A DNA stretch of 64,000 nucleotides from Octopus vulgaris (Eukaryota), in assembly GCA_951406725.2 (NCBI GenBank), contig OX597818.1:95418001-95482000 (forward strand), read 5' to 3'. Position numbers and translations under genes: made by a program. Shown piece after piece: positions 1 to 64,000 of this stretch. Below the pieces are notes generated by a model that was not told where the DNA came from, did not search any database, and saw nothing but the letters and a program-made list of their open reading frames with translations. How positions within the stretch are numbered: position 1 is the stretch's first letter; the number at the start of each line of letters is the position of its first letter.

Positions 1-88
1 AAAAAAAAAGCATTTGGCCAAATTTGGACATAGGACAGTTTAACATAATAGCAACTATATGTATCTATGTGTATGTATATATATATGC

Positions 89-124
<36 letters not shown>

Positions 125-492
125 CTCATGGCTGGCTATATATATATATCATTTAAAAAATGATGATGATGATGATGATATATATATATATATATATCAT
201 CATCATCATCATCATCATTGTTTAAACGATATATATATATAGCCAGCCATGAGCTGTCAACTCACTTTGCTATTTATTCTAAATATACAGTTTTCTAGTC
301 TCAGATTTTAGTTGAGGATAAGGAGATAAATAAATTGGAAATGGATTACATCCCTATGACCCCTACTGTGTTCCATACTACTCTAAAAAAATTGTAGTCT
401 GTTCTCTTAGCTATTCCTGCTTCAATAGCAACATGTTAAAATATTTGAGAAAATTATAGTAATGTATCTTATCTGTTGAAATTCCATATTTG

Positions 493-580
493 TGCAGCTG
501 AAGATAGCGCTGTATTTAAAAATTGATGTAATGATTGCATTGTTCAATTAAATGGAGCCTCTTGAAATGGTCATGCTGCA
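493..580 (+). ncRNA. Degenerate hammerhead-like motif
   Basis: TGCAG-CTGAAGA-(59 nt)-GAAA-TG-GT-CA-T-G-CTGCA; stems I and III pair, but position 17 is G. Confidence 0.45.
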
Positions 581-703
581 TTATTACTTGAAATCCTGTT
601 ACTTATCTTGATTTTATTCACCTTACTTCAAGCTGTGTGGATAATACCAGACTGACTTGTTGCTTCAATTTAATTATATAATTCAACTGAATCTTAATTA
701 CTT

Positions 704-746
<43 letters not shown>

Positions 747-769
747 ACTGTACATATTATATATATATA

Positions 770-802
<33 letters not shown>

Positions 803-862
803 CATCATCATCATATATATATATATATATAAATACATGTATACTTATATTGTTTATTGCAG

Positions 863-1000
863 AGGACATCAGCTCATTCTTCACCAATACAGAGAAAATC
901 AAGATAATATATCGCTATCTCTGTGCTCTTCGTGCCCAGCAATCTGACACCCATATCCCTGGATATCCAAATGCAAAACTCTACCCTGGCAAAAGTTTAT
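863..1000 (+). CDS. ANO10: Anoctamin-10 (TMEM16K) internal exon, first in window; gene starts upstream of window
   Basis: ttgcag acceptor at 861-862, gtaagt donor at 1001; encodes EDISSFFTNTEKIKIIYRYLCALRAQQSDTHIPGYPNAKLYPGKSL, like the ANO10 IPGYPQAKLYPGKSL motif; phase 1-1. Confidence 0.9.
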
Positions 1001-1194
1001 GTAAGTTCTGTATATTTGTTCCAATGTGTTTGTGCGTGTGTGTGAGAGAGAGAGAAAGAGACAGAGACAGACAGATATAGTGTGAAAGAGAGAGAGAGAG
1101 TTTGTGTCTGGATATGGCTATATAGTTACACATACATACATATTTGTATGTGTGTGTGTCTATGAAACTACAGAAGTGTGTGTGTATGTGTGTG

Positions 1195-1625
1195 TGATTG
1201 GTGTGCCAAAACTAATGTAAAAATGGGCTTAATTTTTTAACAAACTATGTGCACATATGATTGTTGTACTTGAAATAAAAGTAGGCCTCACTTTTCTGAG
1301 TGTGTATAATGATTGTACTAAAAGTAATGCATAAATGAGTGAAATTTTTCAGTGTGTGCAAACAGCAGACATCCTGAAAGTAATGCATAAATCAGCTTAA
1401 CCTTTTTGTCTGCACATATAATAGCTGTACCAAAACTAATACAAAACTGGGCTTAACTGTTTAGCAAATTATTGTGAGCGTGTATATATGTGCAAGAATG
1501 CATGTGTGTGTTTGTATGTGTGCATGTGTGCGTGTACAAGGATTGTACCGTAAAGTAATGCAAATGTGGGTTTCACATTGTAGCAAAAGCAATAAAAAAG
1601 TGGGTTTGACTTTTTAACAAACTTT
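1195..1625 (+). repeat. Degenerate minisatellite, about 60-110 bp units
   Basis: recurring gattgtaccaaaagtaatgcaaaaatgggcttaactttttaacaaact + (TG)n. Confidence 0.65.
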
Positions 1626-1761
1626 GTGTGTGTTTGTGTGTGTGTGTGTGTGTTGTATTCAAAGAGATATGAAGACTTGCATTTAACAATGGAACAAATG
1701 AATCACTTACAATTGAGACTATCTTGAGCTGTACTTTTATATAATATAATAATAATAAAAC

Positions 1762-1843
<82 letters not shown>

Positions 1844-2525
1844 TGTGTACAGTGCTCAGGTGCACTACAACTCATCTAAAGTGTATATATAATCAGGTGT
1901 AGTTATATAGAGAAAGAGTTTCTCTATCGACAGATGTAACTTGATGTAATAAAAAGCTATGTCCACTTTTGTATTACTTTTGATACGACCTTGTGTGCCT
2001 CTGTGTGTGTGTGTGTTCTATCTTGGGAGGGTCATTTGACCAATAAGAAATACACTCACTGGTTCTATTTCACTTCTTTTTATTATTATTAATCAACTAA
2101 AGGCAGTGAACTAGCAGAATCATTAGTAGGAAGGGCAAAATGCTTAATGGCATTTCATCTGCCATTACATTCTAAGTTCAAATTCTACCAAGGTCAACTT
2201 AGCCTTTCATCTTTCCAGGGTTGATAAAATAAGTACTAGTTGAATAGTGGGGTCAGGATAATTAACTTACCCCAACTCTGATCTTACTGGCCTTGTGCTA
2301 AAATTTGAAACCATCATTATTAATCAACTAATTTGGCATTTCTTTCAGCTCTTTAGAGTCTGAGTTCAGATGCTTCCAAGGTAGACTTTACCTTTTACTT
2401 TTTCAGCGTTTATAAAATAAGAAACCATTCATCCTTGGGGTGATGTAATCAACTTCACCCTCCCCTCAAAATTCCTGGTCTTGCACTAAAATTTGATAGA
2501 CTTATTTATCAACTATTTAACCAAT

Positions 2526-2710
2526 TACCATATTTTAATGTGTATAAGGAACCTTCATGTATAAGGAACCCCCTAATTTTGGGGGCTTAAAATTTGGAAA
2601 AAACTGGTTTTGTAAGGGATTATAATACTATCCATATAAGAAACTCCCATATTTTTTAAACCTAATTTTTGACAAAAAATGGTTCTTTTTATACACGTTA
2701 AAATACGGTA
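2526..2710. mobile_element. Pogo/Tigger-like MITE
   Basis: TIRs taccatattttaatgtgtataa / ttatacacgttaaaatacggta. Confidence 0.65.
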
Positions 2711-2716
2711 ACTCTG

Positions 2717-3123
2717 TGATGTAAAGGAAGGAAAAGATGGAAGCGAAGAGAGAATTACGGTAGTCTTACCTGTCGGTCCAGAAAAAGGGTCACTTTCAAC
2801 ATTCGTGTGCTGTCTCAATCTCCAAGGTTCACTCCATGTCCACTATCCATCACTGTACAGTCTCACACGTCTGCTCTGATGTGCTGTCCACCACCAACTG
2901 GCCCCTCATGCTTCGCTGATGCCGCATGTCCACCGCGGCACTTCCGGTGGGATCCACAGGCCCCACTTCCGACAGGACATGCCTATTCCCTCACTTCCGA
3001 TCCTTCCCTACAGCACAGCCTGGCTCATAGCACCACAAACTCACTGTCTGCTTGATAAATCAGCCAATCAATAATCAGCTGGTTTGTCATTGAATAAACA
3101 TCCCCGATTCTCCTCCTACATCA
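2717..3123. mobile_element. Possible solo LTR
   Basis: GC/CpG-richer island bounded by tgatgta...tacatca; no clear TSD. Confidence 0.35.
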
Positions 3124-3190
3124 AAACTGACCCTCAATTGTCAGCTCCAACCACAGTCAACAATAAATAACTAACCTCTTTTAATTTCAG

Positions 3191-3310
3191 TACGTAAGTT
3201 CAAGAGTGCTGGGATTATTGAGCATGTGTACCCTCTTCATGATGTTGAAAAGTTGAAATTTTTAAAAACCAGCTGGGACTGGAAGTCTTTCTTCCGTCAG
3301 TTACCCATGG
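3191..3310 (+). CDS. ANO10: Anoctamin-10 exon (120 bp)
   Basis: tttcag/gtaagt; LRKFKSAGIIEHVYPLHDVEKLKFLKTSWDWKSFFRQLPM, anoctamin (F/Y)PLHD motif; frame continuous with previous exon. Confidence 0.92.
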
Positions 3311-3483
3311 GTAAGTATCTAACAATTAAGCTGTCTGTCTCTCTTATCAGTCTATTCTGTTATTCAGTTATGTCTCTTGTATGGCTACTCACACACACAT
3401 ATAGCTGAAGCTAGCCAGGGAATCATGATGTGGCTCATAATGTTGGTTTTCGGGATGTTTTTTAAAATGTTTAATTTGTGTAT

Positions 3484-3548
3484 ATTCACCTGATGAAAAC
3501 GTTTTTTTCCGCATGATGTAATAATTCTATTCATCAGCTGTAGTGAAT
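3484..3548 (+). ncRNA. Hammerhead-like motif lacking the GAAAC box
   Basis: ATTCAC-CTGATGA...TTCATC-AGCTGTA-GTGAAT; 6-bp stem I perfect; GAAAC absent where expected before AGCTGTA. Confidence 0.45.
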
Positions 3549-3580
3549 GAACCAATATCCATCTGTTGTTATTTGTTTAT

Positions 3581-3669
<89 letters not shown>

Positions 3670-4005
3670 TATATACACACACATTGATGGTAGTCTCTTG
3701 TGGTCGAAGAAAGACAGTTCTGCAATTTCTTGCAGAACAACCAGTGTGAATGATTTATTTATAGTGACCAAAGGCATGTATGGGCATTAGCTTAATCCTT
3801 CCATCAAATCAATGTTGCATGTGCATGGTGTACTATACATCAGCTGCCAAAGCAATCGCAGAGCAACTTGAGATGAAGTGTTTTGTTCAAGAACACAACA
3901 CACCACCTAGTCCAGGCATTGAAACCATGATCTCACAATCTTAAGTGCAACACCCCAGCCACTAGACCATGCATCTTCACATGCACACACTCCTACCTAC
4001 CTACC

Positions 4006-4048
<43 letters not shown>

Positions 4049-4434
4049 GTATGTATATGTATATATCTATATATATATATGGAACATATGGAAGAGGGAA
4101 GCTCAAGAAGACATGGGACAAAGTACTAAAAGATGGCCTCTGGATGCTGAACCTCTCAGATGAGATGAAAAAGGACTGAGATATCTCATGCCTTGCTATG
4201 TCCAGGAGGACTCATCCTCAACACCAATAGTGTTAAGGCCATTCCTCCTGGTGAAGAGGATTGGCCTGCACAAGTCATGTGCTGGTGTTACTTAAAAAGC
4301 ACTTATCCTGTTGCTATGTTGATAGGTTCTATTCTCCTGCCTCTGATTGAGTCTTAAAAAAAAGTTATTCATTTTAAAAACTAATTTCTCCACACGCTGT
4401 AACCAATTCATATCTTTTTCCTTTCTCATTACAG

Positions 4435-5007
4435 ATGACATCAGAGCTTACTTTGGAGAGAAACTGGCCCTTTACTTCTCGTTCCTTATCGTCTACACCT
4501 ATGCTCTCATTGCTCCAGCTATCATTGGCATCATCTATTTAATCACCAGTTGGAATAACATCTACCGAGAAGCCATCTTTGCTGTTTTCAACCTCATTTG
4601 GACAACCATCTTTTTAGAGTTCTGGAAGCGATTCTGTTCAGAACTTACTTTTAAATGGGGCACCCTAAATGAAGTGGTAGAAACTGAGGAACCTCGTCCA
4701 AGCTTCCATGGAGTTTTAGGCACCAACCCTGTGACAGGCCATCCCGAGCCAGTCTATCCTAAGTGGAAACGACAACTGCGATTTTATGGTGTCACAGTTC
4801 CAGTTATATTGTTATGCCTGCTCATTGCCTTTGAAGCGATGTTATTGTATTTCCAAATGCAGGATTGGGCAAACCTTCTCTATGAAAAAGACCCGAGTTA
4901 CCTGAATTATGCCAATATGATGTGTTTCCCCAGCATTGTCTATGCTGTTGCTGTGACTATCATGAATACCTTGTATAACATACTTATCAAGAAGCTTAAT
5001 GATTATG
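4435..5007 (+). CDS. ANO10: Anoctamin-10 large exon (573 bp; N-terminal transmembrane region)
   Basis: ttacag/gtaaga; DDIRAYFGEKLALYFSFL...FLEFWKR...WGT...EEPRPSFHG...NPVTGHPEPVYPKWKR, hallmark anoctamin motifs. Confidence 0.96.
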
Positions 5008-6382
5008 GTAAGACTGTTGTGATAAATAATGCCCCTTGTGTTGGGAACTGTTCTGTAGAATTTATTGGTGGTAAACCTTGTGTTTTATTGTAGCAGACAC
5101 TTTCTTCGGTAGCAATATAGAAACTTTACTATTCTATTTGACCCATGCAAGCATGGAAAAGTATACATTAAAACAATGATGATGTTGATGCCGATGATGG
5201 TATCAGAACACCTTACTGAATTTTTTTTTCCATCTTGTGAGAAGCCTTGTAATATTTTGTGGGAACTTACCTTTACCATATGTGTATATTCATAATTTTG
5301 TGGAGTTCTGAGTTTACATTTCTTTTTTTTTTTAGTTAGGAGGAAGAAGGGTAGATGCTCATAAACTTCACAGACTTCATGATTAATGAGACTGATATGG
5401 TTTGTGTTCAGCTTGAATACTGTAAGTCATCATCTACAGGGGATGGATGTGAAATGAAGGCAAGAAAGGAATTCCAGAAAGTTAACACAATAAGGAAGAA
5501 AGATTTAGAATAGGGATTAGAGTTGAGCTGGGGAAGAGGCACAGTATGAAGAGAAGAAGCAAAACAGGTGTATCAGATGGGTTTGTTTAAAGGTAGTGTG
5601 GATTCAACTAGTTCAAAGGACAGAAGCCACTGTAATAATAATAAAGCAAACTTAGAGGTGAGACAGTATGTTTGTGGGTCAGATATTGTAGTGTGTTGGT
5701 GAGTAAAGATTTGCCAATCAATTCTTTTTGGTGCAGTCTTGAATGTTTGTGTCCATAACAGTAAGCACTGTTCCAGATACAGTAGCATGTCTTGATTGGT
5801 GAGGTATTACTTGAGTAACTACACTCATACATATCCTGAAGGTGGTTACTACAATCATGCCCTGAAGAAGAAGGCAAGTACATGTAGTAACCTGGCATGT
5901 TTGCGCCTCCTTATCAATGTGATACTTGTAAATGAGCACCATACAAATGGTATTCTTCATTTCTAATCTTCCATGAAAGCATGTTTGGCAATGGAGAAAT
6001 ATCACCTTGCTTGAAAGCAGATGAGGATTAGCAACAAGAAACATCCATCTGTTAAAAATTTGTCTCAATGGATTTTATCTGACCTATGTACTCATGGAAA
6101 AGTAAATATTGCTTTCAAATTTTGGCACAAGGTCAGCAATTTTGGACAAGGAATAGGTCAATTAAATCAATCCCAGTGCTCAACTGGTATTTATTTTATC
6201 AACTCCAAAAAGATGAAAGGCAAAATTGATCTTGGTGGAATTTGAACCCAGAAAGTAAAGACAAATGCAATGCCTCTAAGAATTTTGCTCTGCATGCTAA
6301 TGATTCTGCCAGCTTGCCACCTCAGAAAAGTAAATATAAAAACGACGATGATGATGATGATGATGATATATGTGTGTATATA

Positions 6383-8037
6383 ACGGGAAGCTTTATGAAA
6401 ATAGACAAAAGACGAAGGCAGGTTTACGGAAATAAACAAAAGACGAAGGCAGGTGGAATACAAACAAACAATTGTATTAGTATGGCGCTCAGGAAATATA
6501 AATAAAACAAGTCTTTAACGTTTCGAGCCTACGCTCTTCAACAGAAAGATACACAGAGAAAAAACACAGAAAGAAGGAGAGAGAAAAAATATGCGTGCAG
6601 AGGCTAGCGAATCAACATGGCGATCTGATTTCGGCCAGAAGTCAAAGATCAAGCATGAGACGCAAGAGCGAAATTAGGGGAGATAATAGGGTTGAATGAC
6701 CTCGCTCCAACATAAGAGTGTGTGTGTGTGTATGAGAGAGTATTAGTGCGTATGAGAGGTCTGGACGTGTGTATGTATATATGATGTGATGTGTAAAGTC
6801 GTATGGTGTAGTGTAGAGAGAGGAGATGAGGGAAGAGGGAGGAGAGAGGGGGGGAGGGGGAGAAGGAAGGAGAGGAGAAGAGAAGGGGGAGAGGAGGAGA
6901 GGGGGAGAGAGAGAGAAGGAGAGTGAGGGAGCAGAGAGAAAAAGGGAAGGGGAAGAGGGAAGAAGGAGGGAGGGAGAAAGAGGGAAGAAGGGAAGAGGAG
7001 TAGGGGTGAAAGGATGAAGGACTGAAGAGAAGTAGGGGTCGGGGGAAGGTTAGATGGGGAGGGGGGTTAGATGAGGAGGGGGAGAGTTGAGACCAAATGG
7101 CATATAAGAGTGAAGAGAGAAGATTAATTCCTGTTCACGGCACAAACGAGAATCCGGATGGCCTCTGTGTAAGGACAAACCGAACACAGACAGGTGTTGC
7201 AAGGAGCGGAAATGGCGTGAGACCGGTGTGTCGTTTGCAAGGCGGATGTCACGAAGGTGTTCCGCGAACCGGTCAGCCAAGCGGCATCCCATTTGTCCGA
7301 TGTACAGGGAATGGCAGAGAGAGCAAGAGACGCAATAGATAATATTGCTGAAGGTGCAGGTGAAGGAGTTGATGATGCGATAGGGTCAATGATGGGTGCC
7401 AGTGAGAAGGGTGGTGTTGGAGAGGTAAGGGCAAGTGCAGCAATGTGGGCGGGAGCAGGGGAACGAGCCAGGTTGGGAAGTAGGGTCAGGGAAGGAGCTA
7501 TGGACCAAAAGGTCTCGACGGTTATGGGCTCGTTTGAAAGAGGGGAGGGGTCGGTTAGGGAAGATGTGTGAAGTGGACGGGTCGGACTGGAGATGACGGA
7601 AAGCTCGAAGAATGGTGTGTTGGAGAGGTAGGGTCGTGGGGTGGTAAGTGAGGGGAAAAGGGAGACGGGAGACTACAGGGCGGGTTCGGGGAGAGAGAGC
7701 AGATACACGGTCCACGGAACGTGCTCTGGTGAGGGCGGTGTGGATAGTGGTGAGGGGGTATCCACGTAGGATGAAGTGGTGAGCCATACGTTGAGACTGA
7801 GTCTCAAAGTCATGGTCGTCACTACAGAGCCTACGTAGACGGAGGAATTGGGAATAGGGGATGGAAAGCTTGGTGTGTTCTGGGTGGGAGGAAGAGAAGT
7901 TGAGGTATGAGTGTGAGTCTGTGTGTTTATAGTGAATAGAGGTGGTAAGAGTGGAGTGAAGAATGCTAACCGAAATGTCGAGGAAGGAGACAGAGGTGTT
8001 GGAGATAGTGGAAGTGAAGTGGAGGGCTGGATGGAAT
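6383..8037 (-). mobile_element. 5'-truncated Penelope-like retroelement (RT C-terminus + GIY-YIG endonuclease + 3' non-coding tail)
   Basis: ORF 7386-8072: HPALHFT...VSFLDISV...IHYKHTDSHSYLNFSSSHP...IPYSQFLRLRRLCS...RGYP; then NIIYCVSCSLCHSLYIGQMGCRLADRFAEH...R..REQELI...PFGLN (GIY-YIG); frameshifted. Confidence 0.9.
6512..6549 (-). ncRNA. Minimal type I hammerhead ribozyme-like motif at 3' end of the Penelope element
   Basis: minus strand TCTTT-CTGTTGA-A-GAGC(GTAG)GCTC-GAAAC-GT-T-AAAGA: stem I TCTTT/AAAGA, stem II GAGC/GCTC, palindromic ACGT stem III; A6 replaced by U. Confidence 0.6.
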
Positions 8038-8387
8038 ACCCACAAGGGGCTAGACATAGAGGGGACAAACAAGGACAGACAAAGGGATTAAGTCAATTAC
8101 ATCGACCCCAGTGCGTAACTGGTACTTAATTTATCGACCCCGAAAGGATGAAAGGCAAAGTCGACCTCAGCTGAATTTGAACCCAGAACACGTAACGGCA
8201 GACGAAATACGGCTACGCATTTCACCCGGCGTGTGTATATACATGTGTGTTTCCGTGTGTGTGTGTGTGTGTTATTTAATGTAAATACCTCTTGGAAAGC
8301 AAATTTACAGCAGCATTTGTTAGGGGATACATTTTAAGGATATACTGTGTTTAAAAACACAATATACATGTGTATATACATGTGTGT

Positions 8388-8424
<37 letters not shown>

Positions 8425-9053
8425 AATGTAAATACCTCTTGGAAAGCAAATTTACAGCAGCATTTGTTAGGGGATACATTTTAAGGATATACTGTGTTTA
8501 AAAACACAATATACAGCATGTCCATAAGAAATATTATCTTTCGAAAAACAGTGCAGTAAATTTGCTTTTCAAGATGTGTTTACATTAAGTATAATACACA
8601 GCTGACTATTTTAATCAAATATTGCTTCTGTTGCATATAACAGATCAAGAATTAATCTTGTATGGTATTAGACATACCTGTATTTATCTGTGTTGTTCAA
8701 ATACATTCCACTGTCCACTCTTAGTTATCATTCTTAGCTCATTTTTGTTTAAATTATGAAATTATCTATGCCAAAAATGTATTCTGCTCTTTTTTCGTAT
8801 AAGTCTTACTGGAAATGAGGTGATGACAGCTATTGAGCCAAAAACACATTTACATGACTCTCTTCTTATCTCCTAACAATAAGCTAATCCTTTTCCTTAA
8901 TGGCATGTCAGTTCTGGAGAATTCTTGATTCGTGTAATTGAGATTACCACCCCTTTTCACAAGTGGAGCTGACCCTCATTGCCATTTGGTAATTATGATA
9001 CATGCTCTTCTAGAGGCAGAGATAATTTTAATAAATCAATCATTTTTGATGTG

Positions 9054-9091
<38 letters not shown>

Positions 9092-9116
9092 ATGTGTGAT
9101 GCATTTATCTTTACAG

Positions 9117-9172
9117 AAAACCATCGGCTACAGTCTTCCTATGAAAATCATCTTATAGTAAAAATGGTTTCA
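9117..9172 (+). CDS. ANO10: Anoctamin-10 exon (56 bp)
   Basis: ttacag/gtaagt; ENHRLQSSYENHLIVKMVS; phase 1-0. Confidence 0.93.
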
Positions 9173-9383
9173 GTAAGTTACCATAATCTTTGTTTGCTCC
9201 CCCATTTATTTTTATATATATTCTTCACAATGTATTTTCTCTCCATAGAACAGTTGTTGTCCAACTTTGACCACTTTTTATACTTCATGACCTATAAATG
9301 CCCTACACTGTCTACTGTGTCCTAATCTGTCCACCAAATATATTTTATTGTTACCACTCACTGTAATGGATTTTCGTGTGTGT

Positions 9384-9448
<65 letters not shown>

Positions 9449-9483
9449 CGTGTGTGTGTGTGTTCGTGTGTGTGTGTGTGTGT

Positions 9484-9650
9484 GGAAGCAAGTGGCTTAG
9501 TGGTTAGGGTATTGCATTCATGATCATAAGATTGTGGTTTCAATCCTGGACTGAGCGATAGATTGTGTCCTTGAGCAAAACACTTCATTTCATGTTGCTT
9601 CAGTCCCCTCAGCTGGGAAAATGAGTAATCCTGTCACAGATTGGTATCCT
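9484..9650 (+). mobile_element. tRNA-derived SINE family C (others near 3830-3980, 20183-20310, 42130-42230, 49930-50265, 61450-61780)
   Basis: A box gtggcttagtggttagg, B-box-like ggtttcaatcc, then gtgtccttgagcaaaacacttcatttc. Confidence 0.7.
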
Positions 9651-9659
9651 GCCCAGACA

Positions 9660-11750
9660 GTACCCTGGTAGATAAAGCAATTAAGGATATGAAGACAGGA
9701 AAAGCCCATCAGGAATCAGTGCTGAGATGCTTAAAATATCCAGCAGTGTGGGTTATGGTCTAGTCACCCGTATTGTAAATCAGGTGGTTCATGAAGGAGT
9801 AATACCCAATGACTGGTGTAGCAGCACCATAGTCAACTGCTACAAGGGTAAAGGTGATGCCTTAGATAGAAATAATTACAGAGGTTTCAAATTGTTGGAT
9901 CAGGTGATGAAAGTTGCAGAGAGAGTCATAGCCCAACTAATCAGGGAGAGAGTTAGTCTAGATGAGATGCAGTTTGGGTTTGTGTCAGGTAGAAGCACTA
10001 CTGATGTTATATTTCTCATAAGGCAACTGCAGGAAAAATACCTAGCCAAAGATAAACCTCTGTATTTGGCTTTTGTTGACTTGGAGAAAGCTTCTGACAG
10101 AATCCTCCAATCCCTTATCTGGTGGTCAATGCAGAAACTAAGGATAGACGAGTGGTTGGTGAGAGCTGTACAAGCCTTGTACAGGGATGCTATCAGTAGA
10201 GTGAGGGTGGGCAAGGAGTACAGTGAAGAATTCAGGGTACAAGGATTCACCAATAATCGGTGCTCAGTCCCCTCTTGTTCATCATAGTCCACCAGGCAAT
10301 AACAGAGAAATGCAAGACAGGCTGCCCCTGGGAGCTCCTCCATGCTGATGACCTTGCTCTTATAGCTGAATTACTGCCTGAACTAGAGAAGAAGTTCCAG
10401 GCATTGAAACAAGGTCTAGAATCAAAGGGCCTTAGAGTTAACCTAGCAAAAACCAAAGTCATAGTCAGTAGGAAGGCAGACAACTCACAAATCCCCTCAG
10501 ATAGATGGCCCTGTTCAATCTGTAGAAAAGGTGTAGGTAGAAACTCCATAAGATGTACGAAGTGTAGGCTTTAGACACACTAAAGGTGCAGTAAAATCAA
10601 AGGAAGGTTAACAGAAACTATCCTTTGTATGTGGGAGGTGCACAGGCATAGTAAATGCTGAACATGTGCAGAAAATAGACTCTATCAACTGCCAGTGAAG
10701 CAAGCTAGAGGTAGTAGATAGATTCTGGTATCTAGGCAACCAGGTTAGTAGTGAAGGTGGATGTTCTGGGAGCATAGCTGGGAGAATAAGATTAGGTTGA
10801 GCAAAGCTCAGAGAGCTTCTACCCCTGCTAGCAACAAAGGGCCTCTCTCAGAGTGAAAGGCAGATTGTTTGATGTCTGTGTGTGAACAGCAATGCTGCAT
10901 GGCAGTGAAACATGGGTTATAACAGCTTAGGACATGCATAGGCTTGAAAGAAATGAAGTCAGTATGCTTTGCTGGATGTGCAATGTCAGTATGCATGTTC
11001 AACAGAGTGTAAACATCTTGAGAGAAAAGTTAGGCATAAGAGGAACCAGATGTAGTGTGCAAGAGAGGTGACTGCACTGGTGTGGTCATGTGATGCATAT
11101 GGTCAAGGACAGCTGTGTAAAGAAGTTCCGATCTTTAACTGTGGAGGGAACCTGTGGTAGAGGTAGACCCAGGAAGACATGTGACGTGGTGGTGAAGCAT
11201 GATCTTTAAACCTTGAACCTTACAGAGGCAATTACTAGTGACTGAGACCTTTGGCAATGTGCTCTGCTTAAGATGACATGCCAAGCCAAGCACACCCATG
11301 CTGGTGAGTTCCTTTTGAGTGTTGGGCCTCATGAAGGCAAGTGGCTGAGTTCCTTTTGAGTGTTGGTCCTCACAGAGGCGAGGTGACTGAGTTCCTTTCA
11401 AATATTGGACTCCATGGGGGTAAAGTGGTCGAGTTCCTTTCCCGTGTTGGGCCTTACAAAGGCAATGACCAAGACCTTTGGCATTATGTCATGCTTGAGA
11501 AGAAGACCCATCAAGCCAAGCAAAATCACAGTTATGGAAGATACCGATGTCACGTAAATGGCACCCATGCCAGTGGTATGTAAAAACACTCATTACTCTC
11601 TCAGAGTGGTTGGCATTAGGAAGAGCATCCAGCCATAGAAAACCATGCCAAATCAGACTAGAGCCTGGCACAGCCTTCCACTATGCCATCTCAGTCAAGC
11701 CGTCCAACCCATGCCAGCATGGACAACAGATGTTCAACGATGATGATGGT
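9660..11750 (+). mobile_element. 5'-truncated RTE-clade LINE (RT domain, Cys-rich insert, 3' UTR ending in (GAT)n)
   Basis: IPNDWCSSTIVNCYKGKGDALDRNNYRG..LLDQVMKV.ER; QFGFVSGRSTTD.IF; AFVDLEKA; LSPLLF; LLHADDL; later L.W.GHV..M and GRGRPRKT; stops and frameshifts. Confidence 0.9.
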
Positions 11751-11930
11751 GGTGGCGGTGGTGGTGGTGGTGGTGGTGGTGATGATGATGATGATTATTT
11801 GTTAAAATGATATATCAGTGTTATTTTCATTTTTGCATAATTTAGAAGACAATATATTCACTACATCCTATATATATATATATATATATATATATACTTT
11901 ATTTAAAAGCAGCAGAAAATTCAACAAAAC

Positions 11931-11968
11931 CTGTTACTCTGAGTTTCACGTTCCTGTTTGTCGGACAG
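11931..11968 (-). ncRNA. Degenerate hammerhead-like motif inside a 36-bp inverted repeat
   Basis: minus strand CTGT-CCGACAA-acaggaacgt-GAAAC-TC-A-GAG-TA-ACAG; same stem III as 41430 motif; core U4 and G8 altered. Confidence 0.45.
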
Positions 11969-12081
11969 TTTTTGCTAGCAAAGGTTTTGTTGAATTTTCT
12001 GCTGTTTTTAAATAAAGCATATTACTCTACCACTGAGTACTCTTTTTTCCACCTTGTTTCACATTTATGTGTTTGCTCCAG

Positions 12082-12116
<35 letters not shown>

Positions 12117-12125
12117 GTATATATG

Positions 12126-12174
<49 letters not shown>

Positions 12175-12175
12175 G

Positions 12176-12206
<31 letters not shown>

Positions 12207-12240
12207 GTATATATATGTATATATATATATATATATATGT

Positions 12241-12277
<37 letters not shown>

Positions 12278-12330
12278 GACATATGTATGTATGTATGTAT
12301 ACATATATATTTCTTTTCTTTTCTTTCCAG

Positions 12331-12405
12331 TTCAACTTTGTCAACTGCTTCATGTCTCTGTTTTATATGGGTTTTTACCTGCAAGATGTCACTCTTCTAC
12401 GTAGT
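12331..12405 (+). CDS. ANO10: Anoctamin-10 exon (75 bp)
   Basis: polypyrimidine+ccag/gtgagt; [25 protein letters not shown]. Confidence 0.93.
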
Positions 12406-12952
12406 GTGAGTATACACTATACGCTATTTATAAGATGTATCTTTATGTGAATGCAGCTGTGTGTATATGAGTGAATGTGGCTGTAAGTCTGTGTCTCTGC
12501 TTGTCTCTTACACTTAACCCCTTTTACTGCAGAAATCAGATATATCCACTCAAAATTTCGTTACCCTTTACAGTGGGAAGCAGTTCTATCTTTTGGTGAG
12601 GAATGTCATGTTTGAAATTATTTTCTGTTGATATATCTTAAGCTTATTAAGGCAACATGACTTATAGAAAAATGCCAATTCTACTCTTTGGTAGATATTT
12701 AACATCCTTACTGGAATAACCATGACATTTAATTACACATTTAAAGGGTCAAGAGTTCCAGAGTACAGAAATATGTTGGAACAAATTTTATCCAAAAAGA
12801 CATTTGTTTAAGAGTACATCAGTTGAAACATGTTATTATTATAATGTATTGTTTTTGCTTAATTCACAGACTACATAGGCAAACTTTGCAATTTAGTATT
12901 ATTATGATCTGTACGTATATAAATGCTTATGTCCAAGTTAATGCATGAATTG

Positions 12953-12954
<2 letters not shown>

Positions 12955-12989
<35 letters not shown>

Positions 12990-13250
12990 TCATCTATCTG
13001 TCTGTCTGTTTGTCTGTATGTATGTATGTATGTATGTATGTATGTATGTATGTATGTATGTATGTATGTATGTATGTATGTATGTATGTATGTATGTATG
13101 TTTGTATGTATGTATGTCTATCTGACTATCTGCTTGTCTATCTGTCTATTTGTGTGTCTGACTGTTTATCTGCCTATCTGACTATCTATCAATTTGTTTG
13201 CTAATCTGGCTGTCTGTCTATCTATCTACCTATCTATCTATCTATCTAGA
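12955..13250 (+). repeat. (TCTA)n/(TGTA)n tetranucleotide microsatellite, one of many simple repeats in the window
   Basis: direct reading. Confidence 0.95.
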
Positions 13251-13438
13251 CAGACAAGCAGATAGACTGTGTGCCAACTTGATGTACACACACATCATGC
13301 ACAGACAATTTTACTACTGTTTAAGATTCGTTTTGTTAAATCTTTACTTAAACTGCTAATGGACCAATACATACTCAAATGACTCCTTAACCAAGTATTC
13401 AAATGTATGCAATAACTGATGTTTTCTGTTGCCTTTAG

Positions 13439-13633
13439 GATTTGGTGGCACTGTTGATTACTCAACAAGTTATTGGTCAACTGCAAGAGTCAGCCTTGCC
13501 TTTCCTGATTTTGAAGTTTTGGACAAAGAAGGTTGATAAAGATGCTGGAAAGGGTGAAAAATGGGAAGAGGAAGGACTCCCCCAAGAGTTGATACAGCAA
13601 GCTTATGATGAAGCTTCATTGGAGAAATACTTG
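13439..13633 (+). CDS. ANO10: Anoctamin-10 exon (195 bp)
   Basis: ctttag/gtgaga; DLVALLITQQVIGQLQESALPFL...QAYDEASLEKYL. Confidence 0.9.
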
Positions 13634-14461
13634 GTGAGATATTTAGGATCAAAAGTAAAACCTTTTTGCTGACTATTTTTAACAGTTCCCCACTCATCTA
13701 TTTTTTACCTGTCATCCCTAGGTCCAACCCTATATCATGGTATCACCATTCTCTGCACAAAGGAATGTCACACAACTTTAATGAGTGACACTGGATAGTT
13801 TTGTAGGAGGTAGCAATAAATCCTCCACCCCTTTAAGAATACTTTAACTTGTGATACTTTTCTTCAGTCTTTCCAACAACCTATGCCTTTTTATTTATGT
13901 TGTAAGGGAGCGAAAGCATGCACTTTCATTCTGTTTTACATCTGTTTTTCCATGGTAGCATGGATTTGACAAATATATTATCAAATCATTGTTTCACATG
14001 TCTTCAAGGGCATGAAGCAAGTAGACAATTTGTTGACTGGAAGGATAAACAGCAACAACATGATTGGTTGCAACTTTCACAGTGTGCAGATGCAAAAGAA
14101 CAAACACATATGCACGCACGCACACACACACACACACACACACAAAACCACAATCACACACACACACATACATATTCACACATATCCACATATGTGTGCG
14201 CATGTGGGTGTGCATATAACAGGTTTCCCTCTGCTTCCAGTTACCAAATTCACTCACAAGGCCATGGAGTGGCCCAGGGCTACAGCACCTAATCAAAGTG
14301 CTGCACAGTGGTGGTGAGTACCTGAAACTACATGCTTGGGGAGTGAACTGCCTAACTACACAGCTTTGGAGATAATTTATACAGAAATACATTAGCGGTG
14401 ATGTCATAAGTTCAAGCCTTTTTGTAGTTATTACACTTTGTCAAAGTGAAGTGTAGATAAA

Positions 14462-14699
14462 TCTACTTATTTCTTTACTGCCCACAAGGAGCTACACACA
14501 GTGGGGACAATCAAGGACAGACAAACGGATTAAGTTGACTACATCAACACCAGTGCGCACTGGTACTTATTTAATCATCCCCGAAAGGATGAAAGGCAAA
14601 GTCGACCTTGCCGGAATTTGAACTCAGAACTTAAAGATAGGCAAAATACCGCTAAGCATTTCACCCAGTGTGCTAACGTTTCTACCAGCTTGCCGCCTT
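14462..14699 (-). mobile_element. SINE family A full-length copy (others near 2100-2500, 6110-6320, 8038-8233, 15350-15580, 21900-22053, 24725-24840, 35815-36035)
   Basis: reverse complement of taaggcggcaagctggtagaaacgttagcacactggg...ccgaaaggatgaaaggcaaagtcgacc core and ccccttgtgggc tail. Confidence 0.85.
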
Positions 14700-16476
14700 A
14701 AATCTACTTACTTTTGTCTACGTGAAAGGCAAAAGATATCATTCCCATCTGATAGGTAAGTGGTCAAAAGAGAGCCACAAAGTGAAAAGGAGAAATATCA
14801 CCATCATCATCATCATTCAACATCCGTTTCTTGTGCTGGCATGGGTTGGACAGTTTGACAGAAGCTGGCGAAACAGAGGACTGCACCAGGCTTTACTGTC
14901 TGTTTTAGCTTGGTTTTTATGGCTGAATGCACTTCCTAATGCCAACCACCTTACAGAGTGAACTGGGTGCCTTTTACAGTATATATAAATTATTTCCTTA
15001 TTTTAATCTAAACAAAGTTGCTATTATATTTACACACTTAAAACAAAAGATCAACCCTTATCTCATCTTAAAATATATTTTCTGTTATCTTCCAACATAG
15101 TTTATCTTTTAACTCACTTTACAATTCATGATTCATCTCTTATCTTATGATTCATCTCATCCTATAAATGATTGTTTTTGTGTTTCATCCTTCCATTAAT
15201 TTATTTCACCTAATAACTAGCCAATCTTGATCTTACTAGGAAGTCTTCATGCAGTCACTTGACCTACTATAAATAGCAATCAAATGTTCCTCAAATCATA
15301 CCCAGCCATTTTAACCCTTTTAGATTATACCCTTGCTGCTGTTTTTACTATCTTATTTCTGTACTGCCCACAAGGGGCTACACACAGAAGTGACAAACAA
15401 GGACAGACAAAGGGATTAAGTCGATTATATCGACCCCAATGCGTAACTGGTACTTAATTTATCGCCCCCAAAAGGATGAAAGGCAAAGTCAACCTCAGCG
15501 GAATTTGTACTCAGAACATAACGGCAGACAAAATACCGCTAAGCATTTCACCCAGCATGCTAATGTTACTGCCAGCACGCTGCTGTTTTTACTATCTTAT
15601 CACCAAGTAAATGATATACATTTTTTTACTGTATTATTTATGTTTCCACCAACATAAAGTTTTGAATATCAAGCCAAAACTACATCCCCAAAGACTAGGA
15701 TTCTTCCTTTGAATTAAAAATCACTTCAGCCTGGATTAGTGACTGAACTTCTATGAAGCTATACCTTACTGTAATATCTACTTACAACTAAGTGAAGTGA
15801 ATTATTGTAACCAAGTATTTGGGCCATGAATACACCCTAGCACCTGTGACAAGATATAAAATAACAAACAAGACAGTTTCTACATGGTTGTACAGCCTGC
15901 AAGAATTTCCAGTCAAATATCCCTGAAATCACCACTCTGCTATGTTAAAAAAGGAAGGACACATAGAATAATGAAATCCTATAGTGATATTTCTGATTAA
16001 AAGACTGAATGGTTACTGATAGAAGAAAAACAATTGACTCAGAAAAACGAACAGGTACAGGCATGGTTGTGTGGTTAAGGAGTTTGCTTTGCAACCATAT
16101 GGATTCAAGTTCAGTCCCACCATGCAGCACTTTGCGCAGGTGTCTTCTTCTGTAGTCCTGGGCCAGCATTGCCTTGTGAGTGAATTTGGTAAATGGACAC
16201 TATGTGGGAACCCATCTTCTATATATGTACATATATATATATATTGTATAAGATATAAGTTAGAGGTAATATAACCATCTAAGGGATAGAGGTATCCAAA
16301 GGCACTCCTGGTATTACCTCAGTATGTATGGTCCTTGTTATAAGGTATATGGTAGCAGGTAATTTAAAAGGTAAAACCGTGGTTTAATATATATAAAAAC
16401 GATAAGAAATGGAGCAATAATAAGAGTTAGAAATGGGTCATTGGAGTTTTAAAGTCATTTAATTAAGATGAGAGTA

Positions 16477-16555
16477 TGTTTACAGCTGTTTCAGTATATC
16501 AAGCTGGGGTAAATTTACATTTACCTTATTGCAAGTGATAGATATCATCAGCACA
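16477..16555 (-). ncRNA. Type I hammerhead ribozyme-like motif with intact core
   Basis: minus strand TGTG-CTGATGA-tatc...gata-tact-GAAAC-AGCT-GTA-AACA; perfect CUGAUGA and GAAA, palindromic stem III ACAGCTGT, GUA cleavage triplet; stem I has one mismatch. Confidence 0.65.
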
Positions 16556-16814
16556 ATTATATGGAAAAGATAAATAGAAGTAAAATAGAAAGAAGATTTA
16601 AGGAAAAAAAAAGTAAAATGTTCGTTAATTCAATCATCTTACATTTTAGTGAGATCCATAATTCAATATATCAGTTGGAGGATAGAAGAGAAGAGAGTTA
16701 GTTAAATCCAAGGTCTTATAATTAGTTTCATATTTCCAAGTGTTCATAGGTTCTAACATCTGGTGCTAATGGCTAGCCATTATCATCAGAGAAAGGTAAT
16801 TAAAATTCATTAAA

Positions 16815-17884
16815 ATGACAGATCTGTCGGGCTTTCAAAGAGGTCAATTTATTGGTGCTCGTATGGCAGGCGTTAGCATAATGGAAACAGCTGAAATGTT
16901 TGGTGTATCAAGTACTGCCTCAAAAGTAATGACAGCCTTTAAGAAAGAGGGAAAAACCTAACCTCCTCATCGAAACAAAACTCTGGAAGAAAGCCAAAAC
17001 TTTCAGGTAGGGACCATCGGACTCTTACACAAATTGTTAGAAAGGATCACAAAAGTACAGCTCCCAAAATTACTGCAGAGATTAATGACCACTTCGAGAA
17101 CCCAACTTCCATAAAAACTGTTTGCTGGAAACTGCACAAAGCCAGATTTCACAGGATGGCTGCAATCAGAAAACCACTACTTTCAAAAATAAACATTGCA
17201 TTTAGAGTAGAGTGAAAACTTACAGAATAGGTCCTTAAAGCAGCGGAAGAATGTTATTTTCTTGGTCAAGTCATCCTTTACCTTATTTCCAACCACCGGG
17301 TGAGTATATGCATGGAGACAGGCAAAATAAGCATTTGACTCAGACTGCCTTCTTCCAACTGTTAAACATGAAGGAGGATCTGTGATGATCTGGGGGGCTA
17401 TATCTTGGAAATCTGTCAGCCCAATGGTTTCCCTTCATGGCAGAATTAATAGTCAAGACTATTTTAGCAGTTTATCTGATCAAATTCATTCAAATGTTGC
17501 AGAACTGTTTCCGGAGAGAAAAACAATCTTTCAGGATGATAATACACCAATTCAGACAGCTAAAGTTGTTACTGAATGGCACAAGGAACATTCTAGTGAA
17601 TTTGAACATCTTATCTGGCCACCACAGTCCTCAGATCTCGATGTTATTGAACATTTATGGTGTATTTTAGAAAAACAAGGAGTCAATATCCTCCACCATC
17701 ATCACTACAAGAACTGGAGACTGTTTTAGCTGAAGAATAGGCAAAAATTCCTTTGAAAACAATTCAAATTTTGTACAAGTCCATACCTCATAGAATTCAG
17801 GCTGTAATTACTGCCAAAGGTGGTCCAACCCCATATTAAAATAAATTTGTTTGAAATGTTTCCATTATTTTGTCCAACCCCCGT
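16815..17884 (+). mobile_element. Tc1-family DNA transposon, decayed transposase with 3' TIR
   Basis: MTDLSGFQRGQFIGARMAGVS HTH start; GGSVMIWGAISW; FQDDNTPIQ...WPPQSSDLDVIEHLW (Tc1 DDE); 3' end ttccattattttgtccaacccccg followed by TA. Confidence 0.88.
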
Positions 17885-17895
17885 ATATATATATA

Positions 17896-17933
<38 letters not shown>

Positions 17934-19066
17934 AATGTCTGTCTTCCTTGCTGGCATGGGTTGGATGGTTTGACAAGAGCTGCCAAGCCAGAAAGCTGCA
18001 CCAGGCTCCAATTGTCTGTTTTGATATGTTCTACAGCTAGATGCTCTTCCTAACACTAATCACTTTACAGAATGTACTTGGTGCTTTTTACATGGCACTA
18101 GCACAGATGACTTCATCTTGTTGATCATCATCATCATCATCATCATCATCGTCATTGTTTAATGTCCGCTTTCCATACTAGCATGGGTTAGACGATTTGA
18201 CTGAGGACTGGCGAACCAGATGGCTGCACCAGGCTTCAATCTTGATCTGGCAGAATTTCTACAGCTGGATGCCCTTCCTAACACCAACCACTCCGAGAGT
18301 GTAGTGGGTGCTTTTACATGCCACTGGCACGGGGGCCAGTCAGGCAGTACTGGCAACAACCTCGCTCGAATGTGCCACCGGCGTTGATGTCTCACATTAA
18401 TAGTGAGACACCTATACGCTATTAGATTTAAGTGGCAAAAGTTTGTACAACACTTCTGTCACTCTCTCAGCCTCCATAGTATGTTCTGGTGACAAGTATT
18501 GCAAGATGTTTGACACTATTTTGATTGCAAGTTTTATGCCAGAGTACCTTTCTCTTAGAAGAGTTGCCTTCCCCATGGCTTTATCAAAAATAATGGGAAC
18601 CTCCTCTACCCCTGGGAAATCTATTTAACTCATAGATGGGACCCTGACAGGTACTGTCAAAATGGACTTGGGAGTAATGGCAATTAAGGGGTGACTCCAT
18701 ACTCCCCAGAACTCCAGAACTCCCAAACTGGAGCCTCACATACAAGTGGATATAAACACACACACACACACATATATATATATGTGTATATATATATATT
18801 TATCATCATCATCATCATCATCGTTTAACATCCTTTCTCCATGCTAGCATGGGTTGGACAGTTCGACCAGGGATCTGGGAAGCCAGAAGGCTGCACCAGG
18901 CTCCAGTCTGATCTGGTAGTGTTTCTACAGCTGGATGCCCTTCCTAACGCCAACCACTCCGTGAGTGTAGTGGGTGCTTTTTACGTGCCACCTGCGCAGG
19001 TGCCAGGCGAGGCTGGCAACAGCCACGATCGGATTGGTGCATTTTACGTGTCACTGGCACGGAAGC

Positions 19067-19109
<43 letters not shown>

Positions 19110-19277
19110 GTTTGATCGTTGATGATCTTCTTCTAGCATTCTGGCCGGCTACCTAGCAGGCCAGCCCTGCCAATATACACATATATTTGAATTTTCTCTG
19201 ACTCCTCAGATTTTTTGAATGCTGGACTACTGGTTTTAAATTGATATTAAAATTAATATTAATTTATCTCCCTCAAT

Positions 19278-19336
<59 letters not shown>

Positions 19337-19384
19337 TGTATGTATGTATATGTATATACATATGTGTGTGTGTGTGTGTGTGTA

Positions 19385-19602
19385 TACGGTGGGGAGCAGA
19401 AAAGTTCCTGACTTTAAGGCTATTGTGAAAAGCCTGGTTGGAGGCCCAACCTTCAGAGTTTTACAAGGCTTAGAAAAACCGAGGGACTGTTGCAATAAGT
19501 GTGTGAATATGACAGGGGAATATGTTGAATAAAACCATGATTAACTGATCCTCCAGTATTTTCTTTTACCCAAAACCAGGAACTTTTCAGCACTTCCTCA
19601 TA
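19385..19602 (+). mobile_element. Mariner-derived MITE / internally deleted element
   Basis: imperfect TIRs gcagaaaagttcctg / caggaacttttcagc, TA at both ends; interior encodes mariner-like C-terminus LQGLEKPRDCCNKCVNMTGEYVE*. Confidence 0.7.
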
Positions 19603-20594
19603 CATGTGTGTGTGTGTGTGTGTGTGTGTTTTTGTTTTTCCCCTTCACTGCTTGATAGCCAGCGCTGGTATGTTTTCATCTCTGTAACTTACCAGCTCAG
19701 CAAAAGAGGCAGATAGAATGCATGCCAGACTTTTAGTCTGCTAAACCCTTCAAGATGGTGCCCCAGGATGGCTGCAGTCCAATAACTGAAACAAATAAAA
19801 GAATAAAAAGACCAACAAAATAAGTAAAGCAAGGGATCCCTGGATTACACCTAGTTGCTTGATTAATTAGCTATGGGCCCCCAAGTTAGCTCAAGTTGGT
19901 GCTGCTCTAGAAACAACAACCAACTCTACATTAAACCAACAAGGCAGCCACTAAGTGGCCACTCTAGCCACAAGAAATAGCAACCAAAGTTTCCTCTGAT
20001 TAGACTTTCAATTAGGGCTCAACAATAAAAACAACAATGGACTTTAATCTTTGTCCAGTTAACTTTACCATTTAATCTCTAATCTTATAATCTCCTTTTA
20101 GTTTATCTCAGAATGAGTGATAACACAAATTCTCACAGATCTATTAGCAGAATTTAAAATGTAATCTTTCTGTAGGATAGTAAAGGCAAGTGGCCTAGTG
20201 GTTATGATGTTGGCCTCACAATCATAAGGTTGTGGGTTAAATTCACATTCAAGGAGGCATATTATATCCTTGAGCAAGGTACTTCATTTCCTGTTGATCC
20301 AGGCTACTGAAACAACTGATAGTGCATATCTCTCTATCTCTCTCTCTATCTATCTCTCCCTTGCTCTCTCTTTTTCTCTCACTTGCTAGCTGTTACAACC
20401 TCAATGATGCCTTGAATCAAGGGTGAGAGTTGAGAAGGTGTATATGCCTGCTCACATCTGCATAGACACCCAAAGCGACAAGCAAAAGCAGGTTGCAATG
20501 TTTCAAGTCATAATCACATGCAAGTAACGGCTGTGTTTCTTTTTAGCTTGTACAACTGTTCAATTCTTTTTCTTGTACTTTATATATATTTCAG

Positions 20595-20786
20595 GGCACT
20601 TTAGATGACTATTTGGAGCTTTTCCTACAATTTGGTTATGTATTCCTGTTCTCATCTGTCTACCCACTTGCAGCATTTTGGGCTCTTCTCAACAACATAT
20701 TTGAATTGCGCATTGATTCATTCAAAATGTGTTGTGTCTTCCGACGTCCATTTCCACTCTCTGCATCAAGCATTGGTGCTTGGCAG
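20595..20786 (+). CDS. ANO10: Anoctamin-10 exon (192 bp; Ca2+-binding transmembrane region)
   Basis: tttcag/gtaagt; [53 protein letters not shown]...SIGAWQ. Confidence 0.96.
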
Positions 20787-20922
20787 GTAAGTAACTGTTG
20801 TGAAGGATCTCCACTCGAAACGTTAAATCCTCCTTCTTTCTTTCCTTTCCTGGGCGTCCAATAACACTATACTTATTCCACGTCCTCACGTTGTTGAGTT
20901 TTCTCTTTGTTCATGTTTGGAT

Positions 20923-20959
<37 letters not shown>

Positions 20960-21124
20960 CAATAAATGGTGGGGTTGTGTTGACCACACGTGGAGAAATG
21001 ATAGGAGAGGGAAAATTTATAAAAAAAGCAGAATTGAAGGTAAATTTTAATAAAAATGGGTGTATGGAAAATTAAAAAAATAATAACTAAGAGTTATAAA
21101 TTTTCCCTCTCCTATATATATATA

Positions 21125-21155
<31 letters not shown>

Positions 21156-21172
21156 ATATATGTATATGTATT

Positions 21173-21205
<33 letters not shown>

Positions 21206-22656
21206 TATGTATAATTGAGTAACTCCTTTAATTGATTATGAGAAAATTAATCAATTAAAGGAGTCATTGGAAACAGCCATAATGAATTGACATCTGTACC
21301 GCTTTGTTATTCACTTATATTTTATTCACCTATCCTGGAATCTACACTTCATAAATATTATAAATAGTATTTTTAATATGAAGTACATGTCTGAATAGCT
21401 AAGAGCAGATTTCTTCCCTCAGCTGGGCCTTATTATCTGCATACACTGCAAGCATACCATGTGGCCGGCACTTATGCACCAAGTCTGATATTCACTTAAT
21501 ATTGTTGAGTATACATGTTACTCAGACCTAACAAGTTGTTTCAACTGAATCTTAATTGTGTGTGTGTGTGTACATGTACTGGAAGGCTTCGGGTATATTT
21601 CAGTTGGTGGATGGATCGATTACCCTGTAGAATCAGGAGACAGAGAATGACAGGCAATCTAAATGAAGATATTTTTTATGACCTAAATATGTGGTATACT
21701 TACATAATTATCCAGAAATTGTATCTGTACGAAATATAACGAGCAGGGGAGTCAACTCAGGATTTGTTTTTGCTTTCATTGAAGTATAAACATCTCCACA
21801 CTCACTAGAATCCTGATTAGGGAATATATTGCTGTACCATAATGGACGTAGGGAGATGACAGAAGATAATTACCCAGGTAGCTGTCTACGCGAAGAATAT
21901 TTATTTCTTTATTGCCCATAGGGGACTAAACATAGAGGAGACAAACATGGACAGACAAAGGGATAAAGTTGATTACATGGATTCCAGTGTGTAACTGGTA
22001 CTTATTTAATCGACCCTGAAAGGATGAAAGGCAAAGTTGACCTCGGTGGAATTCGTACATGAAGAATATTGGACAAGTAATGCCTATTATATATACAGGC
22101 ATGTTGTGTATGAGGATGTGTGTGTGTGTGTGTTTGCTTGACAGCAGGTGTTGGTGTGTCTGTGTCCCATAACTTATTCAGCAGTAATGACCAATAGAAT
22201 AAATATTAGACTTAGAAAAAAATAAGTACTGGGGTCGATTCGTTCAACTAAAATTTTCCAGGCAGTACCCCAGCATAGCTGCAGTCAAATGACTGAAACA
22301 AGTAATAGATAAAAGATATATATATATACATACATACTCTATGTGGCACCAGCACTAGTGGGGTCATCGTGTAATTCACAAGAATAAGATTCACCTTGAC
22401 TGTAGTAAAGAGGGAGGCAACTTTATGTTGGGTGTTGAGAGGTTAAAATATGAGAGATGGGTAGCAACAGGTTTCTTTCTGTAGAGGAGTTACATGGCTA
22501 CCTTGTATTATAAAAGAATGGGTAAGAATAATCCTTATGGAACTGTGAAGATAGACAAAGAGGGTGGAGGTAATGTATCAGAGCGAGGTGTTAAGTTAGA
22601 AGAAAGTGAACAGAATCAGAAGGATGCATAGAGGTTGCAAGAGTTAGATGTAGTGA

Positions 22657-22700
<44 letters not shown>

Positions 22701-22839
22701 CTACATACATACATAATACATACACACAACACACATCTTTTGATCTTAAATATGCTGAAACTACACTGATTCTGGTTTCCTTACATGACCAGAATCCATG
22801 CTACACCTCAATTTCTAGAATACATATGTGTGTGAGCAT

Positions 22840-22879
<40 letters not shown>

Positions 22880-22898
22880 ACACACACACGCGCGCACG

Positions 22899-22967
<69 letters not shown>

Positions 22968-23236
22968 AATGGTAAAGAATTGAGGTAATGTAAGAGAATT
23001 CAAAGGTGTATCATGATCCCAGTGTACAGGTGATCCATTAATTAAATACTCCAAATCATCAGAAGGATGTGGAAGGTCCGTGTGAGCATACAATAACAGG
23101 CAAAATATTTTATGTTTAATTTTCCATCTGAAACTTTCGCCAAATGTCAAACTAATATTTTCACTATGTACAACCATTTGACTTTTGCTGAGTTTGTTTT
23201 TGTTCTTGAATTTGTTGTTCAGTGCTGATTTGCTAA

Positions 23237-23277
<41 letters not shown>

Positions 23278-23279
<2 letters not shown>

Positions 23280-23520
23280 AAATAAATATAAGAGAGTGGT
23301 CACTATATTGCTCACTCTAGCACCAGTTAATCCAAAAGGTTTCAACCACGAAAATACATGTTTCCCATGAAAGCCAGTACGACTGTTAGCTCACACGGAC
23401 AGGGCAAATAAAAATAACAAAAATACAGATTCATGGGAAACATGTATTTTCGTGGTTGAAACCTTTTGGATTAACTGGTGCTAGAGTGAGCAATATATAC
23501 CACTCTCTTATATTTATTTT
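23278..23520. repeat. Near-perfect inverted repeat, about 90-bp arms, next to (TA)n
   Basis: ttgctcactctagcaccagttaatccaaaaggtttcaaccacgaaaatacatgtttcccatgaa vs its exact reverse complement at about 23431-23494. Confidence 0.9.
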
Positions 23521-23641
23521 GTAAAAATATTATAATATGTTATAAAATATTATAATAATCCAGGTTTCTCGTAGCACTAGGCCACTTGGTGTGGAATAAA
23601 TATACTATTAAATTAGTATCTAATTCTCTCACCCTTATTAA

Positions 23642-23687
<46 letters not shown>

Positions 23688-23836
23688 ATAAAAATGGTAA
23701 GACAACAAAAGAATGAAAGAGACCTTGATATTATGCAAATAGAAGAATTATCTGTAAAAGTAATATGTGACAATTATTTGGTAGCCATGATAAAACATAC
23801 ATACATACAAATTATCTTCTTTGTATACTTTACTAG

Positions 23837-23971
23837 ATGATGTTTGAATTAATGGGTAAGATAGCTGTGATGACCAATTGTATCATTATTGGATTAAACC
23901 CTCAAGTACAAAAGTTGGTGCCTGGACACCAAACACCTGTTCAACTTGTTGTCATAGTTGTAATTCTGGAG
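23837..23971 (+). CDS. ANO10: Anoctamin-10 exon (135 bp)
   Basis: tactag/gtatgt; MMFELMGKIAVMTNCIIIGLNPQVQKLVPGHQTPVQLVVIVVILE. Confidence 0.92.
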
Positions 23972-25059
23972 GTATGTATACCTTTCCCATTCACTAGTAT
24001 TAAATTTGCACTCATGTTACTATTTGTTATGTATGCTCAATGAGGCTATCAGTATTATTGTATTATTACAAAAAATTGAACCATTGAGTGTGAGTATAAC
24101 TCTCCCTAGACACAACAAAGTATTAATGTTATATGTGGTTGTAATCTCAATATTGACATAGTTCTAACATTCCAGTATAGTTATCAACTAAATATATAGA
24201 AAATATATAGAAGTATGTAGTTATACTTCTAACATAATTATTATAGTCCAATATAGTTATAATTCCAGTATAAGTATTGATTTAATTGAGACTCTAGAAC
24301 TTTTTTTAAAAATTTAAATAAGCCCTTTGCTCCTCTTATGGATCACAGACCATTGGTAACATTTCTCTACTGTTGCTGACTCTGGATTATCTTTTCTGCT
24401 TCTCATTAGTTGGATCCCTGTTGTCTTTTGGATCTTGCTACTCTGCATTATATGTTCCCCTGAGGGAAGGCCTTCCTCTCCCAGGTCTCGTTAGTTTTTG
24501 AATTGCCATTGCTGCTTCTATAATTATGCTTTTCTTTCTAGGTAGAGGTGTTAGCCCCTATGCAAAACCATTTTTACCTTTGGGAAGAGGTGATCCATGT
24601 TATTCTGGCCTTTGTCCTTTGACCTGTCCAGCATAGGAAGCCCAGTTCAGAACTTGCAGTCCACTGACATAGTTCTCAGAGTTATCAAGGCCTGCAAGCC
24701 ACCACACTGCAACAAGAACTGGAACTTGTGATGGACAGTCATTAGAGTTGGGCATAAAATACCTTGCAGTATTTTTCCAATTCTTTGCATTCTGAGTCCA
24801 AGTCCCACTGAAGTTAACTTCACCTTTCATCCTCTTGAGGGGAATAAAAAAAATACTGATCCAGATCAGTGAAGATGCAGAACTGCAAGAACATTGAACT
24901 AGATGCTTTTGATATTTGTTCTGACTCTTTAGATTCTGAGTTCAAATTCCACCATTGCTTATTTGGGGGTAGATTTAATCTGTTTTCCAGTTTAATACTA
25001 CCACCATTACCATAATGACTTCCAGTTCTTTGAAAACTTATGGTTCGGCAATGAGTCTA

Positions 25060-25312
25060 TCTTTCATCTTTCTGGTCAGGTAAACCAACACAATTGTTGA
25101 ATTTGGGAAAAATCAAAACCAGCAGAAATTCTTGAACATGAATGAGACTCTCTGAAGCTGGTAGTATAGTGTGCCATGGGCAAGTGAATGATGCACTCAC
25201 AAAAACTGCAAAGCCTGAGGTGTCAAATGCTGATGGCCTCACGTCTCTCCGAAAGATACCTGAAACAAAATAGAAAAAAGAAAGTGAATAGTGACTTTTG
25301 GGACACCCTGTA
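25060..25312 (-). mobile_element. Tc1/mariner terminal fragment
   Basis: minus strand begins TA-cagggtgtcccaaaagtcactattcac, a typical Tc1/mariner TIR start. Confidence 0.5.
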
Positions 25313-25389
25313 TATATAATGCAAAAACACCCTGCGGACTATAATAGTCATTAAAATAGAAATATAATGCTTTGTGTATGACCCTATTT

Positions 25390-26200
25390 CAATAATGTTA
25401 TGTTCCTGCTATAGTTATAGTTACAATATAGCTACAGCTCCAACATGACTATAGTGCCATGTTGTTACGGCTCCTCACTCAGCTCTAGTTCTAAGATATT
25501 TATAATTCCAATCATAACATAGTTCATATGTATTTATAATTCAAACATAGTAGCAGTTCAAACATACAGTTCCAATATATCTTTATCACCAATATATGTA
25601 CAGCTTCAATGTATTTGTAGTTCCAACATAGTTACTGTTCCAATATAATTGTAGTTACAATATATCTAATAGCTTCAATGTATGTATGGTTCCAATCAGG
25701 GACATGCTGCCTACGTAACCAAGGTAGGCAATGCCTTATGAATAAAATAGATCGGTAGCAACATTTTCCTTTTATGGTAAAATATGCACCTAATTCAATA
25801 AAATTATGAAGGTTACTCTGGTTACTAATGCATAAAATGCAAAATATTTTATTTTTTTGTAGATTAGGTAGGCATAATTTGCCCCTGCCTTTCAATCTCA
25901 GTATTTAAGCTATTCATAGCTGTAGAACACATACTGCATACATTCCTACAACGTTTTCTCTCATGCTATAGAGGCAGAAGTAAATCTGCCTTCAACTCAG
26001 TCGCTTGCCTGTGTTTCACTTATTTTCCATGTGTTTTACTACATAAAGGTCGCCAACTGCCTACCTTGAGTAATTACTGATGGCACGTGCCTCATTCCAA
26101 CATACTTATAGTGCCATATTTCATAGTTCCAACATTGTTACAGTTCCAGTGTATTCATAGTCCCAATATAGTTTCACTTTTAATATATTAATAATGTTTT
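25390..26200 (+). repeat. Degenerate about 20-bp minisatellite interrupted by the hAT-like element (also 24150-24290)
   Basis: recurring tagttacagttccaacata-like units. Confidence 0.55.
25697..26092 (+). mobile_element. About 400-bp non-autonomous DNA transposon (hAT-like), copy 1
   Basis: cagggacatgc...gcacgtgcct ends; internal ggtaggca/tgcctacc motifs; homologous, inverted, to 40738-41138. Confidence 0.7.
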
Positions 26201-26269
26201 AACATTGCATATTTAAGTTTAAAAACCCAGCAAAAAATGTTCCCAATAATTTGTATATATTTTTTCCAG

Positions 26270-26386
26270 CACATAATTTTAGCTGCTCGCTCCTTCCTGA
26301 CTTATCTGATTCCTGACCTTCCAAGATGGATAGAAATTGAAGTGTATAAGGAAAGATATGAAGCTAAGAAAGCTTTAGAGAAAGTT
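26270..26386 (+). CDS. ANO10: Anoctamin-10 exon (117 bp; not in ORF track)
   Basis: tttttccag/gtaagt; translated by hand as HIILAARSFLTYLIPDLPRWIEIEVYKERYEAKKALEKV (anoctamin EH...IPD.P.W motif). Confidence 0.92.
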
Positions 26387-26434
26387 GTAAGTCAATGATT
26401 CATTTTATTTTGTTTCTGATGTTATGTTTGAGAG

Positions 26435-26730
26435 CTATGGTTGGTGTGACACGGATGGACTGGATGAGGAATGAGGAGGTACGAAGATGAGCTGGAATGA
26501 GAGAAAAACTAACAACCAAAATGGATAGACAAACGTTGAGGTGGTTTGGCCACATGGAGAGGATGGATGAGGAGTGGATGGTAAGGTGGGTGATGAAGGC
26601 AGAAGTGGTTGGCAGCAGAACAAGAGGCAGACCTCAGTTTGTGTGGATGGACAGAAGTGTTGGAGTGAAAGAGGCAAGAGAATTTATAAATGATTGGAAA
26701 GGTTGGAGAGTGTTTGTGAACAGATGAGTG
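26435..26730 (+). mobile_element. RTE LINE C-terminal fragment
   Basis: LRWFGHMERMDEEWMVRWVMKAEVVGSRTRGRPQFVW. Confidence 0.75.
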
Positions 26731-27861
26731 AATTTGATGTTGCTCAAAGGGGTATGGAACCAACATGATGCAGCATATGATGTCAGGCTCCCCTGCTGAT
26801 ATTGGGGGTTGTGTTGTATGCTTTGACCCAAGCATAGAATGGGGCTCACCTCTTTGAGCTAGGAAATGAATGGAATGCCTAGTGTGTGTCTTGTTGTGGT
26901 TACCTCCTCCCCAAAAAAATGGAGAATAGGCCTGGGTATATATATATATATATTTTGAAAATTTAAAAAACACCAGAGTATGAATAACTTGATTATAAAT
27001 GAAGGTGGCTGTGAGAACAGTGGTTCTATTGGAGGAGGTTATTGTAATGATAATGTTGATGATAATGATGATGAGCGGAAGACGGAGGAGGAGTATGACA
27101 TTAATGGTGGGTGAGTAGTAATGATTGCTTTCTACTGATCAAAATCATTCTTGTTGTGACCACTCTGTTTTTGTAAGGACCATCTTAGATAATATATTAT
27201 TATACATTGTCTAAAATGGTCCTTCTCTTTTATAATAGTTGTGTGTGACATGAGGGAAGTTTATTTACTGTTTCTTTCTAGTCGAACAGCTCCATCCCCA
27301 CTCCCATAAAGATGCCTTAATTTGTAGCAAATGATGGTGATGTTAACGGTTGTTTTCATGATGATTATTTTGATACTGGTTTGGGTGAAGATGATTTATT
27401 GTGGAAGAAAAGGAGGAGTCTGATGGAAATGGAACTGATGATAATTGTCGTAGTTTCAGCTAGTTCTGACTGAATAAACTTAGAAGCATTGATACTGTAG
27501 CAGGTCTCTGTCTAGAATTTGAAACCAGGACGTGTAATTTCTAAATTAGGAGGACACACCAAATTGATGATGTCAGCAGCTAAAAAACACAAACTAATGA
27601 CACTCAGCAACTACACATTAAATGAACTGATGATGTAACCATTAAACTGGCCAATCAGAGTTGCTGAGGATGATCAGTCAACTTTGACATAAATGGCAAA
27701 CTAAGAAAACAACAAGAGAACAGAATGCAGTCATGCATTCACATTAGGCCACTGTTCAATATCAACTGATATTTGACTGCCAGAACTATCAAATATGAAG
27801 AGCCTGTCATCTAAAAGACATGAACTGCAACTAACTTAAGAGTTACACTGTGACAATTGAC

Positions 27862-27906
<45 letters not shown>

Positions 27907-27966
27907 GTTCACATAACTACAGAATCAATCCACAACCAAAGAGAGATCATCTTGAGTTTTATACCT

Positions 27967-28193
27967 TAACCCTTTAGCATTCAGGCTACTCTGTCAAATG
28001 TAATGCTTATTTATTCACGTTATTTTGAATTAATCATACATTATCTTACAGCTTTGCGATTTTGATGAGGTAACTCTTAATTTTTAGAAAGATATTGTAG
28101 GGTTAGTGGGAGAGGCCACATCTGGCTAGTTTGAACATAGAAGAGGTAGAATATTTTGGCCGAATATAACCAGTTTAAATGCTAAAGGGTTAT
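27967..28193. mobile_element. piggyBac-like MITE (related copies about 33122-33325 and 53797-54008)
   Basis: ttaaccctttagcatt...aaatgctaaagggtta ends (TTAA-CCCTTT type termini); interiors homologous. Confidence 0.7.
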
Positions 28194-28735
28194 TCCAGTA
28201 TAAAGCTTATTAAATATTGTAACCAACGATATCAGTGAATTAGGAAAATGCTCTGGCTATGGGCTGGTTCTTTAGTTATGTGAACATGAGTGAGAGAGAG
28301 ATTGAGTGAAATGCAAATGCCATCTGCCACAGACATACACACATATATCATATATAACTATCATTATCATCATCATCATCATCGTTTTATGGCTGCTTTC
28401 CATGTTGATATGGGTTTAACTCTTCATCATAGACTGAGTCATTTCTTATTGGAAGCCACTGATCTCATAGAGTGCCTGACACTTGTAAAGTCCATTTCCT
28501 TCATTAACCAAGGCACAAAACTCTGCCTGCATAACATCTATCATCAACATGTCAACAGCAACTTTTTAAGACTATGCTAAGAATTTCTTGGTGTTAGAAC
28601 ATCACAAACGAATGTCATAGAAAATACCAGGTTGAGTAATTTACCAGATACGATCAGTGTAAGATGGTAGATACTATCACTTTAAGACGTATCCCCTCCA
28701 CCCAAATTACTGGCCTTCTACCAAAATTTGAAACC

Positions 28736-28770
<35 letters not shown>

Positions 28771-28773
<3 letters not shown>

Positions 28774-28990
28774 GGTGGTGAGCTGGTAGAATCATTAGCA
28801 TGCCAGGTGAAATGCTTTGCAGTATTTCATCTGCCACTACATTCTGAGTTCAAATTCTGCTGAGGTCAACTTTGCATTTCATCCTTTCGGAGTTGATAAA
28901 TTAAGTACAAGTTGAATACTGGGTACAATGTGATTGACTGTCCTCCTCCCCACAAAACCCAGGCCTTATGCCTATAGTAGAAAGGATTAT

Positions 28991-29022
<32 letters not shown>

Positions 29023-29650
29023 AGGTGGTGAGCTGGCAGAATTGTTAGCATGCTGGGTGAAATGCTTAGTGATATTTTGTCTACTGCTACGTTCTGAGTT
29101 CAAATTCTGCCATGGTCAACTTTGCTTTTCATCCTTTCAGGGTCGATAAATTAAGTAACAGTGAAACACGGGGTTCGATGTAATCAACTAGTCCCCTCCC
29201 CTAAATTTCAGGTCTTGAACCTATAGTAGAAAGGATTATTATTATTATTACTTCTACTACTAAGGCGGCAAGCTGGTAGAATTGTTAGCACGCTGGGCGA
29301 AATGCTTAGCAGCATTTCATCCATCTTGATGTTCTGAGTTCAAATTCCACTGAGGTCGACTTTGCCTTTCATCCTTTAGGTGTCAGCAAAATAAGTACTA
29401 GTTGAGAACTAAGGATGATGTAATAAACTTGTCCCCACACCCCAAAATTTCAGGCCTTGTGCCTGTAGTAGAAAGGATTATGAATTATTGTTATTTAAGG
29501 CAACAAGCAAGCAGAATCATTTATCGACCCTGAAAGGATGAAAAGCAAAGTTGATCTCGCCAGAATTTGAACTCGGAATGTAGCAGCAGACAAAATATCA
29601 CTAAGCATTTCACCCAGCAGGCTAACGATTCTACCAGCTCACCGCCTTAT

Positions 29651-29682
<32 letters not shown>

Positions 29683-29860
29683 ATCTTTAGTATGTTGGGT
29701 AAAGTACTCAGCAGCATTTCATCTGTCTTTACGTTCTGAGTTCAAATTCTCCTGAGGTCGACTTTGCCTTTCTTCCTTTCGTAGTTGATAAAATAAGTAC
29801 CAGTCAAGTACTGGGGTTGATGTAATTGACTTGCCCCTCACCTCAAAATCTGCTGGCCCA
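28771..29860 (+). mobile_element. Head-to-tail array of tRNA-derived SINE family A, with one inverted copy at about 29520-29650
   Basis: repeated aaggcggcgagctggcagaatcgttagc...gagttcaaattc (B box)...gcctttcatcctttcggggtcgataaattaagtacc units separated by (TAT)n/(TAC)n. Confidence 0.85.
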
Positions 29861-30532
29861 GTACCAACATTGGGGCTAATGTAGATTCGTACCTCACCTT
29901 GAAAAATGCATTTTTCTGAACAAGTTTTATTCGGATTCCTAGGTTTTGCGTATTGGAGATTAAACCCCCACCCTCAAACTATCCCCCTCCCTCCAATTTT
30001 AAATGTGTTGTTGTATATTAAAGTATGGAAATTTCATTAAGTAGGTATGTAATGTGGAAAAATACAGGGATTTTAACAATATCAAAACAACAATTTCTAT
30101 ATTTTAGCCAAATGAACACAGAAGTGCACTTTACATACCTGCTTTAATGAAATTTCCACACTTCAGTATACAACAATACAGTTTAATACAGTTCTATATT
30201 TAAGAGATGAGGAATTATGTACATTATTTACATTCGATGGATATTTGTCCTCATCTTGTCCTCAGCTGTTATACCCTCCAGCCTTCATCAGGTGTCTTGG
30301 GGAAATTTCGAACCTGGGTTCTCATTCCTAAGGTATTTTTCAATGTTATTGTTATTATTATTAACCACTATTATTAACCAGTATGCCACGGGCATATGGC
30401 ATACTGGTTAAGAGCGTGGGCTACTAACCCCAAGATTCCGAGTTTAATTCCAGGCAGCTAATATTTTACAACCAAGATACAAATGAATAAAACTGCTTTG
30501 TTATTTTCTAATTTCTTTTTTTTTTTTTCCAG

Positions 30533-30583
30533 AAAATTCAAAATGCCATGAAAAGAAAACATGAGCAGCAAGCAACTTCTTAA
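30533..30583 (+). CDS. ANO10: Anoctamin-10 probable terminal coding exon
   Basis: long T tract + ccag at 30531-30532; phase 0; KIQNAMKRKHEQQATS then TAA. Confidence 0.72.
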   Translation, partial: KIQNAMKRKHEQQATS

Positions 30584-31009
30584 GTAAACACTATATCGGA
30601 TGAGGTATAAAGTGTACATTACACACACACAAACACACATACCCATGCTGCAGACATATATCAATAACTCATACTAATCTAAAGATGATTTCAGTAATGT
30701 CGTGCCTTCATTAAAAATTCTGAGTTCCTCACTTCTTATAACATCTGATATCAATAACCTTTCATTTTTAAGATACACCAAAACATGAAATATTTTAGTG
30801 AACAATTGAACACCCGTCCACCTTTTAATCTATATTTATATGAAATAAATTGACTGAACTGCTGAAAGCATCTATTGAAGAAATGAACTTTTAAATTAAG
30901 CCTCACAGATGGTAGAAGTAGTAGTGGTAGTGGTAGTAGTAGTAGTAGTAGTAGTAGTAGCAGTAGTAGCAGCAGCAGCAGCAGCAGTGGCAGCAGCAGC
31001 AACAGCAGC

Positions 31010-31343
31010 AGTAATTTCAAATTTTGATACACCCAACTTTCTTTGAGGGGAGGGAGAGGTCAATTACATCAACCCCAGTACTTGACCAGTACCTACTTTA
31101 CCAACCCTGAAAGGGTTTAAGGCAAAGATGACCTCAGCAGAATTTGAACTCAAAATCTAAAGACAGATGAAATGTCACATTTCATACATCTCTGTGTTCT
31201 GAGTTCAGATTCCCCTGAGGCTGATTTTGCCTTTCATCCTCCCAGAATTAATAAAATAAGTACGTATTGACTGATGGGGTTCGATGTAATCGACTTATCC
31301 CCTCCCTTGAACTTGCTGGCCATGTGCCAAAACTTGAAACCAA

Positions 31344-31379
<36 letters not shown>

Positions 31380-32170
31380 GGCGGCGAGCTGGCAGAATCA
31401 TTAGCACGCTGGATGAAATGCTTAACAGTATTTCACCTGTTGCTGCATTCTGAGTTCAAATTCCACTGAAGTTGACTTTGCCTTTCCTCTTTTTGGGGGT
31501 CGATGTAATCAACTTAATCCCCTCACCTAAAGCTGTCCTTGTGGCAAAAATTTGAAATAATAATTATTATTAAGGCAACGAACTGGTAGAATCGTTAGCA
31601 CACTGGATGAAATGCTTGGAGATATTTCGCCCATCTCTACGTTCTGAGTTCAAATTCTGTCATGGTCGACTTAGCCCTTCATCCTTTCGAGATCAATAAA
31701 ATAAGTACCAGTTGAACACTGGGGTCGATGTAGTCAACTCATCCCCTCCCCCAAAATTGCTGCCCTTGTGGCAAAATTTGGAACTATTATTATTATTGTT
31801 GTTATTATTATTAAGGCTGCAAGCTGGCAGAATCGTTAGCACATCAGGCAAAATGCTTAGCGGTATTTCGCCCATCGCTATGTTCTCAGTTCAAATTCCA
31901 CCGAGGTTGACTTTGCCTTTCATCCTTTTGGGATTGATAAATTAAGTACCAGTGAAACACTGGGGTCAATGTAATTGACTAGTCCCCTCCCTCAAAATTT
32001 CAGGCCTTGTGTCTTTAGTAGAAATAATTATTATTATCAAGCTGCGAACTAGTAGAGTCGTTAATATGCTGGACAAAATACTTTGCCATATTTCATCTAT
32101 CTTACATTCTGAGATTGAGGTTGACTTTGCCTTTCATGCTTTTTGAGGTGGATAAAAAAAAATACCAGTT
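31010..32170 (+). mobile_element. Second SINE family A array downstream of the ANO10 stop; first copy inverted
   Basis: same unit as 28771-29860; minus-strand copy about 31010-31175 followed by about five plus-strand copies. Confidence 0.85.
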
Positions 32171-33506
32171 AAGCACTTCTCAGAATTATTCAACTATAAT
32201 TATAGATAAGGACTATCAAGACATAGTTAATGAAAGTTGGTAATTAGAAGAGCCAAATCATCTCCAGATCGAATAGTTGAGAAATTCTTCCATTATATCT
32301 CAAGCTGGTGCTAGACCAAATAACTACTGATAATAAGTAAAGTGAGCTCCTGGATACTAAGGAATTTTAGCTAAAATTACACCATGAATAAGAAAATAAA
32401 CATAACCTTAGTAGTCAAGCTCAGAATATAATAAAAAATAATTAGAAATAGAATGCAGGAAATGAATCTCAGAAATGAGAAGAATTACTGTTAACCTCTC
32501 GAAACAAGGGAGATAATACGAAGGTATGCCAAGTTAATTCCCCTGAAAATGTCTGCCAACCAACACCGACAACCTCTGCTAAACAATATAATGTAATTTA
32601 AGAGATAAAAATTAAATGGAATCCACACGAAAGTTAATTACACAGATTCAAGAGTCGTTTACTAACATAGAAACAAATGCATTTATTCACTTTTATTGTA
32701 ACTGAAAATCATTTAAAATTTTTACTTTGTACTTTATAATCTAACGTTGTTATAGCTAAACCGTCATATCGAACAAAATTATTCGAGAATCAGTGCATAT
32801 ATATATATATATATATAGTAACTAACACCCCTGACAAACTACCTTGGTGCTTAATCTTGTTTTTACACTTGTTAAGATTTACAAAATGTTTACGAATGAA
32901 ACTTTATAAAAGTTAACTTGTACTTTTTAAAACGTATTTTATAATAACTAATGAATAATAAATATGGTTTTAGATTTTTAATTCGTGTTTTATCTTGTTT
33001 TAAACATTTTTGTTCTGCTTGTTTTCTCAATCCTTCCATCTTGGATGTAAATTACACATCTGAGCAAGACTCGTAACCTTACCACTTCAGTCATGTTTGC
33101 TATAGTTGAAGATATGTTACTTTTAACTCTTTAGCATTCAGATTACTCTAGTTTATTCACATTGTTTTGAATTAATCGTGTATTATCGCATAGCTTTGAG
33201 ATTCCAATAATGGGATTCTTTGTTTTTAGAATGACGTTGTAGAGTAGGTGTGAGAGGCCAGTTTGAACATAAAACAGGACAAAATTTTGGGGTCAGATAT
33301 GGCAATTTAAATGCAAAGAGATTAAAGAAGCAGGGACGACCAATTTGGCCACCACACAGGACTGCCAAAACCCATACTATCTCAAATTAGTTTGTTTTGT
33401 TAAGAGGTCCCTCACCAGTTTCGTGTTTCAAAGGAAAGAAGGGTATCCAAGTGTTAAAAAATATTTACTCCTGCAAATAGAGATCTGCTCCTGTAAAGGT
33501 TGAGAT

Positions 33507-34794
33507 GTATATTAAAAACTTTTCATTTTATCAAAAATGTTCATTTAACAAACTCCAGAAACTGATAGTATTCTTGAAGTTGCACCTTATATCATAAGCC
33601 TCAAAGTTATAGAGCTATTTGGTCTAATAGCATTTATTCATTCAATAAATAATTTTTTTATATTATGTATATAGAAAAAATTGGGTTTTACAAAAAGCAA
33701 ATCAAAACTTGAAATGAATATATATTAAATTATCATTAATGAAAATAGAGGCTTTATAACAACTGATAAACATATTTAAAGACTATAAAAACTGCTAGTT
33801 GTATATTGTATCATGTCAAAGTTTCATTAAGTTATTAGTTTAAATGATGGCAAGCTACACCTTAAAGATTACAAACGGAAACAACTTGAGTTTTCCTCCT
33901 GTGTATCACTTATAATTCTTTTGTACAATAACTGTTTCCATCTTTTGAATCTAAGTTCTGAATCTGTTATTGAAGAAAGATATTTTTTACAATCGTTATG
34001 GTAAAGAAAATAAATTACAAAAGTAAAAGTCGTCTACATTAGGAAATTACAAATTTTTATATATTATTGTCACCACCATCATCATAATCATCTTTTAACA
34101 TCCATCTTCCATGCTGGCATGGGTCAGATGGTTTGACAGGATCGAGCAGGTATAAAGATGATGTAATATTCCAACATCAGCATGGTTTCTACAACTGGAT
34201 AACAATTCAGTGTATGCAACTGAAACATCCAGTTAAAAAGATACGTCTAATATATAATGGAGAAAGCTGCTTATTAATTAGGTATGCAACAGTTACTAAA
34301 AGAAAGCAATTATTTAAAGGCTTGATTGTCTGGAAATTTTGTTTTTTATAAATTCATGTGCCAAGAAATTTCCTGTAATTTCGATTTCTGAAGTTTATTA
34401 AATATTTGAACTACAAGTTCTTCACAAGTTTAAATATTCATTGCATTCATTGTGGAGTAGATTTAATAAACAATATTAATTCATTGCAGGTGAAATTTTC
34501 CATTTTCATTTGCAACAGTCTCTCACTCTCTCTCGCCTCTACTTCCATTAATGATAATTTAATATATATTCATTTCAATGTTTTCATTTCAAGTTTTGAT
34601 TTGCTTTTTGCAAAAACCATTTTTTTCTATATACATAATGTAAAAAAATTATTTATTGAATGAATAAATGCTGTTAGACAAAATAGCTGTATAACTTTGA
34701 GGCTTATGAGATGAGGTGCAACTTCAAGAATAATATCAGTTTTTGGAGTTTGTTAAATGAACATTTTTGATAAAATGAACATTTTTTAATATAC
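33507..34794. repeat. Long inverted repeat, arms about 33507-33752 and 34535-34794
   Basis: e.g. aatgttcatttaacaaactcc...ttcttgaagttgcacc vs ggtgcaacttcaagaa...ggagtttgttaaatgaacatt. Confidence 0.85.
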
Positions 34795-35307
34795 TGGTAT
34801 AATTTTTCTTTTTTAAATTAAGAAGTGATTTAGTTGGTATGGCTGTTTGGAACACTATAAGCCTTACAATAATAACTATGTGATTGCTGCTATTTCTAGT
34901 ATGTTTAAAAAAAATTGTTTAAAAAGTTTGTTTAAATTAGAGATATATTACAACTATGATAAATTACTGAAATATTTACTAAGCGAGATTTTTTATAAAT
35001 TGAAGTTTTTAGGAAAATTTACTTTCTGAACTTCCTCTTATTGAATATTTCAAGTTCACAAATTTAAATATTTGGTACAATATAGTTTTTAAAAAAGCTT
35101 TTATTTATATGATTTTTTTCATTTCGTGTTTATTTCATTTATTGTTTGCAATGTTCTCTCTCATTCTCTCTCACTCACACACACACACTGTCTCTCTAAT
35201 ATAAACACACACATGCCAGGTTTGACTAGCAGAAAACCGTCTGAAGGGTGGTCTTTCTACTAGTATATATAATTCAAATATATATATATGTTACATACAT
35301 ATATATA

Positions 35308-35454
35308 GGTGCAAGAGTATGGTAAGAAGCTTGCTTTCCAACCACATTGTTCTGGTTTCAGTTCCATTGCATGGCACCTTGGTTGCCTTCTACTATAGCC
35401 TCGGGCCGACCAAAACCTTGCGAATGGTTTTGGTAGATGGAAACTGAAAGAAGC

Positions 35455-35501
<47 letters not shown>

Positions 35502-35720
35502 GTGTGTGTGTTTGTGTATGTATATATTTGTGTGTGTCTGTGCTTGTCTCCCCCACCATCACTTGACAACTGATGTTGGTGTATTTGTCTCCATAACTTA
35601 GCAGTTCAGCATAAGAGACCAATAGAATAAGTACTAGGCTTAAAAAGAATAAGAACTGGGGTTGATTTGTTTGACTAAAGGTGGTGCTCCAGCATGGCCA
35701 CAGTCAAATGACTGTAAAAG
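35308..35720 (+). mobile_element. tRNA-derived SINE family B (others near 16053-16220, 14220-14365, 51680-51830, 63175-63330)
   Basis: ggtaagaagcttgctttccaaccac...ttcagttccattgcatggcaccttgg...ggtagatggaaactgaaagaagccc head, internal TA/TG tract. Confidence 0.75.
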
Positions 35721-37532
35721 AATATACATATGTATGTATATACCCAATCTCAAGAGAATAAGCCTTATAAAGCAGATGACTAAGGACTGAGATATCTGGC
35801 GCATTACTGTACTCAAGAGCAGTGAGCTGGCAGAAATGTTAGCGCACCAGGTGAAATGCTTAGCGGTATTTCGTCTGCCGTTACGTTCTGAGTTCAAACT
35901 CCACCGAGGTCAACTTTGCCTTTCATCCTTTCGGGGGATAAATTAAGTACCAGTTAAGTAATCGACTTAATCCATTTGTCTGTCCTTGTTTGTCCCCTCT
36001 ATGTTTAGCCCCTTGTGAGCAATAAAAAAATAAGAGCATTCATTTGCCACAGCAGAATTGACACCAGTGCTGATGGCACATAAAAGCACTCATACTAGTG
36101 CCACATTCAAAACACAGGTGATGGTGCCACTCAAAAAGCATCCAGTACACTCTGTGGAGTGGTTGGATTGAGGAAGGACATCAAGCCGTAGAAGCCATGC
36201 CAGAACAGACAATAGAGCTTGGTGAGGACCCTGGCCCAACCAGCTCTGGTCAAACCATCCAACCCATGCCGGCATGGAAAATGGACATTAAAGGATGATG
36301 ATGATATGTGTTATTAAAAAAAAATGGACTAATGTTTCTTGATCAAATGAAATATTTAGCTCTACACTTGTGTGAAATTCCTTGTTCGTTTACATTACTC
36401 AGTGTTTTTAAGGTATCTTATAAACACACAAACCATCTGTATGGATATGTGTGCACATGCATACACATATATGTGCACATAACAGATACAGTAATTGAAA
36501 ACAAGTAAAACAAAAAAAATCAACCAGAAACTAGTTTTGGAAGGTCTTTATTCACCAATTTGGTTTTACCAATAAACTGTTTCTTAAAGAAATTTGTTGC
36601 AGTCAAAAATATAAAATTGTTTGTTTGTTATTGTTGTTGTTTTTATGGAGCTTTGATGGTCAAAGGGGGCTGGAGTAGAGCAATGAAAAAGCATTTAGTA
36701 ACATATATCTATATATATTTAATATATATAATGTTACCAGTGTTGGGTCTAGCTGTAAGAAATTAATTCTGCAAATAGATTAATTAGAAATTAATATTAT
36801 TCATCTGGTTCTGTTTGATCATTTTTTTAAAATTACATTTTTTTATTTACTTTGTTTTTTTCATGTGTCTGTGTGTTTATGTTTGTGTGAGTGTGTATGG
36901 AGTTTTCTGTATTTCTGTATAGTTTTCAAAAAAGAGCTATGTTGGCCTTGTTGAAACCAGCTTCAGTTGACCAAATTTCTTACACTAGATCCCAGTGGAA
37001 CGCTGCTGAAGATATACACTCTTTTTACTACCAGCCATTGAAGAGTTAACAGAAGAACAGAGAAAATCCTGACAAAAAAATGTTATGCCATTCGGTATTT
37101 GAACTTTCTTCCTTGCCCTCCACTCCACTGCTAATTCAGCCTTCTTGCCTTCCTAATTTCTGCATACCTCTCCCTCCATCTCGCTCGCTTCCAAGTCTTC
37201 TTCCAGTGGCTTTACAAGAAGAAAAAAATTAACAAGTTTAAGTTGAGTTGATTTTAGTCCCTCAACTCAAACCCAACCTTGTATATCTCAGATAATTGGT
37301 CAATCAGTCGGTCAGTCAGGCAGTTAGTCAACATTGACATATCTGTCTATATATGTCTTTGCTAATTTATTCTTCAACAATAAAATCTCCTCATCTGGGC
37401 ATAAACAAAATCACAGTCGTGATACCAATTCCAAATTTCAAACAGATGGGAGCTTTATTTTCAAAGACATGAAATTTCTATTTATCATTATTATTATTAT
37501 TATTGTTATCGTCAACATCGACATCATCAATA

Positions 37533-37570
<38 letters not shown>

Positions 37571-37734
37571 GCAAACAGTAATATTTTGAATGTTTTGTTT
37601 TTTTTTTTTTTTGGCTGAGAGTTAGAGAAAAAAAGCGAGACTCAAGAGAAGAACTCAACTCCTCTGATAATACTCAAGTGTACTCAAGTGGAAGGGAGGG
37701 GTTCAACAAAAATGGAAGGTGCTGACAGACACAG

Positions 37735-38891
37735 TTAAATTGCAGTCAAACTATCACTGGTGTTTATACAATCGCTGGGAACTTGCTCTGATTGGCTGGA
37801 ATTCAATGAGTCACAGGAGCCAATTCTGAAGTGGAGGCTGGGCATGTGTATTGCATTGCTGTCATTCAGGTTGCTATGACAACAGTCGCTGGACGTGCTG
37901 CCCACTTGAGACAAAATTGCCGACCTTTTGTCATCATCATCGTTGCCCATCACAATTTCACTGCTGAGTCGCTCGACAAGTTCAGTGGTGCCAGTAACGT
38001 CGTTATCACAGATGGCGCTGGCCATTTCTATATTGTTAGAGTCAGTGAAGTTGAGGAGAGGCTCACTGGAGATTCTGCCGCAAATCTTCACCGGAGATGG
38101 ATGCCGCCAGCAAGCTGTGATGTCCTCTGAACTAAACTGAACCTGTTCTCGCTCAATATCTCCATTCCGCCCCTCTCTACCTGGCCCTCCACCACTGCTA
38201 CCTCTGTTATTGCCACCACCACCACCACCTCCACTGCTGCCACCACCACTGTTGCTGTTGTTTCTGCCACCATTACTCTCCACATCAGTTTGTCGGTTTG
38301 CTCGTTCAACCCGGTGTGTTTCGTCTCGAGTTTCCGACTGCTCAGAATCAGACGACTCACTGGGTAGAAGAAGGGTGGTAGTTGATCCTTGCCTATCAAA
38401 GTCAGTGTTTGTGCTATTTACAGTGTCGTCTTGGCCGTCTGTAATTAGAGGAACATCTGACCCATCACAGCCTTCCTCGGTTGCGGGCCTCTCCGTTGCC
38501 GTGACAACTGCAGGATTCTGTTCCACAAGTTCGGCTGTTGTTTGGCTGCTCTCGGTCAAACAGCTTCTTGATCGCGAACTGGAATTCGATGAGCGGTGAC
38601 GACTGCGGTTGCTACGTCTCGAGTGACGTCTGCGCTCCTGGAAAATACGCTGGGCTTCTTCAAACGGCATTGACGTAATCATCGCCTCACAATAGGAAGG
38701 AGGTGCTGGGCGTCGCATAAACTCCGACTGCCAGTGGGTGAGTGGGCCCCCAGGTTCGGTCAGTCGCAGGCGGTGCCGGTCACGGTGCCGCAGAGAGTTC
38801 AGTTTACAGGTAAATCCAAGGGCAATGACCAATAGCAGGGCACATGTGAGAGAACCAACCACAGCTACCAATATCACTCTGTTGGAACTGC
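37735..38891 (-). CDS. LRP12/LRP3/LRP10-family receptor, last exon (transmembrane helix + cytoplasmic tail)
   Basis: minus-strand acceptor ttcttctctcttccag; GSSNRVILVAVVGSLTCALLLVIALGFTCKL resembles LRP12/LRP3 TM (VIGSL.CGLLLVIALGCTCKL); RRPAPPSY motif; stop at 37735. Confidence 0.9.
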
Positions 38892-40737
38892 CTGGAAGAG
38901 AGAAGAAAAAGACTGGATCAATAATGAGGTTAACTGCATTGGTATATAAAGATTGGTTATATTAGAATCAGTAGTAATAGAGAAGAGACAATGATGATGA
39001 GGAAAGGAAAGAGATTGTCATAATGTAGAAAGGAAAAGATAACTACAAAGAGAAGAGAATAAAAGGTGGCATTAGACAGAAGTGAATGAAAAGTGACTCC
39101 AGAGAGAAGTGAATGAGGAAATGTGATTAGAGAGAGGTTAGAGAGGAAAAGTGATTGTAAAGAGGGGAAGTGTGACTGTAGAGAGGGGCAAGAGTGGAAA
39201 GGTGACTATACAGAGAGAAGAGAGGGGAAGTATAAGTGTGGAAGATGAGATGAAAGGACACCTCTAAAGAAGAACACAAGATGAGAGTGTAGTTGTGATG
39301 AGGAAAAGAGATGGTAGAGAAGGAGTAACTGTAAAGTGAGTGACTGTAGAAATAGTGAAAGGAGAAAGATTGTTGACTATGTAGTAGGCAAATGTGAACA
39401 TATATACATAAGCATATCTCTATTTGTACATATGTGCAAGTACATCTAACTAGTGTGTGTGTATATACACAGTTATAGATATTGCACCTGGAATGAAGAG
39501 GGGGTCAAGATTTTTAAAGTTTTCTTATGCAAAGACTTACCATTTCCAACACAAACATCAGGAAACTGAAAGTCAACTTGTCACCAACTAATCAAGTGAA
39601 CATGCAAGCCAGATAGACTTCTCACCCAGCAAGCAACAAGACAGACAGCAGGTTGTGAATATCAAGTTATTTCTGGTGACGAATGTACCACTCAAGATTG
39701 ACAAGTGGTTAATGACTTTGGGATAAGTGCCTGACAGAGTCAAAGACACAAGATAAACTTGAAAAAGAAGTAATGCTGAAAGATACCTTGACTTTACATG
39801 GGTTCAAATAAGTACCAGGTGACACATATGACAAAGAAGACAGAGACTAGAAAGTGGTAGTTTCTGCAAGATATCCTGCTGTAAGCCATAGTCCAGACCT
39901 GTGGTTGTAGCCAAGCAAGAGAGATGCCTCAGAAATCCAGAATGATAAAAAATCTGAAGTGAACATGCAGTGGAGAATGAGCCTGATCTTTAGTAAAAAC
40001 AATGATGAGTCTGGACATGTTTCAATCATACTGGACCTCCTCAGTGAAGCATGGACAAACTCATATGTTCTTCATGTAGAAGTTATCTCAGAATAATTTG
40101 CCCATCATGGTTGCAAAATTGCTTCATCAGTGTATAATTATCTGCCAAAATCTATGTAATCTCTCAATTATTCTTTAGATCTGGCAAGTACAAGTAAGAC
40201 AATGCATTGCTAAGGAGGTCAAATATCAGAATGTTACTACACTTGCCAAAGATGAGGCTCACTCCTAACTACATACTTCCATTCAATTTCCGATTGATTG
40301 AGATTTCTGAATTGTTTAAGTTGCCTTTCTTAAAGATGATTATCATTAATACTTACGACTTTTCTCTTCATTAAGGATAGACGTGGCATATTTGAAACAA
40401 GTTAACTCAATAATGGACTCAAATGATAATTGATCATGGAGTACCAACAGCAGAAGTTCTCCAAAGTCAGACATGTTGCAAGGCTCACAGGCAACAGGTG
40501 CACCCATGCAGTTGACAAGTGTTATGCAAGAAATCATAAGAGACCACTTGAGAAACCTCCATGATAATAAGAAGTTAACACAGCAAAACAATTTGGGCCC
40601 AAATAGAAGAATAAGAAGAATGAAAGTTCAGTGTGACCAGCAATGTTTAGGGACATCTGACAGCCTGGGTGATAAGAAAATATAGACATGCCTGTGTGTA
40701 TATATGTATGTGAGAGTGTGAATGTGTGTATCTATAT

Positions 40738-41138
40738 CAAGCACGTGACATCAGTAATTACTCAAGGTAGGCAGTTGGTGACCATTATGTAGTAAAACAC
40801 AAAAAATAAGTGAAACACAGGCAAGCGACTGAGTTGAAGGCAGATTTACTTCATCCTTTATATTACATAAAGAAAACGGTGTTGTAGGAGTGTATGCAGC
40901 ACACGTACTACAGTAGTACTTTGCATAGCTTAAATACTGAGATTGAAAGGCAGGGGCGAATTATGCCTACCTAATCTACAAAAAGATAAAATATTTCACA
41001 TTTTATAAATAGTAATCAGAGTAACCTAAATTTATTGAATTAGGTGCATATCTTGCTATAAAAGGAAAATGTTGCTATCGATCTATTTTATTCAAGGTAG
41101 GCACTGCCTACCTTGTCTACTTAGGTGGCATGTCCCTG
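40738..41138 (-). mobile_element. About 400-bp non-autonomous DNA transposon (hAT-like), copy 2
   Basis: reverse complement of 25697-26092; flanked by atctatat/atgtatat, a near-perfect 8-bp target duplication. Confidence 0.7.
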
Positions 41139-41207
41139 ATGTATATATGTGTGAGTGTGTGTGTATGTATATATGTTTGTGTGTATGAATGAATCAACAC
41201 CACTCAC

Positions 41208-41330
41208 CAGGACAGTTCATCTCATCACTGTTGTCTCCACAATCATCTGTGTAGTCACATTTCCAGTTCTCATAGATACAGCGACTGTTCTTACACAGGA
41301 ATGTACCATTGAAGCCACACCGGTCTGGGG
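41208..41330 (-). CDS. LRP12-like receptor LDLa exon (123 bp)
   Basis: tttcag/gtgagt on minus; [40 protein letters not shown], canonical 6-Cys LDLa with DCxDxSDE; phase 1-1. Confidence 0.92.
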
Positions 41331-41429
41331 CTGAAATATAACACACAAACATATCACAACTTACTGTTGTGCACAGAAGATATAAATACACCTACACACA
41401 TATATATTTTATATTGGTTGAGTCAGTCT

Positions 41430-41477
41430 CTTGCTACTCTGAGTTTCACTTGTAGATGCACAGCATCTTCAAGCAAG
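41430..41477 (-). ncRNA. Type I hammerhead ribozyme-like motif (C3U variant) within an inverted repeat
   Basis: minus strand CTTGC-TTGAAGA-tgctgtgcatctacaagt-GAAAC-TC-A-GAG-TA-GCAAG; stem I CTTGC/GCAAG perfect. Confidence 0.55.
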
Positions 41478-41610
41478 TTATGACTCATAACAGGCAAGAA
41501 GATCTTGTGCACTTACAGGTGAAACTCAGAGTAGCAAGAGAGTGACTCAACCAAAATAAAATATATTATCATATATTATTAATGTACTGAATACTCTTTT
41601 CCCCAGGCAG

Positions 41611-41681
<71 letters not shown>

Positions 41682-42301
41682 ATCAAAAATAAAAACAGGA
41701 AAAACAACAAAAGTCAAAATGATGCTCAGAGAAAGTTTAAGATGAAAGAAAGAGGTGGGTTGACATTTCAAGCATGGCACTTCTTCAAAAAACAAAAAAC
41801 GGGAAAAGTCCAGAGAAAAGGAAAAGAGTAGTCTGAGAAAAGCATGTGCATCATTACATTCAGAGTTTAAGAGAACAAGAATAAGAAGTTATTAAAATCA
41901 TTTTAAATTCTCCTAACACATGAGTATGTTTTAAACATAGTCTTCCTGTGTATTATTACTAATAAAAAGCTGAAGGTAAGTATATGATTCATTCCTTGCA
42001 AGCTTATGCATGTCCTCAGCAGTCATGGCCCATACTTTATTTTATTGACCCCAGAAGAATGAAAGGCTAAGCTGGACTTGAACCCAGGATATAAATGGAA
42101 ATCAACCCATCACTCTACTGACTTTGCCATGAAAGTGCATGGTCTTATGGTTAGGGTGCTCGGCTTATAATCATTAAGGCTGTGAGATCAATTCCTGAAT
42201 CAGGTAGCATATTGTGTTCAGGAGCAATTCACATTCTCCCCTCAAATATTACTAAAGTCACAGAAAACCATGAACACCACTATATCAAATAGCTATATAA
42301 G

Positions 42302-43030
42302 ATTTAAATACATCATTTTCAAACTAGCTATTGCTATTGTCTCAATGGTCCTGTGGGTAAAGACATACAGACATAGCAACACATATACCCCTTGGACAAA
42401 GGATCAATCTTGGCCCATGGCCTATACTGATTGTTTTTGTTCTTCCTCCTTTTAACACATCTCTAGAGAAAAATAAAACTAAATGAGATCATATTACAAT
42501 CCCTACCTGAGACTGAAACCTCCATCTACCCCACTGTCTTTGTCTGTCACCAAACACCCTTATCCACAAAGCCAGTAATACTACTTATACCAAATATGAG
42601 ATATTTAAATCTATTCTAATGATTGGTTAGTGATTACATTAGTCTGATAGGTTTAAATACATCATTTTCAAACTAGTTATTGCTGTTGTCTCAATGGTCT
42701 TGTGGGTAAAGACATGGACACAGCAACACACAAACCCCTTTAACAAAGGATCAATCTTGGCCTAAGTATTTTTTTTCGCCCTCTTCTCCATTTACAGAAA
42801 AAATAAAACTGAATGAGATCATATCACAATCCCTACCTGAGACTGAAACCTTCATCTACCCCACTGTCTTGTCTGTCACCAAACGCCCTTATCCACAAGG
42901 CCAGTAATACTACTTATACCAAATATGAGATACTTAAATCTATTCTAATGATTGGTTATTGATTACATTAGTCTGATAGGTTTAAATACATTATTTTTAA
43001 ACTAGCTATTGCTGTTGTCTCAATGGTCTT
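42302..43030 (+). repeat. Tandem duplication, about 330-350 bp unit, about 2.2 copies
   Basis: tttaaatacatcattttcaaactagctattgctgttgtctcaatggtc recurs at about 42303, 42652 and 42981. Confidence 0.8.
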
Positions 43031-44145
43031 AAGGGTGGAGACAATAGCAAGCAATATAGAAGCATCCTGATACAGAGTTCAATCTTGTCCCTGGGCATAC
43101 ACTGAAGGGTTTTTTTTTTTTTTGTAGTTGTTTGAGTGGGGCACCTTCTTGAAGGTTTTAGTCAAATAAATCGATCCCTGTAATTAATTTTTTCAAGGCT
43201 GGTCCTTATTCTATCAGTCACTTTCACTGAACCATTAAATCCAAGTAAAAATTATCCACCTGCTTCTTTTTCCCCTTTCCCCTCCTATCTAACTAGATAG
43301 AAAACATGTAAATATTTAATAAAACTCTTTTATAATACTTGGCAGAGATTGAAACCCTCCACCTCAACATATGCCTCTGCTTATAAAGCACCTTTACCCA
43401 CAAGGCTACCAAAGAAACAACTGTATCTATTTTTAAAAAATGTGATATTTAAATATAATTTCATCATTCACTATATAGCTACATTCATTATAAAGATGCT
43501 CAATCTCCTGCAAACAGCAGCTAAGGCTCGCTTACATCACCTGTAACTGGTCTTCAGAAAAAACAAAGAACACCTCAGAGACATGGATCTAAAAGGGATG
43601 TACAACAGATTATTTTGATAATGTTTCACTTTAAAATATTTTGTTTAAACTTTAAATGAGAAATGTTGCAGTACCAGTAATTATATATTTCGTTGTCCAA
43701 TGTATCATAAAGAAAAAGTTACTGAAAACCAACATATTAATGTATTTCTTAATACATTATGACTGAGTGATAGATGGGTTGGTCATGGTTGGAGTGTTTT
43801 TGATCGTAGATCAACTCTAACAAAACAAAAACATTTTTAAAAATTGATTTTAGATTTTTCAAGTTTTTTTCTTTTTTTCTTTAAATTATTGAAAGAATTA
43901 CTTTGATATTGTTTTGGATGTGGATGACAGCCTCATCAACAGCAATGATGACAGCTGAGAGAGAACTGCCACTACTACAGTGGACAATCACCAAGTCACT
44001 ACTGCAGTGTTGTTCATCAGGCAAGGAACTGCTGTGAGCCCGATAATGCTGAATAGTTTGAACAAACTGCATATATATATATATATATATATCTAATATA
44101 GGATAAAATTTTCAAAAATTTTTATCAGTGGCCAGCATTGCCCCC

Positions 44146-44185
<40 letters not shown>

Positions 44186-44735
44186 TCATCATCATCTAAC
44201 GCCCGTCTTCCACACTGGCATGGGTTGAACAGTTTATTGGCAAGCTGAAGGATCCAGTCCGATTCAGCCTGGCCCCTACGGTTTGACGCCCTTCCTAATG
44301 CCTACCACTCTAGTGTGTGCTGGGTGCTTTTAATGTGGCACCAGCACAAATGCTTTTATGTGACGCTAGCTTGAGTGCTTTTATATGGCACCAGCCCTTG
44401 ACTCTAGCAAACCAATCTTCTTTACCAGGGGAAGCAACCAGCCTTAACACCTCTGCTGTGAGGGAGAGGATAATGATGAGCTTCTTTCAGTTTTTATCTA
44501 TGAAATGCACACTCATTTAAAATACTATTGGTTATTTTTTTGTCCCAACATGTCCTTTCCAAACCCCAACAAACAACAAATTACGTATTGCTTTGAGAAC
44601 AAATTAAAATAAAAGGAATTTATGTATATATATTTACGTATATATGTATATATATATATTTACGTTTTTTTTTTTAAGTTTCAGGTCAGAGCTGCGGCCA
44701 TGCTGATGCACCGCCGTTTTGCTACACTGTTATTA

Positions 44736-45170
44736 CTAAGAGCCTCCTCTAATATGTGGCACTTGGTGAAGAATGGAGTTCGATATAGCTACCCTCATTT
44801 GCATCTCTTGCTGTGAGGTAGGTTCATTTGGGACTCTCAACAGGAAGAGGTCCAGCTTTGATTTAAAAATCCCTACATCTACTTTGTGCAAGTTCCTCAG
44901 ACTTTTTGGGAGAATATTAAAAAGCTGTGGTCCCTTGAAACAACCCAGGTTGTTGCAGTAACTGGTCCTGAAGCGTGATGGCATTGGTGTAGCTTTCAAT
45001 GCCAAAATTTGGCACAATTCCTTCCAGATATATATTACTGCATACCTCTCCAGGGAATAGAATCTTAGCTGTTTCAACCTTTCCCAGTAGCTGAGCTGTT
45101 GCAAAGAGACGATCTTCTTTGTGAATCTTTTCTGGATTGCTTCAAGGTCCGCTATTAATTTCACACAGGT
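44736..45170 (-). mobile_element. CR1/L2-like LINE 3' fragment (duplicate at 56371-56800)
   Basis: IADLEAIQKRFTKKI..LQQLSYWERLKQLRFYSLER..IYIWK...GPQLFNILP..LR...FKSKLD.FL. Confidence 0.8.
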
Positions 45171-45244
45171 GGGTGACCATAGGTGTAAGCAGTAATCCAG
45201 CGGCTGAGGACAAATGTCCGTCAGAGGACCATCATGGTTTCCTT

Positions 45245-45316
<72 letters not shown>

Positions 45317-45826
45317 TACATACGTGGAAAATCAGTGTGTTTGTTTGTGGCATTGTTAGTTAACTCCTCTTACATCATGTTATTGATTTTGATGAAACTT
45401 GCGACATGAGTAGAACTCATGTCTGGAAACCTTGTGACATACTTAGATTTTTGAAAAAAATCGATAATACAGCCCATGGAAGGGACCTTTATATCTACCT
45501 CATATAACTATTGTTTTAAACACCTAAGGGAAATAACCCATAGTAACTGTACCTTATTTTTCAAACACTCAAGGGAAATAACCCATTTCATTGTTTATGT
45601 TTGATTACCCACATATATATATACATGTACACACACACACACATATATATATATACACACACACACACACATATATATATACACATATGCATATACATCT
45701 AAACATACACACACATATATATATATAAATATATACATAGTGAGAATTTACAAAAAAACAAAAGATGAAGACGGGTGTGTAAACAACAAACAGATGTATT
45801 AGTTTAACGCTCAAGAAGTGAGAAAG

Positions 45827-45864
45827 TCTTTTACGTTTTGAGCCTATGCTCTTCGACAGAAATA
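45827..45864 (-). ncRNA. Hammerhead-like motif related to the Penelope 3' end, GAAA mutated to AAAA (duplicate at 57433-57470)
   Basis: minus strand TATTT-CTGTCGA-A-GAGC(ATAG)GCTC-AAAAC-GTA-AAAGA; flanks 45735-45910 resemble 6400-6625. Confidence 0.5.
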
Positions 45865-46504
45865 AACAGGGAGAGAAAATAGAAACGGTTTAGTGGCTAG
45901 CGATCTATCATCTACATACATATATAAGAAATGAAAGGGCTTAATAAATCCAGGAAGATTTCTATAAAGCACTGTGTTAAACAAATTTGATTAACACTAT
46001 CAATCAGATTGGAATATGAATACCAGAGTACAAAACGGACAATTTCAGACTGACAAGCGTTTGTAAGGAGAACAGAATTGCCGTATTGGAAATAAGGCTT
46101 TATTCAACTTCTTTGACAGATACGGTAGACAAATAATAATTTTTGCCAGCAAGTCAAAAATGAGTTAATGACGACATGATGCAGTTTGGTAATGAAAAGC
46201 TAGCCAAAATAGTTACGTATAAAAAATACATACATGAACAGCATGTATATTTTCATATAAACATGTATATGCAAACAACATAAACATGCATACACACCGT
46301 TTATTGCATTCTCACAACACAGATATCAATAATTGCGAGTAGAATTAATATCCAAGGTAATTCTTTATGCATTACAAGTAACTCCAAATATCACTTCGAA
46401 GAATTTCAAGAAATTCAGAGTTTAAGACAACAAGAATAAGAATAGAGAAAATTACATCTTTAATTGATGAATACATCACACATTACTGATGATCCTTTCT
46501 GTCA

Positions 46505-46915
46505 CAGATGGCTCTAGTAACACAGGAATGGATGGCTGAAAATTTTCATGATCACATAACCTCTAACATTTGGCCTCCTAATTCCCCAGATCTCAATCCA
46601 TTGGACTATTACGTGTAGAGCGTTGTTGAGATAGTGGTCAATGAACATGCCCATAATGCCAAAGATTCTTTGAAAGCTGACATAGAGTAATGTCCAAAAT
46701 GAACCAGGACCACTTGATTCAAGCATGTAGATGATTTATATCTCATATAGAAGCAGTTGTTAAAGTTTAAGGTAGCTTTATTGAATAACATTATAGAAAA
46801 GAAGGTTTATTTTTATCCTCAGCATTTTTTGATAAATAAAATTATCATCTGTTATTATATATCTGTTTTTTTTATAAACATAAATCTGTCCTCAAAATAC
46901 CTTACGCACCTTGTA
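46505..46915 (+). mobile_element. Tc1/mariner-superfamily 3' fragment (duplicate at about 58110-58522)
   Basis: tggcctcctaattccccagatctcaatccattggactattacgtg = WPPNSPDLNPLDYYV; ends cgcaccttgta. Confidence 0.75.
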
Positions 46916-47869
46916 TATAAATAAGTAACAAAGATGTACAGGTGTCAATTCATAACAGCTGTTTCAAATGACTCCATTTAATTATTTAATGAGAACATTA
47001 TATCACTTTGAAACAAACTGCTCGCTTCAAAGTATCTTTATACATTGTTCAGTTTCCTGACATTTGTACATAATTCTATGTACTATACATGCACCTTTGA
47101 TAATTGGTAGTGCACCTGAGCACTATACACAATAATTTCATTATTATTTTCACCTCCACTAACACAAGTCTAATAAAACTAAATAAACTGATGGTTTAAT
47201 AGAAATTTGAGGTTAGTTAATTTAGAAATTAATAGAATACAATAACTAAATGGAAAAGATCTGCATCTACATTCAAACTTTGGACTAAATGAACAGAGTA
47301 AAAAGTGAAATTTTATTATAATCAAAGTTCAGAGTTTAACAGTTGATATTGTACAGTTTCTCAGATTTATTTCTCAAAATAGAAATAGAAAAGTTATAAT
47401 GACTAAGAATGCAAAGGCTATTGGTGAAGAAAATGCCATTGCATGACATAACTATGAACTATAAGTTGAAACTGTTTACTATCTATCAACAGAAAATAAA
47501 AGTGTTTACTATCTATTCAAAGAAAATATGGAATAAAAGAATAGAACTAAGGTTACTGGAAACATTATAATATGGTAGAAAAAGGTATGCATATGTATGC
47601 AATAGATTGTTACAAATTTGGAAAAATAGTAGATTTAAAGCATTTTAAATTTCTAAAGATACTATTATATCAAGATTAATTCTGAGTGTCGACTAAATAA
47701 AGGGGAGTTGGAAACAAAAATTTTTTTAAATAAATAACTAACAGGAGAGATCTTCAGAGGAAGAACTCCCATCCAACAAGTATTTCAGCCCTTCCTGGCA
47801 TTCTACGGGAGCCGGGCCCACCCAGATCATTTCTCTCCTAGGTGTCATTCTGTTGCTTTCCAAAATCCT

Positions 47870-47955
47870 GTCTCCAGTTGGATTTGAACCTGGGTTGTTC
47901 TTTGCAAACTTGTGTTCCCAGGTCTGTGTTTCAACCCACTAGGCCACACTGACCG
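47870..47955 (-). mobile_element. tRNA-like SINE head / tRNA pseudogene (duplicate about 59478-59565)
   Basis: minus strand ggtcagtgtggcctagtgg (A box)...ccaggttcaaatccaac (B box); no convincing cloverleaf. Confidence 0.5.
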
Positions 47956-48664
47956 GCAAAGGAACCAGTTCTCTTCTTCCTTATATTTCAGTAACTGGGT
48001 CCATTGGTCATTTCTCTTCACCCATGTTCTCATTGAGCTCTTTTCAGCAACATCAGACAAGCATTTCATTGTGGCAGTTCTTCTGTGGCCTTTGATAACT
48101 GCTCGAGTAGCTGACAGGTTGATGCAGCCACAAATTTTCACGTTCCAACTTCAACTGGTCTCATAGTACAGTGGTAACCCATACATATACACATATATGA
48201 TTCTGAGATGCAAAGTGGACATGACTTTTTATTATTGTTGTTGTAAAGTTTTGTGATATATATATTACACACACACACACATACTCACAAATACACAAAC
48301 ACATACATACATAAGACCATGTGAAAATCGCATATTTTTCAAATAGCCTGCCTGTTAAACAGGAAGAAGTTTTTCTGTTTAATGGGCAGACTATTCAATA
48401 ACGCATGTTTTTTTATGAGACTGTCCAATTTCAATTTCTAATCAAATGTTCCAGGAAGAAGCGTTATTCACTTTATATAAGAAACAAGCTCCCAGATTTG
48501 AAATTCATTTGAAAAGTATCATGCACGAAACTCAGCTCTTGGAGTTAGTTTTGCAACTTTCTACCAATTGGAAATAATAAAAGGATACAAGTATATGCAT
48601 ATACATGACATATATATGCACACACACTCATGTATAAACACATACATACAAATACATGTGTATA

Positions 48665-48708
<44 letters not shown>

Positions 48709-48979
48709 CACATATAAACATACATGTATACACACACATATACATAATGTAAATGTGAGTGCCTGTATTAATATTTGCATTGTTCTTGAAACCAGTTTTA
48801 TTTTGCTATGTCCTTTCATGTTCCATTAACTTCAACAAACATATCAATAAAATAAAAAAACAGAGGGAGAGGAGAGGGAGACAGATATGGGGTGGGGGAG
48901 AAAAAGTGAGAGTGAGAGAGGGAGGAGGTCTGTGCAGAGGTTGAAAGGATGTGTGGTGACAGTAGAAAGTTGAACTTAC

Positions 48980-49096
48980 TACATCTCAGTTCATCTGCAG
49001 CATTGGAACATCGGCTGACTCCATCACACCTCTCTTCATCAGTGTAACACAGACTGGTTGATGTGCCACAAGAGAATGTATTGAAAGAACAAGCAT
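48980..49096 (-). CDS. LRP12-like receptor LDLa exon (117 bp)
   Basis: ttatag/gtaagt on minus; DACSFNTFSCGTSTSLCYTDEERCDGVSRCSNAADELRC; phase 1-1. Confidence 0.9.
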
Positions 49097-49158
49097 CTAT
49101 AACGGAGCGGGGAAGAACAAAATGATATTCTAGATACATCTACATTGACGTATAGGTT

Positions 49159-49286
49159 CATCATCATCATCATCATCACCACCACCACCACCACCACCAC
49201 CACCACCACCACCACCACCACCACCACCACCACCACCACCACCACCACCACCACCACCACCACCACCACCACCACCACCACCACCA
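49159..49286 (+). repeat. (CAT)n(CAC)n microsatellite
   Basis: long CAC run; much shorter in the duplicate at about 60770-60825. Confidence 0.95.
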
Positions 49287-51100
49287 CTGCTGCTACTACT
49301 ATTATCATCATCATTATAATCATTTTAGTTATCATTTTTTTTCAGTACCAGTATGGGTTGGGATAGTTTAGCTATCTAGCATATCTCCCAGCAATTAGGT
49401 CCTCTATCTCCTCACCTGTGATGCACTATGTCCTCACAAATGAACTAACCTCCCCCCATCCCCTGACCATTTAATCATTAATTACCTCTGCTCAATATAC
49501 TTCCTTCCAACAAATGACAACGACAGTTTCCCCACCTCATGTATCAACCATTCACATGGCTATGCTAGTACAGCTAGTCATGCATTTGCCAACTCCTTCT
49601 GGTACACAACCAGATTTCTCAACTCATGTCTACTCAACTTTGCACATAAATTAACATTACATAACCAACATCCTACATTAAACTGATGCTTTTCTAATCA
49701 CAGCAGACATTCTACATTCATAAGTCCAAATTCCAATACTACCCAGCACACCATCTCCTACAGTCTGCCTACACAAGGAAAACTTTTTTATAACTTACAA
49801 CATGTCAGTTACCTAAATGTCTGCCATTATAATAACACTATATCCACTATTCATATGTCCATGAAACTGCCACCAAATTCATATATCATGCATTTACTAT
49901 ATTATCACTAGTTTTACCATCATGTAAAAGACCCCACTTTGATCATGAATGATCATGGGATTGCACAAAGAAAGTTCTCCCCATGAAGCACAAGTCCGAG
50001 CAAGGTTGTTAATGAAAGACCAGCAGCTGGCCATGCATACCAGCCTCCTCTCTCCACACCAACGTTGTTATCCAAAGGAAAGTGAAAAGCCAGTACAGCT
50101 TGGCACCAGTGACATCACAACTCATTTGTACAGCTGAGTGAACTGGACCAACGTGAAATGAAGTGTCTTTCTCAAGAACACAATGCACAACCAAGTCTAG
50201 GAATTGAACTCACTACTTCATGATTGTGAACCCAACACTCTAAACACTGGGCCATGTGCTTTCAATACCATCATGTATCCACTATACCAGAACTGGACAT
50301 CATTCACATCACATCTACTACACTACCACTATATCATTAACATAATAGTCAACCACTATATCATTAACATAATAGTCAACCACCACTAGATCAACTACCA
50401 TTGTACTCCAACACCACTGTAATTCCACACAAAATCTAAACTTGCAGACAATCCCCTGTTAACAGCTGCTTGACAACAGAAGCTTCTGTTTCTTTTTATC
50501 AAGTCATACATTAAGGACCAGCGTTTTCAAACCCACTTTAGCAAGAGACCCTGAATCACTAAATTCAGTTGAGGAGTTAGGGATTCAAACTGAATGTTAT
50601 GGTTCTTTAGTGATACATATAGAACTACCATAAAAGACTAGCATAAAATGGCTATCTAAAAGAACAATGTTTCATTTTATTACTCTACTTTTTTATATGA
50701 ATGCCATTAAAATCAAAATAAAGGTGATATTATTGGCAATCTGCTAAAGCTTCTCAGAAGCAAATTTATTTTCTCTTTTTAGCTATTTTGCATGAATTTT
50801 TCCAGACATGCATTACTATGATTTGTTGGCGTAAGTGTTTTTTTAGGTATGCCCTTCCTATCACACACCAGTCGAGCTTGGGGAAGAGAGCGAGACCTGC
50901 TTTTTATTCAGTCAGATGAACAGGAGCATAGAGAATTAATGATTTATCCTTATTTAGACCTTGGATAGAGGTAAAAAATATATATGTACACTATACAGCA
51001 ACAAGAAATATATACACCTTATAGAACAACTAAACACAAATATTTACTTTATACCCATACAAGTATATACAAAGTGTACGGCAATAAACAACAGACTTAC

Positions 51101-51217
51101 CACAGCCTCTTTCATCACCACCATGTTTCTTACAATTCCACACACCATCACACTGTTGGTGTGGTGAATAACAAGCATTTTCTCCAAAACCACAAGGTGT
51201 GTGACCAGGGTAACAGC
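51101..51217 (-). CDS. LRP12-like receptor LDLa exon (117 bp)
   Basis: tttcag/gtaagt on minus; GCYPGHTPCGFGENACYSPHQQCDGVWNCKKHGGDERGC; phase 1-1. Confidence 0.9.
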
Positions 51218-52645
51218 CTGAAAATAACAACAATACTATCAATTGCAAAATACTGGTCATTATCTCAGTATCAAAGCTATTACTTTTGATTTGTAATAAT
51301 AAACAACAGCAACATATCAAACCATAATGTTGGTAACTGTGTTCCTTCTATGACATGAGATTACAGGCAGAATGATAAATGTGTCTGTTGATCAATGTAT
51401 CACCTGAAAGACTAGACACACAAAAGAAAATCTGCTAAACAACATAAAGCAGGAGTGGAGTGATCATGCTGATATTGCATCAATGCTTTCATTAGTGAAC
51501 AATAAGGATTAAAACCTTTACCTGTATCCTAGTAAGGTAATATTTCCCCATAGCTAGACATGATTTCGTATAATATTGAAAATGAATAACATGTAGCTGG
51601 AAACATTCATGCAATGTCAAGACAAGGAGATACAAACACTTTCACACAAACATACACATTCTTACATACATGTACTTAAATGACAGGCTTCTCTCAGTTT
51701 CTGTCTACCAAATCACAAGGCTTTGGTAAGTCCAGGGCTATGGTAGAAGACACTTGCCCAAGGTGCTATACAATGGATTTAAATCTAAAACAATGTGGTT
51801 GGGAAGCAAACTTGATAACCACACAGTCACACCTCTAACTATAGCTACACCTGCATGGCAAATGTAACTAAACATTGCTAATGCATAATAAGGAACCAAT
51901 ATAACAGTAGAAAATAAAAACAAAAAGAAAAATCTCAACTTTTTAGTGTGAGTGGAATAAAATAAATAGCTACCAGAGTCTAACAACTTATTGTTAACTC
52001 AGGTATCACTAAAGGACCACTGTGGTTAGCCAGCATCTGAAACCAATTTAAGAAGAAACATGGTAACCACCAGGATTATACATCTCTTTCAACTAATTTT
52101 TGGAAATGTGTGCGTATATATATATATCATCATCATCATCATTTAACATGTGTTGTCCATGCTAGCATGGGTTGGATGGTTTAACCAGGGCTGACAAGCT
52201 GGACGGCTGCATCAAACACCAGTCTGTTTTGGCATGGTTTCTATGGCTGGATGCCCTTCCTAATGCCAACCACTCTGAGAGTGTAATGGGTGCTTTTACA
52301 TGCCACTGGCATGGATGCCATTTGTGTAACATCAGTATTTACCATGACTGTGGTTTTACTTGGCTTCATGGGTCTTCTTCTCAAGCACAGCATAATACCA
52401 AATAGACTCGGTCATTGCCTCCATGAGGCCCAATGCTCGAAAGGTACTTCTATGTGTAATGGGTGCTTTTACATGCCACTGGCATGGATGCCATTTGCGC
52501 AATACCAGTATCTTCCATGATTGCGATTTTACTTGGCTTGATGGGTCTTCTTCTCAAGTACAACATAATGCCAAAGGTCTTGGTCATTGCCTCTGTGAGG
52601 CCCAACATTCAAAAGGAGCTTCGTCTCAGTCCTTGCCTCCCATGT

Positions 52646-52685
<40 letters not shown>

Positions 52686-52769
52686 AAATTTGACTTTATA
52701 AAATTTTTTAAAATCTACTTTGGTTTTATTCAATGTGCTAGTAATCTTCATTATTTATATATATATATA

Positions 52770-53278
52770 TCATCATCATCATCATCATTTAGCGTCCGTT
52801 TTCCATGCTAGCATGGGTTGGACGGTTCAACTGGGGTCTGGGGAGCCCGAAGGCTGCACCAGGCCAGTCAGATCTGGCAGTGTTTCTACAGCTGGATGCC
52901 CTTCCTAACGCCAACCACTCCGAGAGTGTAGTGGGTGATTTTATGTGCCACCGACACAGGTGCCAGACGAGGCTGGCGAACGGCCACGCTCGGATGGTGT
53001 TTTTATGTGCCACCGACACAGGTGCCAGACGAGGCTGGCAGACGGCCACGCTCGGATGGTGTTTTTATGTGCCACCGACACAGGTGCCAGATGAGGCTGG
53101 CGGACGGCCACGATCGGATGGTGTTTGTTACGTCCCCAAAGCACGGAGGCCAGTCTATGCGGTACTGGCTACGGCCACGTTCGGATGATTTTCTTGTGTG
53201 CCACCGGCACTGGTCCACAAAGATACAAATTCCATTGATGTTCATCTATTTTGATTTGTTTTGATTTGATTTGATTTG

Positions 53279-53280
<2 letters not shown>
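52770..53280 (-). mobile_element. RTE-LINE 3'-end-derived short element with (GAT)n tail and internal 59-bp tandem repeat (related copies near 14810, 17930, 18150, 18820, 34090, 36060-36300, 44180, 52130, 55820, 63620)
   Basis: catcatcat-ttagcgtccgttttccatgctagcatgggttggacgg...ggatgcccttcctaacgccaaccactcc matches the reverse complement of the LINE 3' end at 11590-11745. Confidence 0.75.
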
Positions 53281-53311
<31 letters not shown>

Positions 53312-54284
53312 GTATGTGTGTGTATATATATTTAGGCATAAGTATTATCATTAATATTCTGAATATTGGGCAAAGAAGAGAACTAGGAAGAAATAATAGT
53401 GAAGAGCAAATTCTATTAACCTAATAAAATATAGATGCAGTAAAATAAAATATTGCACTGATCTTTGAGAAGCAATGATTCATTTTAGATACAGCAGAAA
53501 CTTTCTTTTAATAATAGTAAAGTAATACAAATTAGCATAATTTCTCCTTGTTCTAATTAACAAAACATTTTTTTTTATTTGTTTCTGGGTGCCAGTTGCT
53601 TAAGAGTTCCAGTTGTTTGAGGAGTTCATGACATAAAAAAACTATTGTTCCTTTCCATTATAAATTTAAGGCTTTTATTTATTTATGTTAATGAAAGGAG
53701 GAAACTATGATCACAAAATTTATGTTAGGTGGGCTCTATCTTCTGAAAGTCTGCCTAAAATCTTTAGAAACTTTATATCAGAATTACAAAACCAACTTAA
53801 TACTTTAGCATTTAACCCAGCCATATCTGGCACAAGTATTCAATCTGCTTAATGTTCAAAATCTCACACCTACCCTACAATGTCACACTAAAACAAAGAG
53901 TCACATCACTCAAATTTCAAAGCTACAAGGTAATGCATAATCAATTCAAAACAATGTGAATAAATAAACATTACATTTAACAGAGTAATTTGAATATTAA
54001 AAGGGTTAAAATAATCTCAGAATATTAAAAATTCTAGTTTAGTGGGAAGTTAATATATTATGTAAAGTAGGGAAAGTAAACAGTGTTCAGGCTGGAAGAT
54101 AGGGTATAGTGGAAGTGACAAAATACAGATAAATAGGTGAATGCACCAAGTGTAGGGTAGTTAGGGTAATCATAAAGTTCAAAGGTGAGACGTTGCATGA
54201 GGGATAAAATAGTAATAATAGTGATTTCAAATGTTTGCACCAGTAATTTCAGAGGAGGAGCTAAGTTGTTACACTGGCCCTAGT

Positions 54285-54384
54285 NNNNNNNNNNNNNNNN
54301 NNNNNNNNNNNNNNNNNNNNNNNNNNNNNNNNNNNNNNNNNNNNNNNNNNNNNNNNNNNNNNNNNNNNNNNNNNNNNNNNNNNN
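54285..54384. other. Assembly gap (100 N)
   Basis: exactly 100 N, a typical placeholder for a scaffold join of unknown size. Confidence 0.99.
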
Positions 54385-55771
54385 GGCCTAAGTATTTTTT
54401 TTCGCCCTCTTCTCCATTTACAGAAAAAATAAAACTGAATGAGATCATATCACAATCCCTACCTGAGACTGAAACCTTCATCTACCCCACTGTCTTGTCT
54501 GTCACCAAACGCCCTTATCCACAAGGCCAGTAATACTACTTATACCAAATATGAGATACTTAAATCTATTCTAATGATTGGTTATTGATTACATTAGTCT
54601 GATAGGTTTAAATACATTATTTTTAAACTAGCTATTGCTGTTGTCTCAATGGTCTTAAGGGTGGAGACAATAGCAAGCAATATAGAAGCATCCTGATACA
54701 GAGTTCAATCTTGTCCCTGGGCATACACTGAAGGGTTTTTTTTTTTTTTTTGTAGTTGTTTGAGTGGGGCACCTTCTTGAAGGTTTTAGTCAAATAAATC
54801 GATCCCTGTAATTAATTTTTTCAAGGCTGGTCCTTATTCTATCAGTCACTTTCACTGAACCATTAAATCCAAGTAAAAATTATCCACCTGCTTCTTTTTC
54901 CCCTTTCCCCTCCGATCTAACTAGATAGAAAACATGTAAATATTTAATAAAACTCTTTTATAATACTTGGCAGAGATTGAAACCCTCCACCTCAACATAT
55001 GCTTCTGCTTATAAAGCACCTTTACCCACAAGGCTACCAAAGAAACAACTGTATCTATTTTTAAAAAATGTGATATTTAAATATAATTTCATCATTCACT
55101 ATATAGCTACATTCATTATAAAGATGCTCAATCTCCTGCAAACAGCAGCTAAGGCTCGCTTACATCACCTGTAACTGGTCTTCAGAAAAAACAAAGAACA
55201 CCTCAGAGACATGGATCTAAAAGGGATGTACAACAGATTATTTTGATAATGTTTCACTTTAAAATATTTTGTTTAAACTTTAAATGAGAAATGTTGCAGT
55301 ACCAGTAATTATATATTTCGTTGTCCAATGTATCATAAAGAAAAAGTTACTGAAAACCAACATATTAATGTATTTCTTAATACATTATGACTGAGTGATA
55401 GATGGGTTGGTCATGGTTGGAGTGTTTTTGATCGTAGATCAACTCTAACAAAACAAAAACATTTTTAAAAATTGATTTTAGATTTTTCAAGTTTTTTTCT
55501 TTTTTTCTTTAAATTATTGAAAGAATTACTTTGATATTGTTTTGGATGTGGATGACAGCCTCATCAACAGCAATGATGACAGCTGAGAGAGAACTGCCAC
55601 TACTACAGTGGACAATCACCAAGTCACTACTGCAGTGTTGTTCATCAGGCAAGGAACTGCTGTGAGCCCGATAATGCTGAATAGTTTGAACAAACTGCAT
55701 ATATATATATATATATATCTAATATAGGATAAAATTTTCAAAAATTTTTATCAGTGGCCAGCATTGCCCCC

Positions 55772-55823
<52 letters not shown>

Positions 55824-56876
55824 TCATCATCATCTAACGCCCGTCTTCCACACTGGCATGGGTTGAACAGTTTATTGGCAAGCTGAAGGATCCAGTCCGA
55901 TTCAGCCTGGCCCCTACGGTTTGACGCCCTTCCTAATGCCTACCACTCTAGTGTGTGCTGGGTGCTTTTAATGTGGCACCAGCACAAATGCTTTTATGTG
56001 ACGCTAGCTTGAGTGCTTTTATATGGCACCAGCCCTTGACTCTAGCAAACCAATCTTCTTTACCAGGGGAAGCAACCAGCCTTAACACCTCTGCTGTGAG
56101 GGAGAGGATAATGATGAGCTTCTTTCAGTTTTTATCTATGAAATGCACACTCATTTAAAATACTATTGGTTATTTTTTTGTCCCAACATGTCCTTTCCAA
56201 ACCCCAACAAACAACAAATTACGTATTGCTTTGAGAACAAATTAAAATAAAAGGAATTTATGTATATATATTTACGTATATATGTATATATATATATTTA
56301 CGTTTTTTTTAAGTTTCAGGTCAGAGCTGCGGCCATGCTGATGCACCGCCGTTTTGCTACACTGTTATTACTAAGAGCCTCCTCTAATATGTGGCACTTG
56401 GTGAAGAATGGAGTTCGATATAGCTACCCTCATTTGCATCTCTTGCTGTGAGGTAGGTTCATTTGGGACTCTCAACAGGAAGAGTTCCAGCTTTGATTTA
56501 AAAATCACTACATCTACTTTGTGCAAGTTCCTCAGACTTTTTGGGAGAATATTAAAAAGCTGTGGTCCCTTGAAACCCAGGTTGTTGCAGTAACTGGTCC
56601 TGAAGCGTGATGGCATTGGTGTAGCTTTCAATGCCAAAATTTGGCACAATTCCTTCCAGATATATATTACTGCATACCTCTCCAGGGAATAGAATCTTAG
56701 CTGTTTCAACCTTTCCCAGTAGCTGAGCTGTTGCAAAGAGACGATCTTCTTTGTGAATCTTTTCTGGATTGCTTCAAGGTCCGCTATTAATTTCACACAG
56801 GTGGGTGACCATAGGTGTAAGCAGTAATCCAGCGGCTGAGGACAAATGTCCGTCAGAGGACCATCATGGTTTCCTT

Positions 56877-56930
<54 letters not shown>

Positions 56931-59900
56931 TACATACGTGGAAAATCAGTGTGTTTGTTTGTGGCATTGTTAGTTAACTCCTCTTACATCATGTTATTGA
57001 TTTTGATGAAACTTGCGACGTGAGTAGAACTCATGTCTGGAAACCTTGTGACATACTTAGATTTTTGAAAAAAATCGATAATACAGCCCATGGAAGGGAC
57101 CTTTATATCTACCTCATATAACTATTGTTTTAAACACCTAAGGGAAATAACCCATAGTAACTGTACCTTATTTTTCAAACACTCAAGGGAAATAACCCAT
57201 TTCATTGTTTATGTTTGATTACCCACATATATATATACATGTACACACACATATATATATACACACACACACACACATATATATATACACATATGCATAT
57301 ACATCTAAACATACACACACATATATATATATAAATATATACATAGTGAGAATTTACAAAAAAACAAAAGATGAAGACGGGTGTGTAAACAACAAACAGA
57401 TGTATTAGTTTAACGCTCAAGAAGTGAGAAAGTCTTTTACGTTTTGAGCCTATGCTCTTCGACAGAAATAAACAGGGAGAGAAAATAGAAACGGTTTAGT
57501 GGCTAGCGATCTATCATCTACATACATATATAAGAAATGAAAGGGCTTAATAAATCCAGGAAGATTTCTATAAAGCACTGTGTTAAACAAATTTGATTAA
57601 CACTATCAATCAGATTGGAATATGAATACCAGAGTACAAAACGGACAATTTCAGACTGACAAGCGTTTGTAAGGAGAACAGAATTGCCGTATTGGAAATA
57701 AGGCTTTATTCAACTTCTTTGACAGATACGGTAGACAAATAATAATTTTTGCCAGCAAGTCAAAAATGAGTTAATGACGACATGATGCAGTTTGGTAATG
57801 AAAAGCTAGCCAAAATAGTTACGTATAAAAAATACATACATGAACAGCATGTATATTTTCATATAAACATGTATATGCAAACAACATAAACATGCATACA
57901 CACCGTTTATTGCATTCTCACAACACAGATATCAATAATTGCGAGTAGAATTAATATCCAAGGTAATTCTTTATGCATTACAAGTAACTCCAAATATCAC
58001 TTCGAAGAATTTCAAGAAATTCAGAGTTTAAGACAACAAGAATAAGAATAGAGAAAATTACATCTTTAATTGATGAATACATCACACATTACTGATGATC
58101 CTTTCTGTCACAGATGGCTCTAGTAACACAGGAATGGATGGCTGAAAATTTTCATGATCACATAACCTCTAACATTTGGCCTCCTAATTCCCCAGATCTC
58201 AATCCATTGGACTATTACGTGTAGAGCGTTGTTGAGATAGTGGTCAATGAACATGCCCATAATGCCAAAGATTCTTTGAAAGCTGACATAGAGTAATGCC
58301 CAAAATGAACCAGGACCACTTGATTCAAGCATGTAGATGATTTATATCTCATATAGAAGCAGTTGTTAAAGTTTAAGGTAGCTTTATTGAATAACATTAT
58401 AGAAAAGAAGGTTTATTTTTATCCTCAGCATTTTTTGATAAATAAAATTATCATCTGTTATTATATATCTGTTTTTTTTATAAACATAAATCTGTCCTCA
58501 AAATACCTTACGCACCTTGTATATAAATAAGTAACAAAGATGTACAGGTGTCAATTCATAACAGCTGTTTCAAATGACTCCATTTAATTATTTAATGAGA
58601 ACATTATATCACTTTGAAACAAACTGCTCGCTTCAAAGTATCTTTATACATTGTTCAGTTTCCTGACATTTGTACATAATTCTATGTACTATACATGCAC
58701 CTTTGATAATTGGTAGTGCACCTGAGCACTATACACAATAATTTCATTATTATTTTCACCTCCACTAACACAAGTCTAATAAAACTAAATAAACTGATGG
58801 TTTAATAGAAATTTGAGGTTAGTTAATTTAGAAATTAATAGAATACAATAACTAAATGGAAAAGATCTGCATCTACATTCAAACTTTGGACTAAATGAAC
58901 AGAGTAAAAAGTGAAATTTTATTATAATCGAAGTTCAGAGTTTAACAGTTGATATTGTACAGTTTCTCAGATTTATTTCTCAAAATAGAAATAGAAAAGT
59001 TATAATGACTAAGAATGCAAAGGCTATTGGTGAAGAAAATGCCATTGCATGACATAACTATGAACTATAAGTTGAAACTGTTTACTATCTATCAACAGAA
59101 AATAAAAGTGTTTACTATCTATTCAAAGAAAATATGGAATAAAAGAATAGAACTAAGGTTACTGGAAACATTATAATATGGTAGAAAAAGGTATGCATAT
59201 GTATGCAATAGATTGTTACAAATTTGGAAAAATAGTAGATTTAAAGCATTTTAAATTTCTAAAGATACTATTATATCAAGATTAATTCTGAGTGTCGACT
59301 AAATAAAGGGGAGTTGGAAACAAAAATTTTTTTTAAATAAATAACTAACAGGAGAGATCTTCAGAGGAAGAACTCCCATCCAACAAGTATTTCAGCCCTT
59401 CCTGGCATTCTACGGGAGCCGGGCCCACCCAGATCATTTCTCTCCTAGGTGTCATTCTGTTGCTTTCCAAAATCCTGTCTCCAGTTGGATTTGAACCTGG
59501 GTTGTTCTTTTTTGCAAACTTGTGTTCCCAGGTCTGTGTTTCAACCCACTAGGCCACACTGACCGGCAAAGGAACCAGTTCTCTTCTTCCTTATATTTCA
59601 GTAACTGGGTCCATTGGTCATTTCTCTTCACCCATGTTCTCATTGAGCTCTTTTCAGCAACATCAGACAAGCATTTCATTGTGGCAGTTCTTCTGTGGCC
59701 TTTGATAACTGCTCGAGTAGCTGACAGGTTGATGCAGCCACAAATTTTCACGTTCCAACTTCAACTGGTCTCATAGTACAGTGGTAACCCATACATATAC
59801 ACATATATGATTCTGAGATGCAAAGTGGACATGACTTTTTATTATTGTTGTTGTAAAGTTTTGTGATATATATATTACACACACACACACATACTCACAA

Positions 59901-60276
59901 ATACACAAACACATACATACATAAGACCATGTGAAAATCGCATATTTTTCAAATAGCCTGCCTGTTAAACAGGAAGAAGTTTTTCTGTTTAATGGGCAGA
60001 CTATTCAATAACGCATGTTTTTTTATGAGACTGTCCAATTTCAATTTCTAATCAAATGTTCCAGGAAGAAGCGTTATTCACTTTATATAAGAAACAAGCT
60101 CCCAGATTTGAAATTCATTTGAAAAGTATCATGCACGAAACTCTCAGCTCTTGGAGTTAGTTTTGCAACTTTCTACCAATTGGAAATAATAAAAGGATAC
60201 AAGTATATGCATATACATGACATATATATGCACACACACTCATATATAAACACATACATACAAATACATGTGTATA

Positions 60277-60329
<53 letters not shown>

Positions 60330-60592
60330 AACATACATGTATACACACACATATACATAATGTAAATGTGAGTGCCTGTATTAATATTTGCATTGTTCTT
60401 GAAACCAGTTTTATTTTGCTATGTCCTTTCATGTTCCATTAACTTCAACAAACATATCAATAAAATAAAAAAACAGAGGGAGAGGAGAGGGAGACAGATA
60501 TGGGGTGGGGGAGAAAAAGTGAGAGTGAGAGAGGGAGGAGGTCTGTGCAGAGGTTGAAAGGATGTGTGGTGACAGTAGAAAGTTGAACTTAC

Positions 60593-60709
60593 TACATCTC
60601 AGTTCATCTGCAGCATTGGAACATCGGCTGACTCCATCACACCTCTCTTCATCAGTGTAACACAGACTGGTTGATGTGCCACAAGAGAATGTATTGAAAG
60701 AACAAGCAT
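60593..60709 (-). CDS. Duplicate copy of LDLa exon 48980-49096
   Basis: same coding sequence and splice sites, inside the duplicated block; may be an assembly artefact. Confidence 0.6.
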
Positions 60710-62595
60710 CTATAACGGAGCGGGGAAGAACAAAATGATATTCTAGATACATCTACATTGAAGTATAGGTTCATCATCATCATCATCATCAACACCACCA
60801 CCACCACCACCACCACCACCACCACTGCTACTACTATTATCATCATCATTATAATCATTTTAGTTATCATTTTTTTTCAGTACCAGTATGGGTTGGGATA
60901 GTTTAGCTATCTAGCATATCTCCCAGCAATTAGGTCCTGATGCACTATGTCCTCACAAATGAACTAACCTCCCCCCATCCCCTGACCATTTAATCATTAA
61001 TTACCTCTGCTCAATATACTTCCTTCCAACAAATGACAACGACAGTTTCCCCACCTCATGTATCAACCATTCACATGGCTATGCTAGCACAGCTAGTCAT
61101 GCATTTGCCAACTCCTTCTGGTACACAACCAGATTTCTCAACTCGTGTCTACTCAACTTTGCACATAAATTAACATTACATAACCAACATCCTACATTAA
61201 ACTGATGCTTTTCTAATCACAGCAGACATTCTACATTCATAAGTCCAAATTCCAATACTACCCAGCACACCATCTCCTACAGTCTGCCTACACAAGGAAA
61301 ACTTTTTTATAACTTACAACATGTCAGTTACCTAAATGTCTGCCATTATAATAACACTATATCCACTATTCATATGTCCATGAAACTGCCACCAAATTCA
61401 TATATCATGCATTTACTATATTATCACTAGTTTTACCATCATGTAAAAGACCCCACTTTGATCATGAATGATCATGGGATTGCACAAAGGAAGTTCTCCC
61501 CATGAAGCACAAGTCCGAGCAAGGTTGTTAATGAAAGACCAGCAGCTGGCCATGCATACCAGCCTCCTCTCTCCACACCAACGTTGTTATCCAAAGGAAA
61601 GTGAAAAGCCAGTACAGCTTGGCACCAGTGACATCACAACTCATTTGTACAGCTGAGTGAACTGGACCAACGTGAAATGAAGTGTCTTTCTCAAGAACAC
61701 AATGCACAACCAAGTCTAGGAATTGAACTCATACTTCATGATTGTGAGCCCAACACTCTAAACACTGGGCCATGTGCTTTCAATACCATCATGTATCCAC
61801 TATACCAGAACTGGACATCATTCACATCACATCTACTACACTACCACTATATCTATCATTAACATAATAGTCAACCACCACTAGATCAACTACCATTGTA
61901 CTCCAACACCACTGTAATTCCACACAAAATCTAAACTTGCAGACAATCCCCTGTTAACAGCTGCTTGACAACAGAAGCTTCTGTTTCTTTTTATCAAGTC
62001 ATACATTAAGGACCAGCGTTTTCAAACCAACTTTAGCAAGAGACCCTGAATCACTAAATTCAGTTGAGGAGTTAGGGATTCAAACTGAATGTTATGGTTC
62101 TTTAGTGATACATATAGAACTACCATAAAAGACTAGCATAAAATGGCTATCTAAAAGAACAATGTTTCATTTTATTACTCTACTTTTTTATATGAATGCC
62201 ATTAAAATCAAAATAAAGGTGATATTATTGGCAATCTGCTAAAGCTTCTCAGAAGCAAATTTATTTTCTCTTTTTAGCTATTTTGCATGAATTTTTCCAG
62301 ACATGCATTACTATGATTTGTTGGCGTAAGTGTTTTTTTAGGTATGCCCTTCCTATCACACACCAGTCGAGCTTGGGGAAGAGAGCGAGACCTGCTTTTT
62401 ATTCAGTCAGATGAACAGGAGCATAGAGAATTAATGATTTATCCTTATTTAGACCTTGGATAGAGGTAAAAAATATATATGTACACTATACAGCAACAAG
62501 AAATATATACACCTTATAGAACAACTAAACACAAATATTTACTTTATACCCATACAAGTATATACAAAGTGTACGGCAATAAACAACAGACTTAC

Positions 62596-62712
62596 CACAG
62601 CCTCTTTCATCACCACCATGTTTCTTACAATTCCACACACCATCACACTGTTGGTGTGGTGAATAACAAGCATTTTCTCCAAAACCACAAGGTGTGTGAC
62701 CAGGGTAACAGC
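62596..62712 (-). CDS. Duplicate copy of LDLa exon 51101-51217
   Basis: same coding sequence and splice sites, inside the duplicated block; may be an assembly artefact. Confidence 0.6.
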
Positions 62713-64000
62713 CTGAAAATAACAACAATACTATCAATTGCAAAATACTGGTCATTATCTCAGTATCAAAGCTATTACTTTTGATTTGTAATAATAAACA
62801 ACAGCAACATATCAAACCATAATGTTGGTAACTGTGTTCCTTCTATGACATGAGATTACAGGCAGAATGATAAATGTGTCTGTTGATCAATGTATCACCT
62901 GAAAGACTAGACACACAAAAGAAAATCTGCTAAACAACATAAAGCAGGAGTGGAGTGATCATGCTGATATTGCATCAATGCTTTCATTAGTGAACAATAA
63001 GGATTAAAACCTTTACCTGTATCCTAGTAAGGTAATATTTCCCCATAGCTAGACATGATTTCGTATAATATTGAAAATGAATAACATGTAGCTGGAAACA
63101 TTCATGCAATGTCAAGACAAGGAGATACAAACACTTTCACACAAACATACACATTCTTACATACATGTACTTAAATGACAGGCTTCTCTCAGTTTCTGTC
63201 TACCAAATCACAAGGCTTTGGTAAGTCCAGGGCTATGGTAGAAGACACTTGCCCAAGGTGCTATACAATGGATTTAAATCTAAAACAATGTGGTTGGGAA
63301 GCAAACTTGATAACCACACAGTCACACCTCTAACTATAGCTACACCTGCATGGCAAATGTAACTAAACATTGCTAATGCATAATAAGGAACCAATATAAC
63401 AGTAGAAAATAAAAACAAAAAGAAAAATCTCAACTTTTTAGTGTGAGTGGAATAAAATAAATAGCTACCAGAGTCTAACAACTTATTGTTAACTCAGGTA
63501 TCACTAAAGGACCACTGTGGTTAGCCAGCATCTGAAACCAATTTAAGAAGAAACATGGTAACCACCAGGATTATACATCTCTTTCAACTAATTTTTGGAA
63601 ATGTGTGCGTATATATATATATCATCATCATCATCATTTAACATGTGTTGTCCATGCTAGCATGGGTTGGATGGTTTAACCAGGGCTGACAAGCTGGACG
63701 GCTGCATCAAACACCAGTCTGTTTTGGCATGGTTTCTATGGCTGGATGCCCTTCCTAATGCCAACCACTCTGAGAGTGTAATGGGTGCTTTTACATGCCA
63801 CTGGCATGGATGCCATTTGTGTAACATCAGTATTTACCATGACTGTGGTTTTACTTGGCTTCATGGGTCTTCTTCTCAAGCACAGCATAATACCAAATAG
63901 ACTCAGTCATTGCCTCCATGAGGCCCAATGCTCGAAAGGTACTTCTATGTGTAATGGGTGCTTTTACATGCCACTGGCATGGATGCCATTTGCGCAATAC

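Follow-up and report, generated by a model that had tools for sequence, protein, structure and literature searches.

Hammerhead motifs in an Octopus vulgaris genomic window: mostly 3′ ends of Penelope-like elements, and a family with U at core position 6

Eleven hammerhead loci were analysed in a 64,000-nucleotide stretch of the Octopus vulgaris genome (contig OX597818.1, positions 95,418,001 to 95,482,000; the window). From sequence comparison it is fairly probable that they are mostly 5′-truncated 3′ ends of several families of Penelope-like elements (PLEs), and that in one of these, family A, the core change A6U slows self-cleavage of a hammerhead whose fold is under selection. The core of family A reads CUGUNGA (A6U) in about 99% of some 16,000 copies. 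All eleven strings that a sequence-only reading of the window had picked out as whole or partial type I hammerheads are present, and they lie within the following features.

489–745, plus strand: B-like element with a long stem II hammerhead (493–580), a decayed cleavage triplet and a (TA)n end (E 1.7e-11).
3480–3579, plus strand: B-like element with the GAAA box deleted and a (TA)n end (E 1.2e-5).
6378–8037, minus strand: 5′-truncated family A PLE with RT thumb, CX4CX2C linker, GIY-YIG remnant, pyrimidine-rich 3′ UTR and pLTR; 95–97% amino acid identity to 149 other copies scored.
6512–6549, minus strand: family A type I minimal hammerhead, core CUGUUGA (C3 at 6544, U6 at 6541, G12 at 6524, position 17 at 6517).
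7389–8036, minus strand: 216 open codons of the PLE ORF, covering RT thumb to linker; farther downstream the ORF is broken in the 6378–8037 copy.
11892–12022, no single strand: family D palindromic element with a decayed hammerhead (11931–11968, minus strand); relatives at loci L030, L090, L140, L005, L157 and L321.
16477–16555, minus strand: hammerhead-like motif whose core is complete and whose stem II is long, no family established, weak 3′-side matches only.
20814–20926, plus strand: 3′ half of a pLTR of the sister family (A′), truncated inside stem II, with a (TA)n end, just inside an intron.
21218–21578, plus strand: family B 3′ end that breaks off inside stem II, lacks the 5′ core and carries a short fold-back copy.
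30262–30295, minus strand: hammerhead-like motif of which the 5′ half is present; matching placed its repeat at one further locus.
41402–41566, no single strand: family C palindrome of two inverted hammerhead-bearing arms; the motif first listed at 41430–41477 is the minus arm.
45729–45907, minus strand: short family A 3′ end with a hammerhead (45827–45864) carrying U6 and the G12A defect.
46915–47031, minus strand: family B 3′ half, with a duplicate at 58521–58637.

The motifs are real, but by direct reading few of them are whole and most are decayed or half copies. The 6512 motif is an intact hammerhead except for U at core position 6. It lies approximately 840 nt downstream of its own RT-thumb/linker frame (7389–8036), and the pLTR of this element ends in a decayed TA/CA tract. 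The 45827 motif has U6 together with G12A; the family A 3′ end that contains it is duplicated at 57335–57513. Both family A loci had been listed as CUGANGA, and their one unusual feature, the U at position 6, had passed unflagged. The 41430 motif carries C3U, the 11931 motif U4C and G8A, and the 493 motif G at position 17; the GAAA box is lost at 3484, and the full core at 16477 is accompanied by a stem I mismatch. The 20815 and 46954 motifs are 3′ halves and the 30262 motif is a 5′ half, while the 21222 motif is devoid of CUGANGA, its apparent stem being a fold-back copy of the 3′ half.

About six groups can be told apart among the loci. This bears out the proposal of several families, but not all of them are unrelated, since two loci belong to family A, one to its sister and four to family B and its B-like relatives. 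Repeat matches elsewhere in the genome were found for ten of the eleven loci. Among 330 loci compared, the 30262 repeat matched at only one other locus and the 16477 motif had no convincing match. The proposed preference for (TA)n tracts holds: eight of the eleven loci have a (TA)4 no more than 150 nt away, compared with 23% of random points, a contrast inflated a little by the use of two ends per locus. PLEs insert by target-primed reverse transcription from the 3′ end, with frequent early abort, and their inverted copies and microsatellite bias are established.

An origin of the motifs by chance in repetitive, AT-rich DNA is very improbable; it is already refuted for nine or ten of the loci and could hold for 16477, for which no family was established. 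Two checks on the window itself nevertheless gave the hammerhead reading no support. The Rfam search returned no hammerhead among 133 matches to E 5, the matches being those of microsatellites to miRNA models. A strict descriptor, which allows no extra nucleotide after A9, gave no match with an intact core (mean 0.07 in 60 shuffles) and four with one mismatch (mean 1.75 in 12 shuffles), none of them at the eleven loci. Taken by itself, the window thus shows no excess. Against chance stand the 419 kb of flanking DNA, in which a minimal-hammerhead descriptor found eight distinct canonical matches, two of them arms of one element (mean 0.05, maximum 1 in 20 shuffles), the thousands of exact genomic copies with zero matches to reversed-pattern controls, and the canonical CUGANGA majority cores of families B (61 arms) and C (46 arms). 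The family B count covers only the loci compared, includes arms that are two halves of one insertion, and comes from a recruitment that favoured the 3′ half. The excess of hammerheads is thus visible at the family level and not from the window alone.

The family A sequence belongs to an autonomous PLE, of which it forms the 3′ end, as is evident from intact 1080-aa ORFs and from pLTR–ORF–pLTR tandems. Locus L151 contains a single intact ORF of 1080 aa with an RT followed by a C-terminal GIY-YIG domain. The profile match to RVT_1 (E 1.4e-7) is above the cut-off and that to GIY-YIG (E 0.0066, residues 874–907) is below it; the DKG and YIDD motifs were read directly. A C-X4-C-X2-C linker precedes GIY-YIG and fits the CX2-5CxxC definition of Neptune/Nematis elements, so that family A may be a Neptune-type PLE. 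Partial pLTR–ORF–pLTR tandems occur at four of eight long loci (L151, L153, L155 and L158), with U6 at both ends; in a count over 27 long copies there were 11. The inserts end 109 nt past the would-be cut site, joined to (TA)n, and 81 of 90 copies end in (TA)4.

Family B has broken GIY-YIG remnants in two of five long loci, L191 and L193 (E 7e-24 and 5e-38), detected with a Pfam GIY-YIG-positive fragment from another locus. Relative to the hammerhead, the remnants lie 1.2–2 kb upstream and share its strand. The five long loci showed neither an RT nor an unbroken ORF, and a search with the family A protein did not detect a family B ORF. The 1.2 kb upstream of the hammerhead was considered as coding on either strand and rejected, as all frames contain stops; we read this stretch as a putative long 3′ UTR. 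Families A and B, which together with two B-like loci account for six of the eleven loci, are 3′ ends of protein-coding PLEs. The link to Penelope is thereby borne out by the ORFs of family A and the remnants upstream of family B, and the description of the loci as non-coding retroelements is refuted for these two families.

An improbable alternative is the model of the sequence-only reading, in which unrelated non-coding retrozyme or SINE-like families are mobilised in trans by PLEs. It draws on families C and A′. Family C copies are very short, and 12 of 13 anchor-recruited copies have their start inside the core or no farther than approximately 30 nt from it. For many A′ copies the start falls close to a common point approximately 80 nt upstream, and no match to the RT/GIY-YIG ORF was found in 12 A′ loci or in L209 and L043. 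A preprint makes the case that animal retrozymes arose from PLE pLTRs. Non-autonomy may apply to the sister family (20815), families C (41430) and D (11931), 16477 and 30262, for none of which an ORF link was seen. The linked ORFs, however, refute this model for A and B, and tandem arrays, a retrozyme trait, were absent from the eleven loci among 94 TRF rows. Longer A′ copies (L053, L227, L209 and L043) extend farther upstream than this shared start point, in keeping with a truncation hot spot. Truncation at the 5′ side with an adjacent inverted copy was found at no fewer than 15 of 30 family B loci (one counted twice), 6 of 13 in C, 1 of 30 in A and 0 of 12 in A′.

The U6 state of family A was counted in two ways. 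With positions 6 and 7 left free, the genome gave 16,109 matches, of which only 161 have the A6 of the canonical CUGANGA; with all 11 core positions free it gave 19,400. A downstream anchor that ignores the hammerhead gave 20,661 matches; of the first 90 examined, 20 were dropped as truncated or deleted and 70 reach the motif. These 70 copies comprise 68 with U6 and two with A6. Position 7 is U in 29, A in 23, C in 12 and G in 6 of them, and position 17 is A in 55, U in 13 and C and G in one each. In trees with the columns of positions 6, 7 and 17 masked, N7 changes by subfamily and U6 persists; the A6 copies lie near the base or scattered inside U6 subfamilies, the basal branches being weakly supported.

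The remainder of the motif is conserved. The GAAA box, stems I and II, the extra nucleotide after A9, the 15.2–16.2 palindrome and the NUH triplet are all present in the family A columns, as expected from the proposed type I minimal hammerhead with a palindromic stem III. Within the 36-nt motif N7 and position 17 are variable, and none of the other 34 columns falls below 80% identity (n = 70), compared with 10 of 30 upstream and 7 of 49 downstream columns. As only N7 and H17, the positions left free in hammerheads, vary among subfamilies, the fold is likely still under selection, a signal that comes from a few master lineages and not from 70 independent events.

It is possible, though unlikely, that the U6 motif has lost all catalytic activity and persists because the PLE protein recognises it as a hairpin, or because it serves as some other RNA signal. 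In a mutational scan, every single change in the CUGA turn gave low activity (PMC9901934). PLE hammerheads cleave weakly in vitro. In the one reconstituted system, the PLE hammerhead was protein-assisted, and hammerhead mutants had no effect on insertion in vitro, for which cleavage was not needed (PMC11167929). Naiad PLEs thrive without canonical hammerheads. The upstream cut site is read through in 11 of 27 long family A copies; read-through tandems can also arise by insertion next to an old copy, and they occur in PLEs with canonical cores. A dead motif is at odds with the catalysis-like pattern of conservation, in which C3, G5, G8, A9, G12, A13, A14, A15.1 and U16.1 are kept at 94–100% and position 17 avoids G (1 of 70).

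The opposite reading, that U6 is neutral and fully tolerated as soon as the ribozyme dimerises or the PLE protein binds it, so that nothing is slowed, we likewise regard as possible but doubtful. U6 has been kept through several subfamily sweeps and no reversion has taken over. The sister family A′ keeps A6 (98 of the first 100 matches) and tolerates U4C (74 of the first 100), a change reported to leave a viroid hammerhead enough activity (PMC3088659). A C–G pair in stem I of family A is G–C in many A′ copies. Against neutrality, changes of A6 are reported to slow cleavage (PMC3088659, PMC9901934). That full-length inserts start at the cut site was considered and rejected, as none of the 27 long family A copies does so (the nearest start is at +12), which also speaks against a neutral U6.

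A slowing of family A cleavage is consistent with the long copies that run through the upstream cut site and with the predicted fold. In the monomer, a predicted U6–A15.1 pair would zip up the core and turn it into a hairpin. The predicted G5–C15.2 pairing is 0.51–0.99 in U6 copies against 0.01–0.29 in natural A6 copies of family A. The predicted energy gain of the closed fold is small (0.2–2.8 kcal/mol in the variants commonly found). Nor is closure confined to U6: for the sister family, which bears A6, it is predicted as well, through a different register. A single closed helix stabilised by both U4C and A6U was considered and rejected, as A′ copies with C4 have a predicted G5–C15.2 pairing close to 0. 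If the monomer core is closed, cleavage in family A would seldom occur, and it would depend on dimerisation through the ACGU palindrome and on assistance by the protein of the element. The template to be inserted would still have to hold an uncut 3′ hammerhead, so that a slow ribozyme may be tolerated or favoured. We infer that the family A hammerhead is a slowed, protein-assisted ribozyme. A further proposal, decidedly tentative and probably not correct as a whole, is that it could act as a self-locking switch: U6 would keep the RNA uncut as a template, only the element's own protein would open it, in the dimer, and such damping would have served PLEs repeatedly as a way to very high copy number.

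Dispersed single hammerheads from truncated PLEs, pairs on opposite strands and many families per genome are known for the minimal type I hammerheads of metazoan PLEs (Cervera and de la Pena 2014, PMC4209133). These share with the octopus motifs a short stem I, an extra nucleotide between 9 and 10.1, the G10.1–C11.1 pair and a palindromic 15.2–16.2. The core variant described in that study is U3–A8, and all 56 rows of its Fig. S3 have U4 and A6, though its descriptor required them; in family A U6 is fixed and A′ has mostly C4. The Neptune/Nematis-type EN+ PLEs resemble family A in their single ORF with RT, CX2-5CxxC linker and GIY-YIG with cysteines between motifs, and also show partial tandems, 5′ truncation, inverted copies and a (TA)n bias; the passages describing them make no mention of a non-canonical core (Craig et al. 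2021, PMC8557442). Non-LTR retrozymes share type I hammerheads related to PLE pLTRs, but they are tandem and non-coding, whereas the present loci are dispersed and two of their families are linked to ORFs (bioRxiv 10.64898/2026.07.22.740005). A natural A6C in phage Bcep176 retains low but detectable activity (Perreault et al. 2011, PMC3088659). The natural variants of that study are single cases, while about 16,000 family A copies, spread over several subfamilies, share A6U.

Dispersed PLE hammerheads, inverted 5′-truncated copies and microsatellite targeting are thus already published, and the dispersed motifs are ordinary. The fixed A6U of family A appears to be new, although earlier surveys or their supplements may already list position-6 variants; a metagenome scan with the U6 pattern gave no match and is uninformative on other animals. 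The finding bears on the question of why PLEs keep hammerheads. Family A amounts to a natural experiment: in a young family whose ORFs are intact, a conserved core base was lost while the catalytic guanines and the rest of the pattern were kept through several sweeps, and the natural A6 copies and the A6 sister family are ready controls. Searches that require CUGANGA would miss about 16,000 motifs in this genome, plus about three quarters of 11,600 more. If the proposed damping is true, such searches would have missed a large class of ribozymes, damped by A6U here and by U4C in the sister family.

All 11 hammerhead-like strings of the sequence-only reading lie at their positions in the window, but most of them are damaged or are halves of the motif. 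Rfam lists no hammerhead for the window, and a strict descriptor gives it no excess over shuffled sequence. At the family level the hammerhead claim holds: searches of the 2.8 Gb genome returned many relatives per locus, and a first look gave 740, 683 and 552 candidates at the loci starting at 6512, 21222 and 41430, respectively. Profiles built from the relatives of these three loci were used to assign the strings. The families, proposed to be unrelated, are indeed several, but one is related to another and four loci are all B or B-like.

Assignment of loci, named by their start, to families
6512 and 45827: family A, by profile
20815: family A′, the A-related sister, by profile
21222, 46954, 493 and 3484: family B or B-like, by profile
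41430: family C, by profile
11931: family D, by relatives at six loci

The string at 30262 has one related locus only, and for 16477 no relatives were found among the related loci compared. The majority letters of the B and C consensi are CUGANGA and GAAA. Their fixed core columns (61 arms of B, 46 of C) are conserved at 72–100% per column, which is not above the flanks and is what old copies in decay would show. With a minimal descriptor, 419 kb of flanking DNA gave 8 canonical matches versus 0.05 in shuffles, which indicates that the genome contains many hammerhead families. Canonical-core hammerheads of at least six more sequence families flank the related loci L011, L017, L024, L093, L103, L146, L153, L180, L181, L183 and L186, some with stem II inserts of 40–60 nt.

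Microsatellites and repeats surround the exons of an anoctamin gene in the window.

Neighbouring features of the window
4347–5090, +: anoctamin exon (PF04547)
20600–20787, +: anoctamin exon, recognised by reading
9685–10284, +: LINE RT fragment (PF00078)
17334–17729, +: DDE_3 transposase fragment (PF13358)
44739–45242, −: LINE-like 3′ frame, without Pfam match
37735–38961, −: 408-codon frame without Pfam match, encoding a PPSY motif and a transmembrane-like stretch
28686–32177: abundant SINE-like repeat, 150–250 nt, partly in clusters, tandem and inverted
2074, 6105, 8039, 14464, 15351, 21901, 35803: same SINE-like repeat, among about ten other sites
123–255, 8413–8600, 29999–30186, 27175–27224: further palindromes, no hammerhead link established
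23242–23640: palindromic element that shares 95% identity with DNA immediately 3′ of a canonical hammerhead in L017

The 20815 fragment lies about 30 nt inside the intron after the exon ending at 20787. The 408-codon frame presumably resembles a receptor tail. A MIR859 match was spurious, driven by the palindrome at 123–255. The element at 23242–23640 is apparently the 3′ end of another family, folded back before reaching its hammerhead. The segment 42759–52505 (about 10 kb) recurs at 54385–64000 with 98–99% identity, directly after the sole N gap (54285–54384), and is likely a false or haplotype duplication; the motifs at 57433 and 58560, which sit in the repeated block, therefore do not count as separate cases.

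The elements had been called non-coding, which is wrong for at least two families. Family A is an autonomous Penelope-like element (PLE). Upstream of the motif at 6512 is a 216-codon frame, for which a first look gave 14,866 candidates; the 150 copies scored show 95–100% identity without stops. Eight long family A loci contain ORFs of more than 1000 codons, and four of the eight have the arrangement pLTR-ORF-pLTR (pLTR, the terminal repeat) with the same motif, carrying U at core position 6 (U6), at both ends. The 1080-aa protein comprises RT, a C-X4-C-X2-C linker and GIY-YIG; this layout fits the Neptune/Nematis description in the available text of PMC8557442, a likeness at the level of domain layout. 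The copies terminate 109 nt beyond position 17, after which the ribozyme would cut. The proposed insertion into (TA)n is borne out, since 81 of 90 family A copies join (TA)n; 5′ junctions are also often within TA runs.

In family B the 3′ region is long and non-coding, and a broken GIY-YIG end lies on the strand of the hammerhead in two of five long loci. The region past the hammerhead resembles a PLE tail, yet is far longer than the described 30–40 nt. In L031–L060 copies repeatedly end at one of two points, some 60 or 330 nt beyond the hammerhead, and in both cases join TA tracts. An inverted copy is present at about half of the B loci and at 6 of 13 C loci. No linked ORF was found at the A′, C and D loci examined, and these families may have arisen by truncation or be non-autonomous derivatives; C is the best candidate for a non-autonomous element. 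At L196–L208, 12 of 13 C copies start either within the motif itself or no more than about 30 nt upstream of its core. The available text of PMC8557442 already describes for PLEs a microsatellite bias as well as partial tandems and copies that are 5′-truncated or inverted, and that of PMC4209133 reports dispersed single minimal hammerheads that stem from truncated PLEs, besides pairs on opposite strands and multiple families within one genome. The anatomy of these elements is already known from published work, and the finding as originally worded is of a known kind.

The family A core is CUGUNGA instead of CUGANGA. With positions 6 and 7 free, the genome holds 16,109 exact matches (U6 in 96 of the first 100); 161 match with A6 and 19,400 with all 11 core positions free, and control patterns gave 0 matches. 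Because recruitment should not choose on the motif, an anchor about 60 nt downstream was also used (20,661 matches, first 90 read). Twenty copies were set aside, 18 because a truncation fell in the motif or 3′ of it and two because of deletions in the motif; of the remaining 70, 68 have U6. Within the motif only N7 (all four letters) and position 17 (A or U) are polymorphic, the columns that hammerheads leave free, compared with 17 of 79 columns in the flanks. In trees with the variable columns masked, N7 marks subfamilies to which U6 is common. With A′ as outgroup, several of the deliberately over-sampled A6 copies fall near the base with weak support, others being scattered within U6 subfamilies. 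A′ itself has 11,609 matches; the first 100, counted by hand, carry A6 in 98, and C4 in 74, U4 in 24 and A4 in 2. C4, the majority state of A′ (L209–L220), also occurs in some family D copies. We infer that the ancestral state was A6, that family A fixed U6 at an early stage and that selection has maintained the fold.

No report of a natural U6 hammerhead family was found among the literature records listed on hammerhead core variants, PLEs and octopus; earlier surveys could contain one. In Fig. S3 of PMC4209133 A6 stands in 56 of 56 rows, but its descriptor demands A6. The available parts of bioRxiv 10.64898/2026.07.22.740005 (non-LTR retrozymes) and of the review PMC6765202 were also compared. 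The A6U core, fixed in family A and apparently selected for, seems to be new; its ribozyme activity is putative.

Inserted family A copies hold an uncut 3′ motif. Among 27 long copies, 11 run through the upstream cut site, seven start 12–360 nt past it and nine inside the ORF; none of the 27 starts exactly at the cut site. Read-through is normal for PLEs, which counts against a slowed ribozyme. A dead structural motif is a live rival explanation of U6; variation only at N7 and position 17 speaks against it. A fully tolerated variant is a live rival as well. In published work every single change in the CUGA turn gave low activity (PMC9901934), and a natural A6C is active though slow (PMC3088659). 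In the folding models U6 pairs with A15.1, closing the core, and the predicted G5–C15.2 pairing probability is 0.51–0.99 in U6 versus 0.01–0.29 in natural A6 copies. Against slowing, the energies are small, and A′ is also predicted to close, in another register. PLE hammerheads cleave weakly, as dimers (PMC4209133), and in the anole PLE the protein is required for hammerhead cleavage, while insertion does not need cleavage (PMC11167929), according to the available text of both. We propose that the family A hammerhead is a slowed, protein-assisted ribozyme, in which the predicted U6–A15.1 pair would close the core and slow the reaction and the cleavage would be assisted by protein.
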